A stretch of 64,000 nucleotides of DNA from positions 1 to 64,000 of IMG/VR virus record IMGVR_UViG_3300037110_000087. The stretch is one strand, 5' to 3'. This document shows, one piece after another, positions 1 to 64,000 of this stretch. Position 1 is the first letter of the stretch. Each line of letters starts with the position of its first letter. The notes under the pieces were generated by a model, which was given only the letters and a program-made list of their open reading frames with translations, searched no databases and was not told the origin of the DNA. Both the position numbers and the translations under genes were made by a program.

Positions 1-45
1 GGCCGAGGTCGATGCCTACGTCGCCAGCAGAAAGGGGCTGAGAAA

Positions 46-363
46 ATGACCAACTTTTCAGTCTATGATGACGTGAAGACCGGCACGCTGGTCTTCGCTG
101 GAACCTGCCCAGTCACGCACAAGCCGTGGAAAGTATTCGGCGTCAAGCATGCGGATTACGCCGCGTGGGTAGGTGGCAAGAAGATCCAGGATGTCATGCC
201 TTACCTTTCGGCTGATGACCGGGAACTACTGATCAGTGGAACCAGTAAAGAGGGCTGGGACATCCTGTTCAAGGAAGAGGATTGTGGCGGCGACGTGGAA
301 CTCGATCCACTCGATGACCCCGACCTTCTCGACCTTGACGAGAGGATCCACGATGAGCCTTGA
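46..363 (+). CDS. hypothetical phage protein, acidic C-terminus
   Basis: 105-aa ORF. The core GKKIQDVMPYLSADDRELLISG...GWD resembles small conserved phage proteins. GC-rich codon usage. Confidence 0.7.
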   Translation: MTNFSVYDDVKTGTLVFAGTCPVTHKPWKVFGVKHADYAAWVGGKKIQDVMPYLSADDRELLISGTSKEGWDILFKEEDCGGDVELDPLDDPDLLDLDERIHDEP

Positions 364-451
364 CCAGCCCGCCCGCTTCTCGCGCTGGCGACGAGAGCGC
401 GAAATCAACCAACGGCTTCGTGATGCGGGATTCAAGGTCGAAGACTGATAC

Positions 452-480
452 TTGTGCGGAATCTCTCCCTGTGGTATAAT
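452..480 (+). promoter_or_regulatory. sigma70-type promoter
   Basis: TTGTGC-17 nt-TATAAT with an extended -10 TG, 25 nt upstream of ATG 506 (RBS AGGAG). Confidence 0.7.
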
Positions 481-505
481 TGCTCAGGTTCTCTAGGAGA
501 AATCC

Positions 506-739
506 ATGACCAAGACCGCCGACAAGCCTCCTTTCATCCGCGAAGCTGACAATGTGCGGAATTTGAACTTCGACTTCCGGAACAACCTCAACACTCTGGC
601 CCAGATCCTGGCCAAGCTGAGCGGAGAGCCGCTGGACAGCTACATCATCGCCGTGAGTCACATGGGCAACATCGGTGTGAGCATCGATGGCGGATCTAAG
701 TGGTATCAGATCCTCAACCATGAATTCGGTCCAAGCTAG
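506..739 (+). CDS. hypothetical protein
   Basis: 77-aa ORF with promoter and RBS. Confidence 0.7.
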   Translation: MTKTADKPPFIREADNVRNLNFDFRNNLNTLAQILAKLSGEPLDSYIIAVSHMGNIGVSIDGGSKWYQILNHEFGPS

Positions 740-824
740 TCGAGGGTCTGGCTGCGAAGGGCCTCTACCTGGAGCCGGTGAACTCCTGGCTGCTGGCTTG
801 CTATCCGAAGAAATAGGAGAAGTA

Positions 825-1031
825 ATGGAAAATACATTGGGCATCTACATCAGGTTCGCTGGTTGGCAAGGTGGAACGCTGAGCCAAGCGATTAACCATT
901 TTAAATATCTCCCAATGACTGAGAAGGATCGTTTCATCAATCGCGCAATGCATGCGCTGGATAGCCATAATCTGGCAGATGTTGAAAATTTAGCCCTGTT
1001 CACTCGTATGCGCATTAGTGTCGGGAGTTGA
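825..1031 (+). CDS. hypothetical protein
   Basis: Internal ATG of ORF 687..1031, preceded by AGGAG. Confidence 0.5.
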   Translation: MENTLGIYIRFAGWQGGTLSQAINHFKYLPMTEKDRFINRAMHALDSHNLADVENLALFTRMRISVGS

Positions 1032-1032
1032 A

Positions 1033-1455
1033 ATGGCCAAGAAGAGGTTCATGGACACGCAATTCGTGGTAGTCTGCGATAGCCAGAAGAACATTGGCCA
1101 GATCCTTTTCTGGCATAACTGGTGCCAGGGTCTGTGGTGGTCCCAGTCTGTCGACAAGGCCACTGTCATGCCCCTTCGTAAGGCTGACGACCTGCGCCGG
1201 AAACTCAAATGGGACAATCCCAAGATTATGTCCCTGAGAGAAGCCAAAGAGATTTCCAAACGCCAGAATGCCCAAGATCGATCTGGTTACACCCTGTTCG
1301 ATCAGCCCGACCTTCTGGAAATGCTGGACACGCGAAGACAACTCAATCATATTATCATCGAGACTGCCCTCCCCCGGAACATTACCGAAGCTTGTCAGCA
1401 GCGGCTGGAAGGTCGTGGCTGGCAGGATGACGAATTCGGTAGCAAGGATTGGTGA
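1033..1455 (+). CDS. hypothetical protein
   Basis: ATG after GGAG in ORF 1018..1455. Confidence 0.65.
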   Translation: MAKKRFMDTQFVVVCDSQKNIGQILFWHNWCQGLWWSQSVDKATVMPLRKADDLRRKLKWDNPKIMSLREAKEISKRQNAQDRSGYTLFDQPDLLEMLDTRRQLNHIIIETALPRNITEACQQRLEGRGWQDDEFGSKDW

Positions 1456-1566
1456 TGACCCTTCTGATCACTGCCTGTGGTATTTCCTTCTGGTGCTGGC
1501 TGCTTTGGCTGGGCCGGGATGAACCTCCAGAGTCAGATACCGAGAAACAATTCTGAGGAGTGATCT

Positions 1567-2787
1567 ATGACTAAACTATCCGCAGTATTAACAAACCGTT
1601 TAATAGAAGGGAAATGGGAGAAACTGAGAACCTCAGGAAAACATCCCGTTTGGGAATACCCACCGAATGGGGAAACCTTCACCGTTCCTACGACCATCAG
1701 GGATGTGGCCAATAAGAGATCCAATTATTTAGCTGATATTCAGCGATTAGAGAACAAAAACCGAGAAATTCCACTCCCAGGAATTTCTATCAAAATTGTT
1801 TCTTCTAAACCGAAAGTCGCCTCTCTCAAACCAATCCCAAAGGTCAAGGCTGTTCCTGCCGAGGTTCCAATGAACACACTCTCCGAGGTTCCAATGAACA
1901 CACTCTCTCAGACTCCGAACAATCCTACCGAGACTCCGACCCGCACGGTCCCGGTCCTTGCCCCTGATGATGCTCCTTGGTATGTCTGGATCAAATCCGC
2001 AAGGGTGGCAGGTGAAATTAATAGAAGTGATCTGGCCCGACATATTGGTCAAATGAAGCATGAAGTTCCCTTCGCAGAATATAGCATGGCCGGAATTGAA
2101 GCAGGGACTCGTAAGTTCAGTTTATCTGAATTTAACGAATGGCTGGATTTTGTCAAAGTAACCCCGCCCATGCCAATCCCCCTCTGTGAAGGAAATGAAT
2201 TGATCGAGCGGGTAAAAATGAGTGAACGTCGAAGTGTCACTCCTGCTGCTTCTATCGCTACCTTTCTCAAGCATCTTGGACCCCTGTTTCCCAACGAGCA
2301 GAACTTCCTGGCCCAGCAGGTGATGGCTGCCTACGAAGCGAAGCAGGATGGGCATTGGGCCAACCCAGAACTCCGGGAGGCCCTGGATCTCCTCAACACG
2401 AACCCGAAGGGCTTAAATCCGAAAAGCCTTGGCACCATCCTGTCAAAACGAAGGGACCAGAACTACGATGGGCTGGTGCTGAAAGGAAACGGTGGTGGCA
2501 AGCAAGGAATGGTCTACAGAATTATCAGGATCTCTGATACCATTCTCCCCGCCCTGGACACTCCTGCTGTCGTTCCCCCGGTCGTCGTCATTCCTAAGAC
2601 GGAAGTTATTGAAGATCAAGGGAAATATTCTCTCGTCCAGAAACTGTTTTCACGTTATGCAGAATTGAATACCATCATCAAATCTGCAGAAGCTGAACAG
2701 ATTGAACTGCGGACCCTCATCGACGGTCTGCGGAAGCTCTTTCCTGAAGATTTCATGAATTTCATCAACAAGGACATCTCATGCTGA
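1567..2787 (+). CDS. multidomain protein: HicA-like N-terminal domain, Pro-rich linker, XRE-like HTH, C-terminal coiled coil
   Basis: N-terminal WEKLRTSGKHPVWEYPPNGETFTVP resembles HicA (GxH...TVP). Central IKSARVAGEINRSDLARHIG...IEAGTRK resembles an XRE HTH. Confidence 0.45.
   Translation: MTKLSAVLTNRLIEGKWEKLRTSGKHPVWEYPPNGETFTVPTTIRDVANKRSNYLADIQRLENKNREIPLPGISIKIVSSKPKVASLKPIPKVKAVPAEVPMNTLSEVPMNTLSQTPNNPTETPTRTVPVLAPDDAPWYVWIKSARVAGEINRSDLARHIGQMKHEVPFAEYSMAGIEAGTRKFSLSEFNEWLDFVKVTPPMPIPLCEGNELIERVKMSERRSVTPAASIATFLKHLGPLFPNEQNFLAQQVMAAYEAKQDGHWANPELREALDLLNTNPKGLNPKSLGTILSKRRDQNYDGLVLKGNGGGKQGMVYRIIRISDTILPALDTPAVVPPVVVIPKTEVIEDQGKYSLVQKLFSRYAELNTIIKSAEAEQIELRTLIDGLRKLFPEDFMNFINKDISC
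1861..1908 (+). repeat. 24-nt tandem duplication encoding EVPMNTLS x2
   Basis: gaggttccaatgaacacactctc(c/t) occurs twice in tandem. Confidence 0.9.
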
Positions 2788-3026
2788 TTCAGTTCGAACT
2801 CCTTCATAGTGGCGAACCCATCACATGTGGCGAACTCGCTGTCACCGGCAAGGGTAAGGCTACCCTCAAAAGAGCAGGGAAGATCCATCTGGAGGTCAAT
2901 TGGCCCATCTACCGAGATCGCTATCCTGGTGAGGTACTCGCTTTCCATGTCAAGCAACTGAATGGCAAGACCAGATTGATTCTGGATACTGTCTCCGTGA
3001 CTGTTCCAGGCCATCCCCAGGAGTGA
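2781..3026 (+). CDS. hypothetical protein
   Basis: 81-aa ORF overlapping its neighbours in an operon-like chain. Confidence 0.65.
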   Translation: MLIQFELLHSGEPITCGELAVTGKGKATLKRAGKIHLEVNWPIYRDRYPGEVLAFHVKQLNGKTRLILDTVSVTVPGHPQE

Positions 3027-3298
3027 TTATGGAATTCCATAAACTCAGGGAAAAATTCCTGGTAGAGTCTGGTTTGATGGGCAAGGTGATTTGTATCACT
3101 TTTACTATTCCCGAAGAACGAACACTCAAAATTGAAATCGAATGTTATCCCCTCGATCGTCCTGCGCTAACAGTAGCCAGAGTCAAGAAGATCTTTGATT
3201 GCAAAAAGGTGATCACTGACCCCCGGTATAAACACCAGAGACACCAGAGATTCCTGGTCTTTTATGCAACATTCTCAGCAAAGGTAATTGTGGAGTGA
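3023..3298 (+). CDS. hypothetical protein
   Basis: 91-aa ORF, 4-nt overlaps. Confidence 0.65.
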   Translation: MIMEFHKLREKFLVESGLMGKVICITFTIPEERTLKIEIECYPLDRPALTVARVKKIFDCKKVITDPRYKHQRHQRFLVFYATFSAKVIVE

Positions 3299-3495
3299 CT
3301 ATGGAGTCGTCAGCAAATCCGACTGAGGAAACCATCCTCGAAAACGCCATTCATAAAAACGCTTTGGCTGCGCTAGAAAGTGCCGACAAGAAGTCTTTAC
3401 TTGCCCTGATCCGTTATGCCCGTAATATAGGCTATAGCGAAGGATGGAAGGAATACAGAAGGCTTAACCCCGAGGGGGCCAAAGGTGGAAACTAG
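3295..3495 (+). CDS. hypothetical protein
   Basis: 66-aa ORF in the same chain. Confidence 0.6.
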   Translation: MTMESSANPTEETILENAIHKNALAALESADKKSLLALIRYARNIGYSEGWKEYRRLNPEGAKGGN

Positions 3496-3712
3496 AATCC
3501 TCTGCGCAAAGTGTAGTGCGGTACTGGTGGCCAGGGAATATGGATCTAGCGGTATCTTCTGGGCCTGTCCCAACGGTCATGGTGGCATTGAAGACCAAAT
3601 CCGTCACGTGAAGAAGAAGATAGAAGCCAGGAGGAAGTTCCACGAGGAAGCCAAAAAGTGGAACAAAGTCCCTTGTCGCTCCAAGGTCAAATCTTGGGGA
3701 TATCCCTGTTAG
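3485..3712 (+). CDS. small zinc-ribbon-like protein
   Basis: CAKC...WACPNGHG. Confidence 0.55.
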   Translation: METRILCAKCSAVLVAREYGSSGIFWACPNGHGGIEDQIRHVKKKIEARRKFHEEAKKWNKVPCRSKVKSWGYPC

Positions 3713-4629
3713 TGCTTGGTAAAATTCTCCCAATCATAACGCTTAATTGGATAGCCCAGCTGCATCAAGTTGTTAACATTGGCACGATAACGTAGAATAT
3801 CCTCGTATTCTTTATACCCAATCATTCTTTCGGCGGTATCCATACCATGTTTAGCAATGAAATCTTCCCACCAATCAAGCGCTTTCTGCATTTTGGGGGG
3901 TTCTTCATGAATCCATAGAATCGTTCCTTCCGGAATCTTTAATGAGTGATCTTTAACGAACCATTCACCCTCATCATTATAGATTCTGCCTATCTTGGTT
4001 AGCGCTTTTAATGTGGCTTCTTCCACATCTATAAGGGTGAAAGGAACATTGGCATGACCGCGATTAGGTTCCATCCACGCATCTAAGAACCCCCGATAGA
4101 TAAAATCAGCCAGCTGTTTCACGGTATTAGACTTTTCTGGATGACTTCTAGCCCAAAAGGCCACATGCTGACCGGCCTCTACGTATTTTAGATCATAGTA
4201 GGCTCTACTATTAAAACTATCCATAGCTTTCATGACTTCATTAGCTACATTATGCAGTACATGATGTCTGGCTTGGGATGAACCATATTTGTCATCATAG
4301 ATTCGATAAAGAGCCAACAGATCCTTGGACACTAGATAAGCTGGATTATCATACATCACTCTAGACAGATTATTAATCGTAGTGGTTTCCCATCCTGGCA
4401 TCTGAAGAAATGCACCACGGCTACCAAACTGGCCGACGATTGACTCACTAGACGAAATTCCCCTAATGCCATCTAATTGTCTGGCCTTCAATTGGGCTAA
4501 TACTTCATCACACTTGGGTTGCCAATCTCTTCCATGTTGCAACCACGTGTCTATGACTACATAAAAATACTCAGGGACATCTTGCCCTGAGTATGATCTA
4601 GCAATTTTGGCTTTAAGCGTAAGCTTCAT
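3709..4629 (-). CDS. hypothetical protein with N-terminal MKLxLxAx[VIL] motif
   Basis: 306-aa ORF starting MKLTLKAKI. Confidence 0.75.
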   Translation of the reverse strand: MKLTLKAKIARSYSGQDVPEYFYVVIDTWLQHGRDWQPKCDEVLAQLKARQLDGIRGISSSESIVGQFGSRGAFLQMPGWETTTINNLSRVMYDNPAYLVSKDLLALYRIYDDKYGSSQARHHVLHNVANEVMKAMDSFNSRAYYDLKYVEAGQHVAFWARSHPEKSNTVKQLADFIYRGFLDAWMEPNRGHANVPFTLIDVEEATLKALTKIGRIYNDEGEWFVKDHSLKIPEGTILWIHEEPPKMQKALDWWEDFIAKHGMDTAERMIGYKEYEDILRYRANVNNLMQLGYPIKRYDWENFTKH

Positions 4630-4632
4630 GCC

Positions 4633-5013
4633 TTATTCTAACATTGGATTGGGCAGATCAAACTTAGCGCCTATATCCTTTAATCCATCATAAATCAAAT
4701 TGAAAACAATGCATGGTGGAATTTTATTCAGCTTGGGCTGGAAAGCATAATTAAACCTACTTTTGATGAGACTCTCTCTATCCTTCGATTCATGAAGATC
4801 GGCCACAAGTTTCCCAATATCCCTCGAACCGAACTTCTGAGTTCCGAGAAAACAAATATGATCATTACTCTTTCTCACAAATTCTAGTCTAGGAAGCTCC
4901 CAAGAAGGTTTGGCTTCTTCCAGAGCGACAGTTACAATATCTTCTCTTTCCATATAATCATCCTTGCCCCAGCCATGTTCCCATAACTTTGGTACAAATC
5001 CTGCTCTTCCCAT
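4633..5013 (-). CDS. hypothetical protein
   Basis: 126-aa ORF, RBS AAGGAG. Confidence 0.7.
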   Translation of the reverse strand: MGRAGFVPKLWEHGWGKDDYMEREDIVTVALEEAKPSWELPRLEFVRKSNDHICFLGTQKFGSRDIGKLVADLHESKDRESLIKSRFNYAFQPKLNKIPPCIVFNLIYDGLKDIGAKFDLPNPMLE

Positions 5014-5025
5014 GGTTTCTCCTTA

Positions 5026-6480
5026 TCAACCAAACGCGTTACCTTGAACTGCAAATGGATTAAATTCCCCTCCAATGGGGTCATTGAGGGTAGCAGCAGT
5101 CGTCGATGCTGCAGGGTTGTGTTCATCTACTTCGGTGATCCTCTGACAGGTCAGATCGAAGTTAGTTTGGAATTTGCTGACACCGATGTTTCTGCCCTTG
5201 GCAATTCTGATCTCTACCAGACCACCACCAGACTCCCACAAATCAGGACCCACAATCCACTTCATGAAGACGTCACAGTCGTCAATCAGACCCTTGGAGT
5301 AACGAAGATCCTGAGTCTCAAGGTTCAACTGCTGGCCGGTCACCATCACTACGCCCTTACCGTTGTAGGCTTTGCCAGCGATCTGCTTCAACTGTCGACC
5401 GATCGTCTTAATGCGCAACCAATCCGGATCATTATCATTACCAGAACTCATCAGGTTGATGTAGTCGATAATCACCACATCATACTCGTCCTCAGCAAGC
5501 TCCTTGAGTACATCCTCGCAGCGTAGTTCACTAAAGGGCTTGATAATTAGACGGTTCCCGCTCTGACTCAGATTAGTGTTCATCTTAGTCAGCTCAATAG
5601 TGGTGAGATCCCGGTACTGCTGGACCTCCTGGATCTTCCTGGCCTTCTCCTCTGGAGTCCGTTCGAATTCCAACAACAGGGATTCTGGCATTGAAATATC
5701 ACGGATCTTCTTGAATGGATAACCACCCCGAGCAGCTACGCATCTATGCCAGATCACTTCGGGCTTGACTTCACCGGTCAGATATAGGGCACTCACTCGC
5801 TGATTAGGATTCTCAAATAACATGTTCAGCATCATCTGAATCATGCCCATTGACTTACCATGAGAGGAGGGAGCGGCCATTACTACAAAGTCTCCTCTGG
5901 AAAACCCACCAGAAGCCTTATCAATGGTCCTGAAGCCAGTCCTAATATACTCGCCACTACCTGCCGTGGTGATCCGGTTGATGGCATTCTGTAGATCCAT
6001 TCCCCGGCCTAGACCCAGAGGAGGCCGATGGTCGATCAGGAGGGTACTGTTGAAGCTATCCAGCCCCACCATCAGCTTTGAACTGGCATCCCTGGCTCCA
6101 AGCTTACCCTCCTGGAGGTTTTCCAGGACCGGGGTAATCATAGTAACTAGGCTCTTCCCATTGTAATGATCTATTAATGGATCGGTGATGACCTCTAGCT
6201 GGCCCTCCGTCTGGACTGAGGGGACGTAAGCTAGGGCCGCGATGACCCCACGACTGACCTGGGATATACTTTCGTTGACCGAAAGGGCCTCAGGGGCTAT
6301 TAGATTAGGGTCGCCACTCCCCAACTGCTCTCGGACGTAAACGAATACATCGGAGAGGGTACTAAAATGCTCCGGGGTGAACCGGGTCATAATCCAGGTC
6401 TTGAGGCCCTGGTCACCATAGATTAGGGCCTTGATAACTACTTTTTCGATTTCAAACAAACTATACGGTGCTAAGGGCAC
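5026..6480 (-). CDS. dnaB: DnaB-like replicative helicase (divergent)
   Basis: Walker A AAPSSHGKS, Walker B VIIDYINLM, QQLN, DLRYS, KGRN; DnaB-like length. Confidence 0.85.
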   Translation of the reverse strand: MPLAPYSLFEIEKVVIKALIYGDQGLKTWIMTRFTPEHFSTLSDVFVYVREQLGSGDPNLIAPEALSVNESISQVSRGVIAALAYVPSVQTEGQLEVITDPLIDHYNGKSLVTMITPVLENLQEGKLGARDASSKLMVGLDSFNSTLLIDHRPPLGLGRGMDLQNAINRITTAGSGEYIRTGFRTIDKASGGFSRGDFVVMAAPSSHGKSMGMIQMMLNMLFENPNQRVSALYLTGEVKPEVIWHRCVAARGGYPFKKIRDISMPESLLLEFERTPEEKARKIQEVQQYRDLTTIELTKMNTNLSQSGNRLIIKPFSELRCEDVLKELAEDEYDVVIIDYINLMSSGNDNDPDWLRIKTIGRQLKQIAGKAYNGKGVVMVTGQQLNLETQDLRYSKGLIDDCDVFMKWIVGPDLWESGGGLVEIRIAKGRNIGVSKFQTNFDLTCQRITEVDEHNPAASTTAATLNDPIGGEFNPFAVQGNAFG

Positions 6481-6530
6481 TTCTTTTACTCCAGATGGGT
6501 GTGTATGTTCCTAACCAGGATGAGTTAAGA

Positions 6531-6818
6531 TCAGACCGGTGGGATAAATCCCTCTTCCAAGGCTCTCTTTCTGCAACTATTAGGAAAATAGACGGAATTA
6601 GCTCTGTCCTTTCCGTCCTTCTTAGGGCTGAACAATAATCCTCTTTCGGCCATTAGGTTAATCACTCCAGAGATATGGCTTTTATCTTTGAATCCAGCTT
6701 TATTGAAAATCTCTTTATTCCTTACAAAGATATCATTCCTTGAAATCCGATAATCGAAAGTTAGATATTTCGACCTCCAAAAGAAATCCAGGACTAGACT
6801 CTCTTCCATTATCAACAT
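6531..6818 (-). CDS. hypothetical protein
   Basis: 95-aa ORF. Confidence 0.6.
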   Translation of the reverse strand: MLIMEESLVLDFFWRSKYLTFDYRISRNDIFVRNKEIFNKAGFKDKSHISGVINLMAERGLLFSPKKDGKDRANSVYFPNSCRKRALEEGFIPPV

Positions 6819-6832
6819 CTAGAGATCTCCAT

Positions 6833-7264
6833 TCAGAGGCTAGGTAGTATTTGGTTCCGAAGTTCCATCAATAGACGTCCGAGATGGTTCATTCCCAACT
6901 CGTCGCAAACTCCCCAGTAAACGTCATTCCACGAGTTCCCTTCTTCCAGATAAGCATCACCTGTCCTAATGAGGGCATCCTTTAGATCCTGGTGACTAGT
7001 GAACTTATACCAAAGAATCTCCCACATCACCTGTAGTTTGACCTGATCCCAGTCTTCTCTAATCTTAATTCTGCGTCCAAGCTTCTTAGAGTCATTTGGC
7101 TCAAGATTCTGAAATTGCTTTCTGAGTTCCGTATCTGTAGTCTTCGCAGCCTGATAAGCAGCCTCGCTGTTGAGGTACATTAGACCCTCGTAGTAAATCA
7201 GACAGGGATGGTAAAAATTGGATAAGAACCGGTATTTACCATCAAATGAATCAATCTTTTCCAT
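6833..7264 (-). CDS. NADAR (YbiA-like) family protein
   Basis: FLSNFY, SEAAYQAAK, W..VK..VM..IL..KF, TGD..LEEGN.W.D.YWG, GMNHLGRLLMELR. Confidence 0.9.
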   Translation of the reverse strand: MEKIDSFDGKYRFLSNFYHPCLIYYEGLMYLNSEAAYQAAKTTDTELRKQFQNLEPNDSKKLGRRIKIREDWDQVKLQVMWEILWYKFTSHQDLKDALIRTGDAYLEEGNSWNDVYWGVCDELGMNHLGRLLMELRNQILPSL

Positions 7265-7514
7265 CCTGATACTCCTTTTTCATCTTGCTCAGCTGTTTCT
7301 TCTGCTCAGGAGTCAGTCGGGGGATTTTATATCCATCTCTGTCGCTAGGATGATAAGTGAGAGTCCAAGAATCATAGAACTCCTGGCTTTCCTTTAATAT
7401 TTCAATAGCTCTAGTAATAGAAGCTGCACCAGTACTAAAAGTGCTACCACCACCATAGGGTTCATCTCCCGTCCACATGACAACTTCAATATAGTATTCT
7501 CTTTTAAGTTTCAC
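7251..7514 (-). CDS. hypothetical protein
   Basis: 87-aa ORF. Confidence 0.65.
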   Translation of the reverse strand: MKLKREYYIEVVMWTGDEPYGGGSTFSTGAASITRAIEILKESQEFYDSWTLTYHPSDRDGYKIPRLTPEQKKQLSKMKKEYQDGKD

Positions 7515-7522
7515 GACTTCTC

Positions 7523-8209
7523 CTAAAAGTGCAGTTCATTGTTATCATATACCCCGTATTTGGCCGCCCAATCAGAGATCGCTTCAGCTATCTTCTGGTT
7601 AGATCCAAATTTATCCAACAGAATTTGATGAGCTGGGGTACCTTGAAGCCTAGGCGCGGTATTAAAATCGATCGCCCCCAAGTAAATTCCTTCTTCGGTT
7701 TTCTTAGCCACGAAATCAATGGCAAAGACAGCATTGCCTACTTTCTTACAAGCCTCTTCAATTTCTTCTTTGTTGAGAATTCCATCTCTTAGAGGACCTA
7801 GGTCACCATCACCACAGTTAGATTTCCAATCATCAGTGGACCAATGTTCAAACCAAGCTCCCTGCCCAGCTATAACGAAATAACGGAAACTTAATCCTGG
7901 AAAATCCGGAATATATTCAGAAGCGTAGCAAGAATCAACATCCTGAGGGAAGATTCCATCCTTTACTAAGAGTTTGCCCTCGCCACAATGAGCGTAGTTA
8001 TCTGTGTAAACCACCCAGGGTTTACATGGTTCGACGTATACAACTTTCTCATACTCTGGATGAACTAGACCAAGATCATCAAATAATCCAAACATAGCAG
8101 ACCGACTAACCTCCCACGAACCGACCGCGATCCGCTTGAAGACTAGATCTGATTCAAGATCAAACCAGCAGTCATAACAGTCATGATAATCAGTCTTGAG
8201 AGAGATCAT
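7523..8209 (-). CDS. possible ATP-grasp-fold protein
   Basis: C-terminal FAIDFV...AIDFNTAP resembles the RimK-type D...ExN motif; HCGEGK loop. Confidence 0.4.
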   Translation of the reverse strand: MISLKTDYHDCYDCWFDLESDLVFKRIAVGSWEVSRSAMFGLFDDLGLVHPEYEKVVYVEPCKPWVVYTDNYAHCGEGKLLVKDGIFPQDVDSCYASEYIPDFPGLSFRYFVIAGQGAWFEHWSTDDWKSNCGDGDLGPLRDGILNKEEIEEACKKVGNAVFAIDFVAKKTEEGIYLGAIDFNTAPRLQGTPAHQILLDKFGSNQKIAEAISDWAAKYGVYDNNELHF

Positions 8210-8212
8210 TGT

Positions 8213-8506
8213 TTAGATATTCTTCCAGCCGGAATCAGTGGCGATGAGGGAGACACTCGCACGGGGAGGGATCTCAGTCCCTAACATACCATCAATTCTT
8301 GCGTGTCCACCGAAAATCCCTAGGAGTGATTTACTATCATTCTTGATGATATATAATCTACCTACTCCACATCTACGAATGGAGGGAAGGTAAAAGAAAG
8401 CGTCGATATCACCTTTGTAGATGACGCAAACGTCGGTCAAATCAATCAAATAATCCTCAGTTCGCTCCACATAGCCAATTGCAACACCGATATTTAAAGA
8501 CATCAT
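8213..8506 (-). CDS. hypothetical protein
   Basis: 97-aa ORF. Confidence 0.6.
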   Translation of the reverse strand: MMSLNIGVAIGYVERTEDYLIDLTDVCVIYKGDIDAFFYLPSIRRCGVGRLYIIKNDSKSLLGIFGGHARIDGMLGTEIPPRASVSLIATDSGWKNI

Positions 8507-9156
8507 TTTACTCCAAGAATGGTGACAGGGACCACGCTGTCGATTGAGTCGATATAGAAGGCATGAGTGGGAGTGTTTCCTATTTTATCGAAAAAGTCCT
8601 GCGGGACCATGTTCGAAGCCGCAAAGATTCGGTAACTACTGGTCATCAGATCCGATACCGCACAGGATACCTGATTTGGGACGTCCTTGAGGATCGACGG
8701 GACCATTACCACATTCGGAGCCTCACCAGGATCTGGCTCGTTAATCAACTTCCACAGCACCGAACTATGCATATTGGTGATCCGGTAGGGCCGGGAACTC
8801 CTAGCATAAATGGTACTGCACATCATATGTTGAACTGTATATTCGAGCAGCTGCGCATACTTGATGTTGTCACAACAGAATAAGATGAAAGTGGAATCAG
8901 GGGCATTCACTCCATTTGGCTCCCAGGTCTTCACATATTCCTTCAGTTGATTCCACTGATTTTGTTGATCCTGGATACTCACCGAATAAAGAGGTAGACC
9001 CTTCTTCTTACCTTCCGCTGGCTTTCTGGTTATTTCGAATTCTCTGAATCTGACTTCATTGGCAAGAGAGCGCCAAAATTGCGCTGGCATTCCGGATTGG
9101 AGCAAGAATTTTTCATAGAAAGTTTTGGCTCGTTTGGAGTCGTTATGGTTGAGCAT
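8503..9156 (-). CDS. hypothetical protein, weakly reminiscent of a degenerate DnaC/IstB-like loader
   Basis: N-terminal LQSGMPAQFW; no intact Walker A. Confidence 0.6.
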   Translation of the reverse strand: MLNHNDSKRAKTFYEKFLLQSGMPAQFWRSLANEVRFREFEITRKPAEGKKKGLPLYSVSIQDQQNQWNQLKEYVKTWEPNGVNAPDSTFILFCCDNIKYAQLLEYTVQHMMCSTIYARSSRPYRITNMHSSVLWKLINEPDPGEAPNVVMVPSILKDVPNQVSCAVSDLMTSSYRIFAASNMVPQDFFDKIGNTPTHAFYIDSIDSVVPVTILGVK

Positions 9157-9283
9157 AGGGTTCCTTATCTTCAGTAACAGTAGGGACTCTTAGACAAGAC
9201 TCATCCAATCGATCAATTAGATCATACATACCATAACGGTTCAAGCGGTTGATCAGGTCAAAATAATCTTCGTCTTGGGTCAT
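9143..9283 (-). CDS. small hypothetical protein (46 aa)
   Basis: Read by hand as MTQDEDYFDLINRLNRYG...YAQP; fills the gap between the flanking genes. Confidence 0.5.
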   Translation of the reverse strand: MTQDEDYFDLINRLNRYGMYDLIDRLDESCLRVPTVTEDKEPYAQP

Positions 9284-9284
9284 A

Positions 9285-10160
9285 CTACCAACCTATGATC
9301 ACCTTTGTCCAACCTTTTGGATCAATGTCTATCTTAGTCATTAATGTATAATCACGATCAGATTCTATCAGTTTAAAACTAGGACTTGAGTTACCTAGAC
9401 TAAACCCCAGAGTTATGAAGCTGATTGGATAATTATTGTAAGGGGGCAGGTTGTACTGTAGATTTAGTTCGGGAGTCCGCTTGGCTCCATACTCATACCC
9501 AAGGATAATAGAATTTATGGGAGAAACAGACCTGATTCTAATACAAGATTCATTCACGAAATTGATTTCCGGAATAAGTAAATAAGACCCATCTCCAATA
9601 TCTTTCTTCGCAATGCGATCAATTCTGAAGTGATTTTTATCAGTAACCACCACTTTGTCATTTACGATATTTCCCTTCAAATCCAACATAATTGACTGAT
9701 TGGTCACCAATCCGTGACTATTATCAGTCACGAGAATGGAAGTATCCTCAGCTACATACTTCATCGGCCTCCATTGACCCAACCCCTTGATAATACAACT
9801 AATCATGGGTGCTAGGGTTTGCTTGAAGGAATAAGGCGTCAGCGGGTAGTTATGAAAAACTGTCTCTAGTGCATTCCCACTCTCTACTCGGAGCCATCGT
9901 CCCTTTGGTGGACGATCCGCTGGTGCGACAACTTTTAAACCATCGAAGATCTCCATATTCTCACTATCATATTTATAATGACAGTTTTCCTCATGAATAT
10001 GTCTGAAATCTCCGTGTTTGCAATCACCACTAATAATCTCGTATAGATCAGATAGGGAAGTTAGAGTAGTCTTCCAACTAGAACCGGATTCCCCTTGAGC
10101 TAGGAACCTAACGTTCTGCTTAGTTATTGGGTCAAATTTAGTGTAATATACTTCGCTCAT
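9285..10160 (-). CDS. hypothetical protein
   Basis: 291-aa ORF. Confidence 0.7.
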   Translation of the reverse strand: MSEVYYTKFDPITKQNVRFLAQGESGSSWKTTLTSLSDLYEIISGDCKHGDFRHIHEENCHYKYDSENMEIFDGLKVVAPADRPPKGRWLRVESGNALETVFHNYPLTPYSFKQTLAPMISCIIKGLGQWRPMKYVAEDTSILVTDNSHGLVTNQSIMLDLKGNIVNDKVVVTDKNHFRIDRIAKKDIGDGSYLLIPEINFVNESCIRIRSVSPINSIILGYEYGAKRTPELNLQYNLPPYNNYPISFITLGFSLGNSSPSFKLIESDRDYTLMTKIDIDPKGWTKVIIGW

Positions 10161-10848
10161 TTTCTCGGTCCAATTCAGTCCTGGTCGTTAATCTAATCGT
10201 CTTGATTTTTAGTGGATTAAATACAATTGCGTGTCTAACCTGACCATAATATGCTGATTCCATGGTTACAACTGTACCATCCCACCATTGGCTCATTCTC
10301 TCAAGATAAGACTTGGCATCGCCAGGATAAAAATCCGCCCAGACCTGAGTAAAAGCATCAAAAGGACCATCCGAGTATGTAATCATACCATTAACAGCAT
10401 CTCTTAAGGCTTTATAATAGTCTTCTCCCCAGTTTTCAAGAGTTTCTTTGTAGTCGGGTGCTCTCTTGATCAACCATTCAATGCGATCTCGGTATCTCCA
10501 AACTGAACCAACTCGTGGAACCAGTTTTCTTAGATTCAGTTTGACAAAAGCTATATTCTCTCCATAACTCCTAGCGTTTCTCAAATCTGAAGTAAAATAT
10601 AATCCAGGACCTTGGTTGTCGTTTGCACCTTTCAAACCTACATTATCAAGGACCCATTCGGATCGAGGTCGATCGGACCCATGATACCAAACTTCAGGAA
10701 GATTCTTAACGGCAGATACATAAGGGACCTGATTATGCTGGCAACCTTGGTCCCAGCTTTCGGTCAAAACCGGTTCACCCTCATCTGGTTTAATATTCCA
10801 TTTACTTGGCTTTCTGGTAATTACCTTAGCTTGAAGGATCAGTCGCAT
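10138..10848 (-). CDS. ADP-ribosyltransferase-like protein (ART-PolyVal-like) with N-terminal motif
   Basis: WYHGS...GPGLYFTSD...ARSYG...HAIVFNP. Start placed at ATG 10848 (MRLILQAKV) after GGAG. Confidence 0.7.
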   Translation of the reverse strand: MRLILQAKVITRKPSKWNIKPDEGEPVLTESWDQGCQHNQVPYVSAVKNLPEVWYHGSDRPRSEWVLDNVGLKGANDNQGPGLYFTSDLRNARSYGENIAFVKLNLRKLVPRVGSVWRYRDRIEWLIKRAPDYKETLENWGEDYYKALRDAVNGMITYSDGPFDAFTQVWADFYPGDAKSYLERMSQWWDGTVVTMESAYYGQVRHAIVFNPLKIKTIRLTTRTELDRENERSILH

Positions 10849-11380
10849 CTCGCCACTCCAGTATTCCCAAATATTCAAAGTCTTCCTGATGGTTGTAATA
10901 ATCATCCGGTTCTACGCATTCTGGATGAAGACACCATTTAGTGTTGTTCTTAAGGTCATCAACCAGAGCTACTGCTGCAGAGCACACAACATTCGCTGAT
11001 TTAAATAACTTTGCCAACATAGGTCGATGTTGCCAAGTCCTAATCACTAACCCTATCAAATGATTAAGAGCACAATCAAGGATTCCTAGGATGCCGTATG
11101 GTTTTTGATCGAATAGAACTTTTTGGGCCGAGGGGACAGTAAATCTTGGCCTCATCACGTGAATCACTTCTCCTGATATGAGTGTGTACATAGAAAGAAT
11201 GGACTGGGTTCTCACTTTCAATTGTTCCAGAAGGACCTGTTCAGAACCGACATCCTGAATCACTGCTGTATGAGAAAACTGTGATTTAGTAGCGAATCTG
11301 ATTGACTTCACGAACAGACTTTGATTAGTCTTAAATTCGTATAATAAAACATCACCATGTTTGAGTTGATCCAGATACAT
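10826..11380 (-). CDS. permuted papain-like amidase (YiiX/YebB-like NlpC/P60)
   Basis: HGDVLL...FSHTAV (His) precedes VVCSAAV (Cys), which is the permuted order. Confidence 0.75.
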   Translation of the reverse strand: MYLDQLKHGDVLLYEFKTNQSLFVKSIRFATKSQFSHTAVIQDVGSEQVLLEQLKVRTQSILSMYTLISGEVIHVMRPRFTVPSAQKVLFDQKPYGILGILDCALNHLIGLVIRTWQHRPMLAKLFKSANVVCSAAVALVDDLKNNTKWCLHPECVEPDDYYNHQEDFEYLGILEWRDATDPSS

Positions 11381-11937
11381 TATTCCACCTTAACATTTAG
11401 GGGAATTGTCTGGACTACTCTATCAGCGATTATATCTATCGAATCCGAATTCCTTATGATAATTTTGTCCCTGAAATAATCGGCCCACTTGAATTCAAAG
11501 AATGGAATAGGAGTCTTCTTCAAATTACCTAATTTGATCAATTTCCAGACCAAACTCCTGTAGGGATCATCAGCCATACCCCGAATATCCGCAGGTAACT
11601 GATAATACTCTCTCTTCCGTCCATATTGATCCACCGCACGAACCCAAGCAGCCTTTTCCATCAACTCCCAAAAATTGAGATCATCAAAAGAAGAGAAATC
11701 GGCCTGCTCAATGATGGTGACATTCTTATGACCCAATTCGTGATAGGCCCTCAACAGATGATGATGGTCATTCACATATAAACCATGCCTCGACTTTATC
11801 ACCGGCACTGGATGACTATCATCGTATTTATGGAATTCGTCCTTAGACATCTTTTCATAAATAGCCATTTTGGCCTCTATTTCTAGGAGGCCAATGGCTA
11901 TTTGTGATGGTTTTAGATCCAGTATTCTAACTCGCAT
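11380..11937 (-). CDS. ParB-like nuclease-domain protein
   Basis: LKPSQIAIG, PVPVI...YVNDHHH, DDPYRSL, PFFEFKWADYFR. Confidence 0.75.
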   Translation of the reverse strand: MRVRILDLKPSQIAIGLLEIEAKMAIYEKMSKDEFHKYDDSHPVPVIKSRHGLYVNDHHHLLRAYHELGHKNVTIIEQADFSSFDDLNFWELMEKAAWVRAVDQYGRKREYYQLPADIRGMADDPYRSLVWKLIKLGNLKKTPIPFFEFKWADYFRDKIIIRNSDSIDIIADRVVQTIPLNVKVE

Positions 11938-11970
11938 GGAATGACATCCCTCATTCCATTAGATCATGAA

Positions 11971-12762
11971 TTATGCCACCATCTGCTGAACCCAGAAGTC
12001 ATCCGCCAAATTCTCATCAAGCAGATAAGCCTTGGGCAGTAGAAAATAACCAGCGATACCCCAGGTGATATTCCAGGAGTTGCGCATAATCCAGTTACCT
12101 TCCTCGTCATAGCCCACAATCATTACTGCGTGACCACCTAGGCAATTTTCCGAAAGAAAAGGCATTGGGACACGACCGGTGACAGCAACTGCGTCGGATT
12201 CAAACGAATCATAGAGAGTGATGCCCACCATGACCGGAAATCCGCTGGCGAGGACTTGCTTGATCGAGTTCTCATCTTGATTGACTCTAGCGTACTGTGT
12301 CAGTTCGTTCTTAGCCCCGTCTGCGTAGACAATTGAGGGAGGCTTGATGGCGAATTTGGTAATGTCATAGGCCCAATCAATCTCGTTGCATGCACCTAGG
12401 GTATTAAGAGTTTTAATGACATCTCTTAACATGCAACCGGAATCAGAAGCTACCGAATTTTCCATCGCACGAGCATTATAATAGATAGCTAGTCTGGAAG
12501 GAGTCCAGATATCCAACTTAGCCTTGGCACGAGCGAAAATATAGGCGGCTCCACCAGAGTGAGCCGCACAGGATCCCAATTGGCCCTGATCCCAGATCGG
12601 AGGCATGAAAGGAGAAGTACGGAGATCTACTGAGGGAGGGGGTACGACAGAAGGAAAACTGGCCTTAAAGTCGCGATGATCAGGTACGTCTGGCTTCCAA
12701 CCATAACGGTTGAACTTCTGTTCTTCTTTAAAAAACCAGCTAAATAACTGCTTGAATCCCAT
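11971..12762 (-). CDS. papain-like cysteine peptidase (family C1A)
   Basis: DQGQLGSCAAH, GGHAVMIVGY, RNSW, WGIAGYF. Confidence 0.9.
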   Translation of the reverse strand: MGFKQLFSWFFKEEQKFNRYGWKPDVPDHRDFKASFPSVVPPPSVDLRTSPFMPPIWDQGQLGSCAAHSGGAAYIFARAKAKLDIWTPSRLAIYYNARAMENSVASDSGCMLRDVIKTLNTLGACNEIDWAYDITKFAIKPPSIVYADGAKNELTQYARVNQDENSIKQVLASGFPVMVGITLYDSFESDAVAVTGRVPMPFLSENCLGGHAVMIVGYDEEGNWIMRNSWNITWGIAGYFLLPKAYLLDENLADDFWVQQMVA

Positions 12763-13101
12763 TTATTCTCCTTTAGCGTACAATTCTTGGTAGGTCTTAT
12801 TCTCGAATTCAGCATGATATTCGTGGTAAGAATCCCAAGTGCTATGATCCTTAACCCTAATCATCTTGAAATCTCCCTTGATGCTAATGGCATCACCATG
12901 TTCGTCCTGAAACAAACCATGCTGATCCACAAATACTCCTCGCAACTTCCAGACATCCATAATCCGACCACCAGAGTCATTACGGACAATATAATCACCG
13001 GTGTAAGAGCCAAAGAATCCACCATCATGAGCAATATGATTCTGAAGATTAGCACAGCCGACAAGACTGAATAGAGCTAGTGCAAGTATAATTCTCTTCA
13101 T
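12763..13101 (-). CDS. putative lipoprotein
   Basis: MKRIILALALFSLVGC: signal peptide with lipobox. Confidence 0.7.
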   Translation of the reverse strand: MKRIILALALFSLVGCANLQNHIAHDGGFFGSYTGDYIVRNDSGGRIMDVWKLRGVFVDQHGLFQDEHGDAISIKGDFKMIRVKDHSTWDSYHEYHAEFENKTYQELYAKGE

Positions 13102-14306
13102 TATTGCTCCTCGTTCACTTGGCTTAATAGAATCATAATTCTACGGTCAGGATCAGTAAAGAACACTACGCTAGTAGCCTCTGTGATCCGATCAAAGAAC
13201 TGATCAATCCCAAACTGGGGAGCCATCTGCAGGACTGCATTCATACACCGAATAGGAAGGAGGACCTCATGATCTTCATTATTCCAAGTCAGATTGAGGA
13301 TACTCCGATCTGAAATAACTGAACTGCCAGAGCTAGCGAATCCTTTCAACTTGACTTGACTCGCGCCATTTTTTGGACTCAGGACGAAGCTAGGTTCATC
13401 ATTCTTCCTAGCTACACCGATTGATTCGATATATTTCAGCTTCTCTCTCAGTCTAACTGGATCAATCACTCCACTGAAGTTACATCGATCAATTACCATG
13501 AAGCTATTGATAATCGCTTCCAGATCAGGGAATTCTTCATGACTCATGAGAGAGTGGGAAATCATGATCCCACCAGAAACGAATGTGACATTATTTCGAT
13601 CCGACATGATATAGAGATCTTGACCCTCAACCAGATTAATCCCAATCTGCCAGACACTAGGAGGAAGCATCAGATTAAAAGCATCACCAGTCAGATTAGT
13701 GACGCCATCGAAGACGAAGTTGGAAAGAAAGATCTCCTGAGTAGTGGAAGATTCAATTTTGACTTTGTTCGTCGCGTCCACGCAAACATTGACTACACTG
13801 ACGGCCTGAGCCTGGGAGCGCTTGTAGACAAATGCCGCAGCCCCTTCAATCAGCTTCCCAAAGTAATCAGTGGCGGTGCTAGTCATCTGGAATCTGGGTT
13901 CACCATGCTGACGGACAATAAATGACCCCGGAGTCTCTGAGAACTCTGATTCGAACTTAATATCACTCATCTGAGGACTATCTGGATATTTGATATAGAT
14001 CCGGTCCGTGATCTGAATCTCAATTGGCTGATCCGGTGAGAAGTTCTCAGGGAGATTCTGGAACAACGAACTATTCACCATGGCAAAAGTTCCTAATCCC
14101 TCTTCGATCTCGATATCTACATTGACGACACCATAAATCTCTTTGCGGCTTACTTCCATCGCTAGCTGCTGCTTATCACCGACAGTCATCAGGGTGATAC
14201 GCATATCAAACTGGATGTCCTCAGACGCACCAATCTTTGCGATGGCTTTCATCATCTTATTGAACGGCTGCAAAGACTGTTTTAGAACCTTAAACTTAAT
14301 GGACAT
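13101..14306 (-). CDS. DNA polymerase III beta-clamp-like sliding clamp (divergent)
   Basis: 401 aa with repeated helix/beta pattern. SHSLMSHEEFPDLEAII corresponds to the DnaN G.FP.Y..VI motif. A DnaX-like gene is present in the window. Confidence 0.6.
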   Translation of the reverse strand: MSIKFKVLKQSLQPFNKMMKAIAKIGASEDIQFDMRITLMTVGDKQQLAMEVSRKEIYGVVNVDIEIEEGLGTFAMVNSSLFQNLPENFSPDQPIEIQITDRIYIKYPDSPQMSDIKFESEFSETPGSFIVRQHGEPRFQMTSTATDYFGKLIEGAAAFVYKRSQAQAVSVVNVCVDATNKVKIESSTTQEIFLSNFVFDGVTNLTGDAFNLMLPPSVWQIGINLVEGQDLYIMSDRNNVTFVSGGIMISHSLMSHEEFPDLEAIINSFMVIDRCNFSGVIDPVRLREKLKYIESIGVARKNDEPSFVLSPKNGASQVKLKGFASSGSSVISDRSILNLTWNNEDHEVLLPIRCMNAVLQMAPQFGIDQFFDRITEATSVVFFTDPDRRIMILLSQVNEEQ

Positions 14307-14352
14307 CCATTCTCCTACAAGTAAGTGTATTTTCTATAACCGATTAAAAATT

Positions 14353-14583
14353 CTAAATAGTAGGCCAGGACTTGATTCTAAAAACAGAATTAGCAATTGT
14401 GCCGGTTGCTAGAACAATAGAACCTTCTGTGGTATCCATTTCGAAGTAACTGCCACCACCAGCTATTCCCTCGATGCCTTTCTGCAACTCTGTTAGTTCA
14501 TCGGCAGTTACTGTCTCGACTACACTTTCGAAAGTTCCCACTGGGGTGATTGCTGTAACCCTGACGCTAAAAACTTCTCCCAT
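14353..14583 (-). CDS. hypothetical protein
   Basis: 76-aa ORF, RBS AAGGAG. Confidence 0.65.
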   Translation of the reverse strand: MGEVFSVRVTAITPVGTFESVVETVTADELTELQKGIEGIAGGGSYFEMDTTEGSIVLATGTIANSVFRIKSWPTI

Positions 14584-14593
14584 TCTGTTCTCC

Positions 14594-15031
14594 TTAGTCC
14601 CAAGTCACATCAACTACGTTTCTATCAAGGTCGACGTCCAGGGCCATATAAAACAACCAGGAGGCGTTTTCAAAGAACTTTAGGTAGGTAGCCGCATCGA
14701 GAGTATCGACAAAAATCTCCTCTTCGGTCATGGTCTTAGCAGACTCAACCGCTTCATCATCAAAGATTCTGAAGCAATGAACAGCCCAGTCATCACCAGA
14801 TAGTTTGGCAAACTCTTCCCAATCAAAAGGATCAGTGATGACACCAGTTTCTTCTAGATACTCCCTAGACATTCCCTGTGCTGGAGTCTCGAATACTTCT
14901 ACTTTGCCACCAACACCATTGACTTTCCCAGCCTGATTGGACGGATGGGTCTTATGAATCAATACACACTTTCGGGGGGAAGCCGGTGTATCCGTCCGTG
15001 AGAAAGCGAATCCAACTGAATATCTTTGCAT
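14594..15031 (-). CDS. NUDIX hydrolase
   Basis: NGVGGKVEVFETPAQGMSREYLEETG Nudix box. Confidence 0.85.
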   Translation of the reverse strand: MQRYSVGFAFSRTDTPASPRKCVLIHKTHPSNQAGKVNGVGGKVEVFETPAQGMSREYLEETGVITDPFDWEEFAKLSGDDWAVHCFRIFDDEAVESAKTMTEEEIFVDTLDAATYLKFFENASWLFYMALDVDLDRNVVDVTWD

Positions 15032-15033
15032 AC

Positions 15034-16035
15034 TTATACCTTTATAAATGCCTCTATAGGCAGGATGTTATTGGAATCGAGCAGCCCATTGTCTACCAGC
15101 AGTTTGAGAGTGTCATACTGGGTGGATCTGACTGTGTTGTACAAATAAACCGGGTCAATGGACTGTTTGATTCCAAATGAATCAAACACCTGACATAGAC
15201 TGGCCAATTCTGGGCCAAAATAACCAAAGGGAACCCTAAGATTAGTCATAATCTTGGCCAGGATATAGTTCACCCTGGCCTTATCACCAAAGTCTGTGAT
15301 CTCTTTGGCCCAATTCTTTGTTGTTTTGGTTTTCGCCTTCGGGATCAATTCGTCGACTCGCGCTAATAGATCTTCCACGGAAGAAGCAGCCTGGACTGCC
15401 GGTTCACCGATCTTCTTAGGCAGTCCAAACACCTTAGGAATATTATCAGAGGGATCACCAAAGAACGACTTATAAAGGGGGATCTTGTCGGCAGTGACCC
15501 CGAACTCCCCCTTGATGTGTTCCTCTGTAATCTCTTCAAAACCGTCCATACTAGATTTAAAAATATGAACCTTAGGGTTGACTTTCAACTGCCAAAGATC
15601 CTTATCTGATGCGACGATGTTTACCTTGATTCCCTTCTCGGAACACTGGGTAGAAAGGCTACCGATACAATCATCAGCCTCATTATTCAGATCCATCGCT
15701 ACTACAGTCGACAAGGTTGTAAAGACCCAATTACGAAGGTATTTCCGAATTTCTTTGTTCTGTTCGTAGTTGTCTTCCTTCTTACGATCCTGTCTGTTCG
15801 CCTTATACTCAGGAAAAATGTCATACTTCCACTTTGGAAAGCCATCAAGAACGAAGATTGGATTAGTGAATCGGTTGTAAATGGTCTGAACCGACTGGTA
15901 CATCATGTGGGCCGGTCCAGCATAGACATTCCCCACGAAACTACTGGCTCTAGTGGCGGATGGACTATAGACACACCTATACATCAGCCAACTAGTATCA
16001 ATCAAAGTGATTTCTTTAAAAGTCACAAGAGACAT
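15034..16035 (-). CDS. 5'-3' exonuclease / flap endonuclease (PolA N-terminal type)
   Basis: LIDTSWLMYR, YKANR, EADD, SDKDLWQL, GDPSDNIP. Confidence 0.9.
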   Translation of the reverse strand: MSLVTFKEITLIDTSWLMYRCVYSPSATRASSFVGNVYAGPAHMMYQSVQTIYNRFTNPIFVLDGFPKWKYDIFPEYKANRQDRKKEDNYEQNKEIRKYLRNWVFTTLSTVVAMDLNNEADDCIGSLSTQCSEKGIKVNIVASDKDLWQLKVNPKVHIFKSSMDGFEEITEEHIKGEFGVTADKIPLYKSFFGDPSDNIPKVFGLPKKIGEPAVQAASSVEDLLARVDELIPKAKTKTTKNWAKEITDFGDKARVNYILAKIMTNLRVPFGYFGPELASLCQVFDSFGIKQSIDPVYLYNTVRSTQYDTLKLLVDNGLLDSNNILPIEAFIKV

Positions 16036-16064
16036 TTTTATCCTTAGTGTTGTATCTGTAACAG

Positions 16065-16292
16065 CTAAACCACTGGACCAGAACGATAGAAGCTGATATT
16101 GATCCTACCGAATTTTTTATTCACCCTTAGATCGCAAACAGTTTCAACCCTAGTCTGCTGGAACAGATCCGCAGTGAACTCCTCACATACCCGGTTGATC
16201 TGTTCTAAAAGCTCAGGGGTAATAATCAGACCCTCGTATTCCTTGAGCTTCTTATCAAGAATTTCAAAATAAGCATATACCTCTTGATCCAT
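16065..16292 (-). CDS. hypothetical protein
   Basis: 75-aa ORF. Confidence 0.6.
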   Translation of the reverse strand: MDQEVYAYFEILDKKLKEYEGLIITPELLEQINRVCEEFTADLFQQTRVETVCDLRVNKKFGRINISFYRSGPVV

Positions 16293-16630
16293 TAGTCAGT
16301 CTCGCCACCATCGGAATCAGGTTCAGGTAGAGTTAAGCTCTCTATCACCTTTATCACCTTTAACTCATCTGCTCGTGATATTGAGCAACTTTCTTTTGAC
16401 GGGTTGGCTCTAACAATGCTTCCATCTATACCCAGTCCGTCCTCCGGACTCAGATTATAGGTGCGCTCGATGCTCTTGCCCCAGAGATCAATCTCTTCCT
16501 CAATTCTCTTCCTCAATTCCACTGCATCCCAGAGAGCAGCTTTCAGCTTCAATATATTCATATCGGCTGTATCCCTCTTTCTCATGAGACTAGCATGATG
16601 AATCATGAGATTAGGTTCAATCTTTTCCAT
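16292..16630 (-). CDS. hypothetical protein
   Basis: 112-aa ORF, RBS GGAG. Confidence 0.65.
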   Translation of the reverse strand: MEKIEPNLMIHHASLMRKRDTADMNILKLKAALWDAVELRKRIEEEIDLWGKSIERTYNLSPEDGLGIDGSIVRANPSKESCSISRADELKVIKVIESLTLPEPDSDGGETD

Positions 16631-16668
16631 ATATGACTCCAGATCTTAAATATATAACCTGAAATCAC

Positions 16669-17877
16669 TTAACCTATCGCCACCACTTCATGAGCGTTAA
16701 GAGTGGGCTGCAGTCCTTGGAAGTATCTAATTGATATGTTATTAGAATCAACGAGGAAGATATCAGGATAAACCTTCTCACCAGTCGCAGCAATAAAGAC
16801 CTGTGCAAGAACTTGCATGGTCCCAAGATTATGAGTGAAAGTGATATTCTGAGTCGTGCCATCACCAATCAGACCAGAAGCTTTACCGGTAGCTCCGAGG
16901 TTTGATCTTGCGCCCGACGCAGTTCCTGAACCAGTACCACCTTGAGCTACTGTCGCAGTCCCAGTCAATGTTGAGATATCAATACTGCCGGGATTGATAT
17001 CGAGTTTGATATCATTAGTTTCCTGAGTGACACTGATCAGCGTGGAGCCAGCAACGAGGGATCTGAAGTTAAGAGTCGATCCTGTACTACCACTATAAAC
17101 TTGTGCACCAGTACCCAGGTTACCAGCAGATGCTCCTGACATGGGTAGATTAGTAAAGGTAAGCGGAGTGGTTCCTAGGGTGAAGGGATAGGGAGTAGCC
17201 AAGATCCAGAGAGTGTCCGGATTCGTACCAGAGGAAATTGGAACGACCATGGCAACCATGATTGTAGCATTATTGGCATCGGGGGCCAGGGTCATTGCTG
17301 ATCCTGAACCATTATAAATATAGAGGCCATTTTGCTGACCAAGAGTCTGTCCGTTCAGCAACACCCTATCATTTACATCCATTGTTTCCGTATCAATTAT
17401 CGCAGGTGCGGAGGCAATATTAATATTAGTCAGAGCGATTACTCTAGCTTCTTCCTTCCAGGTCCATCCCTGAATCAGAGCCTGGACATAACTCATAGTA
17501 ACGGCATCGGAACTGACAGAAGGAGTACCCAATCCTGTCAATCTCTGGCCATTCATGTTCACAGTGCCGACTGGAGATCCAAATTGATCTAAAGTGTAGT
17601 CTTGGACAGTCGTAGCCAAGTCACTAATTGTGCTGGCAGTCTGAGTTCCAGTTTGATTTGCACGATTTAAATAATAAGATGCTGGCTGACCATTCAGTGT
17701 AGAGCCATCAGATAGAACAATGACTGTAGAAGAGTCAGTTTTTAATTTAGCTTGTTTCGTATCACTACGAAACCATATACGACCTACCGCCGCACCAACG
17801 GGGTCCGCAGTTAATATTTCTAGTGTCGCATTAGTAAGGGGGGTACCCTGGAAATCGACATTCTCCATCATTTTCAT
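16669..17877 (-). CDS. virion structural / tail-fibre-like protein
   Basis: Gly/Thr/Ser-rich. WKEEARVIALTNINI...DRVLLNGQT..QNGLY module and C-terminal THNLG..V.AQVF are typical of phage fibre proteins. Confidence 0.7.
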   Translation of the reverse strand: MKMMENVDFQGTPLTNATLEILTADPVGAAVGRIWFRSDTKQAKLKTDSSTVIVLSDGSTLNGQPASYYLNRANQTGTQTASTISDLATTVQDYTLDQFGSPVGTVNMNGQRLTGLGTPSVSSDAVTMSYVQALIQGWTWKEEARVIALTNINIASAPAIIDTETMDVNDRVLLNGQTLGQQNGLYIYNGSGSAMTLAPDANNATIMVAMVVPISSGTNPDTLWILATPYPFTLGTTPLTFTNLPMSGASAGNLGTGAQVYSGSTGSTLNFRSLVAGSTLISVTQETNDIKLDINPGSIDISTLTGTATVAQGGTGSGTASGARSNLGATGKASGLIGDGTTQNITFTHNLGTMQVLAQVFIAATGEKVYPDIFLVDSNNISIRYFQGLQPTLNAHEVVAIG

Positions 17878-17895
17878 TGGACAGTCCTCTATCCC

Positions 17896-17904
17896 AGTTT
17901 ACCA
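17896..17904 (-). promoter_or_regulatory. extended -10 element (TGgTAAACT)
   Basis: Upstream of the GAGG RBS of 16669..17877. The same TGnTA[AT]A[AC]T form occurs at four other gene starts. Confidence 0.45.
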
Positions 17905-17919
17905 CCAGGATTAGAGACT

Positions 17920-18744
17920 TCACTGAGTTATACAACTCCAGTCAATATATTCCCATCTATCTGGGTTCATGATTGTCATTGGTATCTGACCCTTTTCTTC
18001 TAAATCCCAAATCTTCGGAACTAATTGGATATTATCAGATTTGTACTGTCTGAACATTGTCACCAGGAGTCTTTTGATATTATCAGATAAGTTTAAAATA
18101 TCCAAAATCTTGAGTAATCCAGAATCTTCGAAAGATGCCGGAATCTCTGGTGGACTGTCCAGATTCCTGAATAGGCAGTCAATGGTCGCCTGAGCAAAAG
18201 CTACTCTTGCCAAAAGATATTCAGGATCATTAGTAGGAGGAAATAGTCTAAATTCAAAGGTCTCATTTCTAAGACACACCACTGGATGATGGAGACAAGG
18301 CGCAGATCTGCATACAGGAGGACCCGGCCTATTCATCCTTATACCACATCCCCCGAGGGCATAAGCGGTCTTATTTCTCTCTAAACTAACGAACAACCTA
18401 CATAACTTAGATATCTGATTACCAAATTGAAGAATATTAGCCTCTCTACCAGGATTTTGCCAAGCTAAGGGATAAATATCTGTCGCATCTATATGAACAT
18501 GAGTAGAACAGGTATAATGCTCAATATCTAAATTACACTCCTTGAGCAGATCATAAAATAGAGAAATCTGATCAAAAATTTCTCTACCTTTAAGCTTCGG
18601 AGACACATATTCTTTACCTTCTCTTGGGATAGCGGCCTCAAAAGGAGTTTTCCAATCAAGAGCTTTCATATGAGACTCCAGGAGGGGATTATTCTTTGGA
18701 ATCTCTAATTCTACGCCAATAAACCTACCACTAAATTCAATCAT
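17920..18744 (-). CDS. putative amidoligase (COOH-NH2 ligase type 2)
   Basis: FIGVELE, EYVSP, CSTHVHID, TFEFRLF. Confidence 0.75.
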   Translation of the reverse strand: MIEFSGRFIGVELEIPKNNPLLESHMKALDWKTPFEAAIPREGKEYVSPKLKGREIFDQISLFYDLLKECNLDIEHYTCSTHVHIDATDIYPLAWQNPGREANILQFGNQISKLCRLFVSLERNKTAYALGGCGIRMNRPGPPVCRSAPCLHHPVVCLRNETFEFRLFPPTNDPEYLLARVAFAQATIDCLFRNLDSPPEIPASFEDSGLLKILDILNLSDNIKRLLVTMFRQYKSDNIQLVPKIWDLEEKGQIPMTIMNPDRWEYIDWSCITQ

Positions 18745-18764
18745 ATTTTAGTCTAACAGATATG

Positions 18765-18786
18765 AAAAAGGGGCCTTGCGGCCCCC
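18765..18786 (-). terminator. Rho-independent terminator
   Basis: GGGGCC-4 nt-GGCCCC hairpin followed by a U5 run on the minus strand. Confidence 0.75.
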
Positions 18787-19064
18787 TATTGGGTGCTACT
18801 ATTTGATCCAGAATGTCCATTTGATCGTGCTGGCCTACACCAGACACTGGGATGGACTTTGATACTGGTGTCTCCTCCGCGTCGTTGCCGATAGCGGACA
18901 CCCAATCTTAAGATCTTAAACCACCATATCTCTGATCACTCAGGAGACAACCCGCGATCTCTTCATCAAAGGCTACCCCCACGAGAGCTTCAATGATTTC
19001 ACGTGGAGTTGAGTTAGTCTCCCTTGCCACTACTTCAATGGCATTACTGAGAACTTCGAATCCC

Positions 19065-19406
19065 TTAGCCATGATGAGGGATAATGCTCTGTAGGGCTGC
19101 AGCCTGGGGATAGATGAGATTGGAAATATTTCCAGCGAAGATCCCCAAACAGATGAGGATAGCCGCGCAAGCCAAAATTATGAGTCCGATCTTATCCATA
19201 CCATCCCAAACAGGCCGAAGTCGTTTGGACTCTTCTGTGTCAATCTTCAGGGCCTTAATGAGTCCGAACGTCGCGAGAGCACCCAGTATAAAGCTAATAC
19301 CTAGGGCAAGGGACGCGTTCAGGATTTCTTTAGCTACCAGAGTGGGCCAGACAGCCTGAAGCTTATCGACTACAGCCACAAAGGCTGCTGAAGCTTCTTG
19401 ATTCAT
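19065..19406 (-). CDS. small membrane protein
   Basis: Two hydrophobic segments; RBS AAGGAG. Confidence 0.7.
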   Translation of the reverse strand: MNQEASAAFVAVVDKLQAVWPTLVAKEILNASLALGISFILGALATFGLIKALKIDTEESKRLRPVWDGMDKIGLIILACAAILICLGIFAGNISNLIYPQAAALQSIIPHHG

Positions 19407-19418
19407 ATGGATTTCTCC

Positions 19419-20060
19419 TTAAGGGCGGGACTGAGGTTTGTTCACATGCGGAACCGGCTGACCCCGCAGGAACTTGGTGGGATTCTTGGCCTGGGCGGCG
19501 ACCTGAGTTTTCTTCGCGGCCTTCTGGAAGTCCACCCACATGGTAAACGCACGATCCAAATCCTTGGTGTACTTGATCTGGACCTGGATGTCTGCGTATT
19601 CGAAGGTGGCCTTCTTGGCCTTGAGAGAACCACTGTCGATGGTCTTCCGCAGTTCATTCATGCGGGTGATTACCTTGCGGTCTACCGGTTCGGGCTTGTT
19701 CATCTTGAACGCACTGATGAGCCGCTTGTTCAGTTTAGCCTTCTCTTCCATGAGACTGGCGATCTCTTCGATCTTCTTGATCGGGTCCGAGGTAGCTTCG
19801 AAGGCCACTGAGAAATTACCACCGCGCAGTTCAGCCTGAAACGCCGAAGTGGTATATTTGGCGTTATTGGCGTCCCTGATTTCCAGGATACCCAGTTCAG
19901 CTTCCTCAACCTGGAAAGGGGACATCATCAGGAAGAAGTCAAGGTTCTTCGGATCGAAGCGTCGTGCGGCCTCTTTCGCCCTTGGGTCCTTCTCCGTGTT
20001 CAGGAAGGATACCAGAGTGCTAAGAGTAGCATCCGGAATGGTGAAGATCAAGCGTTCCAT
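19419..20060 (-). CDS. hypothetical protein, probably highly expressed
   Basis: Start ATG 20060 after GAGGTG; strongly G/C-ending codons; Lys/Ala-rich and helical. Confidence 0.75.
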   Translation of the reverse strand: MERLIFTIPDATLSTLVSFLNTEKDPRAKEAARRFDPKNLDFFLMMSPFQVEEAELGILEIRDANNAKYTTSAFQAELRGGNFSVAFEATSDPIKKIEEIASLMEEKAKLNKRLISAFKMNKPEPVDRKVITRMNELRKTIDSGSLKAKKATFEYADIQVQIKYTKDLDRAFTMWVDFQKAAKKTQVAAQAKNPTKFLRGQPVPHVNKPQSRP

Positions 20061-20090
20061 GGCAACACCTCGTACCATGGATAACATTAA

Positions 20091-20315
20091 TCAGTTGGAA
20101 ACAGTTGGAGAGAGGGCTTTCATGATTTCACTAAACGCGTATGATAAATCCTCATAGGCAGATTTAAGATCTTCCAAGGTTTTGGATTTTGGTCCCTCTG
20201 AAACATATTGGCTCTTATTTTTATTCAATTCAAATGCTAAATCGAACATAATCTTAGTGATAGAACTAGGGCCAATATAAATGGCTTTCTTTGTTACATG
20301 AGCTATGATTTTCAT
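20091..20315 (-). CDS. hypothetical protein
   Basis: 74-aa ORF. Confidence 0.6.
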   Translation of the reverse strand: MKIIAHVTKKAIYIGPSSITKIMFDLAFELNKNKSQYVSEGPKSKTLEDLKSAYEDLSYAFSEIMKALSPTVSN

Positions 20316-20752
20316 TACTGACCTCTCAAAAGCTGAGTCCTAGGAGATTTCATTAGATGGCTAGCATCTCCAATAATCTTAGATCTAGCATCCCGCCATT
20401 CTTTCATTAATTCCTCTTTATGAAGAGAAAGGGGATTAATAGATTCCCCATCTGTTATTCCATATGCTGCGGCCTGAAATTCACTATCAATGACCGGTCT
20501 GATGACCTTTGCGACATCAGCTGCTGAATTAGCCATCAGATTATAATGAGCTACTCCAGACTCCGCTACTGCGCTATTCTCGACCACTCCATGAATCTCA
20601 TACCCCTGCTCTGATTCAATAATCTCGAAAATAAATGAAGGACCCCAAGAGTTCTCTAGGACAATAGACGGATGTCTAATAACCCCGTTGTCATCTTGGA
20701 TTTCATGGACAAATTCTGCTTTCTTCAAATTGGCTGTCAGATGTAGTTTCAT
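20315..20752 (-). CDS. hypothetical protein with N-terminal MKLxLxAx[VIL] motif
   Basis: Starts MKLHLTANL; RBS AAGGA. Confidence 0.75.
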   Translation of the reverse strand: MKLHLTANLKKAEFVHEIQDDNGVIRHPSIVLENSWGPSFIFEIIESEQGYEIHGVVENSAVAESGVAHYNLMANSAADVAKVIRPVIDSEFQAAAYGITDGESINPLSLHKEELMKEWRDARSKIIGDASHLMKSPRTQLLRGQ

Positions 20753-20762
20753 TTATTTCCTT

Positions 20763-21359
20763 TTAATTTAAATATACCCAACCGGTAAAGGGGAAATCTC
20801 CGGTTATTACTATAGTATTTGCATCCAAATAATTAACACCAGTCCAGACCTTGATACCATTTTCATCTGTCACAGTTACATCCGGATATCTGTTAAGGTT
20901 GTGAACGACAGTCCAAGCGGTAGATGGGGCAGTTTGCTGATAAGAGAAGGTTGGGATCTCATTGGCGATAATCTTCCCATTTTCCAATATTGCTGTATTC
21001 CCTGATATCTCAGAGCTAGACTGAATAATTAGTTCCCAACGACCCTCCAGAGGTTGGGTTACTGACGCAATTAGGAGGAATCCATCAGCCGTGGATTCAT
21101 TGAGTGGATCCCATCTATAGACAGACCCTTGACTAACGACTATTCTACAATCATTATCTTGGAGACCACTAGCGGGGATAGCTGCCAGATCTGAAAGATT
21201 CTGAACAAATGGACCCCACTGGGGAGCACCAGGATCTTGACCATGTAATAATTTCTCAATCAGAAAAGATTCATATTGCCCACCAGAGAACTTATAAATT
21301 TCTTTAAGAACTCGTGGAAGATCTTCGCTTGGATATGGGGGACCTGGAGTAAAGCTCAT
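20763..21359 (-). CDS. virion structural protein
   Basis: C-terminal WTVVHNLNRYPDVTVTDENG...YLDANTIVI module, related to the end of 16669..17877. Confidence 0.6.
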   Translation of the reverse strand: MSFTPGPPYPSEDLPRVLKEIYKFSGGQYESFLIEKLLHGQDPGAPQWGPFVQNLSDLAAIPASGLQDNDCRIVVSQGSVYRWDPLNESTADGFLLIASVTQPLEGRWELIIQSSSEISGNTAILENGKIIANEIPTFSYQQTAPSTAWTVVHNLNRYPDVTVTDENGIKVWTGVNYLDANTIVITGDFPFTGWVYLN

Positions 21360-22801
21360 AGTTTAGGGTAACACAAATCCTTGACCCATTTTCTCTTTCC
21401 AGAATCCCAGATCCTATACCAGCCTTTTTTGGCTGCTTCTTCTTGCTCGTTAACACCAGCAGGAACACGGAAATTGAATTTATGCTTACGTTGCTGTTGT
21501 TTTGTATAATAATAATCTGGCTTCAATTCTTTCACACATTCAAACCCAAGGCTTCTATAAAGAGAACCATCATGAAGTCTGTTGTCAGAAAAACTCACAA
21601 TAGTTTTATATTTATTCAACTGTAAAATTAATCCTAGAGCTTTCTGATGGGGGTTCCATGTCTTAAAAGAATGATCCCAACAGGCACGAGTCCATTCAAC
21701 AACTTCTTCAGACCTCTTCTTGAAAACCCAGGCCCCAACCACTTTGTCCTTATACATCGCACAGATATAATGGGTACCACTGCACTGGTTGTCTCCCAAG
21801 TAATGATATTGAGACAAAAAGGGTTTTATTTCATCCAGTATGCAAAAGATGAAAATAGGTTTTATACGCTTCTGTTTCTTTGGAATTAACTGATCAAGGA
21901 TCAGTTGCCAGTTCTCATCTGAGTAGATCTGGATCAGACGTATTCCTAAGGTTTGACATAATAAGTATTTCTCGTAGTCTTTCCTGGGTGATTTGAGAGT
22001 TTCCTCAGAATGCCAATGTAGACCATGATATTCAATACCCGTCTTGATAGATGGAATCCAAATATCTAGTTCAAATGGCTTAATTACTTCCCTTGTGTTG
22101 AACTGAGTGTCCGGATAAAACATCAATAGTTTTTTATATATTTCTCCTGCCTGTGAGTCTTGACTCTTCCCTGGATCAACACAACCACAACTCTTGGGAT
22201 TTAGCCTCATATTGTAAAAATAATTATCTACCCTTTGACCACATTCACAAATGAATGTTAATCTTATCCCAGACCCATAACTCCATTCATCGGGCAACAA
22301 TTGATTTGGATCAAGCCTCAATTCCCCCCATTTCTGTTTGATCCAATATCCTTTAGGTAAGTCATTGCAGTGCTTACAACTAGCACTGTTGTTTTCATTT
22401 CTGCTCAAAATATTGAGACTCGTTTGGGTTTTTCTGCCGCAATCACATAGGAACCAAAATACCTTTCCAGAATTGGGTCCAAGTTCATCGGGAAGATTCT
22501 GATCTGGACATAATCGCAGTTTCCCCAGTCTCAATTGCAGCCAATATGCTATTGGTTTAGAAGAACACCTCCCACAGCTGGTAGAGTGACCTGATGGTAC
22601 ATACGCAAATTTAATTTCAGCAGTTTTCCCACAATCACAAACAAATCTGAACTTCTTATTACTCCCTTGACCCCATTCAGACGGCAAGTCCTGAATGGGG
22701 TCAAGGGATAATTTATTCCATTTCTGGAGCAGCCAGAATTCTTTAAGCATAGAGTGATTTTGGTTTTGCATTCGGGTCCGCTCCATTAGTGACCCATTCA
22801 A
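21356..22801 (-). mobile_element. free-standing homing-endonuclease-like gene: 3 Zn-ribbon repeats, PD-(D/E)XK/Vsr-like nuclease and GNAT-like C-terminal domain
   Basis: Three W..KW..L.L.P.Q.LP.E...F.CDCG...C..C repeats; ELDIWIP...GIEYHGLHWHS; FL.QYHYLG...VSFSD.R..DG.LY..LGF...WDSG. The true start may be a downstream ATG. Confidence 0.65.
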
Positions 22802-25682
22802 TCAGTCTGTCTAGATGTTCTTCGGTGTCATCCCAAGCCTGAGTATCATACATATTGCTTGAAATTTCGCAATCAGCGCTCATCGGAATGAACTCAAAAT
22901 CTTCCTTGCTGATCGACTCTTTGACACTAGGAGGTTTTTCCATAGTTCTTAAGAGAATGGGTGCCCATATTTTAACACAATGGATAGGCATTTCAACATA
23001 GATTGCATCGTGCACGGTATTGATGATCCTGATATCCTCGCCAGATTCGTTAGCCAATTTCTGATAGTCGTGAGCGGCTAACAGGGTCCAAATGGCTGCA
23101 GCGTTCTGCACTGGATTGTTATTGATGGCATTCAGGCAGTGAGTGGTTTCCTTATTACTGGAAGCCCATAGTCCATAAGTGACCCGCCGGTAGCCAAATA
23201 GAGTCTCGACGAAGCCATTCTCACTAGCAAATCTCTCCAATTTAATGAATAATTTGGCGACATCCTTGTATGTGTCGCGGAATCGATCGACCAATTTCTG
23301 AGCTTCTGGGAGTGGGATCTTCAAATCAGCGGCCAGAGTGGGAGCAGCATTAGCTGCGAACAGAATTGTAAAAGTCAGAGCCTTAGCCTTGGACCGAAGT
23401 TCCTTGGTCACCTCCCTAATTGGGACGTTGAACAGAGCAGACGCGTTCTGACGATGGAAATCAGCATCAAACTTCAACATTTCAAATAGTTCTTTGCTTG
23501 GGTTCTGGATAAACTTTAAACGGTAGCTATCAACATTGTTGAAGACTTTCTGCATTGCCGTATCTTGTGCGAAGATCCCCATTACCCGGACCTCTGCATT
23601 AGCGTAGTCAGCTTGGACCATTGCATAACCAGGACGGACCTTGATGACCTTCTTGACCAAACCTTTAATTTCGTTACCAGACTCCCCAGACCGTGGGATC
23701 TGCTGTAGGTTTGGCTCGATGCAGGAGGTTCTGCCGGTCACAGTGGTGAGGAAATAACTGGCCCTTACCCGATTATCTGAGTATTGAGCAGCATTAGTCC
23801 GGAAGGAAGGTAAGAACACTGTAGTGAGCTTGGTCCGTTCCCTGAATTGTTTCAAATATTGGACAGTCTCAACCTTGTCGGCATGTTTATCCAGGAAGAC
23901 ATTATCTGTACTATACGTACCCGCAACCACTGGTTCCAACTTTAGATAGCCATAGAAGAACTTCACAAGCTGAGGGTTACTATTCAGATTGAAGGACTCA
24001 GGACTATTCAGTTTGAGTCCAGGCATCTCAAATAGACTAGCTCTCTTTGCCGTTTTCTCTTTCTTATCTGCTGCTGCCTTCTCTGCTGCCTCAAGTGCTG
24101 AGAACCTTTGGACATCTGGATTCTTAAGGAAATTTTGTTGAGCCTGTTGAGCCTCGTAGGCAATTGATCCCTTAATCTTCACATCTTCCATCTGTGCGAT
24201 CGCTGAGGCGTCAATCGGTAATCCATTCTTTTCAATCTGGGCTAGCAACCAACAAGCCTTCGCCATGATCCCACCAGCGACTTTATCACGGCTATCCTTG
24301 AGATTGACATCCAGAAGGATCATATAAGCCTTCCAGACTCTCCAAGTATAGATAGCATCCTTAGCCGCATACCGGGCAATGTCAGTCCAACCATATCTGG
24401 CAATAGCTTCAACCATATCTTTGCGGTTTTCTTTCTCGCTTAACCATGTCTGGTCCCAGATTCCAAGAATGTCAATCACCTGACCAGCTAAGGATAGCCA
24501 ACCATAAGCGGTATTAGATAAACCGGGACTCTTCTCGGCTCTCCAGGTGGGATCACCAAAATGCTCTTCAAACACGTATGCCATAAAGCTAGCATCCCAT
24601 TGCACCCAGGGGGTCCATTTCGGATCTGGACTGAGAGCAGCCACTGCCTCTATATCAAACTTGGTATTGAAGCAGATCTTTGGATTCGGTAAGCAAAGTA
24701 GTCTGAAGGCCAAGCGTTTGAATTCTCTTGCATCATAGTCAGGAATGAAATCTTCAGCTTCAATAGGGATTGTGAAACCATTAATTCCATCAAATGAAAA
24801 TGATAGCATAATACATTTATTCTCGACCTTTTTCAGACCAGTAGTCTCAGTATCCCAAGCGAAGGTGGTACCGGACTGCTCCAGATAATCTATTACCTGA
24901 CTGAGATATGCAGGATCTTTAATCTCAAGCATCTGCTCTGAAGTTGGGATTTTCTGATACGCTGGATCCGATTGAGAAAGCCAAATAGCTCTGCCTAAGT
25001 CAGCCTTCCACTGACTGGCATGATGGTTGTGGATATAAACATCCCTAGTCCCAACCGTGGATATAATTAATCGTTCCCGACCAGCAAGCTCTAGATAGGT
25101 GTTTTTACCACGAGACTTGTAAAGATCATCCTCATTTGGCAAAAAGATGTTGGTGACACGATGACCAAAGGTAACGATAATATCGGGATCGTAAGCCTCT
25201 ATCTCCTTTATGAGATGATTCATGCAATAGGTAAAATGAGCCTTCTCCTCTTCATAAAGCTCCTTGGCTGCCTTCTTCTTTGTGACTTCCTTGGCCGTAG
25301 TAAAGACAAGATTCTTGAAGTTATTATAGAAACTTGGGTGACCTTCGCATTTCAATGCGTGAGTGATAAATAGGTCGTGAGTCTCATCAATTAGAGTCTT
25401 CAAGACCATTTTCAAGATCTTGTGTGGTTTACTACCCCATAACACTGAGTCCTCATAATCCTGTTGAGGGGTATTTGAATTGGCCACCTGACTGGATAGA
25501 GGACAGTCGAGCACTAACATGATCTTCTTTTTTGATCTGTTTCCCTGAGTATAGAAACTGAGCACTCGTTTGGGGCAATTCTCGTTGACTAACCGCTTGT
25601 ATTGCAAAATCCCACAAGCTGTGTTGCAGAACTGACTGATATCCACATCCGATCTATACGGATGGAATTTCGGGAACGCCAT
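22743..25682 (-). CDS. polA: family A DNA polymerase with N-terminal UDG-like domain and 3'-5' exonuclease
   Basis: WDTETTG, FNTKFD, YAAKDA (exonuclease); GRTSCIEPNLQQIPR, ADYANAEVR, DFHRQNA, KAKALTF, PVQNAAA, NTVHDA (polymerase). N-terminal LKC...YC...EI..YDPDIIVTFG is family-4 UDG-like. Confidence 0.92.
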   Translation of the reverse strand: MAFPKFHPYRSDVDISQFCNTACGILQYKRLVNENCPKRVLSFYTQGNRSKKKIMLVLDCPLSSQVANSNTPQQDYEDSVLWGSKPHKILKMVLKTLIDETHDLFITHALKCEGHPSFYNNFKNLVFTTAKEVTKKKAAKELYEEEKAHFTYCMNHLIKEIEAYDPDIIVTFGHRVTNIFLPNEDDLYKSRGKNTYLELAGRERLIISTVGTRDVYIHNHHASQWKADLGRAIWLSQSDPAYQKIPTSEQMLEIKDPAYLSQVIDYLEQSGTTFAWDTETTGLKKVENKCIMLSFSFDGINGFTIPIEAEDFIPDYDAREFKRLAFRLLCLPNPKICFNTKFDIEAVAALSPDPKWTPWVQWDASFMAYVFEEHFGDPTWRAEKSPGLSNTAYGWLSLAGQVIDILGIWDQTWLSEKENRKDMVEAIARYGWTDIARYAAKDAIYTWRVWKAYMILLDVNLKDSRDKVAGGIMAKACWLLAQIEKNGLPIDASAIAQMEDVKIKGSIAYEAQQAQQNFLKNPDVQRFSALEAAEKAAADKKEKTAKRASLFEMPGLKLNSPESFNLNSNPQLVKFFYGYLKLEPVVAGTYSTDNVFLDKHADKVETVQYLKQFRERTKLTTVFLPSFRTNAAQYSDNRVRASYFLTTVTGRTSCIEPNLQQIPRSGESGNEIKGLVKKVIKVRPGYAMVQADYANAEVRVMGIFAQDTAMQKVFNNVDSYRLKFIQNPSKELFEMLKFDADFHRQNASALFNVPIREVTKELRSKAKALTFTILFAANAAPTLAADLKIPLPEAQKLVDRFRDTYKDVAKLFIKLERFASENGFVETLFGYRRVTYGLWASSNKETTHCLNAINNNPVQNAAAIWTLLAAHDYQKLANESGEDIRIINTVHDAIYVEMPIHCVKIWAPILLRTMEKPPSVKESISKEDFEFIPMSADCEISSNMYDTQAWDDTEEHLDRLIEWVTNGADPNAKPKSLYA

Positions 25683-25775
25683 GTATCCTCCTAGGAATGG
25701 CTATAGGGACTCTTCGAAGTCTTTAATTGATAACCCCCGAGAAGTTATGATAGAATAGAGGAGATTGGAGTAAAT

Positions 25776-26168
25776 ATGTCAAAATTGAAGTTCACTGCAA
25801 AGAAAACCAAAAAGTACCCCAAAATCACGTTCAATAAGGATAACAAGTCGGGCAACGACAAGAGTGCTGTTAAACCCTTGAAGAACAAGAAAGCAGATGT
25901 TGGTCGTATTCCCTGGGTTTATGATTTTGATCTAGAACCCGCTGTCGATCCCGACGATGCTGCCTCAAGAGTCATCAAAATAATCATCAAAGATGATATG
26001 GGACAATCGCATTCCTTCTTAATTGATCCCACCATTGGAAGTGATTTCGGGGAGGCATTAGCGAGATTTTCAGAAGCCGATTATGAACAGGACGATCTAG
26101 AGGAAGGCCCAGAAGATCCAATGATTGGTGACGCCCAGGATCTTAGCAATGGGCCATTTGAACCCTAG
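25776..26168 (+). CDS. hypothetical protein, basic N-terminus and acidic C-terminus
   Basis: 130 aa, RBS GGAG; starts MSKLKFTA. Confidence 0.7.
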   Translation: MSKLKFTAKKTKKYPKITFNKDNKSGNDKSAVKPLKNKKADVGRIPWVYDFDLEPAVDPDDAASRVIKIIIKDDMGQSHSFLIDPTIGSDFGEALARFSEADYEQDDLEEGPEDPMIGDAQDLSNGPFEP

Positions 26169-27948
26169 ATTCCAGGTAAGCTCTCGGGCCTAATTCAATA
26201 AAATCAACAATTGATTTAATAAAATGCACCTGATATGCTGAATTCTCATAGATCAGCAATTCAGGTGCTTTTCCATGTAGATCATTGCCTTTCATATCCC
26301 GATAAAGACTGTTATTCCACGCGTTTATGAAGTGGTAGATTCTATCCACCTTATCATGAATGCCCTTGATGTTCAATGCGTATTCAATGAACTTTCCCGC
26401 TGATTTAAATTGACTTGCCAGATACCAAGCCTTCTCATTCCAAGTCCCGTTTGAGATAATCTCCAATCTCATCCGATTCTCGGCGTTACCCCCGAATCTT
26501 AGATTCAGTTCATCCTTAAAAATCCCCTCAGCTGAGTAAGAGGAGGCATATTGCTTGCGACAGTAATCCCCTGTCTTCGCCAGCAGCCCAAGGCCCTCTA
26601 ATCTCAGTCTCCAATTGTAAAGTGTGTTATTAGAGACTTTCTCACATCCCCAGTCCTCCAAGACCGGGTTGTACATCTGTACTGGACGCTTACAATTATG
26701 AGCGGGGCCACTCTTAATAATTGTTCCATAGATGATCGTCATGAGTAGCGAATTGTAGACTGAACTCTGCACTGAGGACAATAGGCTGAGATCTTCCTCA
26801 TCAAGTTCAATTGCTAGTCTTGGTCCAAGTTTCCGTAAAAGAATTTCATATTGTTGATCCCTCTCCAACTTGCGGTTCTGCCACCGTGCACCCTTTGGCT
26901 TGCCCTGGTTGACAACCAATTTGACCAGTGCCTTCACACCTTGCTTGCTTAGAAGATGGGTATCATAACCATTAGGGTTCTGTTCAGTTGTATATTTTCT
27001 ATAATCAAAGGGATCCTCCTCTGGCTCCTCTTGAATCAGATCTGAGGCAGGTTTGATCACCAATGAAGGGTAGACCTCCTTGCTCATTAAAAGTTCAGTA
27101 ATCTCTAGACTGAGGAAACAATTAGTGGTGCTAGAGTCAGTCTTATCCAGGATTCGTTTATCTGGCTTAGCCCCACAAGCCATGTTAACCACTGGGGCAA
27201 GATTACCAAGGAATCGATCAATATACCAGTCCCGTAATCTCGCTCTCACCTTATGATTCCAACTAGAATTCGCTCCAATCAGAACAGGAACGAAGATCTT
27301 AATTCCCTCTCTGCTTGGGGATAACAGTACTGGATGAGGAACTAATTTCTTAATATCCTCTTGGAATTCATGGATTGAGTCATAACCGACTGCTGGGTAG
27401 GTATCAAAATCTATGAATAGGACAGTTGGCCGATCTACCGGACAAGAACCATCACTAGCTATAAATCTCTTGGACTTGTAGTGGTTCCCTCGATCAAGGG
27501 CCATCACTAGGTTTTCTTTCTTGTCAAAATGGTGAGATCGATAGATTGCTGATTTTAGATTCTTAGGAAGTGGGAGGAGCTGTCCCTTAATTCCTCGCTT
27601 GGATTCTAGGGTTCGGGATGCCTCATAAATAGAAGTGCTCCTACCAAGCGAGAATTCCAAGCTCCTCCTGCCACCCACATGCTTGTAATCGACAAAGCCT
27701 GTATCAAGGAGTTTACCAAATTGTTGTGGGATCAGTTCATCACCAAACCATTCCAATCTTCGAATGATCCTTGGGGTGATCTCAATCCCGCTATAGGGCG
27801 ACATCGCTTCAGCCAGTTTGGAAAGAATCTCTCTGGCGTCAAACAACTCCCCGGATTCAGTATCTACCCAATCATAACCGCTACCAAATGGATCTCTTGA
27901 GTATTGATCGCCAAGATATTCATTAATCAACTCACTATAGGAATGCAT
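26143..27948 (-). CDS. putative AEP (primase-polymerase) superfamily protein with C-terminal winged-helix-like region
   Basis: VLFIDFD (motif I) and LLSPSREGIKIFV (SPSxxGxK, as in BT4734/VirE-N-like AEPs). Confidence 0.5.
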   Translation of the reverse strand: MHSYSELINEYLGDQYSRDPFGSGYDWVDTESGELFDAREILSKLAEAMSPYSGIEITPRIIRRLEWFGDELIPQQFGKLLDTGFVDYKHVGGRRSLEFSLGRSTSIYEASRTLESKRGIKGQLLPLPKNLKSAIYRSHHFDKKENLVMALDRGNHYKSKRFIASDGSCPVDRPTVLFIDFDTYPAVGYDSIHEFQEDIKKLVPHPVLLSPSREGIKIFVPVLIGANSSWNHKVRARLRDWYIDRFLGNLAPVVNMACGAKPDKRILDKTDSSTTNCFLSLEITELLMSKEVYPSLVIKPASDLIQEEPEEDPFDYRKYTTEQNPNGYDTHLLSKQGVKALVKLVVNQGKPKGARWQNRKLERDQQYEILLRKLGPRLAIELDEEDLSLLSSVQSSVYNSLLMTIIYGTIIKSGPAHNCKRPVQMYNPVLEDWGCEKVSNNTLYNWRLRLEGLGLLAKTGDYCRKQYASSYSAEGIFKDELNLRFGGNAENRMRLEIISNGTWNEKAWYLASQFKSAGKFIEYALNIKGIHDKVDRIYHFINAWNNSLYRDMKGNDLHGKAPELLIYENSAYQVHFIKSIVDFIELGPRAYLESRVQMAHC

Positions 27949-28047
27949 GATACCTCATGTGCCTTATAACCATATGTCGGTTTGTTGGGACAAAACCTTC
28001 TGCTCCATTATAGGAACCGGAAATGTTAGAATACTAGTAGGTGAATT

Positions 28048-28380
28048 GTGCAAAAGAATCCCTTGTCTAAAATCTGGTGGACGAAGAGTCCTGGACGAAG
28101 ACCCCAGAGGTTACCTTTCTGCCTTCCTGTGTCAGAGGAAGAAGTTAGACGAGATCCAGCGATCAAAGGAAAAATACCTAGGAGAACTACCTTCTCTGTA
28201 ACTGAACCTGAGTTGGAAAGAAAAGCAGTGCAGGATGAGGACGAATGGGATAATCTGTGTGGTAAGTATCATTACAAGGTAAGCCGAGATCCAAGTGACA
28301 AGACTAGTACCGCTTGGTTCAATGGTAAACAAGTTGGATACTGGGATGGAGAGGATCAGGAAGGCTGGGTTGGGATATGA
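28048..28380 (+). CDS. hypothetical protein (start uncertain, possibly GTG 28129)
   Basis: ORF ends with a 4-nt overlap on the next gene. Confidence 0.5.
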   Translation: MQKNPLSKIWWTKSPGRRPQRLPFCLPVSEEEVRRDPAIKGKIPRRTTFSVTEPELERKAVQDEDEWDNLCGKYHYKVSRDPSDKTSTAWFNGKQVGYWDGEDQEGWVGI

Positions 28381-29729
28381 AACTAATCCTAAGAGCTATG
28401 ATCAGGAAAGCAGTCAATGAATGGAGAGGCTGGGTCACTGGGGAGTATTGGATCGAAAAGGACGGAGGCGAGACTGAATGTAGTGGTGATGGTGAATATG
28501 ACCACGAGAGTTACGCCAAAGAGGTCATTGCCAATCATTATTCAGATGAGGCCCAACAAACACTGTTCCGATTCTTTGGTCTGGGACCCGATGGGAAAGA
28601 CCTGCCAGGAAATCGAAAGACCAAAGCCAAGGAAAATCGAATTGAATATCCTATGGAATTTAGTCAATGTGTTGATTATGAAGAAGTGGTCAGAATGATG
28701 TGTGAAGATAAGTATCCGGCAAGGGAAGAGGATTTCATGCCGGATGCTCTCATGTATAGACATGAAATCAGGAAGTTCTTCCAGAAGTACTTTGAAGCAG
28801 TTCATGTAGTTAATAATTACTTTGGTTGCTGGATTGTAACCGACGACATAGTAAAGAATATTGGGACTTACCTAATGAATAGGTCCGAAGAGTATAGTTA
28901 TGATTATAACGAACGGGATGTTTTGTATTTAGAGGAAATTGGAGTAAAAAAGGTCAAAGAATACAAAGTGATCGAATTCTTAGTCTGTGATCATGCGACA
29001 GATTTAAGGAAAATTCAGCAGGATATCGAGAGACTCGCTGATGGCAGCATGAAAGATACTGAACCCACTGTCAAGAACAAGGAAAAACTACCCAACGAGA
29101 AGCCCAACAAATGGGTTAAGCCGAAGGTCACCACTCAGAACTATATTGATAAAACTCCTCTTGAAGATCGCATGACCTGCAGACAAAGAGAACGTGACAA
29201 CGCGTTTAATCAAGAAGCAGGCTGGGAAGATCCGCTCCCTGGCCAATTCGACTACTGGTTCAAAGGATCAAAGGTCGTGGACAAGAAAGGTCGCCCTCTT
29301 GTCTGCCATCATGGCACTCCTGATAGACGGAGATTAGACGAATCGCAGAGATTCGAAAGTAAGAATAACGCGTATTTTTTCACTCCTGATGTAAATGTTG
29401 CCAAGACTTACGCTAATCCTACGAGAGCGTGGGACTATCAGGAATGTGTCCCAGGTGTTTTGAGCTTCTTCCTTAAGATTGTTGATCCTATGATTGTTGA
29501 TTGGAGAGGGCAGAGATTCCATGGAACTCAAAAGGTAATTGAAGAGGCTCGCGAGAAGGGTCATGATGGCGTGATTATCAACAATGTGATCGATAATTAT
29601 TCAAATTATGATATTAATAAGCGTAATAAGCCGACCACCGTATATGTGGTGTTCAATCGAAATCAGATGAAGTCAATTGATAGTGAGTTGTTTACAGATA
29701 GCGACGAATTCACTGCCTCTAGGGAATAA
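28377..29729 (+). CDS. multidomain protein with C-terminal ART-PolyVal-like ADP-ribosyltransferase domain and N-terminal motif
   Basis: KGSKVVDKKGRPLVCHHGT...YFFTPD..VAKTYA...GHDGVII.NV.D...VYVVFN..QMKS; starts MKLILRAMI. Confidence 0.8.
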   Translation: MKLILRAMIRKAVNEWRGWVTGEYWIEKDGGETECSGDGEYDHESYAKEVIANHYSDEAQQTLFRFFGLGPDGKDLPGNRKTKAKENRIEYPMEFSQCVDYEEVVRMMCEDKYPAREEDFMPDALMYRHEIRKFFQKYFEAVHVVNNYFGCWIVTDDIVKNIGTYLMNRSEEYSYDYNERDVLYLEEIGVKKVKEYKVIEFLVCDHATDLRKIQQDIERLADGSMKDTEPTVKNKEKLPNEKPNKWVKPKVTTQNYIDKTPLEDRMTCRQRERDNAFNQEAGWEDPLPGQFDYWFKGSKVVDKKGRPLVCHHGTPDRRRLDESQRFESKNNAYFFTPDVNVAKTYANPTRAWDYQECVPGVLSFFLKIVDPMIVDWRGQRFHGTQKVIEEAREKGHDGVIINNVIDNYSNYDINKRNKPTTVYVVFNRNQMKSIDSELFTDSDEFTASRE

Positions 29730-29761
29730 CAGGTTATACAGATAAGAGTCCCTATTCTAGG

Positions 29762-31339
29762 ATGTCCATGTCTGACTTGCCCAAGGCTTTTTTACAGAGA
29801 GGTTTGTTCGTCCCAGCTAATTGGGTAGATCAAAATCCAGGCATTCTGGCTCATTATACCTATGTGTTTAAAGAGAAGTCAATGGAACTGGGTGAGATGA
29901 TGACCGTCCATAATGAGATCCTGACTTATTCCCGGATGGGCGAATATTATGAATTTTCCAGGGGTGATCTGACTAAGACTTACAACCTGTTTGGCAGTCA
30001 CTTCGATATCAGGGATGGACGCTCTAATGTCCCTATTGGAATTCCATTTCAGTTCAATCCCAACAAGTCTCTAAAGGATGCTCAGAAGCAAGCCCTAAGA
30101 GAGTTTATTACCCCTAATATTGGTGGTGTAATTGAGGCTCCCCCTGCATTTGGAAAGACGGTCTTGATGGTCGCTTATATCAGTATGGTTCAACAAAAGA
30201 CACTTATCATCGTGAATAAGACTGGCCTAGTGGAGCAGTTCATTGACAGAGCTAGGGAGTTCTCTAATCTTAATGAATTAGAAACCAAGAAAACCAAGCT
30301 AATTGGCAAGTTAGCATTTAAGAAGGGTGTGCCAATCACTTATCCAATCACCGTAACCACTTTCCAAATGTTTAGTACTGAAGATGGATTGGCTAGAGTC
30401 CAGAGTATTGCTAACGAGTTTGGAGTGGTGTTCGTAGATGAATGTCATCGCTCCCCTGCAGCTACTTTGATCAAGGTAATTTCCGGTCTAAACCCATTAA
30501 TTAAGGCCGGTGTCAGTGCCACCCCGGAGAAGCGAAAAGATCAGAAACACGCGCTATTGCCAGATCTGATTGGGCCAGTGCGGGTGAAACCATTGGTCAA
30601 GAATGACTGTGTAGTGAAATTTGTCATGGGCCAGTACATTCCGTTTAAGAACCCCAATCCTCGATTCCAACTGGCAGTAGCCGTTCTAACTAATAGTATC
30701 GCCAGGAATCGCAAGATCTGTACCAATGTGATCGCGGATATTAATGTTGGACATCGGGTAATGATTTTAACAATGTTTATTAAGCATTGTGATCTGCTCA
30801 AATCAATGCTGGAGACAGAGGGGGTTCGTGTTGAACGATTGATTGGGAAATCTTCCAAGAAAGAACGCGATGATGTGACAAACCGGCTCAATGCCCTTGA
30901 TAATTGTATTGATTATATTAAGGAACGTAGCTCAGTGGAGATTGATTGGGATGAGATCCTGACTTGGAAAGATTTATTCGATGCGAGCGTCAATCTGCCC
31001 CTGGAAACTCAGGAGAAGATTAAATATTATTATTCAATCCGACTAGATTGCGTAGTTGCCACTTCAGGTCTATTAGGTGAGGGATCTGATATCCCCTGTC
31101 TGAGCAGTCTTCATTTGGTCGTTCCCCTGGCCAACGAGATCGCTATTGAGCAATCAATTGGGAGAATCCAACGGACCTTCAAGCGGAAATTAGCCCCTCT
31201 AGCTACCTACTACAGTGACCCCGGTCTAGGAATCTTTAGAGGTTGCAAGATGAGGGTGAAGAAAATCTGCGAGGGCTTGGGTTATACTATAATTGATGAA
31301 ACTGTAAAGAAAGATTTAAACGATGATGGTACAATCTAA
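29762..31339 (+). CDS. superfamily 2 helicase (UvsW/XPB-like)
   Basis: APPAFGKT, VDECHR, SAT, QSIGRIQR. Confidence 0.9.
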   Translation: MSMSDLPKAFLQRGLFVPANWVDQNPGILAHYTYVFKEKSMELGEMMTVHNEILTYSRMGEYYEFSRGDLTKTYNLFGSHFDIRDGRSNVPIGIPFQFNPNKSLKDAQKQALREFITPNIGGVIEAPPAFGKTVLMVAYISMVQQKTLIIVNKTGLVEQFIDRAREFSNLNELETKKTKLIGKLAFKKGVPITYPITVTTFQMFSTEDGLARVQSIANEFGVVFVDECHRSPAATLIKVISGLNPLIKAGVSATPEKRKDQKHALLPDLIGPVRVKPLVKNDCVVKFVMGQYIPFKNPNPRFQLAVAVLTNSIARNRKICTNVIADINVGHRVMILTMFIKHCDLLKSMLETEGVRVERLIGKSSKKERDDVTNRLNALDNCIDYIKERSSVEIDWDEILTWKDLFDASVNLPLETQEKIKYYYSIRLDCVVATSGLLGEGSDIPCLSSLHLVVPLANEIAIEQSIGRIQRTFKRKLAPLATYYSDPGLGIFRGCKMRVKKICEGLGYTIIDETVKKDLNDDGTI

Positions 31340-31364
31340 ATAGATAGAATTCATGGAGTAAGTA

Positions 31365-32081
31365 ATGAAACTGACACTTATCGCAACTGTCACTAGAGAA
31401 GCAAACAAATACATCGTGAATAAGCCTGGACACAAGGATAGCAAGGGTAAACCCGCTCCCTGGTGTGTAGTGGACAAGAAGGGTAAGATCATTGGCAGTC
31501 ATGCTACCAAGGAATTAGCTGAAAAAGCGTTCCGTGGTATGGAAATGAATAAGCATGCTGAATACCTACCTAATATCATCAACAAGCGTACTCCTGAGAA
31601 CAACAAGAGTAAGATCGAGCACAACAAGGACGTCGAGAAGGACGAGAAGAATGAACGTTTCTCTCCCAAGGGCGAGGACGAGAAGAATGATCGCTTTGAA
31701 CCCAAGAAGCTGTTGAAGGATAAGCCAGCTGAGAGACTCAATCCCAAGGTGGAGACTGACAAGCCCAATACTCGCTTTGAACCCAGGGGTCTGCCCAAGG
31801 ACGAGAAGAACGACCGTTTCTCAGGCAAAACCGCCAAGAAAGAGATCCCTTTTGATTCTGCGAGTCATCTCAAGGCTATTTGGGAAGGTTCTGTGATCGC
31901 CAAGATCCTGAAGAAGCTGGAAGCTGCTGGTCCTTTCTCCGTGGAAGAGGGCAAGTCTGCTGCCAGACAGGCATTGACTAAGGTCGAAGACACCTTCATC
32001 AGTCGCTATTCTGAGGAGGAATGGGACGAGATGAAACCAAAGCTCTTGACCAAGATCGTCAGAGCACTCAAAGTCAAGTAA
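31365..32081 (+). CDS. charged repeat-containing protein with N-terminal motif; candidate internal head protein
   Basis: Starts MKLTLIATV. Contains WCVVDKKGKIIGSHATKELAEKAFRGME.NKH and DEKNxRFxPK repeats; biased codons. Confidence 0.7.
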   Translation: MKLTLIATVTREANKYIVNKPGHKDSKGKPAPWCVVDKKGKIIGSHATKELAEKAFRGMEMNKHAEYLPNIINKRTPENNKSKIEHNKDVEKDEKNERFSPKGEDEKNDRFEPKKLLKDKPAERLNPKVETDKPNTRFEPRGLPKDEKNDRFSGKTAKKEIPFDSASHLKAIWEGSVIAKILKKLEAAGPFSVEEGKSAARQALTKVEDTFISRYSEEEWDEMKPKLLTKIVRALKVK

Positions 32082-32082
32082 T

Positions 32083-32322
32083 ATGAAACTACATCTGATA
32101 GCCACTCTCAATTTAGATATTAAACTCCTTGATTGGAGTAGTGGAGATATATGCGTTAATGGGAAAGATATGACCGGCCCTGAGGCCGAGAAGTTTATTC
32201 TGAGCCACGAAGATAGCACCCCCGTAGCTCTTTCTAGAGCCTATAGTAAGAGACATAGAGGGATCCACAGAACTACCGTGGGTGATCTGCGCAGGGAAAA
32301 GAATGGCTGGTGGAGCTGGTAA
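32083..32322 (+). CDS. hypothetical protein with N-terminal motif
   Basis: Starts MKLHLIATL. Confidence 0.7.
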   Translation: MKLHLIATLNLDIKLLDWSSGDICVNGKDMTGPEAEKFILSHEDSTPVALSRAYSKRHRGIHRTTVGDLRREKNGWWSW

Positions 32323-32363
32323 GATCCTTTCTCGCCATGGAAGCCAATAAACACGGATAATTG

Positions 32364-32705
32364 ATGAAACTTCACCTTAGGGCTTCACTTGGGTATATCA
32401 CTAAACAACAAATGCTCGATCAAGGGGGTAGTGGATACCTTGATCGAGCATTTCTTTGTATGATACCCGTCTTGAAGATAGAAGGGAGGGAGCCTAATCC
32501 TGCTGCTTCCGATGAGGAAGGGTATAAGAAGGGCCGAAAAATATTGGTTCCTATCGAAGTAGAATACCGAGCGAGTGAAGATTTGTATTACTTATATGCA
32601 GGCAATCATCGAGTAGTTCAAGCAGAAATCAATGGGGATCAGATGATCAAGGCGTGGGTCCAACCTGATCAAGGACGAGTGGGTCCTTCTGCAAGGAAAT
32701 TATGA
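32364..32705 (+). CDS. ParB/Srx-like domain protein with N-terminal motif
   Basis: PIEVEY...YYLYAGNHRVVQAEING...IKAWV; starts MKLHLRASL. Confidence 0.65.
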   Translation: MKLHLRASLGYITKQQMLDQGGSGYLDRAFLCMIPVLKIEGREPNPAASDEEGYKKGRKILVPIEVEYRASEDLYYLYAGNHRVVQAEINGDQMIKAWVQPDQGRVGPSARKL

Positions 32706-32748
32706 GACTAAATGACCTAGGTTAAAAAACCTAAGGGAGTTTTGCCTT

Positions 32749-33375
32749 ATGAAGGTAATTATAGCGGATTGTAGTAACGAAGGAATCCTCTATATTGGTG
32801 ATGATTTATTAGTCGCCAATCAATTAAAATTTGGTTTAGTCGACACCAAGATTAGGATTCTGTTCCCTAGTAATCCCGCTTATGAATTGATCACGCGAGA
32901 AGAACTCTTTCAGAAGAATGCCCACTATTGGATTAATGCTGATAATATTGTGGCAGGGCTTGATAAGCAAGCCTTCAATCCCATTTATCTTAAGAGAAGA
33001 ACCCTGGTCAAGCTTAGGTATCCACTCATGGAAGAGCTGATGAGATTTGTCATATCGGCTAGTAAAAGAAGTAAAATCGCTATATGGGATGGATTTGAAA
33101 ATAATATCGCACAAGCAATAAGCGAATATAAACCACCATTTATGGGTTTCCCTCCTGATATTCAGGAATATGCGCATATCAATCGAATATCGCCAGAGAT
33201 AGCCTTCCGAGAATTACGGTTGCAAATGCAGAATGTACAGAGTTTAAAAATGCGCATCTATGCGCAGCAGCGATATTTTATGGATCAGATTAATTCAATT
33301 ACCACTCCTCAACAATTTACACCCTTATATGAAGAACTCTCGGATAAATTTTTCCGTGATTCCATGATCGGATAA
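32749..33375 (+). CDS. hypothetical protein
   Basis: 208-aa ORF coupled to the next gene. Confidence 0.75.
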   Translation: MKVIIADCSNEGILYIGDDLLVANQLKFGLVDTKIRILFPSNPAYELITREELFQKNAHYWINADNIVAGLDKQAFNPIYLKRRTLVKLRYPLMEELMRFVISASKRSKIAIWDGFENNIAQAISEYKPPFMGFPPDIQEYAHINRISPEIAFRELRLQMQNVQSLKMRIYAQQRYFMDQINSITTPQQFTPLYEELSDKFFRDSMIG

Positions 33376-33376
33376 G

Positions 33377-34468
33377 ATGCGATCTTTATTCAACTACAAT
33401 CCAAATCGTTTTAGGTCTATGCCGGGTCAGGATATACAAGATTGGCTCTCTCTACATAAGATCATCAATGACAACATCTCCATCGTAGATAGATCCGGTG
33501 TATTGAAATTACCTATTAGAACTCAGGTTGCACCTCATCTTATTATGCCCTCTTATGACCCAGATTTTAGTATGACCTATGAGGAATGTTGCCAACTTAG
33601 TGCCAGAGAGTTGATAGCACGACAAGAGCGCTTAGATATTCCGATTAGGATTCTTTATAGTGGTGGGATCGATAGCAGTCTAGTTTTAGTTAGTCTTATC
33701 AAGGAACTTGGTCTTGCTGCTGCTGAATGGCGAATTGAATTAGTAATGAATATGGAGAGCATCGAAGAAAATCCTTGGATGTGGGAGAAAATAATAAGGA
33801 CCAGCAAGATTAGACTTGTTAATGGTGAACAGCACTCAGCTGATTGGGGTAAAGATCGGATTCTGGTTGGTGGAGAATTCAATGATCAGTTATTAGGCAT
33901 GGATACCTACAAGGACTTAGTGCGCTGGCGGGGTGAAGGTATACTCATACAACCTTGGACCGAGACTATTATGACCGACTATTTCCTCTACAAAGGACTT
34001 GATCGGAGGCTGGCAGAAAAATGGACACACTTATGGTCGGTACAACTGCTAGCAGCTCCTTGCGCTGTCGAGACAGTTGCGGATTGGTGGTGGTGGTTAA
34101 ATTTCAGCTGTAAATGGACTAGTGTTTATTTTAGCTCTTTATCCTATGTGCTCAATCCTGCCAATATAAACCAGGACTATCTTAAGGATTACTATTGTCA
34201 GTTCTTTGGCAGTGATGATTTCCAACGTTGGTCCATGAAGGACACCACACACAAGCATAAGGGTACCATACTCAGCTATAAATGGCATTCTAAAAAATTA
34301 ATAGCTGAATTCCTAGGTAGTCCAGAATTCTTGCAGAAAATCAAACGGGGTAGCTTCTGGAATCTGATAGCCCTCAAGCGTGGTGTAGATGCCATTGATA
34401 ATGAATATAACTATATATGGAAAATATCCCAGAGTGAATGGTATAGCCCAACGAATAGTTTTAACTGA
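33377..34468 (+). CDS. asparagine-synthetase-like PP-loop adenylating enzyme (no glutaminase domain)
   Basis: ILYSGGIDSS and LVGGEFNDQLLG. Confidence 0.65.
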   Translation: MRSLFNYNPNRFRSMPGQDIQDWLSLHKIINDNISIVDRSGVLKLPIRTQVAPHLIMPSYDPDFSMTYEECCQLSARELIARQERLDIPIRILYSGGIDSSLVLVSLIKELGLAAAEWRIELVMNMESIEENPWMWEKIIRTSKIRLVNGEQHSADWGKDRILVGGEFNDQLLGMDTYKDLVRWRGEGILIQPWTETIMTDYFLYKGLDRRLAEKWTHLWSVQLLAAPCAVETVADWWWWLNFSCKWTSVYFSSLSYVLNPANINQDYLKDYYCQFFGSDDFQRWSMKDTTHKHKGTILSYKWHSKKLIAEFLGSPEFLQKIKRGSFWNLIALKRGVDAIDNEYNYIWKISQSEWYSPTNSFN

Positions 34469-34517
34469 GCTTACCAAGTTGATTAGCAGGTTATAAACCT
34501 ATAAGTAGGGGTGTGTT

Positions 34518-36374
34518 TTGACTTCGTATTCCGGTAAAGATCTAACTAAGATGTCACCTGTCGAGCATCTTAGGGCTAAACCTCATATGTACATCGGGGA
34601 TATTAGCGAGGGGCCTCATCATTTGTTTAATGAGATCTTGGACAATAGCGTCGACGAATTTCTGAGTGGATTTGGCACAAGAATTGAGATCGATGTTGCT
34701 GAGGATGGTGGTTGGATCAAGGTCAAGGATTATGGCCGAGGCATTCCTGTTGATAAAACCGAATATGGAATTCCTGGTGTGACCTTGGTGTTCACTGAGA
34801 TCAACACTGGTGGTAAGTTCAAACCGGGTAAGAATTACGAGGTTAGTGGAGGTCTTCATGGAGTGGGTCTTAGTGCCGTGTGCGCTTTATCCATTAAAAC
34901 TAATGTTGAAATTAGGCGTGATAAGAAAATCTGGCGGGAAAGCTACTCCAGGGGTATAGTTGAAGTCCCACTGAAATCTTACGGGAAAGCCGAGGACACA
35001 GGTACTTCAATCTACATGGAAGCCGATCCGGAGATCTTCACTGTTTCCAATTTCGACATCACTATGATTGAGTCACGGATTCAGGACTTAAGTTTCCTCC
35101 TACCCGGATGCGAGTTTATTCTAAAGGTGGAAAACTCCCCAGCCCGGTTGTTCAAGACTAACGGTCTTGGTGAGTTGCTCGATCAGAAGATGAGAGATTA
35201 TGTTGCCACTAGGAAGCAAGCTGATCGTCTATGCAATCCCTTTCTAATCACCGGAAAGGCTAGCTCTGAGGTCGAACTGGCTTTATGCTTCACCAATGCT
35301 ACTGCCCTCCATACCTTCAGTTTCGTCAATTGCATTACCACTCATGATGGTGGGACCCACGAGGTCGCAATCAAGAAGACTGTTCTTAACTGTCTTAAGG
35401 GTTGGGTTGGGTCTGACAAGTTCACCTTCGAGAATGAGGATCTGCAGGATGGTCTATGGATCGCAGTTCATCTAAAGACCAAGGACACAGCATTCAGCAG
35501 TCAGACTAAAGAGAAGTTCGTTGGTAAGAGTGCGGGTCAGGATATCCCAGAGGCCCTGAATCTCCGGTTCCAGCAATGGATCACCGCCAATGATGATTTG
35601 ATGAAGAAGGTGTTTACCCTGGCCCAACAGCGATGTATGGCCAGGAAACAATCGAGTAAACTGCAGAAGCTTGAGGCCCAGATCAAGATTAACGACTCCA
35701 AGCTCAAACGCGGTAGCGTTGAGGGTGGGATCATGGATTGTCGGACCACCAAGGTCGAAGAATCTGAGGTCTTTATCGTGGAAGGTCGATCTGCTGCCGG
35801 AAGTGCCAGACAGGCTAAGGATCATCACTTCCAGGCTGTTCTTCCCTTGCGGGGTAAAATCATCAATGCCTATCGTAGCAATCTCACAACCCTATTGGCT
35901 AATGAGGAGATTAAAGATATTCTGAACACTCTTGGATGTGGTTATGGTAAGTCCTGTGATCCAAGTATGCTCAGATATGGCAAGATTATTCTATTGATGG
36001 ATGCAGATCCCGATGGCGGTCATATCACTAGCTTAATGTTAGGATTCTTCTTTAAATATCTTAGACCAATCATTGAACAAGGGCGGGTCTACGTAGTCGA
36101 CGGACCTTTATTCGCAGCCTCTAAAAATCGTGAGAAGGCATATTTCTACACTCTGGATGAAGCCAAGGAGAAACTAGGTAAGGATTTTGACAAATGGATT
36201 TTGACACGTATGAAAGGTTGGGGTGAGTGTAATCCTGATGTGCTTAAGATTATTGCCTTAGGTGAAGATACCAGGAAGCTCTATCAGATTCAGCTGACAG
36301 ATGAAACTCCCGTCAGAATTGAAGAGATGATGAGCGAGGATTCCCAATTCCGCAAGCTACTCTTGACTTCCTAG
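34518..36374 (+). CDS. type IIA topoisomerase ATPase/TOPRIM subunit (GyrB/ParE-like)
   Basis: EILDNSVDE, DYGRGIP, GGKF, SGGLHGVG, EGRSA, PLRGKIIN, DADPDGGHI, RMKGWGE. Confidence 0.95.
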   Translation: MTSYSGKDLTKMSPVEHLRAKPHMYIGDISEGPHHLFNEILDNSVDEFLSGFGTRIEIDVAEDGGWIKVKDYGRGIPVDKTEYGIPGVTLVFTEINTGGKFKPGKNYEVSGGLHGVGLSAVCALSIKTNVEIRRDKKIWRESYSRGIVEVPLKSYGKAEDTGTSIYMEADPEIFTVSNFDITMIESRIQDLSFLLPGCEFILKVENSPARLFKTNGLGELLDQKMRDYVATRKQADRLCNPFLITGKASSEVELALCFTNATALHTFSFVNCITTHDGGTHEVAIKKTVLNCLKGWVGSDKFTFENEDLQDGLWIAVHLKTKDTAFSSQTKEKFVGKSAGQDIPEALNLRFQQWITANDDLMKKVFTLAQQRCMARKQSSKLQKLEAQIKINDSKLKRGSVEGGIMDCRTTKVEESEVFIVEGRSAAGSARQAKDHHFQAVLPLRGKIINAYRSNLTTLLANEEIKDILNTLGCGYGKSCDPSMLRYGKIILLMDADPDGGHITSLMLGFFFKYLRPIIEQGRVYVVDGPLFAASKNREKAYFYTLDEAKEKLGKDFDKWILTRMKGWGECNPDVLKIIALGEDTRKLYQIQLTDETPVRIEEMMSEDSQFRKLLLTS

Positions 36375-36382
36375 CGAAATTC

Positions 36383-36391
36383 TGCTAAACT
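36383..36391 (+). promoter_or_regulatory. extended -10 element (TGcTAAACT), probable leaderless start
   Basis: Ends 7 nt before ATG 36399; no SD sequence. Confidence 0.4.
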
Positions 36392-36398
36392 GGATACT

Positions 36399-36953
36399 AT
36401 GGAACTATATTCCTATCAATCTCCTGAGGTTGTGGCACTAATCCACACACAAGGTCGTTATTTACCTGCTTGGAATAGGTGTAATTGTTTCGAAGAGGAC
36501 CAGTGGCAGTTTGAGTGTTCCTACCGGTTTATGGTGGATCAATATAACCGGATTAAAAAGACCAACTTTGATACACCCCCAGTTTTTTGGTACACTGAAT
36601 TGAGACAGGCCAAACGGAACATGAAGTATGTCAAGCGAGGGGTGATGCTCATTGCTCAAGTTCCGGATGAAGCGATCCTGCAATATGACTCAGAAGATTG
36701 GTATGGAGCTTTGAACCTTTATGGAATTGGGTTTGGTCATAATTATGGTGATGTACCTAATTGGGAGCGTTTTGATAAGATCTGGGACGCTTACAAAAAG
36801 AACCCCAGAGCTATGGAGGAAAGCTGGAAGGAAATCTTCCATCTCCCTTTGTGCAAGAGGGAGAGAGTGGAAGTTCATGCGGTTACTATGGAAATCCAAC
36901 TGGAGTGGATATTCCAACAAGATATATTCCAACAAGATATTGTGCCACTCTAA
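36399..36953 (+). CDS. DUF3841-like protein
   Basis: SYRFMVDQY...PVFWY...QVPDEAILQYDSEDWYGALN. Confidence 0.5.
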   Translation: MELYSYQSPEVVALIHTQGRYLPAWNRCNCFEEDQWQFECSYRFMVDQYNRIKKTNFDTPPVFWYTELRQAKRNMKYVKRGVMLIAQVPDEAILQYDSEDWYGALNLYGIGFGHNYGDVPNWERFDKIWDAYKKNPRAMEESWKEIFHLPLCKRERVEVHAVTMEIQLEWIFQQDIFQQDIVPL

Positions 36954-37002
36954 ATAGTCAAACCGTGGTTTAATAATAAAAGCAATTTTCACCAGGGATA
37001 CA

Positions 37003-37497
37003 ATGAAGCTTAATTTGAAAGCCAGAGTCATAAAGCAGGAAGGCAACCTCTGGGGCCTCCGGGCAGAATACTGGGACAGTGGATCCGGTGCCGCAGGGTG
37101 TATTTTCTTCTGTCCAGCTACTCGCAGATGGTTAGTATCATTCCGGTCCGCGCATGTCATGGAACCTCATACCTGGGGTATCTGGGGTGGCAAACTAGAT
37201 GGAAGGGAAACTCCGCTTGAAGCTGTGAAGAGAGAAGCCGAAGAGGAAACTGGACACTCTGCTGAGGGTATTGAGTTCATTCCTTCTTACGTCTACCAAG
37301 ATGGATCTTTTAAATACCGAAATTTTATAGCTATCGTGGATGCTGAGTTCGAACCAGAGATGGACTGGGAGACTGAAGGTTTTAGATGGTGTAAGATTAA
37401 TGAATTTCCCAATAAGCTACATTTTGGGTTGAAGGCACTTTATCCTTATCTGGTTGATTTTGATAAAGGTTATAATAACGAGGAGAAACAAGCATGA
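37003..37497 (+). CDS. NUDIX hydrolase with N-terminal motif
   Basis: WGIWGGKLDGRETPLEAVKREAEEETG; starts MKLNLKARV. Confidence 0.9.
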   Translation: MKLNLKARVIKQEGNLWGLRAEYWDSGSGAAGCIFFCPATRRWLVSFRSAHVMEPHTWGIWGGKLDGRETPLEAVKREAEEETGHSAEGIEFIPSYVYQDGSFKYRNFIAIVDAEFEPEMDWETEGFRWCKINEFPNKLHFGLKALYPYLVDFDKGYNNEEKQA

Positions 37498-38000
37498 CCG
37501 AAGAAATTAATCCTATCATTGAAGCAGTTGAACTAAAAGTGGACGAAGCTAAAGAGGTAGTTGAGGCTGTCGTACACGAAACTGAGGCTGTCGTAGAAAC
37601 TGTAGTTGAGAAAGTGGAAGCGATTGTGGAGCCTATTGTTGAGAAAGTGGAAGCGATTGTTGAGGCTGCGATTGTTGAGGTCGAAGCTGTCCCAGTTGTC
37701 CCAGTTGTCCCAGTGGAACCCGAACCTGTGATCCCTACTCCTGTCCCAGTTCCAGTTGAACCCGTAGCCCCTATTGCCCCTCCTGAACCAATTGCTCCAG
37801 TAGAACCAATTGCTTCAGCTACCCGTTCCTTCTCTGTCGATACTGAACAGACCCCGGAATTCGTTCCTTATCAGGAACCAATCTTCGTCTACCAAGAGCC
37901 GGTAAAGGTTCCAGGTAAGGGGGTGTTCCATTGCCCTCTGACTAACAAATTGGTGCCAGTTGAAGAAACTGATCTTGGTATTCTTGGTAAAAGACCTTAA
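37494..38000 (+). CDS. Glu/Val/Pro-rich low-complexity protein
   Basis: Repeats of VEKVEAIVE, PVV and PEP. Confidence 0.75.
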   Translation: MTEEINPIIEAVELKVDEAKEVVEAVVHETEAVVETVVEKVEAIVEPIVEKVEAIVEAAIVEVEAVPVVPVVPVEPEPVIPTPVPVPVEPVAPIAPPEPIAPVEPIASATRSFSVDTEQTPEFVPYQEPIFVYQEPVKVPGKGVFHCPLTNKLVPVEETDLGILGKRP

Positions 38001-38009
38001 GGTCGTACC

Positions 38010-38438
38010 GTGAGGCAGCAGCATTCCCTCATGAAATTCGACCCTGCCAACGGGGAGCCGAAGCCATACCCAAGCAATGCCGACCACTGGCGGTCCTGGC
38101 ACGGACACCGGGCGTGGCTGTTCAACCCATGGACCGGCAAGCAGCGCGATCCGGACGACATCGGGAGCGACGTCCACGGCCACCTTATCATTCCATCTGG
38201 GGAGCCTATCTACCTTGCCTCCGCGCCCAAGGAAGGGCTGGCGTTCACCGCTGATGATGGGACCACCTATGAGGTGGTCAACATGAGTATCAGGTCCACT
38301 GACATGTTCTGTGACTCCTTGGCGCTGGTCATGAAACATCCAGACGGGACACGCTTCCGGTGGGCCTTCCACAACGACGAGGGCAACGGGGTGGAAAGTC
38401 TCCGCCGCCAACACCTGTCCACAGAGGGAACCTCATGA
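38010..38438 (+). CDS. hypothetical phage protein (GC-rich)
   Basis: MKFDPANG..KPYPS.A..WR.WHG..AWLFNPWTG..R...DIGSD. Confidence 0.7.
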   Translation: MRQQHSLMKFDPANGEPKPYPSNADHWRSWHGHRAWLFNPWTGKQRDPDDIGSDVHGHLIIPSGEPIYLASAPKEGLAFTADDGTTYEVVNMSIRSTDMFCDSLALVMKHPDGTRFRWAFHNDEGNGVESLRRQHLSTEGTS

Positions 38439-38725
38439 AATGTCATGTATGTGGTGTTGACAAAGACCCGGATACCCTTGAGGTTTTCCCCTGGCATGAA
38501 GAACACGGCATTGTTGACTACCCGATAGAACCATTGTTCGACCTCGACTGTCAGCCGGGAGACCCCGGAAACATCGCTGGGAGACCCTGGAAGAAAATCA
38601 CCTTCTGCCACACCTGTTTTCATCGACTCAATCCCGATATGTGGACCTGCCAGAAGCATTACGAAGCACTGAATCCAGTGACTCCATTCAGCGAATTGCC
38701 TGATCTGCCTGAAGAAGAAATTTAA
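38435..38725 (+). CDS. zinc-finger-like hypothetical protein
   Basis: CHVC...CHTC; ATG after GAGGG. Confidence 0.65.
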   Translation: MKCHVCGVDKDPDTLEVFPWHEEHGIVDYPIEPLFDLDCQPGDPGNIAGRPWKKITFCHTCFHRLNPDMWTCQKHYEALNPVTPFSELPDLPEEEI

Positions 38726-38764
38726 TTCTTGTGTCTGGTTTTAATCCTTGCTGGTTAACAAGGT

Positions 38765-38941
38765 ATGGATGAACGGACCAAATTATTTCTTGCTCTTGAA
38801 TCCCTTGTTAAACATTTGATGGAGGAACAAGTATTTAATAAAATATACTCGGATATTACTGTGGATACACTGGTAGACGCAGCCGAGATGTTGGTACGTG
38901 AATTTTACTGGCAATCGAGTAGAATTCCAGGAGCAAAATGA
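38765..38941 (+). CDS. small hypothetical protein (58 aa)
   Basis: Read by hand; ATGA overlap with the dnaX-like gene. Confidence 0.5.
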   Translation: MDERTKLFLALESLVKHLMEEQVFNKIYSDITVDTLVDAAEMLVREFYWQSSRIPGAK

Positions 38942-40041
38942 AACCTTTAACCTTCATTCATCGTCCGAGAAGAATATCAGAAGTCCTGGGTCAGACTCAC
39001 ATCAAAAGGGCACTTGGTTTTAACTCACCGACTGGTCTATTGATTGATTTCGCCAATACTAAGGAATTCCCCCGAGCGATTACTATCCATGGACCCTACG
39101 GGACTGGAAAGACCACCATAGCCCGTATTCTGGCTCGATATATCAACTGCGAACATGGACCACTCAAAGCATGCCTAGAATGTGAGTCCTGTAGATCAAT
39201 GGAAAATTTCACTAATCCCGATGTCTGGGAGATGGATGCCGCTACTAATAATGGAGTGGATAACACTGTCAAGATCAAGGAGTGGGCACAGTTCAACACT
39301 AAGCGCAGGAAGAAGATTCTGATTTTGGATGAAGCTCACCGAATGAGTGTTCAAGCCTTCGATGCTCTACTCAAGATCATAGAAGAAGGGGTAGAGAATG
39401 TCTGCTTTGTATTCTGCACTACTGAGGTGGACAAGATCCCAGATACGGTATTAAGTAGGACCACCAAGTTTAAACTCTTTAAGTTGACTACTGAGGAAAC
39501 AACTCAGCTAGCTAATAAGATCTGTGCCAAAGAAGGGATCACGATCCAGGATCCAGCCTATTTCCAGCATCTGGTTAGAAAAGCAGATGGTCATGGTCGG
39601 GATATTATCCAGTATTTAAATGATGCTGCTACCCTATATTCGGACGAGCCTGGGGTCATCACTAACCACAGCATTGACCTACTCTGTGAACTATATCAAT
39701 CTGATCGAGTAGAACAATTCTTAGTGGGTTGTTTGAATCGGGACTTAGACATTATGAATCAGATAATAGAGGAAAGTTTTCTGGAGCCAATGGGATTCTG
39801 TAAGACCGCCATTGATTTGCTCAGACACGAAATTAGTCTAAGAACTGTTCTGCAGGGACAAGAAACCTACAAAACCTACAAGAGTGGTGATTTGATCAGG
39901 TTGTTAGGGATGATTGAGGACTGTAAGTATCGGTTACTTTTTGGTGATTCTCTAACTTCTCTTCTCATTGGTTGGGAGAGATGGAAACTTGGACAATATA
40001 TTCCAATGACGGACAAGGAAGATCTTAAGAGGGTGATATGA
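38938..40041 (+). CDS. dnaX: DNA polymerase III gamma/tau-like clamp-loader ATPase
   Basis: GPYGTGKTTIARILA..INC, CLECESC, EMDAATNNGVD, ILDEAHRMS..AFDALLK..EE, TVLSR. Confidence 0.92.
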   Translation: MKPLTFIHRPRRISEVLGQTHIKRALGFNSPTGLLIDFANTKEFPRAITIHGPYGTGKTTIARILARYINCEHGPLKACLECESCRSMENFTNPDVWEMDAATNNGVDNTVKIKEWAQFNTKRRKKILILDEAHRMSVQAFDALLKIIEEGVENVCFVFCTTEVDKIPDTVLSRTTKFKLFKLTTEETTQLANKICAKEGITIQDPAYFQHLVRKADGHGRDIIQYLNDAATLYSDEPGVITNHSIDLLCELYQSDRVEQFLVGCLNRDLDIMNQIIEESFLEPMGFCKTAIDLLRHEISLRTVLQGQETYKTYKSGDLIRLLGMIEDCKYRLLFGDSLTSLLIGWERWKLGQYIPMTDKEDLKRVI

Positions 40042-40186
40042 CATATATTCCTCACAAACCAGATCCTAAAATTAATAAAGTGATGATCATTAGTATTGCT
40101 GCTATGATATTGAGTATTATAGCACTAATTCTCGATCTTGTGACTTTGTTCAGACACTAGAAAGGTTATATTATTTAGGAGTAGTT

Positions 40187-41047
40187 ATGAATATCTATCC
40201 GTTGGGTAAAAGTACTGAAATCAAAATTGGAGCATCAATTCTCGTCCTTCTCGTCCTGGGATTCGGGGGCAGGGAATTTTATACGAGGTATAAGGACCAG
40301 AAAAGTCAGTTGGAACAGGCCAAGACAGAATTGGCTGATGCCAATGTCAATTATACTAAGCTGAAGGAAGGGATTGTACAAGCCCAGAATAGTAGTATTC
40401 TGACTCAGGATCAGCTTAAGAAACTGATCTCCTCAGAACTAAAAAATCAAATTACTCTCCATAATCAAGAGATCCTGGCAGCGATTAAGGAAGGGGTCCA
40501 AGTCAAATTTGATGAGAATCATGAAACTGGGACCAAGACGGGTACTACCCAATATACATTCCCTGTTGCTGGGAAGACGGACCCGATCGTAGATAAATTG
40601 GTGGTGGATACAAGCGTTCCTAGTTATAAACTAGATCTGAAACCTTTCACTCTGAATCTAGAGGCCACTCTAAACTATGATCAGAAGCAAGGCGTCACTC
40701 GGTTCTGGAGTAGACCTACCGCTGTTGGACTTCCCAAAGGTGTCGAAGCGACGATGGGTGAAGTTACCTTCAATCTAGATCAATCTTTCAACCAGTGGGT
40801 AACGAGTATGAGGGGAGAGACTGTCAGAGTTCCCGAAATGCCGAAATATACGGTAGGTGGCTTAGTGGGAGTTTCTTACGTGGGAAGTGCTTATTCTCCC
40901 GCTGCTAGCTGGCAAAAGATCTATGGGGTTGAGGGAACACGTAACTTCTCCAACAATCTTGGTATTGGTGGTGGAATTATGGGCAATGGTGTTTTGGGCT
41001 ATACGGAATTCTTGAAACTCACATATAGCTTCGGCAAGCAACCGTAG
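40187..41047 (+). CDS. membrane-anchored coiled-coil protein with Gly/aromatic beta-rich C-terminus (spanin candidate)
   Basis: N-terminal hydrophobic segment, heptad region, C-terminal amphipathic strands. Confidence 0.5.
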   Translation: MNIYPLGKSTEIKIGASILVLLVLGFGGREFYTRYKDQKSQLEQAKTELADANVNYTKLKEGIVQAQNSSILTQDQLKKLISSELKNQITLHNQEILAAIKEGVQVKFDENHETGTKTGTTQYTFPVAGKTDPIVDKLVVDTSVPSYKLDLKPFTLNLEATLNYDQKQGVTRFWSRPTAVGLPKGVEATMGEVTFNLDQSFNQWVTSMRGETVRVPEMPKYTVGGLVGVSYVGSAYSPAASWQKIYGVEGTRNFSNNLGIGGGIMGNGVLGYTEFLKLTYSFGKQP

Positions 41048-41188
41048 TGAGATCTTTCCCCTCAAGCACACCTGGGCCACCTTGTCCTTGTCCTAAGCCC
41101 CTCTATGTTAACACCATGACCGTTCGTCTTCCGTCACCCGCTTTTCTTTGGGCGCTTAAGAATAACACACTTGTCCCAAAAGGAATAA

Positions 41189-41728
41189 ATGAGCCAACAG
41201 GTCTTAGACTCCCTATTATTGAATGAAGATATCCAAAAGCTCAAAGCAGCCTTCCAGATCGATCCTTATGTGATTGCCTGTAGGGAATGGATGTTGTGGG
41301 CCAATAATGAATTGGCTAAGATGATTAATATTGGAGTACCTTGCCTAGATGCTACTCCATTAGCTATTAGAGAGGCTAATCTGTGGTTGCAAGGTCTGCA
41401 GAATAACCGGGACACACTCACTAATGTGAATATGAAGTTGGATGACTTCGAATTGACTATTGACGCTTATTACAATAGAGCGCATAGTATTACAATGATC
41501 CAGCCTCAGATTGAAACCGGCCTCAAGTCCAATGATCAGAGAAATGCCTATTTTGAACAGGTATTTGATGAATTAGTTTATTTTAAGAGCTATATAGATG
41601 TAATCAGGAAGAAATCCGACATGGTGAATGATAGCTTCCAGTCAGCCTTCTTTAATGTTCAGCAGCAGCAGAAGAATCTGCAGCTGGTATCGCGTGTAAT
41701 CAATGCCTATGGCACTCCGGTGAATTAA
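41189..41728 (+). CDS. hypothetical helical protein
   Basis: 179-aa ORF, RBS AAGGA. Confidence 0.7.
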   Translation: MSQQVLDSLLLNEDIQKLKAAFQIDPYVIACREWMLWANNELAKMINIGVPCLDATPLAIREANLWLQGLQNNRDTLTNVNMKLDDFELTIDAYYNRAHSITMIQPQIETGLKSNDQRNAYFEQVFDELVYFKSYIDVIRKKSDMVNDSFQSAFFNVQQQQKNLQLVSRVINAYGTPVN

Positions 41729-42579
41729 TGCTAACACTAAAACAAAGAGTATATTCTAAGATAGACAAAACACAAAAGTTTTTATTCATGAATTCATACA
41801 ATCAGACACTAGAAGTGTCCTATATTGACAAGGATGATGGTAAGGATATTATTTGTGTCCCAACTCAGTGTGGGTGTTCCCAAGGATGTTTATTCTGTCA
41901 CATGACCGGATCTGGTGTCTCGACATCTGATCTCAGGGCAGGTGATATTGTAGTAGCTGTAACTGAGGTTATGGGCATTCTGGATCTGGTAAAGAATAAA
42001 CGACCTCTACTAGTGTCATATATGGGTTGTGGGGAGCCTCTCTGCAATTGGAAACAGACCCTTATTTCCATGACTTCGTTGAGTTTGCTCTTCCCCTTGA
42101 TTAGGTTTGCTCTGGCTACTATCCTCCCTGTAGGTCATGAAACAGAATTCATTGAAATGGGAAGATTCGTTAGAGGGGAGAATCTGGACCTGAAGGTCCA
42201 TCTATCCCTGCATTTCACGAATAATGATCAGCGGAAAAGGTGGTTGCCTTCTGCAGGAGAGATAAGACCCTCTCTTGACCTGCTTGAATGGTACAGAGAC
42301 TACACCGGTAATCGGATTGAACTCCACTATACCTCTATCGAGGGAGTGAATGATCGCTCCCTCGATGTAGAGGTATTGAATGATCTTCTATCGGATAGAG
42401 AAATACCTCTGAAACTATTATTATTTAATCCCAAGGAGGGATTAAATGCTTTTCCAAGTCCAGTGGATTTACTCATGGCTCTGGCAGCCATGGGCATCCA
42501 GGCAGAGTCATACACTCCACCAGGACGAGATATTGGGGCCTCATGTGGCCAGTTCGATCTGGAGAGTTACCAGAAATAA
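41728..42579 (+). CDS. RlmN/Cfr-like radical SAM methyltransferase (short form)
   Basis: ICVPTQCGCSQGCLFC, MGCGEP, SLH, GRDIGASCGQ. Confidence 0.85.
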   Translation: MLTLKQRVYSKIDKTQKFLFMNSYNQTLEVSYIDKDDGKDIICVPTQCGCSQGCLFCHMTGSGVSTSDLRAGDIVVAVTEVMGILDLVKNKRPLLVSYMGCGEPLCNWKQTLISMTSLSLLFPLIRFALATILPVGHETEFIEMGRFVRGENLDLKVHLSLHFTNNDQRKRWLPSAGEIRPSLDLLEWYRDYTGNRIELHYTSIEGVNDRSLDVEVLNDLLSDREIPLKLLLFNPKEGLNAFPSPVDLLMALAAMGIQAESYTPPGRDIGASCGQFDLESYQK

Positions 42580-42590
42580 AGGAGTGAATC

Positions 42591-42794
42591 ATGCCTTTGA
42601 CGGAGAGATGCTCTGAGTGTGGTAAAACCTTTCGTCAGCATCGCAGACATAAGATTGGATCCAAACGTCATGCTCAATGGTGTCAGAGCTATCCACGAGG
42701 GATGAGAAAAATTTCCGAAGGATACTGGGATTCAAGAAAGCCCAAGCCCACAGAGGATATAATGGAATCCCTTGAGGAATTAAAGAATGATTAA
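42591..42794 (+). CDS. hypothetical protein
   Basis: CSEC; RBS AAGGAG. Confidence 0.6.
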   Translation: MPLTERCSECGKTFRQHRRHKIGSKRHAQWCQSYPRGMRKISEGYWDSRKPKPTEDIMESLEELKND

Positions 42795-43134
42795 ACTAAC
42801 GATAATTATTGCTCTCATCTGGCTTCATTACATCGCAGACTTCTTGGCTCAGACTGATGATATGGCCATCAACAAGAGTACCAGCAATTATTGGTTGGGT
42901 ATGCATGTTATGGTATATACAGTTTTCCTTCTGTATTTGTCTTTCCTCTTGTTGATAAGTTGGAAATTTGCCATAGTGAATGGTATTGCTCATTTCGTGA
43001 TCGACTGGTGCACTTCACGTGGGACGAGTTATCTATGGAAGAAAGATAAAAGGCATTGGTTCTTCTCGCTCATTGGATTTGATCAGGCTTTACATTTGAC
43101 CGTTCTGGTTCTCACCTACGCATGGCTAGCATGA
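42787..43134 (+). CDS. DUF3307-like membrane protein
   Basis: HYIADFLAQT...H...HFVID...DQALH. Confidence 0.75.
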   Translation: MIKLTIIIALIWLHYIADFLAQTDDMAINKSTSNYWLGMHVMVYTVFLLYLSFLLLISWKFAIVNGIAHFVIDWCTSRGTSYLWKKDKRHWFFSLIGFDQALHLTVLVLTYAWLA

Positions 43135-43454
43135 TGAACCTACGCAAGCAAATGGAGGAACTACTTGCCAAACCCTGGCCGGTTCTCAGACCCTCTGAAA
43201 AGTTAGCACGACTAGAATGGATTGAGAAGATGGAATCGGGTGGTCATCCCATTGTGGTCAGCAAGCCCGAATTTGTGGGTAAAATCCTGGATCGGTCCTA
43301 TTTAAAGATCCCAATGGCAGAACCTCCTGTGGTGGGCTGGACCATTTATGAAACGGTTGCACCAATCATAGTAAACAAGCGCGGGGTAGGCTGGCGAGGT
43401 AGGTTGCGTCGTTTCTGGTGGTGGATGAGAGGGTTCTTTTGTCATGAGCAGTGA
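43131..43454 (+). CDS. hypothetical protein
   Basis: ORF with a 4-nt overlap. Confidence 0.6.
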   Translation: MMNLRKQMEELLAKPWPVLRPSEKLARLEWIEKMESGGHPIVVSKPEFVGKILDRSYLKIPMAEPPVVGWTIYETVAPIIVNKRGVGWRGRLRRFWWWMRGFFCHEQ

Positions 43455-43610
43455 TCTAACCTTAGAGAACTGTCTTGATTTATCTCTCGTCTATTGGAAC
43501 CTCATTGGATGTTCAAGACGCGATCGGATCTTAGTATGGACGATCTATTGGGACTATCACCTGATGGATGATTGGCCCCTCGTAGTTTAAACCAATATAT
43601 TGTCAGTTCC

Positions 43611-43619
43611 TGCTAAACT
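43611..43619 (+). promoter_or_regulatory. extended -10 element (TGcTAAACT)
   Basis: Directly upstream of the GAGGA RBS of the fibre gene. Confidence 0.45.
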
Positions 43620-43631
43620 GGGGTAGAGGAA

Positions 43632-45683
43632 TTGATAAACATGGAATTTGTACTCAAAACCCAATTAAGAGATGACCAGAATAGAATAGACGAAGTTTTT
43701 TCGGCAACCTCAGGTTGCAATGTCTTATCTATCGGATTGAACATTCCACCTACCTCTAACACGGTAGGAGATACTTATGTAATTGGTTCCAGTCCAACTG
43801 GAGCTTGGGCCGGTAACGCCAATCAGGTTGCGAGATGGTCCGCTAACACCAATAGTTGGTTATTCAGCACTGTCTCTGCTGGCTGGTTTGTTGTAGAATC
43901 TCCACTGGGCGTACTGTATACCTATAATGGGACCACCTGGGCCTCCAGTGAAATGGTTAATCCCATGACCGCAGTGAATGATCTACTGATTGGTGGTACA
44001 GGTGGTATTCCTACAAGATTAGCTGCTGGTGCCAATCAACAGGTCTTAGCTGTTAATGGTAGTAGCTTAGCCTGGATGACTGTTTCATCAGTAGTCTTAG
44101 GTACCGCTATGAGTAACCCAATGACTGCCCTCAATGATCTGATCGTTGGTGGGTCTGCTGGTGTTCCTGCTAGATTGGGAATTGGATCTAATGGACAGTT
44201 CCTGGGAATTTCATCAGGTGGAAATATAACTTGGATGAATCCTTCTTCAGGGTTCGCTAGTCCTATGACCACTCTAGGCGATATGATTTATAGTAATGAT
44301 TCCTCTGGAACAGCTGCTAGATTGGCTATTGGCACAAATGGTCAAATTCTAACCGTGAACAGTGGTGGTGTCCCAGTATGGGCAACTGCATCTGCAGGTT
44401 TCGTTAACCCAATGACTACCATGGATGATCTAATTATTGGTGGGGGTGGGGGTTCCCCGGCTAGGTTGGCAGAGGGATCCGAGGGTCAGGTACTTACTAT
44501 CAGTAGTGGTCATGTCACTTGGACTACTCCAGTGATATTCAATAATCCAATGACTACCGCTGCTGATCTGATCGTGGGTGGTACAAGTGGTGCCCCTGCA
44601 AGACTCGCGAAGGGATCAAATAATCAGGTCCTGACTGTCAGTTCTGGTGCATTAGCCTGGGCGAACCCAACTGGCATGGCGAACCCAATGACCTCTCTTA
44701 ATGACCTGATCATAGGGGGCAGTTCTGGTGTTCCATTTAGATTAGCCGGTGGATCTAATAATCAGATTCTTGGAATTAGCAGTGGGGCTGTTGCCTGGAT
44801 TGCTGCTCCTACCTCTGGAATGGCCAATCCCATGACCTCTCTGGGTGATATGGTCTATTCGATTAACAATTCTGGTGTCCCAGGGAAACTACAAATAGGG
44901 ACCGATGGGATGTATTTATCGATCTCTGGTGGGATTCCAGCTTGGATAACTGGGCCTGGGGCAAGCTTATCAAATCCAATGACTACTCAGTACGATCTAT
45001 TAGTAGGTGGTACTGGTGGTGCTCCTGCAAGATTGGGAGTAGGAACAGCGGGACAAGTACTTGGTGTTAGTTCCGGTGGCGCATTGACATGGACTAATCA
45101 GACACCATTGACTACAGCTGGTGATATTTTCGTCGGTGGTACTGGTGGTGCGAGTGCACGACTTGGTATTGGTACAAATGGTCAGGTCCTTGGCATCGCT
45201 TCTGGGTCGCTGGCATGGGTCGCTCAGTCTGGATCTATTCTCCCCTCGTTTACCGGTGCAAATAATGGTCAGGTCCTTGGTATCGTTAGCGATGCCACCC
45301 AATGGGTCAGTATCCCGGCTCCCGCTATCCCCGCTATGATGGTATTAACTACTCAATCTGTTACCGTTACGCCGGGACAAACCCTCTATTGGGAAGAGAC
45401 GGTTACTTCTAACAGAATGTATGGAGTATCAGTTGCATCCAGCACGGGATCTTTCCCCACTAATACCAATTTACAATTGCAAATGTTTGGTAATGATACT
45501 GGTGGTACTAATTACACTAATTTAATGTATTCTAACAATTTCACAGACGTGCTCCCCAGCGATACCACTCAAGGTTGGTATTATAGGGATATGGCAGCAA
45601 CTGGAATGATGAGACTATCCTTAACGAATAATGGTGCTTCTAGTATCACTTGCTCCTTCATTATTACTACGGAACCTTTCTAA
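43632..45683 (+). CDS. tail-fibre-like repeat protein with DUF2793-like N-terminal domain
   Basis: GDTYVIG..PTGAWAG..NQVA.W domain followed by nine [NST]P[ML]T..D...GG...RL..G..QVL....W repeats. Confidence 0.75.
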   Translation: MINMEFVLKTQLRDDQNRIDEVFSATSGCNVLSIGLNIPPTSNTVGDTYVIGSSPTGAWAGNANQVARWSANTNSWLFSTVSAGWFVVESPLGVLYTYNGTTWASSEMVNPMTAVNDLLIGGTGGIPTRLAAGANQQVLAVNGSSLAWMTVSSVVLGTAMSNPMTALNDLIVGGSAGVPARLGIGSNGQFLGISSGGNITWMNPSSGFASPMTTLGDMIYSNDSSGTAARLAIGTNGQILTVNSGGVPVWATASAGFVNPMTTMDDLIIGGGGGSPARLAEGSEGQVLTISSGHVTWTTPVIFNNPMTTAADLIVGGTSGAPARLAKGSNNQVLTVSSGALAWANPTGMANPMTSLNDLIIGGSSGVPFRLAGGSNNQILGISSGAVAWIAAPTSGMANPMTSLGDMVYSINNSGVPGKLQIGTDGMYLSISGGIPAWITGPGASLSNPMTTQYDLLVGGTGGAPARLGVGTAGQVLGVSSGGALTWTNQTPLTTAGDIFVGGTGGASARLGIGTNGQVLGIASGSLAWVAQSGSILPSFTGANNGQVLGIVSDATQWVSIPAPAIPAMMVLTTQSVTVTPGQTLYWEETVTSNRMYGVSVASSTGSFPTNTNLQLQMFGNDTGGTNYTNLMYSNNFTDVLPSDTTQGWYYRDMAATGMMRLSLTNNGASSITCSFIITTEPF

Positions 45684-45686
45684 GGA

Positions 45687-47879
45687 ATGACCATGACCAA
45701 CATTAAACTTCCATCACCTAGAAGCTTCCCACCTGATCCTGACTATATTAACTTAGCCACTACTCCAACTCCTCTGACGACCCAATATGATATATTAATA
45801 GGTGGAGTGGGGGGTGTTCCAACTAGACTCCCAATTGGATCTAATGGTCAACTACTGGGCGTTGATAGTGGTGGTAATCTAGTCTATCTCAATAGTTCAG
45901 CAGGAATGGCAAACCCAATGACGCTCATGGGTGACACTATTTATGGTGGGACTAGTGGAGTACCGACTAAGCTAACGGTGGGTGTAGCTGGACAAATCCT
46001 AACGGTCTATAATGGTCTACCTTCATGGCAAAATCCACCCAATGGTCTGCCAAACTATTCTTCTGCCAATAATGGTGAAGTGCTGGGTGTATCAAGTGGT
46101 GCTCCTGGTTGGGTTACACAGGTTACCCTTCCAGTAGTCTTCTCAGATCTTGGTACCAGCGGACAGGTACTTGGTATTTCAAGTGGCAATTTGGCCTGGA
46201 TTAATCAAGCCTCCGTTCCTGGTGTTTTTACTAGTTTGGGTAGTGATGGCCAAATATTAGGCATCACTAGTGGCAATATGGCTTGGGTCACTCCCAGTGG
46301 CAGCGGTGGGAGTGGCAGCGGTGGCACAAGTATCCCTTATAGCGGTTTCCAGGGGGCAACTGCTACCTTCTCTGGTACTACGATGACTCTAACCGGCCTT
46401 CCGACTTATGGTCACTTTGCGATTACGGATGCCTATGGTAACCCAGTTGTAGTTAATTACTCGACTACAGGTAGTATTGATACAATCACTCTTGTCTCCT
46501 TAGCCAGCGGTACAATTGGTGAACTCGGAAGTGTTTATAACCTCCCGGATGATTCAGCGGCTATAGCGGTAGGCACATCCACTACCAATATTTATTCTAA
46601 CGTTGGTAGTGGATTCTTATATAGTTCTGGGGAAGGATACCTGGAGTGGGGTGGATTCATTAGCCTGCCTGATTATTCTGGGCAACCCGATGGCCAAGTA
46701 TTAGGCATCGCTAGTGGCCTACCCTCATGGCAACCACAGAATAGTCTCGTTACTAATGTTGCGAGTGTTGATGGAGCCACTATTAATCTTGGTTCATGGT
46801 CCGCCAGTTTTAATACCTTTGGTGGACCCACCAGTTTTAATATCACTGGAGCTATTTACGCAGATGCTACTGCAGTATCTTCAAATGAAAGCGTCGGTTT
46901 CAGTATTTATATTGATGGTAATGACTTAGCAGATTTATTCACTGCCTCAGCTACTGATTCTATTACTCCACAATCTATGAGTGAGATTGTTACTTCTCCT
47001 TTATTGATTGCTGGAAGTCATACACTTTCAATACTAGCTTATAACTCTGATAGTATGTTCATTGGGTCAGATGACTCCAATGGCGCATTCTTCACAGTCA
47101 CTTGCACAGAAATTACTACTCGTGAACTCCCTACTGTCAGTTCGAATACTGAAGGCTATATTCTTTCTATATCAGATGGCCAACCATCCTGGAATCAACG
47201 ACAACCACCAATGTGGACCCAATTGGTTATGAACAGTGGGGAATGGGTCTCTCCGACTGTGACTATAGGCACATCTCCTGCATTGAATACCACTGATACA
47301 GGGATGCAATCTAGATTCTTGGATTTCGAGGTGACCTCTTTGGGCAGTGGTATCTCAGCGGTAGGGTTCCTTGCTCCTGGCATTGGTGGTGGTAACACCC
47401 CTACCCCCATGTCCACCTTCTTGACTCTAATACCAGTTCCCATCTCTAATGTCTGCAATCCCGGTATTTACCTATTTGATACTACTGATTCAAAATATAT
47501 TGAATTCTGTATTGATGTTACTGGGTCATCCCCTGCTGCCAAGGTGAAGACCTGGACAGCTGCAGAAGCTGGTGGATCTGGTGGTCCTACAACACTGTTC
47601 ACAAAGAATCTTGGTTGTTGGTTACCCACCCCACTGACTCTCAGTATCTATGATGATGGTACTAGTTGGAATTTTAGACTGAGTGTCAATGGCTTCCAAG
47701 GTCAATATGGGCTGACAGAGACTCCAGGACAGTTCTTTACCACTTTATACTCTTACACCTACTCATCAGGTTCACCCTTCATGTCCTCCACCAATTATTC
47801 GGGATTCGGGATGTCCTTTACCGGAGCAGATACAGGGAGATTCCAGGTCCTTGATTTTGGGTTCTCTGGTTCCCAATAA
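45687..47879 (+). CDS. second tail-fibre-like protein with the same repeat and a distinct beta-rich tip
   Basis: Two full repeats, several GQVLG.SSG...W units, Gly/Ser/Thr-rich. Confidence 0.7.
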   Translation: MTMTNIKLPSPRSFPPDPDYINLATTPTPLTTQYDILIGGVGGVPTRLPIGSNGQLLGVDSGGNLVYLNSSAGMANPMTLMGDTIYGGTSGVPTKLTVGVAGQILTVYNGLPSWQNPPNGLPNYSSANNGEVLGVSSGAPGWVTQVTLPVVFSDLGTSGQVLGISSGNLAWINQASVPGVFTSLGSDGQILGITSGNMAWVTPSGSGGSGSGGTSIPYSGFQGATATFSGTTMTLTGLPTYGHFAITDAYGNPVVVNYSTTGSIDTITLVSLASGTIGELGSVYNLPDDSAAIAVGTSTTNIYSNVGSGFLYSSGEGYLEWGGFISLPDYSGQPDGQVLGIASGLPSWQPQNSLVTNVASVDGATINLGSWSASFNTFGGPTSFNITGAIYADATAVSSNESVGFSIYIDGNDLADLFTASATDSITPQSMSEIVTSPLLIAGSHTLSILAYNSDSMFIGSDDSNGAFFTVTCTEITTRELPTVSSNTEGYILSISDGQPSWNQRQPPMWTQLVMNSGEWVSPTVTIGTSPALNTTDTGMQSRFLDFEVTSLGSGISAVGFLAPGIGGGNTPTPMSTFLTLIPVPISNVCNPGIYLFDTTDSKYIEFCIDVTGSSPAAKVKTWTAAEAGGSGGPTTLFTKNLGCWLPTPLTLSIYDDGTSWNFRLSVNGFQGQYGLTETPGQFFTTLYSYTYSSGSPFMSSTNYSGFGMSFTGADTGRFQVLDFGFSGSQ

Positions 47880-47918
47880 GTGGTAATCAGGATGGTGGGG
47901 TCCAGGTGATCCTGGACA

Positions 47919-48260
47919 TTAGCGATACAGGGGTACCCAGGCATCCTGGTGTTCGGGATCAGGCGTGAACTCGGAGGCGAGGAAGATATCGGTCCCGCCG
48001 ACCAGCCACCATGCAAAGGGCGTGAATCGGTCAATCTTGGCTTGGGATCTCCTGTCCTGGTTATCATGCTGGATCTGCCAGCGAGCCCTCATCTCGTCAT
48101 CGGTGGGGCGGTTGGGTCGGGAGTCCCGGTAGATCTGGTGCGCCAAGCACGGATGATCATCAGTGCAAGCGCACTCGTCGTTCCAGTAGACCCTATCCAT
48201 GCGCGGCCCCAGGCCCAGGGACTGCATCACGCCGCATAGGGGGCAAGGGATCATCTGCAT
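47919..48260 (-). CDS. hypothetical protein (GC-rich)
   Basis: CPLC...CAC..HPC. Confidence 0.55.
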   Translation of the reverse strand: MQMIPCPLCGVMQSLGLGPRMDRVYWNDECACTDDHPCLAHQIYRDSRPNRPTDDEMRARWQIQHDNQDRRSQAKIDRFTPFAWWLVGGTDIFLASEFTPDPEHQDAWVPLYR

Positions 48261-48262
48261 CG

Positions 48263-48640
48263 TTAATTTCCCCTTACTTCCTCAATTCCCCTACCCTTTG
48301 GCTTTTCACCGAAGCCTGTGGTGATAGTGCCATCGTTCTTATTAATGACCCTAACTGGCTCAGGCATGGCATCTTCTTTATTCAGCTTGAAGGTCTTGTT
48401 GTCAATCTTTACTGATTCGCCCATCATCAACCGCTCTGCATTGGCCGGTGAGAATCTTTGTTCGATGATCTTCTTCACTTCCCTGGAATCACTACCAAGA
48501 ATTTCTTTAGTTGTCGCCGGTTTGCGTCCTTCTCGTTCGATCACTGTGACCAGAATGCTTACTCTATGTTTGTCACTTCCAGGAACTGGGGGAGCAATTC
48601 TAGGAGGGACAGCGGAAACGCGTGTGAAATTAAGCTTCAT
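48263..48640 (-). CDS. hypothetical protein (variant N-terminal motif MKLNFT)
   Basis: 125 aa, RBS GAGG. Confidence 0.7.
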   Translation of the reverse strand: MKLNFTRVSAVPPRIAPPVPGSDKHRVSILVTVIEREGRKPATTKEILGSDSREVKKIIEQRFSPANAERLMMGESVKIDNKTFKLNKEDAMPEPVRVINKNDGTITTGFGEKPKGRGIEEVRGN

Positions 48641-48711
48641 AGGAAGTCCTCTCTATCATATGTAACCCAGTCAGGTTAAAGAATTAGTAACTTCATTATA
48701 ACAGGGGAAGT

Positions 48712-50787
48712 ATGTCTGTAGTAGCTGTCGCCTTAGAGAACCACGTGAAATCCTCAATGAAGGAATACGCTAATTACACGGTCCTCCAAAGAGCGATTCC
48801 AAGGGTGGAGGATGGCCTCAAGCCGGTACAGCGGAGGATTCTCTACGCAATGCATTCGATCGGTCTAAAGCCCGGAGGGAAACCAGTTAAATGCGCTAGG
48901 ATCGTAGGCGAGACTCTTGGTAAATATCACCCTCATGGAGATGCCTCGACTTATGAGGCTCTGACACAAATGGGGGTACCTTGGTCTGCTAAATACCCGA
49001 TGATTGAGGCTCAGGGTAATTTTGGTAGCCTCCTGGGGGATCCCGCAGCCCATTACAGATACACCGAGGCGGGTCTGTCCGAATATGGCTACCTCCAATT
49101 TGAAGATGCTAAATACCTAAATTACATCGACAATTTCGATGGGACCTATAAAGAACCAGATGTCTTATCTAGTGTTCTACCAGTCATCCTAACCAACGGT
49201 TACAGCGGAGTTGCAGTAGGCTTTGCTGGCTCAATTCCAGCTCATTCAATCAAAGATATCGCCAATGTGGTAGTGAACAGACTCAGGGGAGAACCTTTAG
49301 TCTTGAGAGGTCCTAGCCCAGAACTCCCTTGTTTCCTCCTATCAGATGAAGAAGAGGTTGCTGAGCTATATCGGACCGGTGAGGGTTCACTCAGATGGTG
49401 TAGTCGATATATCATCAATGACAAAAAACAATTCATTACCCTCACTGGATTCGCTCCAGAAGTGACCTTATCTTCCATCAATAAGAAACTAAAAGACTTG
49501 ATCGATAAGGAACTCGTCACCATCTTTGATGATACCGGTGTTGACGTCAATATTGAAATTCAGTTCAAAGATACTCGATTGTTTCGAGAGAAAATCCTCC
49601 CTGCTATTATGTCTGTTCAACGCTACTCATTTAATGTGATTCATGACAACACTATTGAATTATTAAATCTATCACAAATTCTTGATAAGTGGATTGGACA
49701 CCGTGTTGGAATTTGGGAATTAAAAATCCAGGATTCTATCAGGGCATTTGATCTAGAGAAACGGAAAGCAGAGACTAGGCTCACCCTTATCGCGGAACAT
49801 GATAAGTGGGTGAAGATTCTTGATGAGGCAGATATCAAGAAGGTCCGGAAGGGATTTGCGGAACTGGTGGGAGAGGACATGGTGGACTACGCCCTTGATC
49901 TCCAATTCAAACAGATTTTAAAATTAGACGCAAACAAGATCAAGGCCCATCTGAAAGGGGTCAAAGAAAGTCTTAAATATTGGTCCACTACCACCCCTTA
50001 TATTGAACTAGAGAAACAAATTATTCCTTTTACTCAATACAAGGAAGATGAAACCATCACAATCATGAGGGAAGAAGATCTCCCAATGTTCAGCAATCAA
50101 AAGATCCTGAAACATTGGGTTGTCGCATCTCAGGATGTCGTTGAAGTGAGGACCACACAGCCCACAATGGGTAGGGGTTTTGTCGGTTCTGGTGTCGCCT
50201 ATAGTGATAGTAGCTTCATTATCTTCAATAAGAAGGGTGGACTCGAGCAGATCTCAGTCTACGCAATACCCAAGAAGTATGAATACCAGAAGGAGAAGTC
50301 AATTCCCTTGGCCTTGTTCCCTGAAAACATTGGGTACATCGCGGCTAGGACTTCAGATGGTTGTCTTTATATCAGGCCCAATAATGAGATTAGGGGTTAC
50401 AAAGAAATCAGTAGCATTCCTAAGACCTTCGATCAGGCTATCCTGGTCCTTCCCGGTGAATCCCTGGTCCTCAGATACAAGACTGGTATTTCTAGAACTC
50501 TGACCTTTGATCAGGTCGAAAGAAAATCTTGCAATCGAATTACCAAGGCAACTCCTGAGGCCAAGGGGTTCATGAACTTCCTAGAAACCATCACCGTAGC
50601 TGGGGAGAAAGGGGTCTTGACTAATAAAGGTTATACAGATCCGAGCAAGATCAAAGGTCTGAAATGCTACGAGGTAGGAGAACAGAACTTCGTAGTCTAT
50701 GGTGGAACCGGGGTTAGGGCACTCCTGGATAAGGCTCAAGTCGTGGATCAGATTAAGAATATCGAAATGGTACTGAGGTTAGTATGA
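48712..50787 (+). CDS. type IIA topoisomerase breakage-reunion subunit (GyrA/ParC-like)
   Basis: RAIPRVEDGLKPVQRRILYAM, YHPHGDAS, QGNFGS, RYTEA active-site Tyr. Confidence 0.95.
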   Translation: MSVVAVALENHVKSSMKEYANYTVLQRAIPRVEDGLKPVQRRILYAMHSIGLKPGGKPVKCARIVGETLGKYHPHGDASTYEALTQMGVPWSAKYPMIEAQGNFGSLLGDPAAHYRYTEAGLSEYGYLQFEDAKYLNYIDNFDGTYKEPDVLSSVLPVILTNGYSGVAVGFAGSIPAHSIKDIANVVVNRLRGEPLVLRGPSPELPCFLLSDEEEVAELYRTGEGSLRWCSRYIINDKKQFITLTGFAPEVTLSSINKKLKDLIDKELVTIFDDTGVDVNIEIQFKDTRLFREKILPAIMSVQRYSFNVIHDNTIELLNLSQILDKWIGHRVGIWELKIQDSIRAFDLEKRKAETRLTLIAEHDKWVKILDEADIKKVRKGFAELVGEDMVDYALDLQFKQILKLDANKIKAHLKGVKESLKYWSTTTPYIELEKQIIPFTQYKEDETITIMREEDLPMFSNQKILKHWVVASQDVVEVRTTQPTMGRGFVGSGVAYSDSSFIIFNKKGGLEQISVYAIPKKYEYQKEKSIPLALFPENIGYIAARTSDGCLYIRPNNEIRGYKEISSIPKTFDQAILVLPGESLVLRYKTGISRTLTFDQVERKSCNRITKATPEAKGFMNFLETITVAGEKGVLTNKGYTDPSKIKGLKCYEVGEQNFVVYGGTGVRALLDKAQVVDQIKNIEMVLRLV

Positions 50788-51260
50788 AACTTAAGTTGGA
50801 ATCAGTCTACAACACTTCTTATCTTCTATCAGAAGGGGAAGATAATTGTGTGGTTCTATTCACCTCTAAGGGTATTGTCATGATAGGGAATCTGGCTCCT
50901 TGTGGTGGAGTATTTGGTGATGGACTTGATTTTTCTTGGTTCTTAGAAAATCGGACTGAAGAGGAACTTTGTAGATACTTCCTGCATTCTTCTTTAAATG
51001 TGGCAAAATTTAAGGAATCTCTTCAACAAACTATATTATCGCTTAGAGAGCGACGAATGACTGCGAAGAGCAAAGCTAGGGAGATCTGGACTGCTCTGAA
51101 GTCAGCTGATAGAGAATGTGAACTTGTGGATATCTATTATTTATACGATGAATTCACATTTTCTATAGACCTCTATAGACACTGTATAGAATATAATGAA
51201 ATTGATAGTATGCTGTTGATGGAGATCCACCGGCAGTTTAGGGAAGCCTATAAGGAGTGA
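50784..51260 (+). CDS. hypothetical protein
   Basis: 158-aa ORF. Confidence 0.7.
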   Translation: MKLKLESVYNTSYLLSEGEDNCVVLFTSKGIVMIGNLAPCGGVFGDGLDFSWFLENRTEEELCRYFLHSSLNVAKFKESLQQTILSLRERRMTAKSKAREIWTALKSADRECELVDIYYLYDEFTFSIDLYRHCIEYNEIDSMLLMEIHRQFREAYKE

Positions 51261-51559
51261 GAATGAAATTTGAAATAATCTCTGCATACCATTACAGAAT
51301 GTTGGATGTTGAAATCTGTTTTGGCAGAACCGGAACTGTCATCTTTGGAGAAATGGTTCCCGGTGGATGTGTATTCTCCTTGGGTGGCAACAAACTCTAT
51401 GAAAGTTGGTTCTGTGAGCTTTCAGAAGAGGAATTATATGACACTTTTCTTAAAGGTCATTGGCAGTATCGAGAGGAAGATAAAACGAGAATTCTGTGCA
51501 TTCAGACTCTATTTAAAGAATGGTGGTACAAAATAAAGGAAAATAATGGAGCAGATTAA
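51257..51559 (+). CDS. hypothetical protein, weakly paralogous to 50784..51260
   Basis: Both contain G...G.V/L.PxGG...W...L.EEEL...FL. Confidence 0.65.
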   Translation: MRMKFEIISAYHYRMLDVEICFGRTGTVIFGEMVPGGCVFSLGGNKLYESWFCELSEEELYDTFLKGHWQYREEDKTRILCIQTLFKEWWYKIKENNGAD

Positions 51560-51944
51560 CAAAAATGTATTGCTTGGTTCATTCAAAGGTGCATCGGAGA
51601 AGGGTTTTATCATCGTTCCTTCCATTAATGCCAGAGAAAAAATCACCCAGGTATCCATGGGTTACGATCAGCCATGGTCTGATCTATTGTTCGTGCGGGA
51701 AAAAGATCTATTTCTGCTCCGTGTTGACGCCGATCGGGCTTATACACTGTTGCCCTTCAAGGATATGAATATAAACGTTATTAGGAAAACTGGACTGGTA
51801 ATGTTCAAGAATGTGATCGAATCATCACTTCAGATCTTTATTGGGAACCCTATCACCTACAAGGATATTGCGACGGTCGTAGAATCCAAGAATATGATAG
51901 GATATTTACATCACCAGTTCCTGAGAACTCAGAAGGGTGAGTAA
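51546..51944 (+). CDS. hypothetical protein
   Basis: 132-aa ORF. Confidence 0.7.
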   Translation: MEQINKNVLLGSFKGASEKGFIIVPSINAREKITQVSMGYDQPWSDLLFVREKDLFLLRVDADRAYTLLPFKDMNINVIRKTGLVMFKNVIESSLQIFIGNPITYKDIATVVESKNMIGYLHHQFLRTQKGE

Positions 51945-51946
51945 TC

Positions 51947-52591
51947 TTGTGTAAGGTTATTCATTTAAACAAAACTCTGAGGTATGAAGTGGTAAAAGGC
52001 CAGGATACTATTAACGCAATCTCGCAGTCTGGTCAAACCATAGTGATTTGGGTGCCCAGTGCAACAAACTTATATTCTAAAGTCACACTCCCTTTATTTT
52101 GTGATGGAAAGACTGAATTAACCCTAAATGCCTCCCCTCTGGTTCAGGAAGACCTCAGACGACAGCTTAGGATAAGTAAGAAAGGAATTCATGAGCGTGG
52201 TTTCAAGTTCGAAACAGAAGACACGGAAATGACCGCTAGGATTGTTGAACAAATTGAATACCTGCAAGAAATGAATGATGAAGAGTTTCAGAGGTTCACT
52301 AACAATGTTCTAATGAATAGCAATCAGACAATCGAGGTGGTCCTGGCTAGTCTGGATTGCGATCCAGACCAAACAATGCATAAAGTGGAGACAAATAATG
52401 GTTACTTGTCTGATCTCGTGGATAGAAGACATTCGGGATTTGGGGTTAGTATTCTTAACGATGATTATGTCGTTAATGTTCTTATGAAGAATCAACAATA
52501 CCACTGGGTTAGCTACTCGTATAAGAGTATGAAGGATTTCGCGTTTAACCCAAAGTGGTTATTTTTAGTGGACGATCCCACAGAGGTATAA
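51947..52591 (+). CDS. hypothetical protein
   Basis: 214-aa ORF. Confidence 0.7.
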   Translation: MCKVIHLNKTLRYEVVKGQDTINAISQSGQTIVIWVPSATNLYSKVTLPLFCDGKTELTLNASPLVQEDLRRQLRISKKGIHERGFKFETEDTEMTARIVEQIEYLQEMNDEEFQRFTNNVLMNSNQTIEVVLASLDCDPDQTMHKVETNNGYLSDLVDRRHSGFGVSILNDDYVVNVLMKNQQYHWVSYSYKSMKDFAFNPKWLFLVDDPTEV

Positions 52592-53425
52592 ATGCGAAAA
52601 ATCGAAACACTTTACTTATCATTAGATAAAGATATGAACGGCGGTAAGGATGCTGGTATTATCACCAGATATTTTATCAAGAAGTATTATCTGAGTGATC
52701 AGATCAAGGACGTACCCAGCTTATTCAATCGATTTGAGCGGCTATGTACTGATATTCTAGTAAATGCTCCCATGGAACAAGTAATTTTCGAGATTGGTAA
52801 GACCCTTGCTAGCATGGCTGCTTATTCCTACTGGATGGAACCGAATGAAGTTGAACATGCTCTAATGGATCAGGTCCAATTTGAGGGTAGTAATGACAAC
52901 GAAGTCGTTGTCGACTTTTATAATACTATCAAAGAGGATCTTCGGGTGGCTGGCAGTATCTTCAAGATCAAAATTCACTGTATCACCAGTGAACATAATA
53001 ATAAGTGGCCGGTTCATGAACGAGAGACTGGTTCTGATAGTTTCACCATGTACGAGCTTGAGAAGCTTGGTTTCTTTGGATTTGAAGAAGAATGGGAGGT
53101 AAAAGCTAGCAAGAAGTCCGCAGAGATTGATGTCGATAGTCTTGACTTCTCGAATCCCTTTGATAATTTGGAACTTGGAGGAGAGGTCAAAGAACAAGCC
53201 GGGGAGCAGGAATTTACCAGTCGTCCTTACCCAGCAGGCAATCTTGGTAGTGGAATTCCTGTAGCTATTCAAGCCTCAGAAATACCCACAAGACCCTCAG
53301 ACCAGAACTTCGCCAGGGTGTTTAAAGTTCAGCCAAAGACTGGACTTGAGGATATAATGGTAGGTAATTCATTGATCAAAAAGTTAGCTCAGGCTGCTAG
53401 TGCGGAAGAGGGAGAAGGACAATAG
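52592..53425 (+). CDS. hypothetical acidic protein
   Basis: 277-aa ORF. Confidence 0.75.
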   Translation: MRKIETLYLSLDKDMNGGKDAGIITRYFIKKYYLSDQIKDVPSLFNRFERLCTDILVNAPMEQVIFEIGKTLASMAAYSYWMEPNEVEHALMDQVQFEGSNDNEVVVDFYNTIKEDLRVAGSIFKIKIHCITSEHNNKWPVHERETGSDSFTMYELEKLGFFGFEEEWEVKASKKSAEIDVDSLDFSNPFDNLELGGEVKEQAGEQEFTSRPYPAGNLGSGIPVAIQASEIPTRPSDQNFARVFKVQPKTGLEDIMVGNSLIKKLAQAASAEEGEGQ

Positions 53426-53965
53426 ATGAATATCGAAAAAGTAATCGAGGATATCATGACTAAGAAGGATTCAATGGGTTACTTTTTCATAATCAACGAA
53501 GTGGTGCATCCAATGTACCTTGGTCCCTACGATGAACCCTATTCTATCGAGGTGGCCTGGGAAGTATTGTGTTCCTCGTTCCTCAATGCAATATATAAGA
53601 CAGATCTGAAGGACTGTATGAAATATGTGATCCGGGGAAAGATAGAGGACCAAATGATCGTCACTGGTAATCCGGCTCCCTACTACCTAGATCAGATCAA
53701 ATTTTGTTTTAAACTTCGGGATCCGAAAACAATTACCAATGATGAATATGCTGTTGTTAACAGTATCAATGAGAAGGATAGAGCCAAAGTAGAGAAATTA
53801 TATCAGAATTTTGATTACTTCAGTTCTCTTCCCTGGACTGTGAAATTCGAACTAAACAAATATAATACCATGGAAACTAAGGCAATTCAGGCTAGGGCTT
53901 TTACTGAGCGGTATTCTATTGCCAAGAGATTGAACAGAACGAAGGAAATAGTTCAGGTTCAATAA
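53426..53965 (+). CDS. hypothetical protein
   Basis: 179-aa ORF. Confidence 0.7.
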   Translation: MNIEKVIEDIMTKKDSMGYFFIINEVVHPMYLGPYDEPYSIEVAWEVLCSSFLNAIYKTDLKDCMKYVIRGKIEDQMIVTGNPAPYYLDQIKFCFKLRDPKTITNDEYAVVNSINEKDRAKVEKLYQNFDYFSSLPWTVKFELNKYNTMETKAIQARAFTERYSIAKRLNRTKEIVQVQ

Positions 53966-53993
53966 TCAGGTACAATAGAATAAGAGGATTGAA

Positions 53994-56606
53994 GTGATAT
54001 CAATTGGGAATCCATTAGGATCTAAATTAGACAAAATTGAAGCCATTCTAAAGAATCGTAATCATTACCTTACTGATTTGCAAATGGTGGCCACTGGTAT
54101 TGTCAAGACATTTCCTACCCCAACAGCAAAGAAGCTGGTATTGAGAGGTACTTGTGTTGATGAATGGATTAACTATCATAGTGCCATCATCACCGCTGAT
54201 TATATCCCAGGCCAGCCGACCATTCTTTATGATATTCCCTTTAACTTAGAGAATGAAACAATTTTCAATTGGCGAGGGTTCATGTGGGGAACCTCACTGA
54301 CCTCATTTGATCTGGTTGCTGGTTCTAGTGCCACGATGATTCCTCTTACTATTTATATTCCAACGGAAGAACAAATAACAATAAGTGGCTATCTGCTCTA
54401 TCCAATTGGTGAATATTTTGCTGGGGAACAGGCTATTACGGTTTCCTCCAAGCAACCTGTTATCCCTGGGGATCAGTGGTTTATTGGTAGTACACAATAC
54501 ACAGTGGAAAGTTCTTTCCTCGATCTGAACTTGAATCAGTGGGTAGTGACCTTGGCTACTCCCCTAGTAGACAACATTAGTGATGCTAATTCTATCAGAG
54601 TACAAGCATCTAGTACTCTTTATTGGCAAGATATTAATGTATCTGATATCGGTCCTTGTGTCTTGAGTCTTCCAATCCAGACCCACATGAGTCCCGATCT
54701 CTCCATCCCTGCTTCGTATGTGCAAGCCTATTCTGGCTCCACCTTGGTCAGTTCATTTATGACAGCTAATTCCACTGTCATTGTCAATAATGTCGATATT
54801 CCAACCAGAAGTTGGAAAACCGCTGTGGTGAAGAACGGAGTGATTGACTATCACAATTCCTCTGTTTATCTTATGCCAATTGAAGGCAAGGTAGTTGCCA
54901 AACTTGATCTGCAAATAGCCATTGATATGGCTAACTGGACTATAGGATTGTGGTCGGAAGAGGCTGCGAATTTGAGAGTCAGTTTAGGTGGAACTAGTAC
55001 CATTTTTAATCTAGTCCCAGGAAATCAGACTATCCTTCTCCCCACACAGGCTGGTGTAAGCTGGATAGAACTAGAGACAAATAAACAAATCCAGGTGTAC
55101 AGAGTAGGACCCACCAATTCAGTAAACACAGTGAGCGTGGCTCTTCATGTCTTTAATTCAGGCAGATCGGGATCCCATGTTTTCAAATGTCCCAAAATTT
55201 ATGGAATAGTGAAAGATTATTCATTGACCTGGGCTAATGTAAGTGAATTCAGACCAAACGCTGGTTTCTGCATGAATCCAGAAGGGTATAAATCAGAATT
55301 CCAGTATGGGTATGGGAATGTGCCCCCAATTCTTTTGGCGAGCCAACCACTGGCAGTGGCTGGTGCTCCAGTTATTCTAACTCCTTATTTTGGTGGCACT
55401 CCTGGTGTTATAACTCCGGGAAATATCCCTGCTGTCAATGGTGAGCCAATAATTGTTAATGTCCCCACCGGTGGTAGTCAGATCACCTATCAGCTATCAA
55501 CTACTAATCCTGTGGGGGAAACACAGACCACCACAACCAGTGTTTTGATCGTACAACCAGCACCACCCCCACCTTCAGCACCACCCCCTCCATCTGTTGT
55601 ATCAATCCTGGCTCTCCATGGTATTGGAGACATAGTGGATGAGAACAATGTCTACTACGATAATAAATATGTTAATGGTATCTTTAGAACTGACTATATG
55701 AACTCTATTAATGTACAGGTAGCCGACTATACTAACATCCTGGCGAGCGGGGAAGTCATTCACTCGATAGCTGCATCCACTACCAGTCTCTATATCCTAG
55801 GTGATCAAGGAACCTTCGCTGCTAAATATTTAAATAGCTCAGCTACTAGTTGGGTCATTGCTAACAATCAGAACATAAGTACTCCTAGTGGAACTGTTCA
55901 GGTCCTCAGGACTAAACTAGTCTGCGATATCAATGACAATCTCGTTTGGATGGGTGGAACCAACACAGGGGTGGCTACCAATAGCAACATTTGGAATGGA
56001 AGCGTAACTCTCATTCAAAGAATTGCTGGTATCACAGGGATGACCAACCCCGGTCCGGTCGAAGTGTTTAATGGTTATTTGATGGGAGCTAAGAAAGACT
56101 TCGATGGCACTCACATCTCCATCAGGACCACAAATGTATTCTTGGATAATTGGTATGGAAAGGTACTGAATCCTCAGTTCGTAGAGAACTCCTGCGATGC
56201 CCTCCATGTCAGTGAATCGGGTCAGGCATTCATCACTTATACCATTCCTTTCGGTGGCACTGCTATTCCGAATGGGGCACAACAGTTCATAGATGCTTCA
56301 ATAGCCAGCACTTGGAATGACTCTGATTCTAGTTATCATAAACTAATCTATTTCTATAGCATTTATGATTCCAGTCAAGCAGCTTTTGGAACACTTGAGA
56401 ACACTGGTATAGACTTGAGTGCTAGTGCTATATTTAGTGTCTTTGATTTAACTGCTCAGGTTTGGAACCCAGCTTGGGTCTTAGAGAGTGGAGTGCAGCT
56501 ACCTTTGGCCAATTCTACGGGTATGCTGCTCCCTTACACATACGCTTCTTCTGGTACTTTTGATTACCATTTGGCAATTGGTAAAGACTTTCTTGAGGGA
56601 TCTTAA
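53994..56606 (+). CDS. large virion structural protein (baseplate/tail-like)
   Basis: 870 aa, beta-rich Thr/Ser/Gly composition, poly-Pro hinge; heads a structural block. Confidence 0.55.
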   Translation: MISIGNPLGSKLDKIEAILKNRNHYLTDLQMVATGIVKTFPTPTAKKLVLRGTCVDEWINYHSAIITADYIPGQPTILYDIPFNLENETIFNWRGFMWGTSLTSFDLVAGSSATMIPLTIYIPTEEQITISGYLLYPIGEYFAGEQAITVSSKQPVIPGDQWFIGSTQYTVESSFLDLNLNQWVVTLATPLVDNISDANSIRVQASSTLYWQDINVSDIGPCVLSLPIQTHMSPDLSIPASYVQAYSGSTLVSSFMTANSTVIVNNVDIPTRSWKTAVVKNGVIDYHNSSVYLMPIEGKVVAKLDLQIAIDMANWTIGLWSEEAANLRVSLGGTSTIFNLVPGNQTILLPTQAGVSWIELETNKQIQVYRVGPTNSVNTVSVALHVFNSGRSGSHVFKCPKIYGIVKDYSLTWANVSEFRPNAGFCMNPEGYKSEFQYGYGNVPPILLASQPLAVAGAPVILTPYFGGTPGVITPGNIPAVNGEPIIVNVPTGGSQITYQLSTTNPVGETQTTTTSVLIVQPAPPPPSAPPPPSVVSILALHGIGDIVDENNVYYDNKYVNGIFRTDYMNSINVQVADYTNILASGEVIHSIAASTTSLYILGDQGTFAAKYLNSSATSWVIANNQNISTPSGTVQVLRTKLVCDINDNLVWMGGTNTGVATNSNIWNGSVTLIQRIAGITGMTNPGPVEVFNGYLMGAKKDFDGTHISIRTTNVFLDNWYGKVLNPQFVENSCDALHVSESGQAFITYTIPFGGTAIPNGAQQFIDASIASTWNDSDSSYHKLIYFYSIYDSSQAAFGTLENTGIDLSASAIFSVFDLTAQVWNPAWVLESGVQLPLANSTGMLLPYTYASSGTFDYHLAIGKDFLEGS

Positions 56607-59200
56607 TGATTACCAAGGGTAACTTAACTGCAGCTTTCTATACGAGACAAGGTGTAAACCTCTCTAGTCAATTCGATCCTCAGACCAATTTGACAACCGG
56701 GACAAACACTTTTAGCGAAGGTATGTTGTATCAGATTCATAATCAGTCCTTAGGCGCGACATCTGATTCAAATATGAGATACGCAGTCAACAATGCCATG
56801 TTCTACTTCGTGAGCAACATTCCCCCTAGCTATTCTACTAGCTGGGATTACGCCTATTCAGATGGTATCAATATTGCTGTTGGCCCTTTCTTAGTCACTC
56901 TGGCCCAAGGTTCCTCCGTAGTAGTGAAGAACAGAGTCAAGACTCCAGGTTGGTATTATAGAACCATTGGTCCAACTGGACCTGATTTTCCGACGATTGG
57001 AGTTGGTCCCAACACTCAATCCTGTGGCACCGGAGCCTTATCCTATATAATTGATACACAAATAATCAATGTCAATCATCTCGCTCAGACCCTGGTAACT
57101 GGTGTACCCTGTCAGTGCTCTTATGTCAATTATCTACTAACCGGGAATCTTGATGAATCCAATATTACGAGCATCGGGACATCTCTGCCTAATTCACTCC
57201 CGTATGGAATTTATCAATATTCTGGGTTTGGTAATAATAATCCATACGGAGCCTCTCCTTCCCTCTTCGCTGGATGTTTCTACAATACTCCTACCATTCC
57301 ACCAGACCCTTCTGGAAACTTTGTGGAAGTCTCTTACGGACAGTATCCATTTGCCAATTGGGTTATTGCTTCTGATCTAACCCCAGTGACCGATGGCCTC
57401 TTTGGACCAAAGAAATCCTGTAAAACACAGAAGATAGGGAACATTGGTGATGAGACTTGGTACTCGCTCTTCCCGACCTCTGCCGCTGCGGGTCCTTATC
57501 AATATGCCTACAACTCTTATATAGGAACTGGAGTAGATAGATCTAATCTGGTGATGAAGGTTAGTCCAGACACTTCTGGAACCCCTGTTTGGGACTTCTT
57601 CGTGTTTCCCCAATATACTGCCTGGAGAGGAGTCAAGAAGATTGGCAATATTTACTACTTCTTCGGGATGGACTACTTCGATACACCCTTTTATGGTGAG
57701 TTAGTGGTCTGGAGTTCGCCTGATTGCATTAGCTGGACTCAATTCCCAGCAATCAAGGCAGATTATTTCTTCTTTGATGAATCAAATACTGCTTATATCT
57801 TTTCATCCGCTACGTGGCAGGTATTATCCTCCTCTGATTATAATAATTGGACAGTGAGGACAGATCTATTAGTCAGTGGTAATCCACCTAGTTGGCCCTT
57901 CATACGTCCAGTTGGAATAAAGAACGGATATTATGTCGGAATAGGAGAGCTTCCCACAACTGGGAGTCCAACTCAATCTGGAATCGGCATGTACGGCTAT
58001 GAGATAGATTCATCGGCTGGGTTCAATCTGTACACTTCTTCTGATTGTCAGAGCTGGACTCTTGCTGGTAATTTCCCAATTTCTTCATCTGGAATTGATG
58101 ATTTCTGGAATTTTGACTTTGCGTGGAATTGGACACCCACTCAATTTACCTATGGGGGAAACACCATCTACGATAACTCCCAATATCAGATTGTAGGTCA
58201 TCTTCCTCCTCTGATTGGTAAGCATTGTAATGGTGTGTTGATTCTGGACTATTACTGTTCAGGTGTATTAGGGACGTTGGTTCAATCCAAAGACGGCCTA
58301 AACTGGGGTGGATTCCCTATCGCTTCTTTCTCATCGATTTCAACTATTACTAATACTGATATAAGACCCACCGGCATCACCATTTGCGGCAGTGGTAATT
58401 TATTCAACTACACCTCCAATGGATACTGGCAACTTATTGATGGTGTTGGGACCTGGATAACTGCCACTCCTTTTGGACCCAACTATAATAATGGGTTAGT
58501 ATCCGTGATCAAGGATGCGAATGGGTACTTCTCACAGATTGCTTCCCCTTTCAATATTGGAGAGTATATCTATGACAACAATATTAATTACGTTCCTGGT
58601 ACTGGAGTCACTATAGCATTTGATAGCCTTGGAGTCGTCTTTGAGGATAACCAAACGCTAGTTCCTCCTGTCGGTGTCTTGGTTCCCACAATCTCACTGA
58701 ATGGCGTTACTGCAGCGACAGTTCAAACCCAGGGTGCACTGGGATGGATACCAGTGGTTAATTTGCCAATTGTTGGTAATACTATTGATATTTCAGTAAT
58801 TAAACTCTCAAATATAGAATACGAGACTTCAAGTTATTGTTTCTTCCTGAATGTATCAGTTGAGAATATTAATTCTACCATCGTGTCTAACGTCAACTTT
58901 GGAATTACTGGTGATTCAGTCGGTAATGAAATAGACTTTATGGTCTTTAATAATTTAGATGGAACATACACGATCCAACTCTGGTACCCCGCTCCTGGGT
59001 CTAATTATCCAAGTGGTGAAGGAATAATAGGGTATCCTAGTTCTCTACCCTCACCTACTATTCAGAATATCTCGATTACTCCAATCATTGATTATAAATA
59101 TATCCCAATCGGAACTACTCCCACTGGGACAACTCCAAATACCCAAGTGATTGGGGCCGTCTTCAATGAAAGCTACACCATTAACTTCTCTACACCTTAA
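56606..59200 (+). CDS. large virion structural protein, possible beta-propeller region
   Basis: 864 aa with repeated S.D...W motifs (SPDCISW, SSDYNNW, SSDCQSW, SKDGLNW; BNR/Asp-box-like). Confidence 0.55.
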   Translation: MITKGNLTAAFYTRQGVNLSSQFDPQTNLTTGTNTFSEGMLYQIHNQSLGATSDSNMRYAVNNAMFYFVSNIPPSYSTSWDYAYSDGINIAVGPFLVTLAQGSSVVVKNRVKTPGWYYRTIGPTGPDFPTIGVGPNTQSCGTGALSYIIDTQIINVNHLAQTLVTGVPCQCSYVNYLLTGNLDESNITSIGTSLPNSLPYGIYQYSGFGNNNPYGASPSLFAGCFYNTPTIPPDPSGNFVEVSYGQYPFANWVIASDLTPVTDGLFGPKKSCKTQKIGNIGDETWYSLFPTSAAAGPYQYAYNSYIGTGVDRSNLVMKVSPDTSGTPVWDFFVFPQYTAWRGVKKIGNIYYFFGMDYFDTPFYGELVVWSSPDCISWTQFPAIKADYFFFDESNTAYIFSSATWQVLSSSDYNNWTVRTDLLVSGNPPSWPFIRPVGIKNGYYVGIGELPTTGSPTQSGIGMYGYEIDSSAGFNLYTSSDCQSWTLAGNFPISSSGIDDFWNFDFAWNWTPTQFTYGGNTIYDNSQYQIVGHLPPLIGKHCNGVLILDYYCSGVLGTLVQSKDGLNWGGFPIASFSSISTITNTDIRPTGITICGSGNLFNYTSNGYWQLIDGVGTWITATPFGPNYNNGLVSVIKDANGYFSQIASPFNIGEYIYDNNINYVPGTGVTIAFDSLGVVFEDNQTLVPPVGVLVPTISLNGVTAATVQTQGALGWIPVVNLPIVGNTIDISVIKLSNIEYETSSYCFFLNVSVENINSTIVSNVNFGITGDSVGNEIDFMVFNNLDGTYTIQLWYPAPGSNYPSGEGIIGYPSSLPSPTIQNISITPIIDYKYIPIGTTPTGTTPNTQVIGAVFNESYTINFSTP

Positions 59201-59214
59201 CCTTCAGGAAACCC

Positions 59215-60162
59215 ATGGAACGCAAGTTTAAATCCATTCCGAGATCAACCAATGAACAAAGGACCCAAGATCCAGTTCAGAATGAGTCTAATCTTGTATC
59301 CCAGCTGATGATCGAAGTACTAGATTGGTTCTTTAGTACTAAGGGAAAACATAGAAATGATTTTGTGAGTAGAGCGAAGTTTGCTGACAACTACGCCACT
59401 GATCCCTCTGATGACCTTGATCACCAGAAGGTAACAATCCAGCCAATTTCAACTTGGCAATACCGTAAGAATCCCTCCATCACAATCCAGACGGGGAGCA
59501 CTAAAGGCCACAGAACAGGACTGGGGATAGCTATTGAACATACTAAGGCATCTAATGATCTCAGTTTCCTGGCTCAGAGAACCCTCAATACCATTAATAT
59601 CAAATTACTGATTGAGTCATCTTCCGAACAGACTACTAATGCCATGACCAAGCTAGTCACGGATATCTTTTTTGTGCACATTCCAAGATTCTACCAGAAC
59701 GTCCTCATGATGGATCTAGGTAAGACTCAGATTATCTTCCCCAAGGATTATGAACAATCTGAAACTCTTGAGAGAGCCTACAATCAGGAATCAAACGTTG
59801 AGAGATTGTTCAGTTCTAGTATGTCCTTTAATATAGAATATGAATCAGTGAATTTCATCGAGGGGTTTGCCGGAATTGGGGTTGTTAATAGAAAAGGAAA
59901 AGCTATTATTGATTCAGATGCTCCAGAAATCTTCTCTCTGGGGAAACCTCTTGTTTTCACTATCAAAACTAATGTAGGCCCAATCAAAGTGTATGCCACT
60001 AGTTCTGGGATGATTCATCTTGAGCAAGTAGAAGGTGATAATCCAATGAATACTAACAGAATCTATAGGGCCACACCTCTACAGGTAGGGAAGGTGTCCT
60101 TCCAATACGTCGATAAGCATGGAAAGGTTAGACTCACTACGGATCATAATGTGGTGTTTTAA
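59215..60162 (+). CDS. putative virion (neck/tail-completion-like) protein
   Basis: 315 aa in the structural block; the function call rests on context only. Confidence 0.4.
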   Translation: MERKFKSIPRSTNEQRTQDPVQNESNLVSQLMIEVLDWFFSTKGKHRNDFVSRAKFADNYATDPSDDLDHQKVTIQPISTWQYRKNPSITIQTGSTKGHRTGLGIAIEHTKASNDLSFLAQRTLNTINIKLLIESSSEQTTNAMTKLVTDIFFVHIPRFYQNVLMMDLGKTQIIFPKDYEQSETLERAYNQESNVERLFSSSMSFNIEYESVNFIEGFAGIGVVNRKGKAIIDSDAPEIFSLGKPLVFTIKTNVGPIKVYATSSGMIHLEQVEGDNPMNTNRIYRATPLQVGKVSFQYVDKHGKVRLTTDHNVVF

Positions 60163-60455
60163 TGAATGGTTACAAGACCAGACATATTTATCAAACCTCA
60201 AAAGAGGGTAAAAGAAAAGCGATAGAGAACTTAGAGTACGCGCTGTCTTTAGAGAATAGACATCCCTGGTTTGTTAGTATTGCGCAGAGAACCGGTTATG
60301 ATGTGAAATTCTCGAACTGGGTTCTACAGACTACGAAAGAAGAAATTTTATTCTGCATCAAACACGCTTCTAGAGAGATCATGTTCTATGAGATGCCCTT
60401 GGATGAGATTGACCCAACTGGTGTAGATAGGGTGAATGAGGGTTATCTCGTTTAA
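60162..60455 (+). CDS. hypothetical protein
   Basis: 97-aa ORF. Confidence 0.65.
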   Translation: MNGYKTRHIYQTSKEGKRKAIENLEYALSLENRHPWFVSIAQRTGYDVKFSNWVLQTTKEEILFCIKHASREIMFYEMPLDEIDPTGVDRVNEGYLV

Positions 60456-60488
60456 CAGAATGATAAGATAAATTTAGAGGATCCATAA

Positions 60489-63400
60489 ATGTCATTGTTC
60501 TCTTACCCTTTGCCCAATATCAGTACCGGTGCGTCCAAGTATTTCAATCCAGGGTCATTATATCCCCAAGATCTCAATGGTGCACAAGATATTCAGATTG
60601 CAAACTTGGCAAACTTGGCATCCAATCAGACTGTTTCCGGGATTGTGTCTACTTATAACCCAAACTTGAATGGGACACCCCTTTCAGTAACTATCTCCAC
60701 TGGTAATATCTTCACTGTCCTTAATGGGACCGCAATCTTCCAGGATGGAGTCTCCTTTTATCTTTCTACTCCTTCTGTTTTCACCGTTCCAGTACCCGCT
60801 AATCAAGATTCCAGCTATGTATTGATTCTAAAGAAAACTAAGGCAGTCACGGCTACCAGATATAATCCTGTCTCGGAGAGTGTGGAGCCGACTGAGTATG
60901 GTTGGGTCTTTGAGTTTGATCTTGAGATGGCCAGCCAATATCTTCTCCTGATCGCAATGGATCCAGTTGATTATATTTTACTAGCTCAGGTAGTGTGTGA
61001 TATCACAGGGACAATTCTTTCTCTGTACCCTTCCCCTAATACTGCTTTCCTACGTCCATGGTTCACCTCACTGGATCAGTCCCACAGGGGAATGATAGGT
61101 AGTGGTGTGGTATCTCAAATCAATCCACATGGAATGAGCATCAATGATCTTGATTCCCTTCCTGGTTTGTCTTTCTGGGAACAGCAGGACATGATTGGTG
61201 TCATCTCGACTATCCCAGACGCAGGAGTCTTCCAGTCTATTATCCAGACCTACGTCCCGATGAATGAATTGACCCCAGTCCTGGCTGATCTCAGTGCGAC
61301 CACTATGGAATATATTCTGCCTAATGGTGCAGCGCATGTTCTTGGTGTGCGGGATTCTTCTACCAACACCCCTGCTAATTTCGCTTATGAGAGGAGTACT
61401 AAGAAGGTAACCATCTACTTTGGTACACTCCCTTCTACTGGCGTTTATATTTACAATCTCGGGATCCAGGCTGGAACCGTCACTACTACAAATGGAAGTG
61501 GACCTCTAAATATTGCGCAGAATTTAACCGGTGAATTCATTGTCACCCCTGGGGGTGTGATTCAGGAATTGTCCACTACCACTATGGATATCTCCGTGCT
61601 GGGTGGAGCTTCCGGGACCTATTCGATCTGGGTTGACAATTTGGGCAATCCTTATATTGATCCCCTGCCTCTTCTTAGGACTTCTGTATTCAATCTGCAG
61701 AATACTGCTTTCTCTACCCTGTATCTGCCCACTGCCTCTGCCTTGAATATTGCTCTGACGGACTTCGTTGTTCCCGTCGCCTCATCGACCTTTAGCGTCC
61801 AGTTAGAAGTCACTGGTATGCTCAATTCCAATTATGTCACTGATATCTTTACTATCATGGATGCAGCGACTTACCTTTCCTCTTCGAATAAGCCACCCAA
61901 TACTCTAGTTATTAATCTCCCTGGCATCGACTTAACTGGTAATTATGGGACTGATTACGTGGGAAATGGCCAGTGGGCCATCCTCCCCCTAGGTTCTACC
62001 TATGTACCACAGCAATACACTTCCATCACCAATATTCAAGTAGTGACGATGACCAACAACCTCCCAGTCACTATGGGAGTGATTATCACCTGTGAGAACG
62101 ACAACACCCTATCGGCTCCTCTAGCTAATGTAAATGTTTCCAAATCCGGGAACATTGAAGCCATTTATGATATGAGAGAACAGAGAATTCTGTTCGAGAA
62201 AGAATCCAGTGATATCATTTATGAGGACTTCCATAATCCTCTTAATTTCGACCCAATTGAATCAAAATTTTCTGGTCGTGGACTAGAGAATGGAACCTGG
62301 ATGAGTAGACCTTTCAAACTAGCTGCGGGAACTTATAGAATCGTCCTTTCTTTCGATGCTTATGATAATAATAGGCCACCTCAGTTCTATAATAACTTCT
62401 TCACTTATGATATCACAAATACCCTGCATCAAAACCCTCAAACAGTAACTGGGGTCATTGGTGATGTTTACTTCGTTGAAATTGGTACCTTTTCAACTGA
62501 TCCCGCTGGAGACTTAAACACCACTAGATTGATACTTCAGTGGGGAGATAATAACGCTTGGGTGATTCAGTCAGATATCAGTGGTAATAATTTCAGCTGG
62601 TCTAATGGAATCGGAGCACCTGCTATTGGAATCACTTCAGGTGTCTATTACTTGGATACCGCCAATGTCAATTATTGGACTTTCAACAATGGAGCTTGGG
62701 TAGAGATCTATAATTCAGCTACCGACAATGTGATTGATTCCTGTCGTGTGGGATATCGTGAGAATTTCTCTTCTCTTTCCCAGTTCAATCAAGAGGTCAC
62801 AGCCGGATCCTATCAGTTGGGACCCACTAAACGAATTTACAGTTTCACCCTTACCCCGCAGGATGTTAATACTAATCTGCCTATTCCTGCTGATTGGTAC
62901 CAATTTGTGGTATTAGTGCAGGGTGGTACCAGAGTTAGTGGTCTTTGGTTTGATACTAGTGTAGATGAAACAGCTATGCTAGCCGATTTGTCCTTATTGA
63001 AGAGCCAAATGGCCTTATTATCCAAACAGCAAGGGCCGGTGGGACCTCAGGGGCCGGTGGGTCCCGAAGGACCGGCAGGAGTGGGGCCAGCGGGGCCAGC
63101 GGGGCCAGCGGGGCCAGCGGGAACACCTGGAGATACAGGACCGGCAGGACCGGCAGGAGCACCAGGGCCAACCGGCGCGACCGGAGCAACGGGCGCAACG
63201 GGCGCGACCGGAGCAACGGGCGCAACGGGCGCTAATGCTGTCCCTTCTAGTCCCTGGTTGGCAGGTACTCTCGGACCTACTGCTGGATATTTCCCATTGA
63301 GCGTCAACGCTCTTGCTAGCTCCAATTTCCCTGATTTCTTCACCATTGGCACACAGACACTAACCGCGCTTCAACCCTGCACGGTCATGGTTAACTATCA

Positions 63401-63662
63401 ATGCGGAGTATACGGTGCAAACAACAGTTATGGCACAACTGCGTCGGTCCTCATTAATGGAACAGCTAGCCCCTTCGATAGTCAAGCGTATGCACTGTAT
63501 GGTCAGGACTTTGGTGAATCAAATATCTGGTCTAATACTCAGGTTATAATTCCTTGCGCCCAGGGTACAGTTTTAGCCTTCAAACAAGTGAATGCTTTTA
63601 GCCCATCGTACAATTTGGGACAGCGCATCAACATTGTTATTTTGAGTTCGTCCGCAAGTTAA
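60489..63662 (+). CDS. large virion structural protein with collagen-like segment
   Basis: 1057 aa, GXY repeat near the C-terminus followed by a globular tip. Confidence 0.7.
63033..63236 (+). repeat. collagen-like Gly-X-Y repeat (22 triplets, one GV interruption)
   Basis: GPVGPQGPV...GATGATGAN; includes a 27-nt tandem duplication. Confidence 0.95.
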
Positions 63663-63671
63663 TGCTATACT
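63663..63671 (+). promoter_or_regulatory. extended -10 element (TGcTATACT)
   Basis: Upstream of the AAGGAG RBS and ATG 63690. Confidence 0.5.
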
Positions 63672-63689
63672 AATAAAAGGAGTCCCATT

Positions 63690-64000
63690 ATGCTTATTAA
63701 ATGCTGGTCAGAAGTCAACGAGGGAGTAAACCTAGCTCATATTTCCATTGATAATTTCTCTGGATCCGAGAAGACCCAGGCTGGTCAATTTGGGTCCATT
63801 CAGTTTAATCTTGGTGGTGTCTTTGCAGGTAGTATCGGGACTAGTGATAGTGATCCTAACCCTATCGTTGTCAATTTCGCCGTTGCTCCAATCCAGGCTG
63901 TAATTGATCCGAATGGAGAGGGCTACACTTACGATCGTACTTTCACTGTTTCTCCTGAAACTCCAGTCCCTGGAGCCGCAGCTACCTGTTTCTGTCAGGT
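63690..64000 (+). CDS. 5' part of a probable structural protein (runs off the window)
   Basis: MLIKCWSEVNEGVNLAHISIDNFSG..., open to position 64000. Confidence 0.65.
   Translation, partial: MLIKCWSEVNEGVNLAHISIDNFSGSEKTQAGQFGSIQFNLGGVFAGSIGTSDSDPNPIVVNFAVAPIQAVIDPNGEGYTYDRTFTVSPETPVPGAAATCFCQ

Follow-up and report, generated by a model that had tools for sequence, protein, structure and literature searches.

A nine-residue N-terminal tag on unrelated proteins of an uncultured jumbo phage, a candidate sorting label for loading the phage head

In phage T4, a 10-residue capsid-targeting sequence (CTS) suffices for packaging, on foreign proteins too, and Alt is among the packaged proteins (PMC9026906, PMC5694885). 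The T4 peptide is acidic, shows helical periodicity (consensus M-K-T-[YF]-x-E-F-..., with hydrophobic residues at i, i+3 and i+4) and ends in a prohead-protease site, [LI]-x-E. It is carried by the internal proteins IPI-III and by Alt, non-essential effectors that include an ADP-ribosyltransferase. In P1, the N-terminal 30 residues of DarB suffice for capsid targeting, and the Dar proteins have no consensus N-terminus (PMC9024508). The ejection proteins of phiKZ and SPN3US include the paralogues gp53 and gp54, with an identical 15-residue start (PMC5694885). In the head of the PaBG group, proteins are proteolytically matured (PMC7412058). Finally, the polyvalent proteins of phages and conjugative elements, in which one giant polypeptide contains many effector domains, have been proposed to enter the cell by injection with the DNA (PMC7824862).

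We analysed a window of 64,000 nucleotides (bases 1-64000 of the JGI contig Ga0395724_000015, 307,124 bp, from an uncultured jumbo phage) and read the sequence beyond it up to 142 kb, that is, 46% of the genome. About 1 in 10 genes (~10% of proteins), encoding enzymes that are otherwise unrelated, share a nine-residue start, M-K/R-L-x-L-x-A-x-V/I/L; over residues 1-9/10 the consensus is M-[KR]-L-[THIN]-L-x-A-x-[VIL]. Like the T4 CTS, which belongs to a type of ~10-19 residues, this is a peptide of about ten residues from Met1 on several unrelated effectors dispersed over the genome, ADP-ribosyltransferases among them. Its sequence, however, is unrelated to the IPIII start (MKTYQEFIAE; NC_000866). 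It is basic, and its hydrophobic and polar residues alternate in the manner of an amphipathic beta-strand (the hydrophobic moment is 0.74 at 170 degrees and 0.28 at 100 degrees, opposite to what T4-type tags show), and it has neither the T4-type consensus nor a conserved Glu or a terminal [LI]-x-E site. T4 tags only a handful of proteins, against a tenth of the genes here. The tag also resembles DarB's N-terminal signal (<30 residues), which sends an injected anti-defence protein into the head, and DarA_C co-occurs with one of the tagged families; unlike the Dar proteins, at least 14 proteins here follow a strict consensus. Head-internal or ejected proteins of jumbo phages are targeted through N-terminal regions in phiKZ and SPN3US, although the propeptides of those phages span 80-130 residues, contain A/S-x-E sites and occur mostly on paralogues, whereas 9-10 residues on unrelated proteins are found here. 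The domain repertoire of the tagged set (ART-PolyVal, DarA_C and others) is that of the polyvalent proteins, but it is distributed over separate small proteins of 61-450 aa, each with its own tag and at most one recognised domain.

The eight starts on which the original prediction was built all match the motif and head ORFs of 79-450 aa in the window (Table 1). The pattern M[KR]L.L.A.[VIL] was found at 8 of 2,196 window ATGs, while 100 shuffles gave a mean of 0.04 and a maximum of 1. Without the Met, the core occurs nine times in the six-frame translation of the window, eight times immediately after the start Met and once crossing stop codons. Across the 142 kb, 14 strict tags and three near variants were detected, none of them between 132 and 142 kb. 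A scoring matrix and a count of the core motif were applied to the first 132 kb, which contains 159 ORFs. The core was observed 15 times (0.43 expected), always at a start: in 14 cases it comes right behind the initiating Met, and the remaining case reads MAKLFLRAGI. Matrix scores were bimodal, with 15 ORFs at 19.8 bits or more, one at 9.1 and all others at -3.5 or less. Three looser variants that had been put forward alongside the eight, at 25776, 48640 and 50784, scored -7 to -11 bits and are not members; the 25776 start is part of another family of N-terminal modules.

Table 1. Tagged genes in the window, with the bases that encode the tag.
Product	Length (aa)	Coordinates	Strand	Tag	Tag bases
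	306	3709..4629	-	MKLTLKAKI	4629-4603
ART-like	236	10138..10848	-	MRLILQAKV	10848-10822
No assigned family	145	20315..20752	-	MKLHLTANL	20752-20726
	450	28377..29729	+	MKLILRAMI	28377-28403
Lys/Glu/Asp-rich, internal repeats	238	31365..32081	+	MKLTLIATV	31365-31391
	79	32083..32322	+	MKLHLIATL	32083-32109
	113	32364..32705	+	MKLHLRASL	32364-32390
NUDIX hydrolase (E 5.6e-15)	164	37003..37497	+	MKLNLKARV	37003-37029

No close relative was found among GenBank phages (topoisomerase II matches below 36% identity, polymerase matches ~24%). IMG/VR searches with the polymerase, used singly or as a profile, recovered nothing but the contig and distant PolA phages, which were used as background; a metagenome scan yielded, among the matches listed, only distant PolA loci and not the contig, and these loci were added to the background set. 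The tag matched once in 1.74 Mb of these unrelated phage and metagenome loci, and background matches with true signal-like cores look different from it. A collection-wide DNA pattern for the tag hit at least 117 stretches, a figure that is not a census. Among the matches listed, this contig alone had several; apart from one protein family present in single copy in four contigs, the rest were short ORFs arising by chance or signal-like cores. Relatives with 48-52% polymerase identity carry 0-1 tag per 23 kb. Contigs L287 and L288 have no strict tag and one GTG-start variant, VKLRIVANL, and L295 has no tag cluster. In the search for orthologues of the tagged proteins in which to follow tag conservation, none exceeded 38-57% identity, save one truncated fragment at 77%.

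When the eight proteins are compared pairwise past residue 10, no similarity reaches significance (the best E value, from a tiny database, is 0.034), in agreement with the claim that they are unrelated after the tag. Of the families originally assigned, two ART-like proteins and the NUDIX hydrolase were recovered by Pfam and PHROG matches and the charged-repeat protein can be read from its sequence, but a ParB/Srx-like identity for the 32364 gene had no backing from Pfam or PDB sequence searches. ART-PolyVal is present on four or five tagged proteins, including the 28377 protein, where it is C-terminal (residues 302-439, E 2.7e-13), and the 10848 gene product (Pfam E 1.6e-3; phrog_25279, E 5e-17). 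The longest ORF of the latter begins 19 codons upstream, at a start that overlaps the preceding gene by 80 nt; the tagged start has a GGAG 8-11 nt upstream, and the homologue GAP32_436 lacks the first ~35 residues. The 306-aa protein comes from a large family that is uncharacterised and is also found as one domain of giant polyvalent-like proteins of 800-2500 aa bearing DarA_C, Tpt1, 2H or GNAT. It has no Pfam match, its fold has no match in PDB and BFVD searches, and tblastn with it and one homologue against GenBank phages gave no match. A fusion of ART-PolyVal with NUDIX was also found (P0203).

In AlphaFold models the cores are confident, and pLDDT falls below 50 over residues 1-26 of the NUDIX protein, whose fold begins near residue 27 (core >90), and over residues 1-9 of the 306-aa protein (mean 91 for the rest). 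These predictions place the tag in a flexible N-terminal stretch, separate from the folded domain. The PDB NUDIX structure 1jrk aligns to the 37003 protein at an offset of ~33 residues, 22 NUDIX homologues lack the tag, and the spacing between tag and domain varies from ~1 to ~40 residues. The nine residues might instead be a first structural strand, or a self-association strand for folding or oligomerisation, with no common receptor: many proteins start with a beta-strand of alternating hydrophobic residues, and low confidence at the tag may merely reflect alignments that do not cover it. We consider this improbable, as homologues fold without the tag, the spacing is so variable, and L-x-L-x-A is not something that NUDIX, ART and an all-new alpha/beta fold would all need. 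Nor is the tag a Sec signal, as had been anticipated. Sec, Tat and lipoprotein signals have a basic n-region, then an unbroken hydrophobic core of 7-15 residues, and a cleavage box (AxA, lipobox Cys or twin-Arg); in the tag, hydrophobic residues only alternate, and positions 10-14 are occupied by polar or basic residues. The Leu and Ala codons do vary at the tag positions, as first described. The identical-codon fractions at L3, L5 and A7 are 0.21, 0.17 and 0.32, where genome codon usage predicts 0.17, 0.17 and 0.30; the choice among synonymous codons is thus random at the invariant residues, and selection therefore acts on the peptide rather than the DNA. A feature of the nucleic acid that mimics a peptide motif, such as a translation-initiation context, the RNA site of a regulator or a recombination hotspot spreading a 5' gene segment, could be read into the prevalence of AAA as codon 2 (8 of 10 Lys2 tags, vs 42% AAA genome-wide) and into the Leu3 codon, which is always CTN. 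The codon analysis has already largely refuted it, and we hold it to be highly improbable: third positions are as random as codon usage predicts, Arg is encoded by CGA or AGA, Leu5 uses TTR, the 30 nt upstream of the tags show no conservation, and a neutral remnant would not hold three residues invariant while their codons randomise.

These results support the tag as a strictly N-terminal, modular, protein-level label common to unrelated proteins, and the best explanation is a lineage-specific N-terminal peptide address label. As to its destination, we give roughly even credence to the proposal that it loads host-takeover proteins into the phage head. One common partner would read the tag, probably by strand addition; the likeliest would be part of the procapsid during its assembly, either scaffold or core. 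Takeover and anti-defence enzymes, namely several ART-PolyVal ADP-ribosyltransferases, the NUDIX hydrolase, a polyvalent-protein domain and small unknowns, would then travel inside the head and enter the cell together with the DNA when the next host is infected, a function equal to that of the T4 CTS and the DarB signal. The support is circumstantial and comes from three directions. The cargo families are those of the polyvalent 'injected' proteins. The major capsid protein belongs to the PaBG/phiRSL1/Lu11 type, not T4 gp23, and head maturation in the related PaBG group is proteolytic. In another phage contig, L289, 12 of 17 adjacent genes start with M-[RK]-[YIF]-x-E/Q-[IL]-[IL]-x-E, with a Y-x-E-[FL]-I-x-E spacing equal to that of T4 IPIII (NC_000866), and they include homologues of the NUDIX cargo and of the 10848 ART-like protein, which have a T4-type capsid-targeting peptide where the cargo here has its tag. 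To this extent the packaging and injection label of the original prediction is partly supported, but the accompanying proposal of cleavage after the invariant Ala found no support. No conserved Glu or other shared motif lies within 30 residues past the tag; no prohead protease, gp21-type or otherwise, and no gp22-type scaffolding core was recognised in the 142 of 307 kb read; and the tag is not on the major capsid protein, on two scaffold-like proteins of 183 aa and 369 aa or on the 221-aa virion protein. The capsid N-terminus contains ..FVATL.., a five-residue resemblance to the tag core to which we give no weight. ORF scoring confirmed that replication and fibre proteins lack the tag, and extended this to capsid and tail proteins. 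In favour of packaging, five tagged genes are no more than 7 kb from the gene for the capsid protein; against it, 8 of the 14 are among replication genes rather than head genes.

Further points weigh against packaging: a tenth of all genes is an unusually large cargo set, the tag has neither sequence, charge nor periodicity in common with the T4 CTS, relatives at 48-52% polymerase identity have few tags, and the cargo argument is one of guilt by association. The tag might instead sort or dock its proteins, unpackaged, to a different common partner during infection, for example a factory for replication or transcription, a membrane site, a chaperone or a single phage hub protein augmented by the strand. 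This would account for the interleaving of tagged with replication genes and for the untagged structural proteins, and an amphipathic beta-strand suits strand addition to any partner. We judge it unlikely, since no chimallin- or tubulin-type compartment genes were seen in the 142 kb, the tag is too polar for a membrane anchor or a Sec signal, and the CTS-bearing homologues in L289 favour the head. A timed-turnover tag, an N-terminal degron through which an AAA+ protease or unfoldase, from the host or the phage, removes early takeover enzymes (ARTs, NUDIX) on schedule, appears slightly less likely still. The tag is exposed and unstructured in the AlphaFold models, many tagged genes lie in the replication region, which looks early or middle, and a MoxR-type AAA+ gene is located between a tag cluster and the head genes. 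Flynn and colleagues reportedly distinguished, in 2003, classes of N-terminal ClpX recognition signals, one of which has a Met-basic-hydrophobic start like that of the tag. Such turnover, however, leaves unexplained both the T4-type capsid-targeting peptide on homologous cargo elsewhere and the polyvalent or packaged-protein cargo families, and L3, L5 and A7 are kept more strictly invariant than known degrons demand.

More broadly, and more tentatively than for this phage itself, it may be that huge phages load large, fast-changing effector sets by means of short lineage-specific N-terminal 'zip codes', represented here by a new beta-strand-type code on ~10% of the proteome and in L289 by a T4-type helical code on those neighbouring genes. 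In that case the effectors injected by uncultured phages in general could be deduced from their sequences. If the packaging reading is true, the injected proteins of an uncultured jumbo phage could be listed from sequence alone, yielding candidate enzymes for takeover and anti-defence, several of them from no known family and one with an unmatched fold. Alongside the T4 peptide, the tag would then define another class of capsid-targeting peptide, distinct in its physical character, with a bearing on scaffold-cargo recognition, and a compact means of loading foreign proteins for engineered protein delivery by this phage group. Even if the tag serves instead to degrade or to localise its proteins, a discrete code of nine residues carried by a tenth of a viral proteome constitutes a defined and testable recognition system.

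The eight window starts that the original prediction had described as sharing the N-terminal nonapeptide M-[KR]-L-x-L-x-A-x-[VIL] (the tag) were all present as described, and the observation was confirmed and extended beyond the window. The pattern M[KR]L.L.A.[VIL] matched 8 of 2196 ATGs in the window, with shuffles giving 0.04. Six further strict tags, that is, full pattern matches, were found beyond the window, together with near variants (see table), in the 141,981 bp of contig that we read (~46% of the genome). A scoring matrix derived from the tags and applied to 159 ORFs separated them cleanly, with 15 at 19.8 bits or more, one at 9.1 and the rest at -3.5 or less. The Met-less core occurred 15 times in 41,497 residues, compared with 0.43 expected, and never away from a start. 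In unrelated loci from phages and metagenomes, totalling 1.74 Mb, only one match occurred, and it looks signal-peptide-like. Position 4 is limited to T, I, H or N, and residues 10-12 are polar or basic. Relatives are few and carry 0-1 tag per 23 kb. In one of them (L003), whose polymerase is 52% identical, the only strict-tag gene of the locus, MKLTLVATV, adjoins a tandem array of five paralogues (117-122 aa; L003:15320-17758) that start with M-x-[KR]-[LI]-x-F (MKKLSF.., MRKISF.., MPKLRF..).

Positions of the tagged genes and of the other genes discussed in the text
Feature	Coordinate system	Position	Strand	Remarks
306-aa protein, tagged	window	3709-4629	-	
DnaB helicase	window	5026-6480	-	
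ART-PolyVal (weak match), tagged	window	start 10848		also phrog_25279
HNH/homing-endonuclease-like gene	window	21356-22801	-	phrog_559; directly after DNA polymerase gene
UDG-exo-PolA type DNA polymerase	window	22743-25682	-	
Module-2 gene	window	25776-26168	+	
ART-PolyVal, tagged	window	start 28377		E 2.7e-13
Near variant	contig	68229	-	MAKLFLRAGI
Module-2 gene	contig	90663-91175	-	
Strict tag	contig	91686	-	
HNH/homing-endonuclease-like gene	contig	~91.7-93.1 kb	-	phrog_559; directly after major capsid gene
Major capsid protein, 372 aa	contig	~93-94 kb (L205:8803-9921; ~93.1-94.3 kb)		phrog_2522, E 1.8e-57
ART-PolyVal, strict tag	contig	start 98811	-	E 1.8e-7
Strict tag	contig	99202	-	
ART-PolyVal, near variant	contig	start 99624	-	MKLHFVAKG; E 1.8e-5; better start of ART-PolyVal fragment
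Strict tag	contig	100400	-	
Strict tag	contig	118035	+	
Module-2 gene	contig	119247-120302	+	
Module-2 gene	contig	120312-121181	+	
Strict tag	contig	121189	+	
Near variant	contig	122381	+	MKVHLQATV

The window corresponds to bases 1-64000 of the JGI metagenome contig 3300037110|Ga0395724_000015 (307,124 bp; alias IMGVR_UViG_3300037110_000087), and its source is a jumbo phage, for which no close GenBank phage was found. In addition to the DnaB helicase and the polymerase, its gene products include another helicase, topoisomerase II (two subunits), a clamp loader and fibre-like proteins. The major capsid protein is ~30% identical to those of PaBG, phiRSL1, Lu11, Erwinia Y3-like phages, Motura and NCTB. 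Motura, NCTB, phiRSL1, Lu11 and PaBG are jumbo phages placed in subgroup 2.2 by Iyer et al. (PMC7824862); in PaBG the polymerase has the same three domains, and the capsid protein is ~20% lighter after maturation (PMC7412058). In our capsid protein, ~38 residues precede the start of the PHROG profile, and residues 10-16 (..FVATLTG..) recall the tag core L-x-A-T-[VL], a match too short to weigh. A second sample contains a 27.8-kb contig (L202, Logan SRR11596275_124689) with nearly the same gene order as contig 62-83 kb and at least one identical protein, indicating that the phage recurs in public data. GC skew flips sign near 28 kb (window 27900-28400), at the divergence point of transcription; left of this point most genes run on the minus strand, right of it on the plus strand. 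Window 1-4000, perhaps the end of the contig or a terminal region, has a G+C of 0.495 versus ~0.44 and ORFs of odd composition, such as ORF 269-844 (-), in which Ser, Pro, Ala and Arg abound. At window 63083-63232, 9-nt repeats with GGGGCCAGC and GCAACGGGC as units form runs within a fibre gene of 1057 aa, in keeping with the collagen-like PHROG hits of that gene.

Besides ART-PolyVal proteins, the tagged cargo includes one NUDIX hydrolase and several small proteins without a recognised family, and an ExoX-like_C protein bears a variant tag. The tag was absent from all replication, capsid, scaffold-like, tail, baseplate and fibre proteins in the contig read to ~142 kb. Among the untagged proteins are two scaffold-like ones of 183 and 369 aa and a 221-aa virion protein. 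An ART-PolyVal and NUDIX fusion is known elsewhere (P0203). At contig 98515-99624 (-), equivalent to L205:3451-4560, an ART-PolyVal is broken into separate small ORFs, one of 98 aa covering the N-terminal half and one of 140 aa covering profile positions 8-96; they flank an unrelated tagged 129-aa gene, and every ORF has its own tag or tag variant.

The tagged 306-aa protein belongs to a family with 292 relatives at E <=0.001 in a representative library and with no Pfam model, and the fold of its confident AlphaFold model (pLDDT 91) had no match in PDB or BFVD. Many relatives are a domain within proteins of 800-2500 aa that also bear DarA_C, Tpt1/KptA, 2H-phosphoesterase or GNAT. In internal copies of the domain, L-x-[EA]-x immediately precedes a conserved S-[FY].

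A second shared N-terminal module of ~35 aa, M-[ST]-K-L-[KN]-F-..-KKYP-x-I-x-F-[NH]-K-x-N-x-SGNDK-x-AV-x-PLK (module 2), opens four proteins with differing C-terminal parts, and internal duplication in two of them brings the copies to six. Module-2 genes adjoin tagged genes, and the module may be a further element for sorting or for DNA binding. The two phrog_559 genes are paralogues, each followed on the same strand by a tagged gene, with one 198-aa gene intervening on the polymerase side. At the capsid-side locus a module-2 gene comes after the tagged gene, while at the polymerase-side locus it is on the opposite strand, upstream of the polymerase.

The same-codon fraction among gene pairs at L3, L5 and A7 was 0.21, 0.17 and 0.32, versus 0.17, 0.17 and 0.30 predicted by genome codon usage, and the 30 nt upstream of the tags showed no conservation. 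Since L3, L5 and A7 are invariant while their codons are randomised, a neutral remnant is excluded and an RNA or DNA signal is largely refuted. Past residue 10, the tagged proteins are unrelated, and tag-to-domain spacing varies from ~1 to ~40 residues. NUDIX homologues with 44-57% core identity have N-termini that differ from the tag; alignment with PDB entry 1jrk is offset by ~33 residues, and the GAP32 homologue of the ART-like 10848 protein starts ~35 residues later. In AlphaFold models, whose underlying alignments do not span the tag, pLDDT was <50 at residues 1-26 of the NUDIX protein and >90 in its core, and in the 306-aa protein (mean 91) residues 1-9 alone were unmodelled. We conclude that the tag is a discrete, selected and exposed modular N-terminal extension on effector-type proteins.

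The same cargo families were found with a different leader in other phages. In a 91.6-kb contig carrying a 52% identical NUDIX homologue (L289; ENA ERZ27267771, k141_400169), M-[RK]-[YIF]-x-E/Q-[IL]-[IL]-x-E opens 12 genes out of 17 that lie side by side and are mostly uncharacterised (L289:1189-14202; for example, MRFYEIISE, MRYRELITE and MKIEQIIYE), among them the NUDIX gene and an ART-PolyVal-like gene homologous to ART-like 10848. In T4 (NC_000866), IPIII starts with MKTYQEFIAE and IPI with MKTFKEFTST; the Y-x-E-[FL]-I-x-E spacing is common to both phages, and the L289 motif ends in [IL]-x-E, as does the T4 gp21 cleavage logo, given as 'LIE-9' (PMC9026906). Such starts are far denser in L289 than in T4. 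Elsewhere, members of the 306-aa family that stand alone often begin with M-[RK]-[FL]-x-x-[YF]-[LI]-x-E immediately before the domain, and the ART homologue P0197 begins with MRINEVV. In other phages, then, a T4-type capsid-targeting peptide heads these cargo families, in the very slot that MKLxLxAx[VIL] occupies here.

In T4, IPIII residues 1-10 are enough to package foreign proteins, with residues 4 and 7 serving targeting and 8 and 10 processing, and Alt is packaged (PMC9026906, PMC5694885, PMC3012670); in P1, DarB's 30 N-terminal residues are enough for capsid targeting (PMC9024508). The tag departs from the T4 capsid-targeting consensus and from its protease-site features; reading 46% of the genome turned up neither protease nor scaffold genes. 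At 170 degrees the tag has a mean hydrophobic moment of 0.74 and at 100 degrees one of 0.28, with a net charge of 0 to +4, whereas the T4 and L289 peptides are acidic and give 0.29 and 0.46 at the same two angles. This physical difference makes docking by beta-strand addition plausible; a structural strand, docking to another partner and a degron are the rival readings of the peptide. Sec, Tat or lipoprotein signals were rejected as its identity. The packaging role originally proposed is partly supported, through association and analogy, while the suggested cleavage after Ala7 found no support, and no site is shared downstream of the tag. By analogy, the tag would act like a capsid-targeting sequence, yet one outside the T4 family. 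We see about an even chance that one common receptor, most likely the assembling procapsid core, would recognise it.

Follow-up and report, generated by a model that had tools for sequence, protein, structure and literature searches.

ADP-ribosylation is a major battleground between phages and bacteria. Polyvalent proteins of phages and conjugative elements string effector domains into giant proteins and are predicted to be delivered by the virion (Iyer et al. 2017, PMC5512222). Their ART-PolyVal domains have an H-Y-D active site, with His on strand 1, Tyr on strand 2, and Asp on strand 5 (PMC5512222). The internal proteins of phage T4 have a capsid-targeting sequence as their only shared feature, and this cargo includes the ART Alt, which is injected with the DNA (PMC3012670). 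ADP-ribose gene sets have already been described for jumbo phages: large myoviruses commonly encode several NAD/ADP-ribose domains together, and packaging of ARTs and NUDIX proteins into the head was proposed from MuF/portal fusions and late-gene neighbourhoods (Iyer et al. 2022, PMC9503650). Furthermore, phage NADARs counter DarTG1 (PMC11257639).

The window analyzed here is a DNA stretch of 64 kb, the first part of the 307-kb genome of an uncultured jumbo myovirus assembled from peat. A preliminary description had listed two ART-like proteins, one NADAR, and two NUDIX hydrolases, and had divided them by the presence of a short common N-terminal peptide (the tag). Pfam, PHROG, and homologue evidence located all five domains at the coordinates given below. 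Reading of the N-termini yielded the same division: both ARTs and one NUDIX are tagged, the NADAR and the other NUDIX are not. The features are as follows.

3709-4629, minus strand: tagged orphan, 306 aa, beginning MKLTLKAKIARS
6833-7264, minus strand: untagged NADAR of the YbiA subfamily, 143 aa (Pfam, TIGR02464)
10138-10848, minus strand: tagged ART-PolyVal-like protein, 236 aa (sub-threshold Pfam match; phrog_25279; hhalign)
14594-15031, minus strand: untagged NUDIX hydrolase, 145 aa (Pfam E 7e-8; Nudix box at residues 42-63)
20315-20752, minus strand: tagged orphan, 145 aa, beginning MKLHLTANLKKA
28377-29729, plus strand: tagged ART-PolyVal protein, 450 aa (tag at residues 1-12; orphan N-terminal part ending near residue 290; C-terminal ART-PolyVal domain at about residues 296-445, window positions about 29262-29711)
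29762-31339, plus strand: untagged SNF2/ResIII helicase gene, directly 3' of the tagged ART gene 28377-29729
31365-32705, plus strand: three tagged orphan genes in tandem (31365-32081, 32083-32322, and 32364-32705)
37003-37497, plus strand: tagged NUDIX hydrolase, 164 aa (Pfam E 5.6e-15; Nudix box at residues 63-84)

As in polyvalent proteins, the ART at 28377-29729 belongs to family PF18760 with the same H-Y-D active site, and the partner domains of its relatives match the polyvalent vocabulary (NUDIX, ResIII, zincin, PBECR, LPD). However, polyvalent proteins consist of one giant polypeptide, whereas the ARTs and the tagged NUDIX of the window are single-domain proteins of 164-450 residues with a short common N-terminal tag. 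A polyvalent protein has at least two unrelated effector domains per polypeptide; the ARTs and NUDIX proteins of the window show one recognisable domain each, and such a combination was found only outside the window, in an 842-aa protein (191713-194241) with a zincin, an ART-PolyVal, and a second zincin motif. This protein is a classical small polyvalent protein. What is new here is that the effector genes are not fused but stand singly, each with an address tag. As in the jumbo-phage NAD+/ADP-ribose networks (PMC9503650), one large myovirus combines genes for ART, NADAR, NUDIX, SLOG, and NAD+ salvage. The set extends beyond the window, since further ART-PolyVal copies, an NMNAT-NUDIX gene, NAMPT, NAD kinase, a SLOG protein, and Acb1 are encoded elsewhere in the genome. 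The candidate packaging signal differs, being a short peptide tag here as opposed to MuF/portal fusions and late-gene context in PMC9503650.

The tag has the core M-K-L-x-L-x-A-x-V-K-K and the 12-residue form M-K-L-[H]-L-x-A-x-[VIL]-K-[KR]-[AS], in which hydrophobic and basic residues alternate. Genome-wide it is borne by about 27 otherwise unrelated proteins and was found on ART, NUDIX, and SET folds. Both ARTs and the NUDIX at 37003-37497 begin with MKLILRAMIRKA, MRLILQAKVITR, and MKLNLKARVIKQ; the untagged NADAR starts with MEKIDSF and the untagged NUDIX with MQRYSVG. In a position matrix, the 25 seed proteins and two to three more stood clear of about 2990 ATG-initiated candidate ORFs, separated by a wide score gap. 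Ala7 is invariant (27/27 tagged proteins), Leu3, Leu5, and Ala7 are encoded by many synonymous codons, and similarity outside the tag was detected for only two pairs among the 27 proteins. Because of this score gap, the invariant Ala7 with its varied codons, and the near lack of similarity outside the tag, the tag cannot be put down to chance; judging from its conservation, it is under selection at the peptide level. Three small tagged genes are located between TerL (140836-143196) and portal (144852-146888), and further tagged genes are found among the tail and baseplate genes. The searches yielded no related phage that would allow the conservation of the tag to be compared, and the first 50 kb of PaBG, the nearest cultured relative, are devoid of such a tag.

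The likeness to T4 lies in a conserved stretch of about 10 residues at the N-terminus, which alone unites diverse small proteins that are often arrayed in tandem; a short peptide shared in this way was also found here. The tag sequence, however, is unrelated to that of T4 and is not followed by a conserved Glu such as the one in the L/I-x-E motif at which the T4 peptide is cleaved. Furthermore, the T4 cargo Alt is an ART of the R-S-E type, whereas the ART at 28377-29729 shows the H-Y-D pattern. The phage itself is not T4-like: no S77 protease, prohead protease, or Gp23/major capsid protein was identified in the genome, although the control genomes of the S77 and Gp23 searches gave no match either.

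The protein encoded at 28377-29729 matched ART-PolyVal (PF18760) with residues 302-439 (E 2.7e-13; 51.3 bits in Pfam, cut-off 31.2; 52.5 bits in the genome scan). Its predicted catalytic residues are encoded on the plus strand and were assigned by strand placement.

29310-29312, plus strand: H312
29373-29375, plus strand: Y333
29409-29411, plus strand: Y345
29592-29594, plus strand: D406

In the AF2 model, H312, Y333 (together with Y345), and D406 sit on strands 1, 2, and 5 (model strands 20-25, 44-47, and 109-116/117), in agreement with the H-Y-D pattern described in PMC5512222. Across 52 family members the His, Y345, and the Asp of GHDG (D397) are invariant, and the catalytic Asp D406 is nearly so. 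The ART domain was modelled with a pLDDT of 89. ART-superfamily proteins made up 49 of the 50 top chains in VIA-align, with PARP1/2 reaching Z 7.6 (rmsd 4.4-4.5, 119-121 residues aligned); the best Foldseek match was tankyrase (E 6.6e-3), and the structural matches include the cyanophage pre-ejectosome protein 9k3a_B (Z 5.8). As these Z-scores are middling, the case for the ART fold rests on the consistency with which ARTs appear in the match list. HMM search, structure search, and inspection of the catalytic residues thus bore out the earlier ART call: by threshold, modelled fold, and predicted H-Y-D residues, the C-terminal domain can be assigned to ART-PolyVal with confidence. The N-terminal region up to about residue 290 had no family or Atlas match. 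A phmmer search with the ART yielded 3408 representatives (50%-identity clusters) at E<=1e-3, mostly within proteins of one to six thousand residues, and the 29 closest relatives bear LPD, PBECR, ResIII, SprT, RadC, GNAT, and NUDIX domains. Only four phage records were matched by the ART domain.

The second ART-like protein (10138-10848), for which the JGI gene call places the start at the tag Met, scored 19.3 bits with ART-PolyVal, below the Pfam cut-off of 31.2, and matched phrog_25279 (6e-17). Its sole homologue, P0007 (43% identity), bears PF18760. By hhalign, the N-terminal half aligned with the family with 93% probability (E 2.8e-7) over 47 columns including the His and Tyr motifs, and the C-terminal half with E 5e-4. 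H56, Y84, and Y95 are kept (numbering from the tag Met); in a low-confidence alignment, the strand-5 Asp column falls on Ala199, with Glu197 two residues upstream. The AF2 model (pLDDT 55.9) was too poor for a fold search. The designation as ART-PolyVal-like therefore holds at the level of profile homology and of P0007; membership above the Pfam cut-off, the catalytic Asp, and the fold were not recovered. The protein is a probable, diverged ART-PolyVal relative, and it may be inactive.

In both NUDIX proteins the Nudix box GX5EX7REUXEEXGU is intact, and the Pfam scores are above the cut-off. The tagged NUDIX (37003-37497) shows 43% identity (E 2e-32) to a domain within the 1501-aa protein P0051 and also matches P0042, P0033, and P0085, the last being a protein of 340 aa composed of ART-PolyVal and NUDIX. 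P0051, P0042, P0085, and P0033 all join ART-PolyVal with a NUDIX of this type. The tagged NUDIX is thus a member of a phage NUDIX family whose domain also occurs within polyvalent proteins bearing ART-PolyVal; it can be linked to the tagged ARTs because its homologues are fused to ART-PolyVal within polyvalent proteins of other elements. Its metagenomic homologues lack the tag. For the untagged NUDIX (14594-15031), no homologue was found among ART-PolyVal polyvalent proteins. Its gene lies directly downstream of a 5'-3' exonuclease gene (15034-16035), MTH1/MutT are its top matches in the PDB and in NCBIfam, and its phage homologues are annotated as MutT-like; it is probably a MutT-like nucleotide-pool enzyme. 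PDB matches of the NUDIX proteins, these included, extend over the Nudix box only, as do the NCBIfam matches of the untagged copy. With the NCBIfam subfamily models, the best NUDIX scores were 16-28 bits at cut-offs of 98-475 (NudE, 20.2 at a cut-off of 169). Neither NUDIX protein could consequently be placed in an ADP-ribose subfamily, as all subfamily scores were far under the cut-offs and the untagged copy looks MutT-like.

The NADAR assignment at 6833-7264 proved sound: the domain scored well above threshold (Pfam E 4.9e-25, 89 bits, cut-off 35; TIGR02464 78.5 bits, over its cut-off), and all active-site residues were retained. Alignment to 8bau and 2b3w, with residue roles taken from PMC11543638, revealed E34, K41, E108, D114, and W117; E108 aligns with E125 of the P. 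nicotianae NADAR, and E34/K41 align with E43/K50. The protein is about 50% identical to NADARs of 533 phage records and is the only NADAR detected in a genome scan. It resembles the phage NADARs AdfN, NADAR-Bas32, and NADAR-Bas60 (PMC11257639) in its fold, in the conserved Glu/Lys/Glu, and in being a stand-alone phage gene. The last-strand residue is Glu, as in the YbiA type, whereas it is His in T4 AdfN (gp30.3) and Asp in DarT1-linked NADARs; assignment to the DarT1-associated (DarG1-like) or the T4 AdfN type was therefore rejected. By its residues, this is an ordinary YbiA-type phage NADAR with a predicted intact active site. No DarT was found among the called neighbours, whose sole Pfam match was DnaB. 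In vitro, guanine-linked ADP-ribose is cleaved by E. coli YbiA, but the enzyme failed to relieve the toxicity of DarT1 in vivo; in myxobacteria, a YbiA-type NADAR is the antitoxin to an ART of the H-Y-[EDQ] clade in the YarT-YbiA pair (PMC11125620). NADARs are known only for activity on base-linked ADP-ribose (PMC11543638, PMC12945103).

Packaging and injection of the tagged proteins are plausible in the light of two parallels, the capsid-targeting sequence of T4 and the polyvalent proteins. The small tagged genes between TerL and portal, and the presence of ART-PolyVal relatives in polyvalent proteins predicted to be virion-delivered (PMC5512222), lend this circumstantial support. The tagged ART-PolyVals and the tagged NUDIX are stand-alone forms of the effector domains that are fused in polyvalent proteins. 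The tag would most likely dock each effector into the assembling head for ejection into the next host, where an injected H-Y-D ART would use host NAD+ to ADP-ribosylate host macromolecules, and the co-delivered NUDIX would cleave some nucleoside-diphosphate-X compound. The NADAR is envisaged as a cytoplasmic YbiA-type glycohydrolase for base-linked ADP-ribose, most likely shielding phage nucleic acid from host DarT1-type DNA/RNA ARTs, and the untagged NUDIX as a MutT-like enzyme tied to replication. This account as a whole is put forward tentatively, with a probability that we place a little short of even. A broader proposal is doubtful, namely that the lineage swapped the fused polyvalent strategy for a modular one in which the 12-residue tag loads about 27 proteins into the capsid for ejection; the cargo would comprise ARTs, a NUDIX, a SET-domain methyltransferase, and some 20 orphans.

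Alternatively, the tag could be a cytoplasmic address, either a timing degron or a peptide that docks onto a hub of the phage or of the host, with the effectors acting after fresh synthesis like T4 ModA/ModB. Since the tagged genes of the window lie in gene arrays alongside DnaB, PolA, gyrase, and helicase genes, they may be early, like T4 ModA/ModB, and not late. Eight tagged genes of the window are arrayed in this manner, and no terminator above chance strength separates them. The tag is not followed by a protease cleavage motif, and its alternating hydrophobic/basic pattern would suit strand docking to any partner. However, small tagged genes also sit between TerL and portal and within the tail module, and the tagged domain types are those of polyvalent proteins, for which delivery together with the DNA is predicted (PMC5512222). 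Moreover, a head-decoration-like gene is present in the window, so gene neighbourhood cannot fix the timing of expression; none of the RNA runs was found to contain this sequence. We consider a cytoplasmic address rather unlikely.

We regard it as improbable that no coordinated system exists, that is, that five unrelated accessory genes happen to share a 30-kb stretch, with 10138-10848 a pseudo-enzyme and both NUDIX proteins engaged in house-cleaning. The five genes are scattered among unrelated genes, the domains concerned commonly co-occur in large myoviruses (PMC9503650), neither NUDIX reaches any NCBIfam subfamily cut-off, and 10138-10848 has Ala at the family Asp position. Nevertheless, the common tag on both ARTs and the NUDIX, together with ART-NUDIX fusions elsewhere, argues for a shared use of these three.

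The preliminary description had paired injected writers with the NADAR as cytoplasmic eraser. The NADAR would then reverse the ADP-ribosylation made by the phage's own ARTs, or guard phage nucleic acid against it, as in the YarT-YbiA pair (PMC11125620), and indeed it lies 3 kb from 10138-10848 on the same strand and in one gene array. This pairing found no support and is very improbable: six genes separate the two, NADAR occurs in 0/149 of the best ART-PolyVal relatives, and NADARs of this type are widespread among phages (533 records), as opposed to the ART domain (4 phage records). The substrates differ as well. Because NADARs act on base-linked ADP-ribose (PMC11543638, PMC12945103), whereas ART-PolyVal is classed with the protein-modifying ARTs and predicted to modify proteins (PMC5512222), the pairing is conjecture.

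If packaging by the tag holds true, a capsid-targeting code would exist beyond the T4 group. The proteins that an uncultured jumbo phage injects could then be listed directly from sequence, and a short peptide for cargo loading into a non-T4 capsid would be at hand. Should the tag prove not to be a packaging signal, these genes would form an ordinary case of the catalogued jumbo-phage NAD+/ADP-ribose repertoire. To our knowledge, no ART-PolyVal enzyme has a known target. The compact single-domain ARTs and NUDIX, and likewise the 340-aa ART-NUDIX fusion, would lend themselves far more readily to expression and assay than proteins several thousand residues long. Additionally, ResIII is also found fused to ART-PolyVal among the relatives; for the helicase gene at 29762-31339, this is context only.

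The five domains that the preliminary description had grouped as an ADP-ribose writer and eraser toolkit were all located by Pfam searches, the 236-aa ART-like protein scoring below the cut-off:

6833-7264, minus strand: NADAR, untagged, E 4.9e-25
10138-10848, minus strand: ART-PolyVal-like protein of 236 aa, tagged, 19.3 bits against a cut-off of 31.2
14594-15031, minus strand: NUDIX protein, untagged, E 7e-8
within 28377-29729, plus strand: ART-PolyVal domain of a tagged 450-aa protein, E 2.7e-13, exceeding the curated cut-off
37003-37497, plus strand: NUDIX protein, tagged, E 5.6e-15

The tag, a shared 12-residue N-terminal peptide, was recovered on both ART proteins and the second NUDIX protein (N-termini MKLILRAMIRKA, MRLILQAKVITR and MKLNLKARVIKQ), and the JGI gene call for 10138-10848 also begins at the tag methionine. 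NADAR and the first NUDIX protein have different N-termini and are untagged, as had been stated. Each of the five domains is of a known kind, and so is its likely individual role. The ADP-ribose/NAD+ repertoire proved to be genome-wide, not peculiar to the window, and further genes were found elsewhere on the contig:

98515-99624, minus strand: further ART-PolyVal gene
191713-194241, plus strand: untagged 842-aa protein, ART-PolyVal (58.8 bits) flanked by two HExxH zincin motifs
211510-211983, minus strand: tagged SET-domain protein, Pfam E 4e-13
263512-270251, plus strand: NAD+ supply cluster of NAD kinase, T4-type RNA ligase 1, NMNAT-NUDIX fusion (NatV-like, 367 aa) and NAMPT (NadV-like, 458 aa)

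The tagged SET gene directly precedes a homologue of Acb1 (anti-CBASS); nearby genes encode a clamp-loader delta-like protein, a second cytidylyltransferase and a SLOG/YpsA protein. For large myoviruses, gene sets of this sort and their joint occurrence have already been described, as has the proposal of packaging into the head (PMC9503650, PMC7824862).

The window comprises bases 1-64000 of a 307,124-bp virus contig, which originates from a JGI metagenome and has a CheckV completeness estimate of 98%; near-identical sequence is contained in several peat metagenomes. None of the RNA runs searched contains the contig sequence, no close relative was found in the phage collection and IMG/VR, and a search of IMG/VR for related loci with ART and the large terminase (TerL) as queries returned nothing. 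By TerL, the nearest cultured phages are PaBG and jumbo myoviruses of Erwinia, Dickeya and Burkholderia at about 30% identity, PaBG being the nearest (32%). For the family A DNA polymerase, identity to the best matches is about 24%.

Scanning with the tag motif and with a position matrix identified 25 proteins that start with M-[KR]-L-x-L-x-A-x-[VIL]-K-[KR], and two to three diverged ones besides. The matrix was scored against about 2990 other ATG-initiated candidate ORFs, and a wide score gap separated the tagged set. Ala7 of the tag is invariant (27/27); Leu3 and Leu5 are each conserved in 25 of 27 proteins, with six to seven different codons in use. A search for conserved nucleotide motifs upstream of the tagged genes revealed the ribosome-binding site only. 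Together with the codon variety at Leu3 and Leu5, this places selection on the tag peptide. After removal of the tag, similarity was detected in just two pairs among the 27 proteins. Behind the tag, the recognisable domains are NUDIX, SET and, in four proteins including a truncated one, ART-PolyVal; the remainder are orphans. The apparently new element is a short common N-terminal tag on stand-alone ART-PolyVal, NUDIX and SET proteins of a jumbo phage that is not T4-like, which we did not find described in the open-access papers and preprints searched. With a degenerate DNA pattern for MKLHLKA, 24 contigs were hit once each, about the chance expectation, and no contig carried several tags; the tag was not found in the first 50 kb of PaBG.

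The genome positions of the tagged genes are informative. Eight fall in the window, another follows the portal region, and four more are interspersed with genes for tail fibres and the baseplate. Further tagged genes are:

98515-100400, minus strand: four-gene tagged array, including a 140-aa minimal ART-PolyVal protein and a 98-aa half-domain protein
118035-119243, plus strand: tagged 402-aa protein
143663-144415: three tandem tagged genes of 83, 93 and 69 codons between the large terminase (140836-143196) and portal (144852-146888) genes, products all acidic (pI 4.3-5.1)

The 83- and 93-codon genes are weak paralogues of one another. The 98-aa protein comprises the N-terminal half of the ART domain only, with the His motif present and strand 5 absent; it represents a truncated copy or else a fragment. 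The tagged 402-aa protein contains a second, internal tag-like sequence (MELHLVATIQKK) at residue 153; its gene may be a fusion of two once-separate tagged genes.

The internal proteins of T4 show the same pattern, with a short N-terminal peptide common to otherwise unlike proteins. The tag differs in sequence from the T4 capsid-targeting sequence (PMC3012670), and no Glu-type cleavage motif follows it. A prohead protease, a scaffold and a major capsid protein were not identified in the genome, nor were they found among the large post-portal genes in PHROGs and Atlas searches; a 745-aa protein encoded there has the look of a repeat protein. Complex prediction for the portal and the 69-aa tagged protein (144206-144415) gave a score of 0.00, which is evidence neither way.

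To collect relatives of the ART domain, residues 290-450 of the 450-aa protein were queried exhaustively with phmmer, yielding 3408 representatives at E<=1e-3. These reside mostly within proteins of 1000-6000 residues, some with up to 16 domain copies. A word-index protein search had given no homologue for the ART domain alone and one for the 236-aa protein; most relatives far exceed the query in length, which made the exhaustive search necessary. An AlphaFold model of the domain, built from a 52-sequence alignment, reached a mean pLDDT of 89. The top Foldseek matches were tankyrase and PARP catalytic domains, with weak E-values (from 6.6e-3) and high probabilities. In a structure search independent of Foldseek, the ART superfamily accounted for 49 of the 50 best chains; structural matches included PARP1/2 (Z 7.6), the toxins NatT, MbcT and ParT, diphtheria toxin, exotoxin A, AcrIF11 and chain B of the cyanophage A4 pre-ejectosome (Z 5.8). 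Single Z-scores are middling, and the weight lies in the uniform filling of the match list by ARTs. In the ART-PolyVal active site, strand 1 supplies a His, strand 2 a Tyr and strand 5 an Asp (PMC5512222, Iyer et al.); the predicted residues in the model are H312, Y333 and D406, and an invariant Y345 is located one turn after Y333. A PDB profile search found no solved sequence relative of the family, and the first 290 residues of the protein, after the tag, gave no Pfam or Atlas match.

ART fold and catalytic residues were thus borne out for the 450-aa protein but not for the 236-aa protein, for which the alignment of the C-terminal half puts Ala199 in the column of the family Asp, with Glu197 two residues upstream, and the AF2 model was poor (pLDDT 55.9). 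That alignment was weak (E 5e-4); profile-profile comparison with the ART-PolyVal family gave 93% probability across the half with the His and Tyr motifs. It also matched phrog_25279 (6e-17), and its sole detectable homologue, the metagenomic protein P0007 (43% identity), carries PF18760. We therefore regard the 236-aa protein as a diverged member of the ART-PolyVal family and a putative enzyme. P0007 (180 aa, on a contig of 973 bp) starts with MKIKIKNKSII, an alternating pattern loosely recalling the tag. Just upstream of the 236-aa ART-like gene, with a 184-aa orphan gene (10826-11380) intervening, the following were found:

11380-12762, minus strand: ParB-like nuclease (PF08857, E 4e-44) and papain-family cysteine peptidase (PF00112, E 2e-16)

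Peptidases of the papain type are unusual in phages, and this one might conceivably process the tag.

The Nudix box is complete in both NUDIX proteins. An ADP-ribose role had been proposed for the pair, and nothing assigns it to either: both proteins scored below every NCBIfam subfamily cut-off, and the PDB matches of both are confined to the Nudix box. The untagged NUDIX gene directly follows the 5'-3' exonuclease gene; its product best matches MutT/MTH1, and the few homologues known from phages bear MutT-like annotations. The tagged NUDIX is a member of a phage NUDIX family. Homologues in 350-kb Salmonella and Klebsiella phages adjoin the tail sheath stabiliser, and in Achromobacter phage Motura a related NUDIX forms the C-terminal part of a 270-aa fusion protein encoded a few genes downstream of topoisomerase. 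Metagenomic homologues have variable N-termini that lack the tag. Between GyrB and the tagged NUDIX lies one further gene:

36399-36953, plus strand: DUF3841 protein, E 1.6e-9

Membership of the ART clan was considered for it and rejected, since PMC7955679 does not list DUF3841 among the families of that clan.

A NUDIX domain of the tagged type is present in four of the 149 best ART-PolyVal relatives:

P0051, 1501 aa: 43% identity to the tagged NUDIX, E 2e-32
P0042, 2043 aa
P0033, 727 aa
P0085, 340 aa: ART-PolyVal and NUDIX, nothing else

Domain fusion in other elements therefore links the tagged ART to the tagged NUDIX. Counterparts of the untagged NUDIX and NADAR were not found among the 149 relatives; these two have no such fusion link to ART-PolyVal. 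A 330-kb NCBI assembly contig (L063) has a run of three giant genes at 8001-20046 that encode 1501, 228 and 2284 aa and abound in ART-PolyVal domains; the first contains a NUDIX related to the tagged one, and cpYpsA/SLOG and TelA genes lie upstream.

The 29 closest ART relatives carry LPD3/22/23/37/38, PBECR1/3, ResIII, SprT-like, RadC, GNAT, DUF3990 and NUDIX, a set of domains that is polyvalent-protein vocabulary. Polyvalent proteins are predicted to be packaged and delivered with DNA (PMC5512222, PMC9503650, Iyer et al.). This phage encodes one example of the classical kind, the small and untagged 842-aa protein, and several tagged single-domain versions, ARTs among them. Our tentative reading, to which we give slightly less than an even chance, is that the tag serves stand-alone genes in the way that fusion serves polyvalent proteins, marking effectors that would be loaded into the head and ejected into the next cell. 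There, the ARTs would spend host NAD+ on host targets, and the tagged NUDIX would act on a nucleoside-diphosphate-X compound. On this reading, NADAR and the MutT-like NUDIX would have an ordinary enzymatic role in the cytoplasm.

The main rival, in which the tag is a cytoplasmic address or a timing signal, seems somewhat less likely to us. Replication genes in the window (DnaB, PolA, 5'-3' exonuclease, SNF2 helicase, GyrB and clamp loader) are intermixed with at least one virion-type gene, which is placed in the middle of the array:

16669-17877, minus strand: head-decoration-like protein of 402 aa, matching head-decoration and virion structural PHROGs (phrog_2647, E 1e-54)

The gene order of this phage thus does not separate early from late functions. 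In a promoter scan, sigma-70-like sites were no more frequent than in shuffled sequence. About 25 genes of every type are preceded by an enriched TG-n-TATAAT-like motif, which did not separate tagged from untagged genes.

NADAR was aligned to the solved P. nicotianae NADAR and E. coli YbiA; its residues E34, K41, E108, D114 and W117 correspond to E43, K50, E125, D130 and W133, which function in ADP-ribose binding and catalysis (PMC11543638). The YbiA subfamily is defined by a Glu in the last strand, whereas DarT1-linked NADARs have Asp and T4 gp30.3/AdfN has His (PMC11125620); with E108 in this strand, the present NADAR is of the YbiA type. It exceeds the TIGR02464 cut-off. A pairing of NADAR as eraser with the phage's own ARTs as writers, as put forward in the preliminary description, is possible by analogy with YarT-YbiA (PMC11125620), but linkage and fusion give it no support here. 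In vitro, enzymes of the YbiA type cleave ADP-ribose from guanine and cytosine (PMC11125620, PMC12945103), E. coli YbiA did not rescue DarT1 toxicity in cells (PMC11125620), and phage NADARs from three clades counter DarTG1 (PMC11257639). By analogy, a role of NADAR against DarT1-like ARTs, a function of known kind, is plausible. The genome lacks a Macro domain and encodes a single NADAR, and NADARs of about 50% identity occur in 533 phage records.
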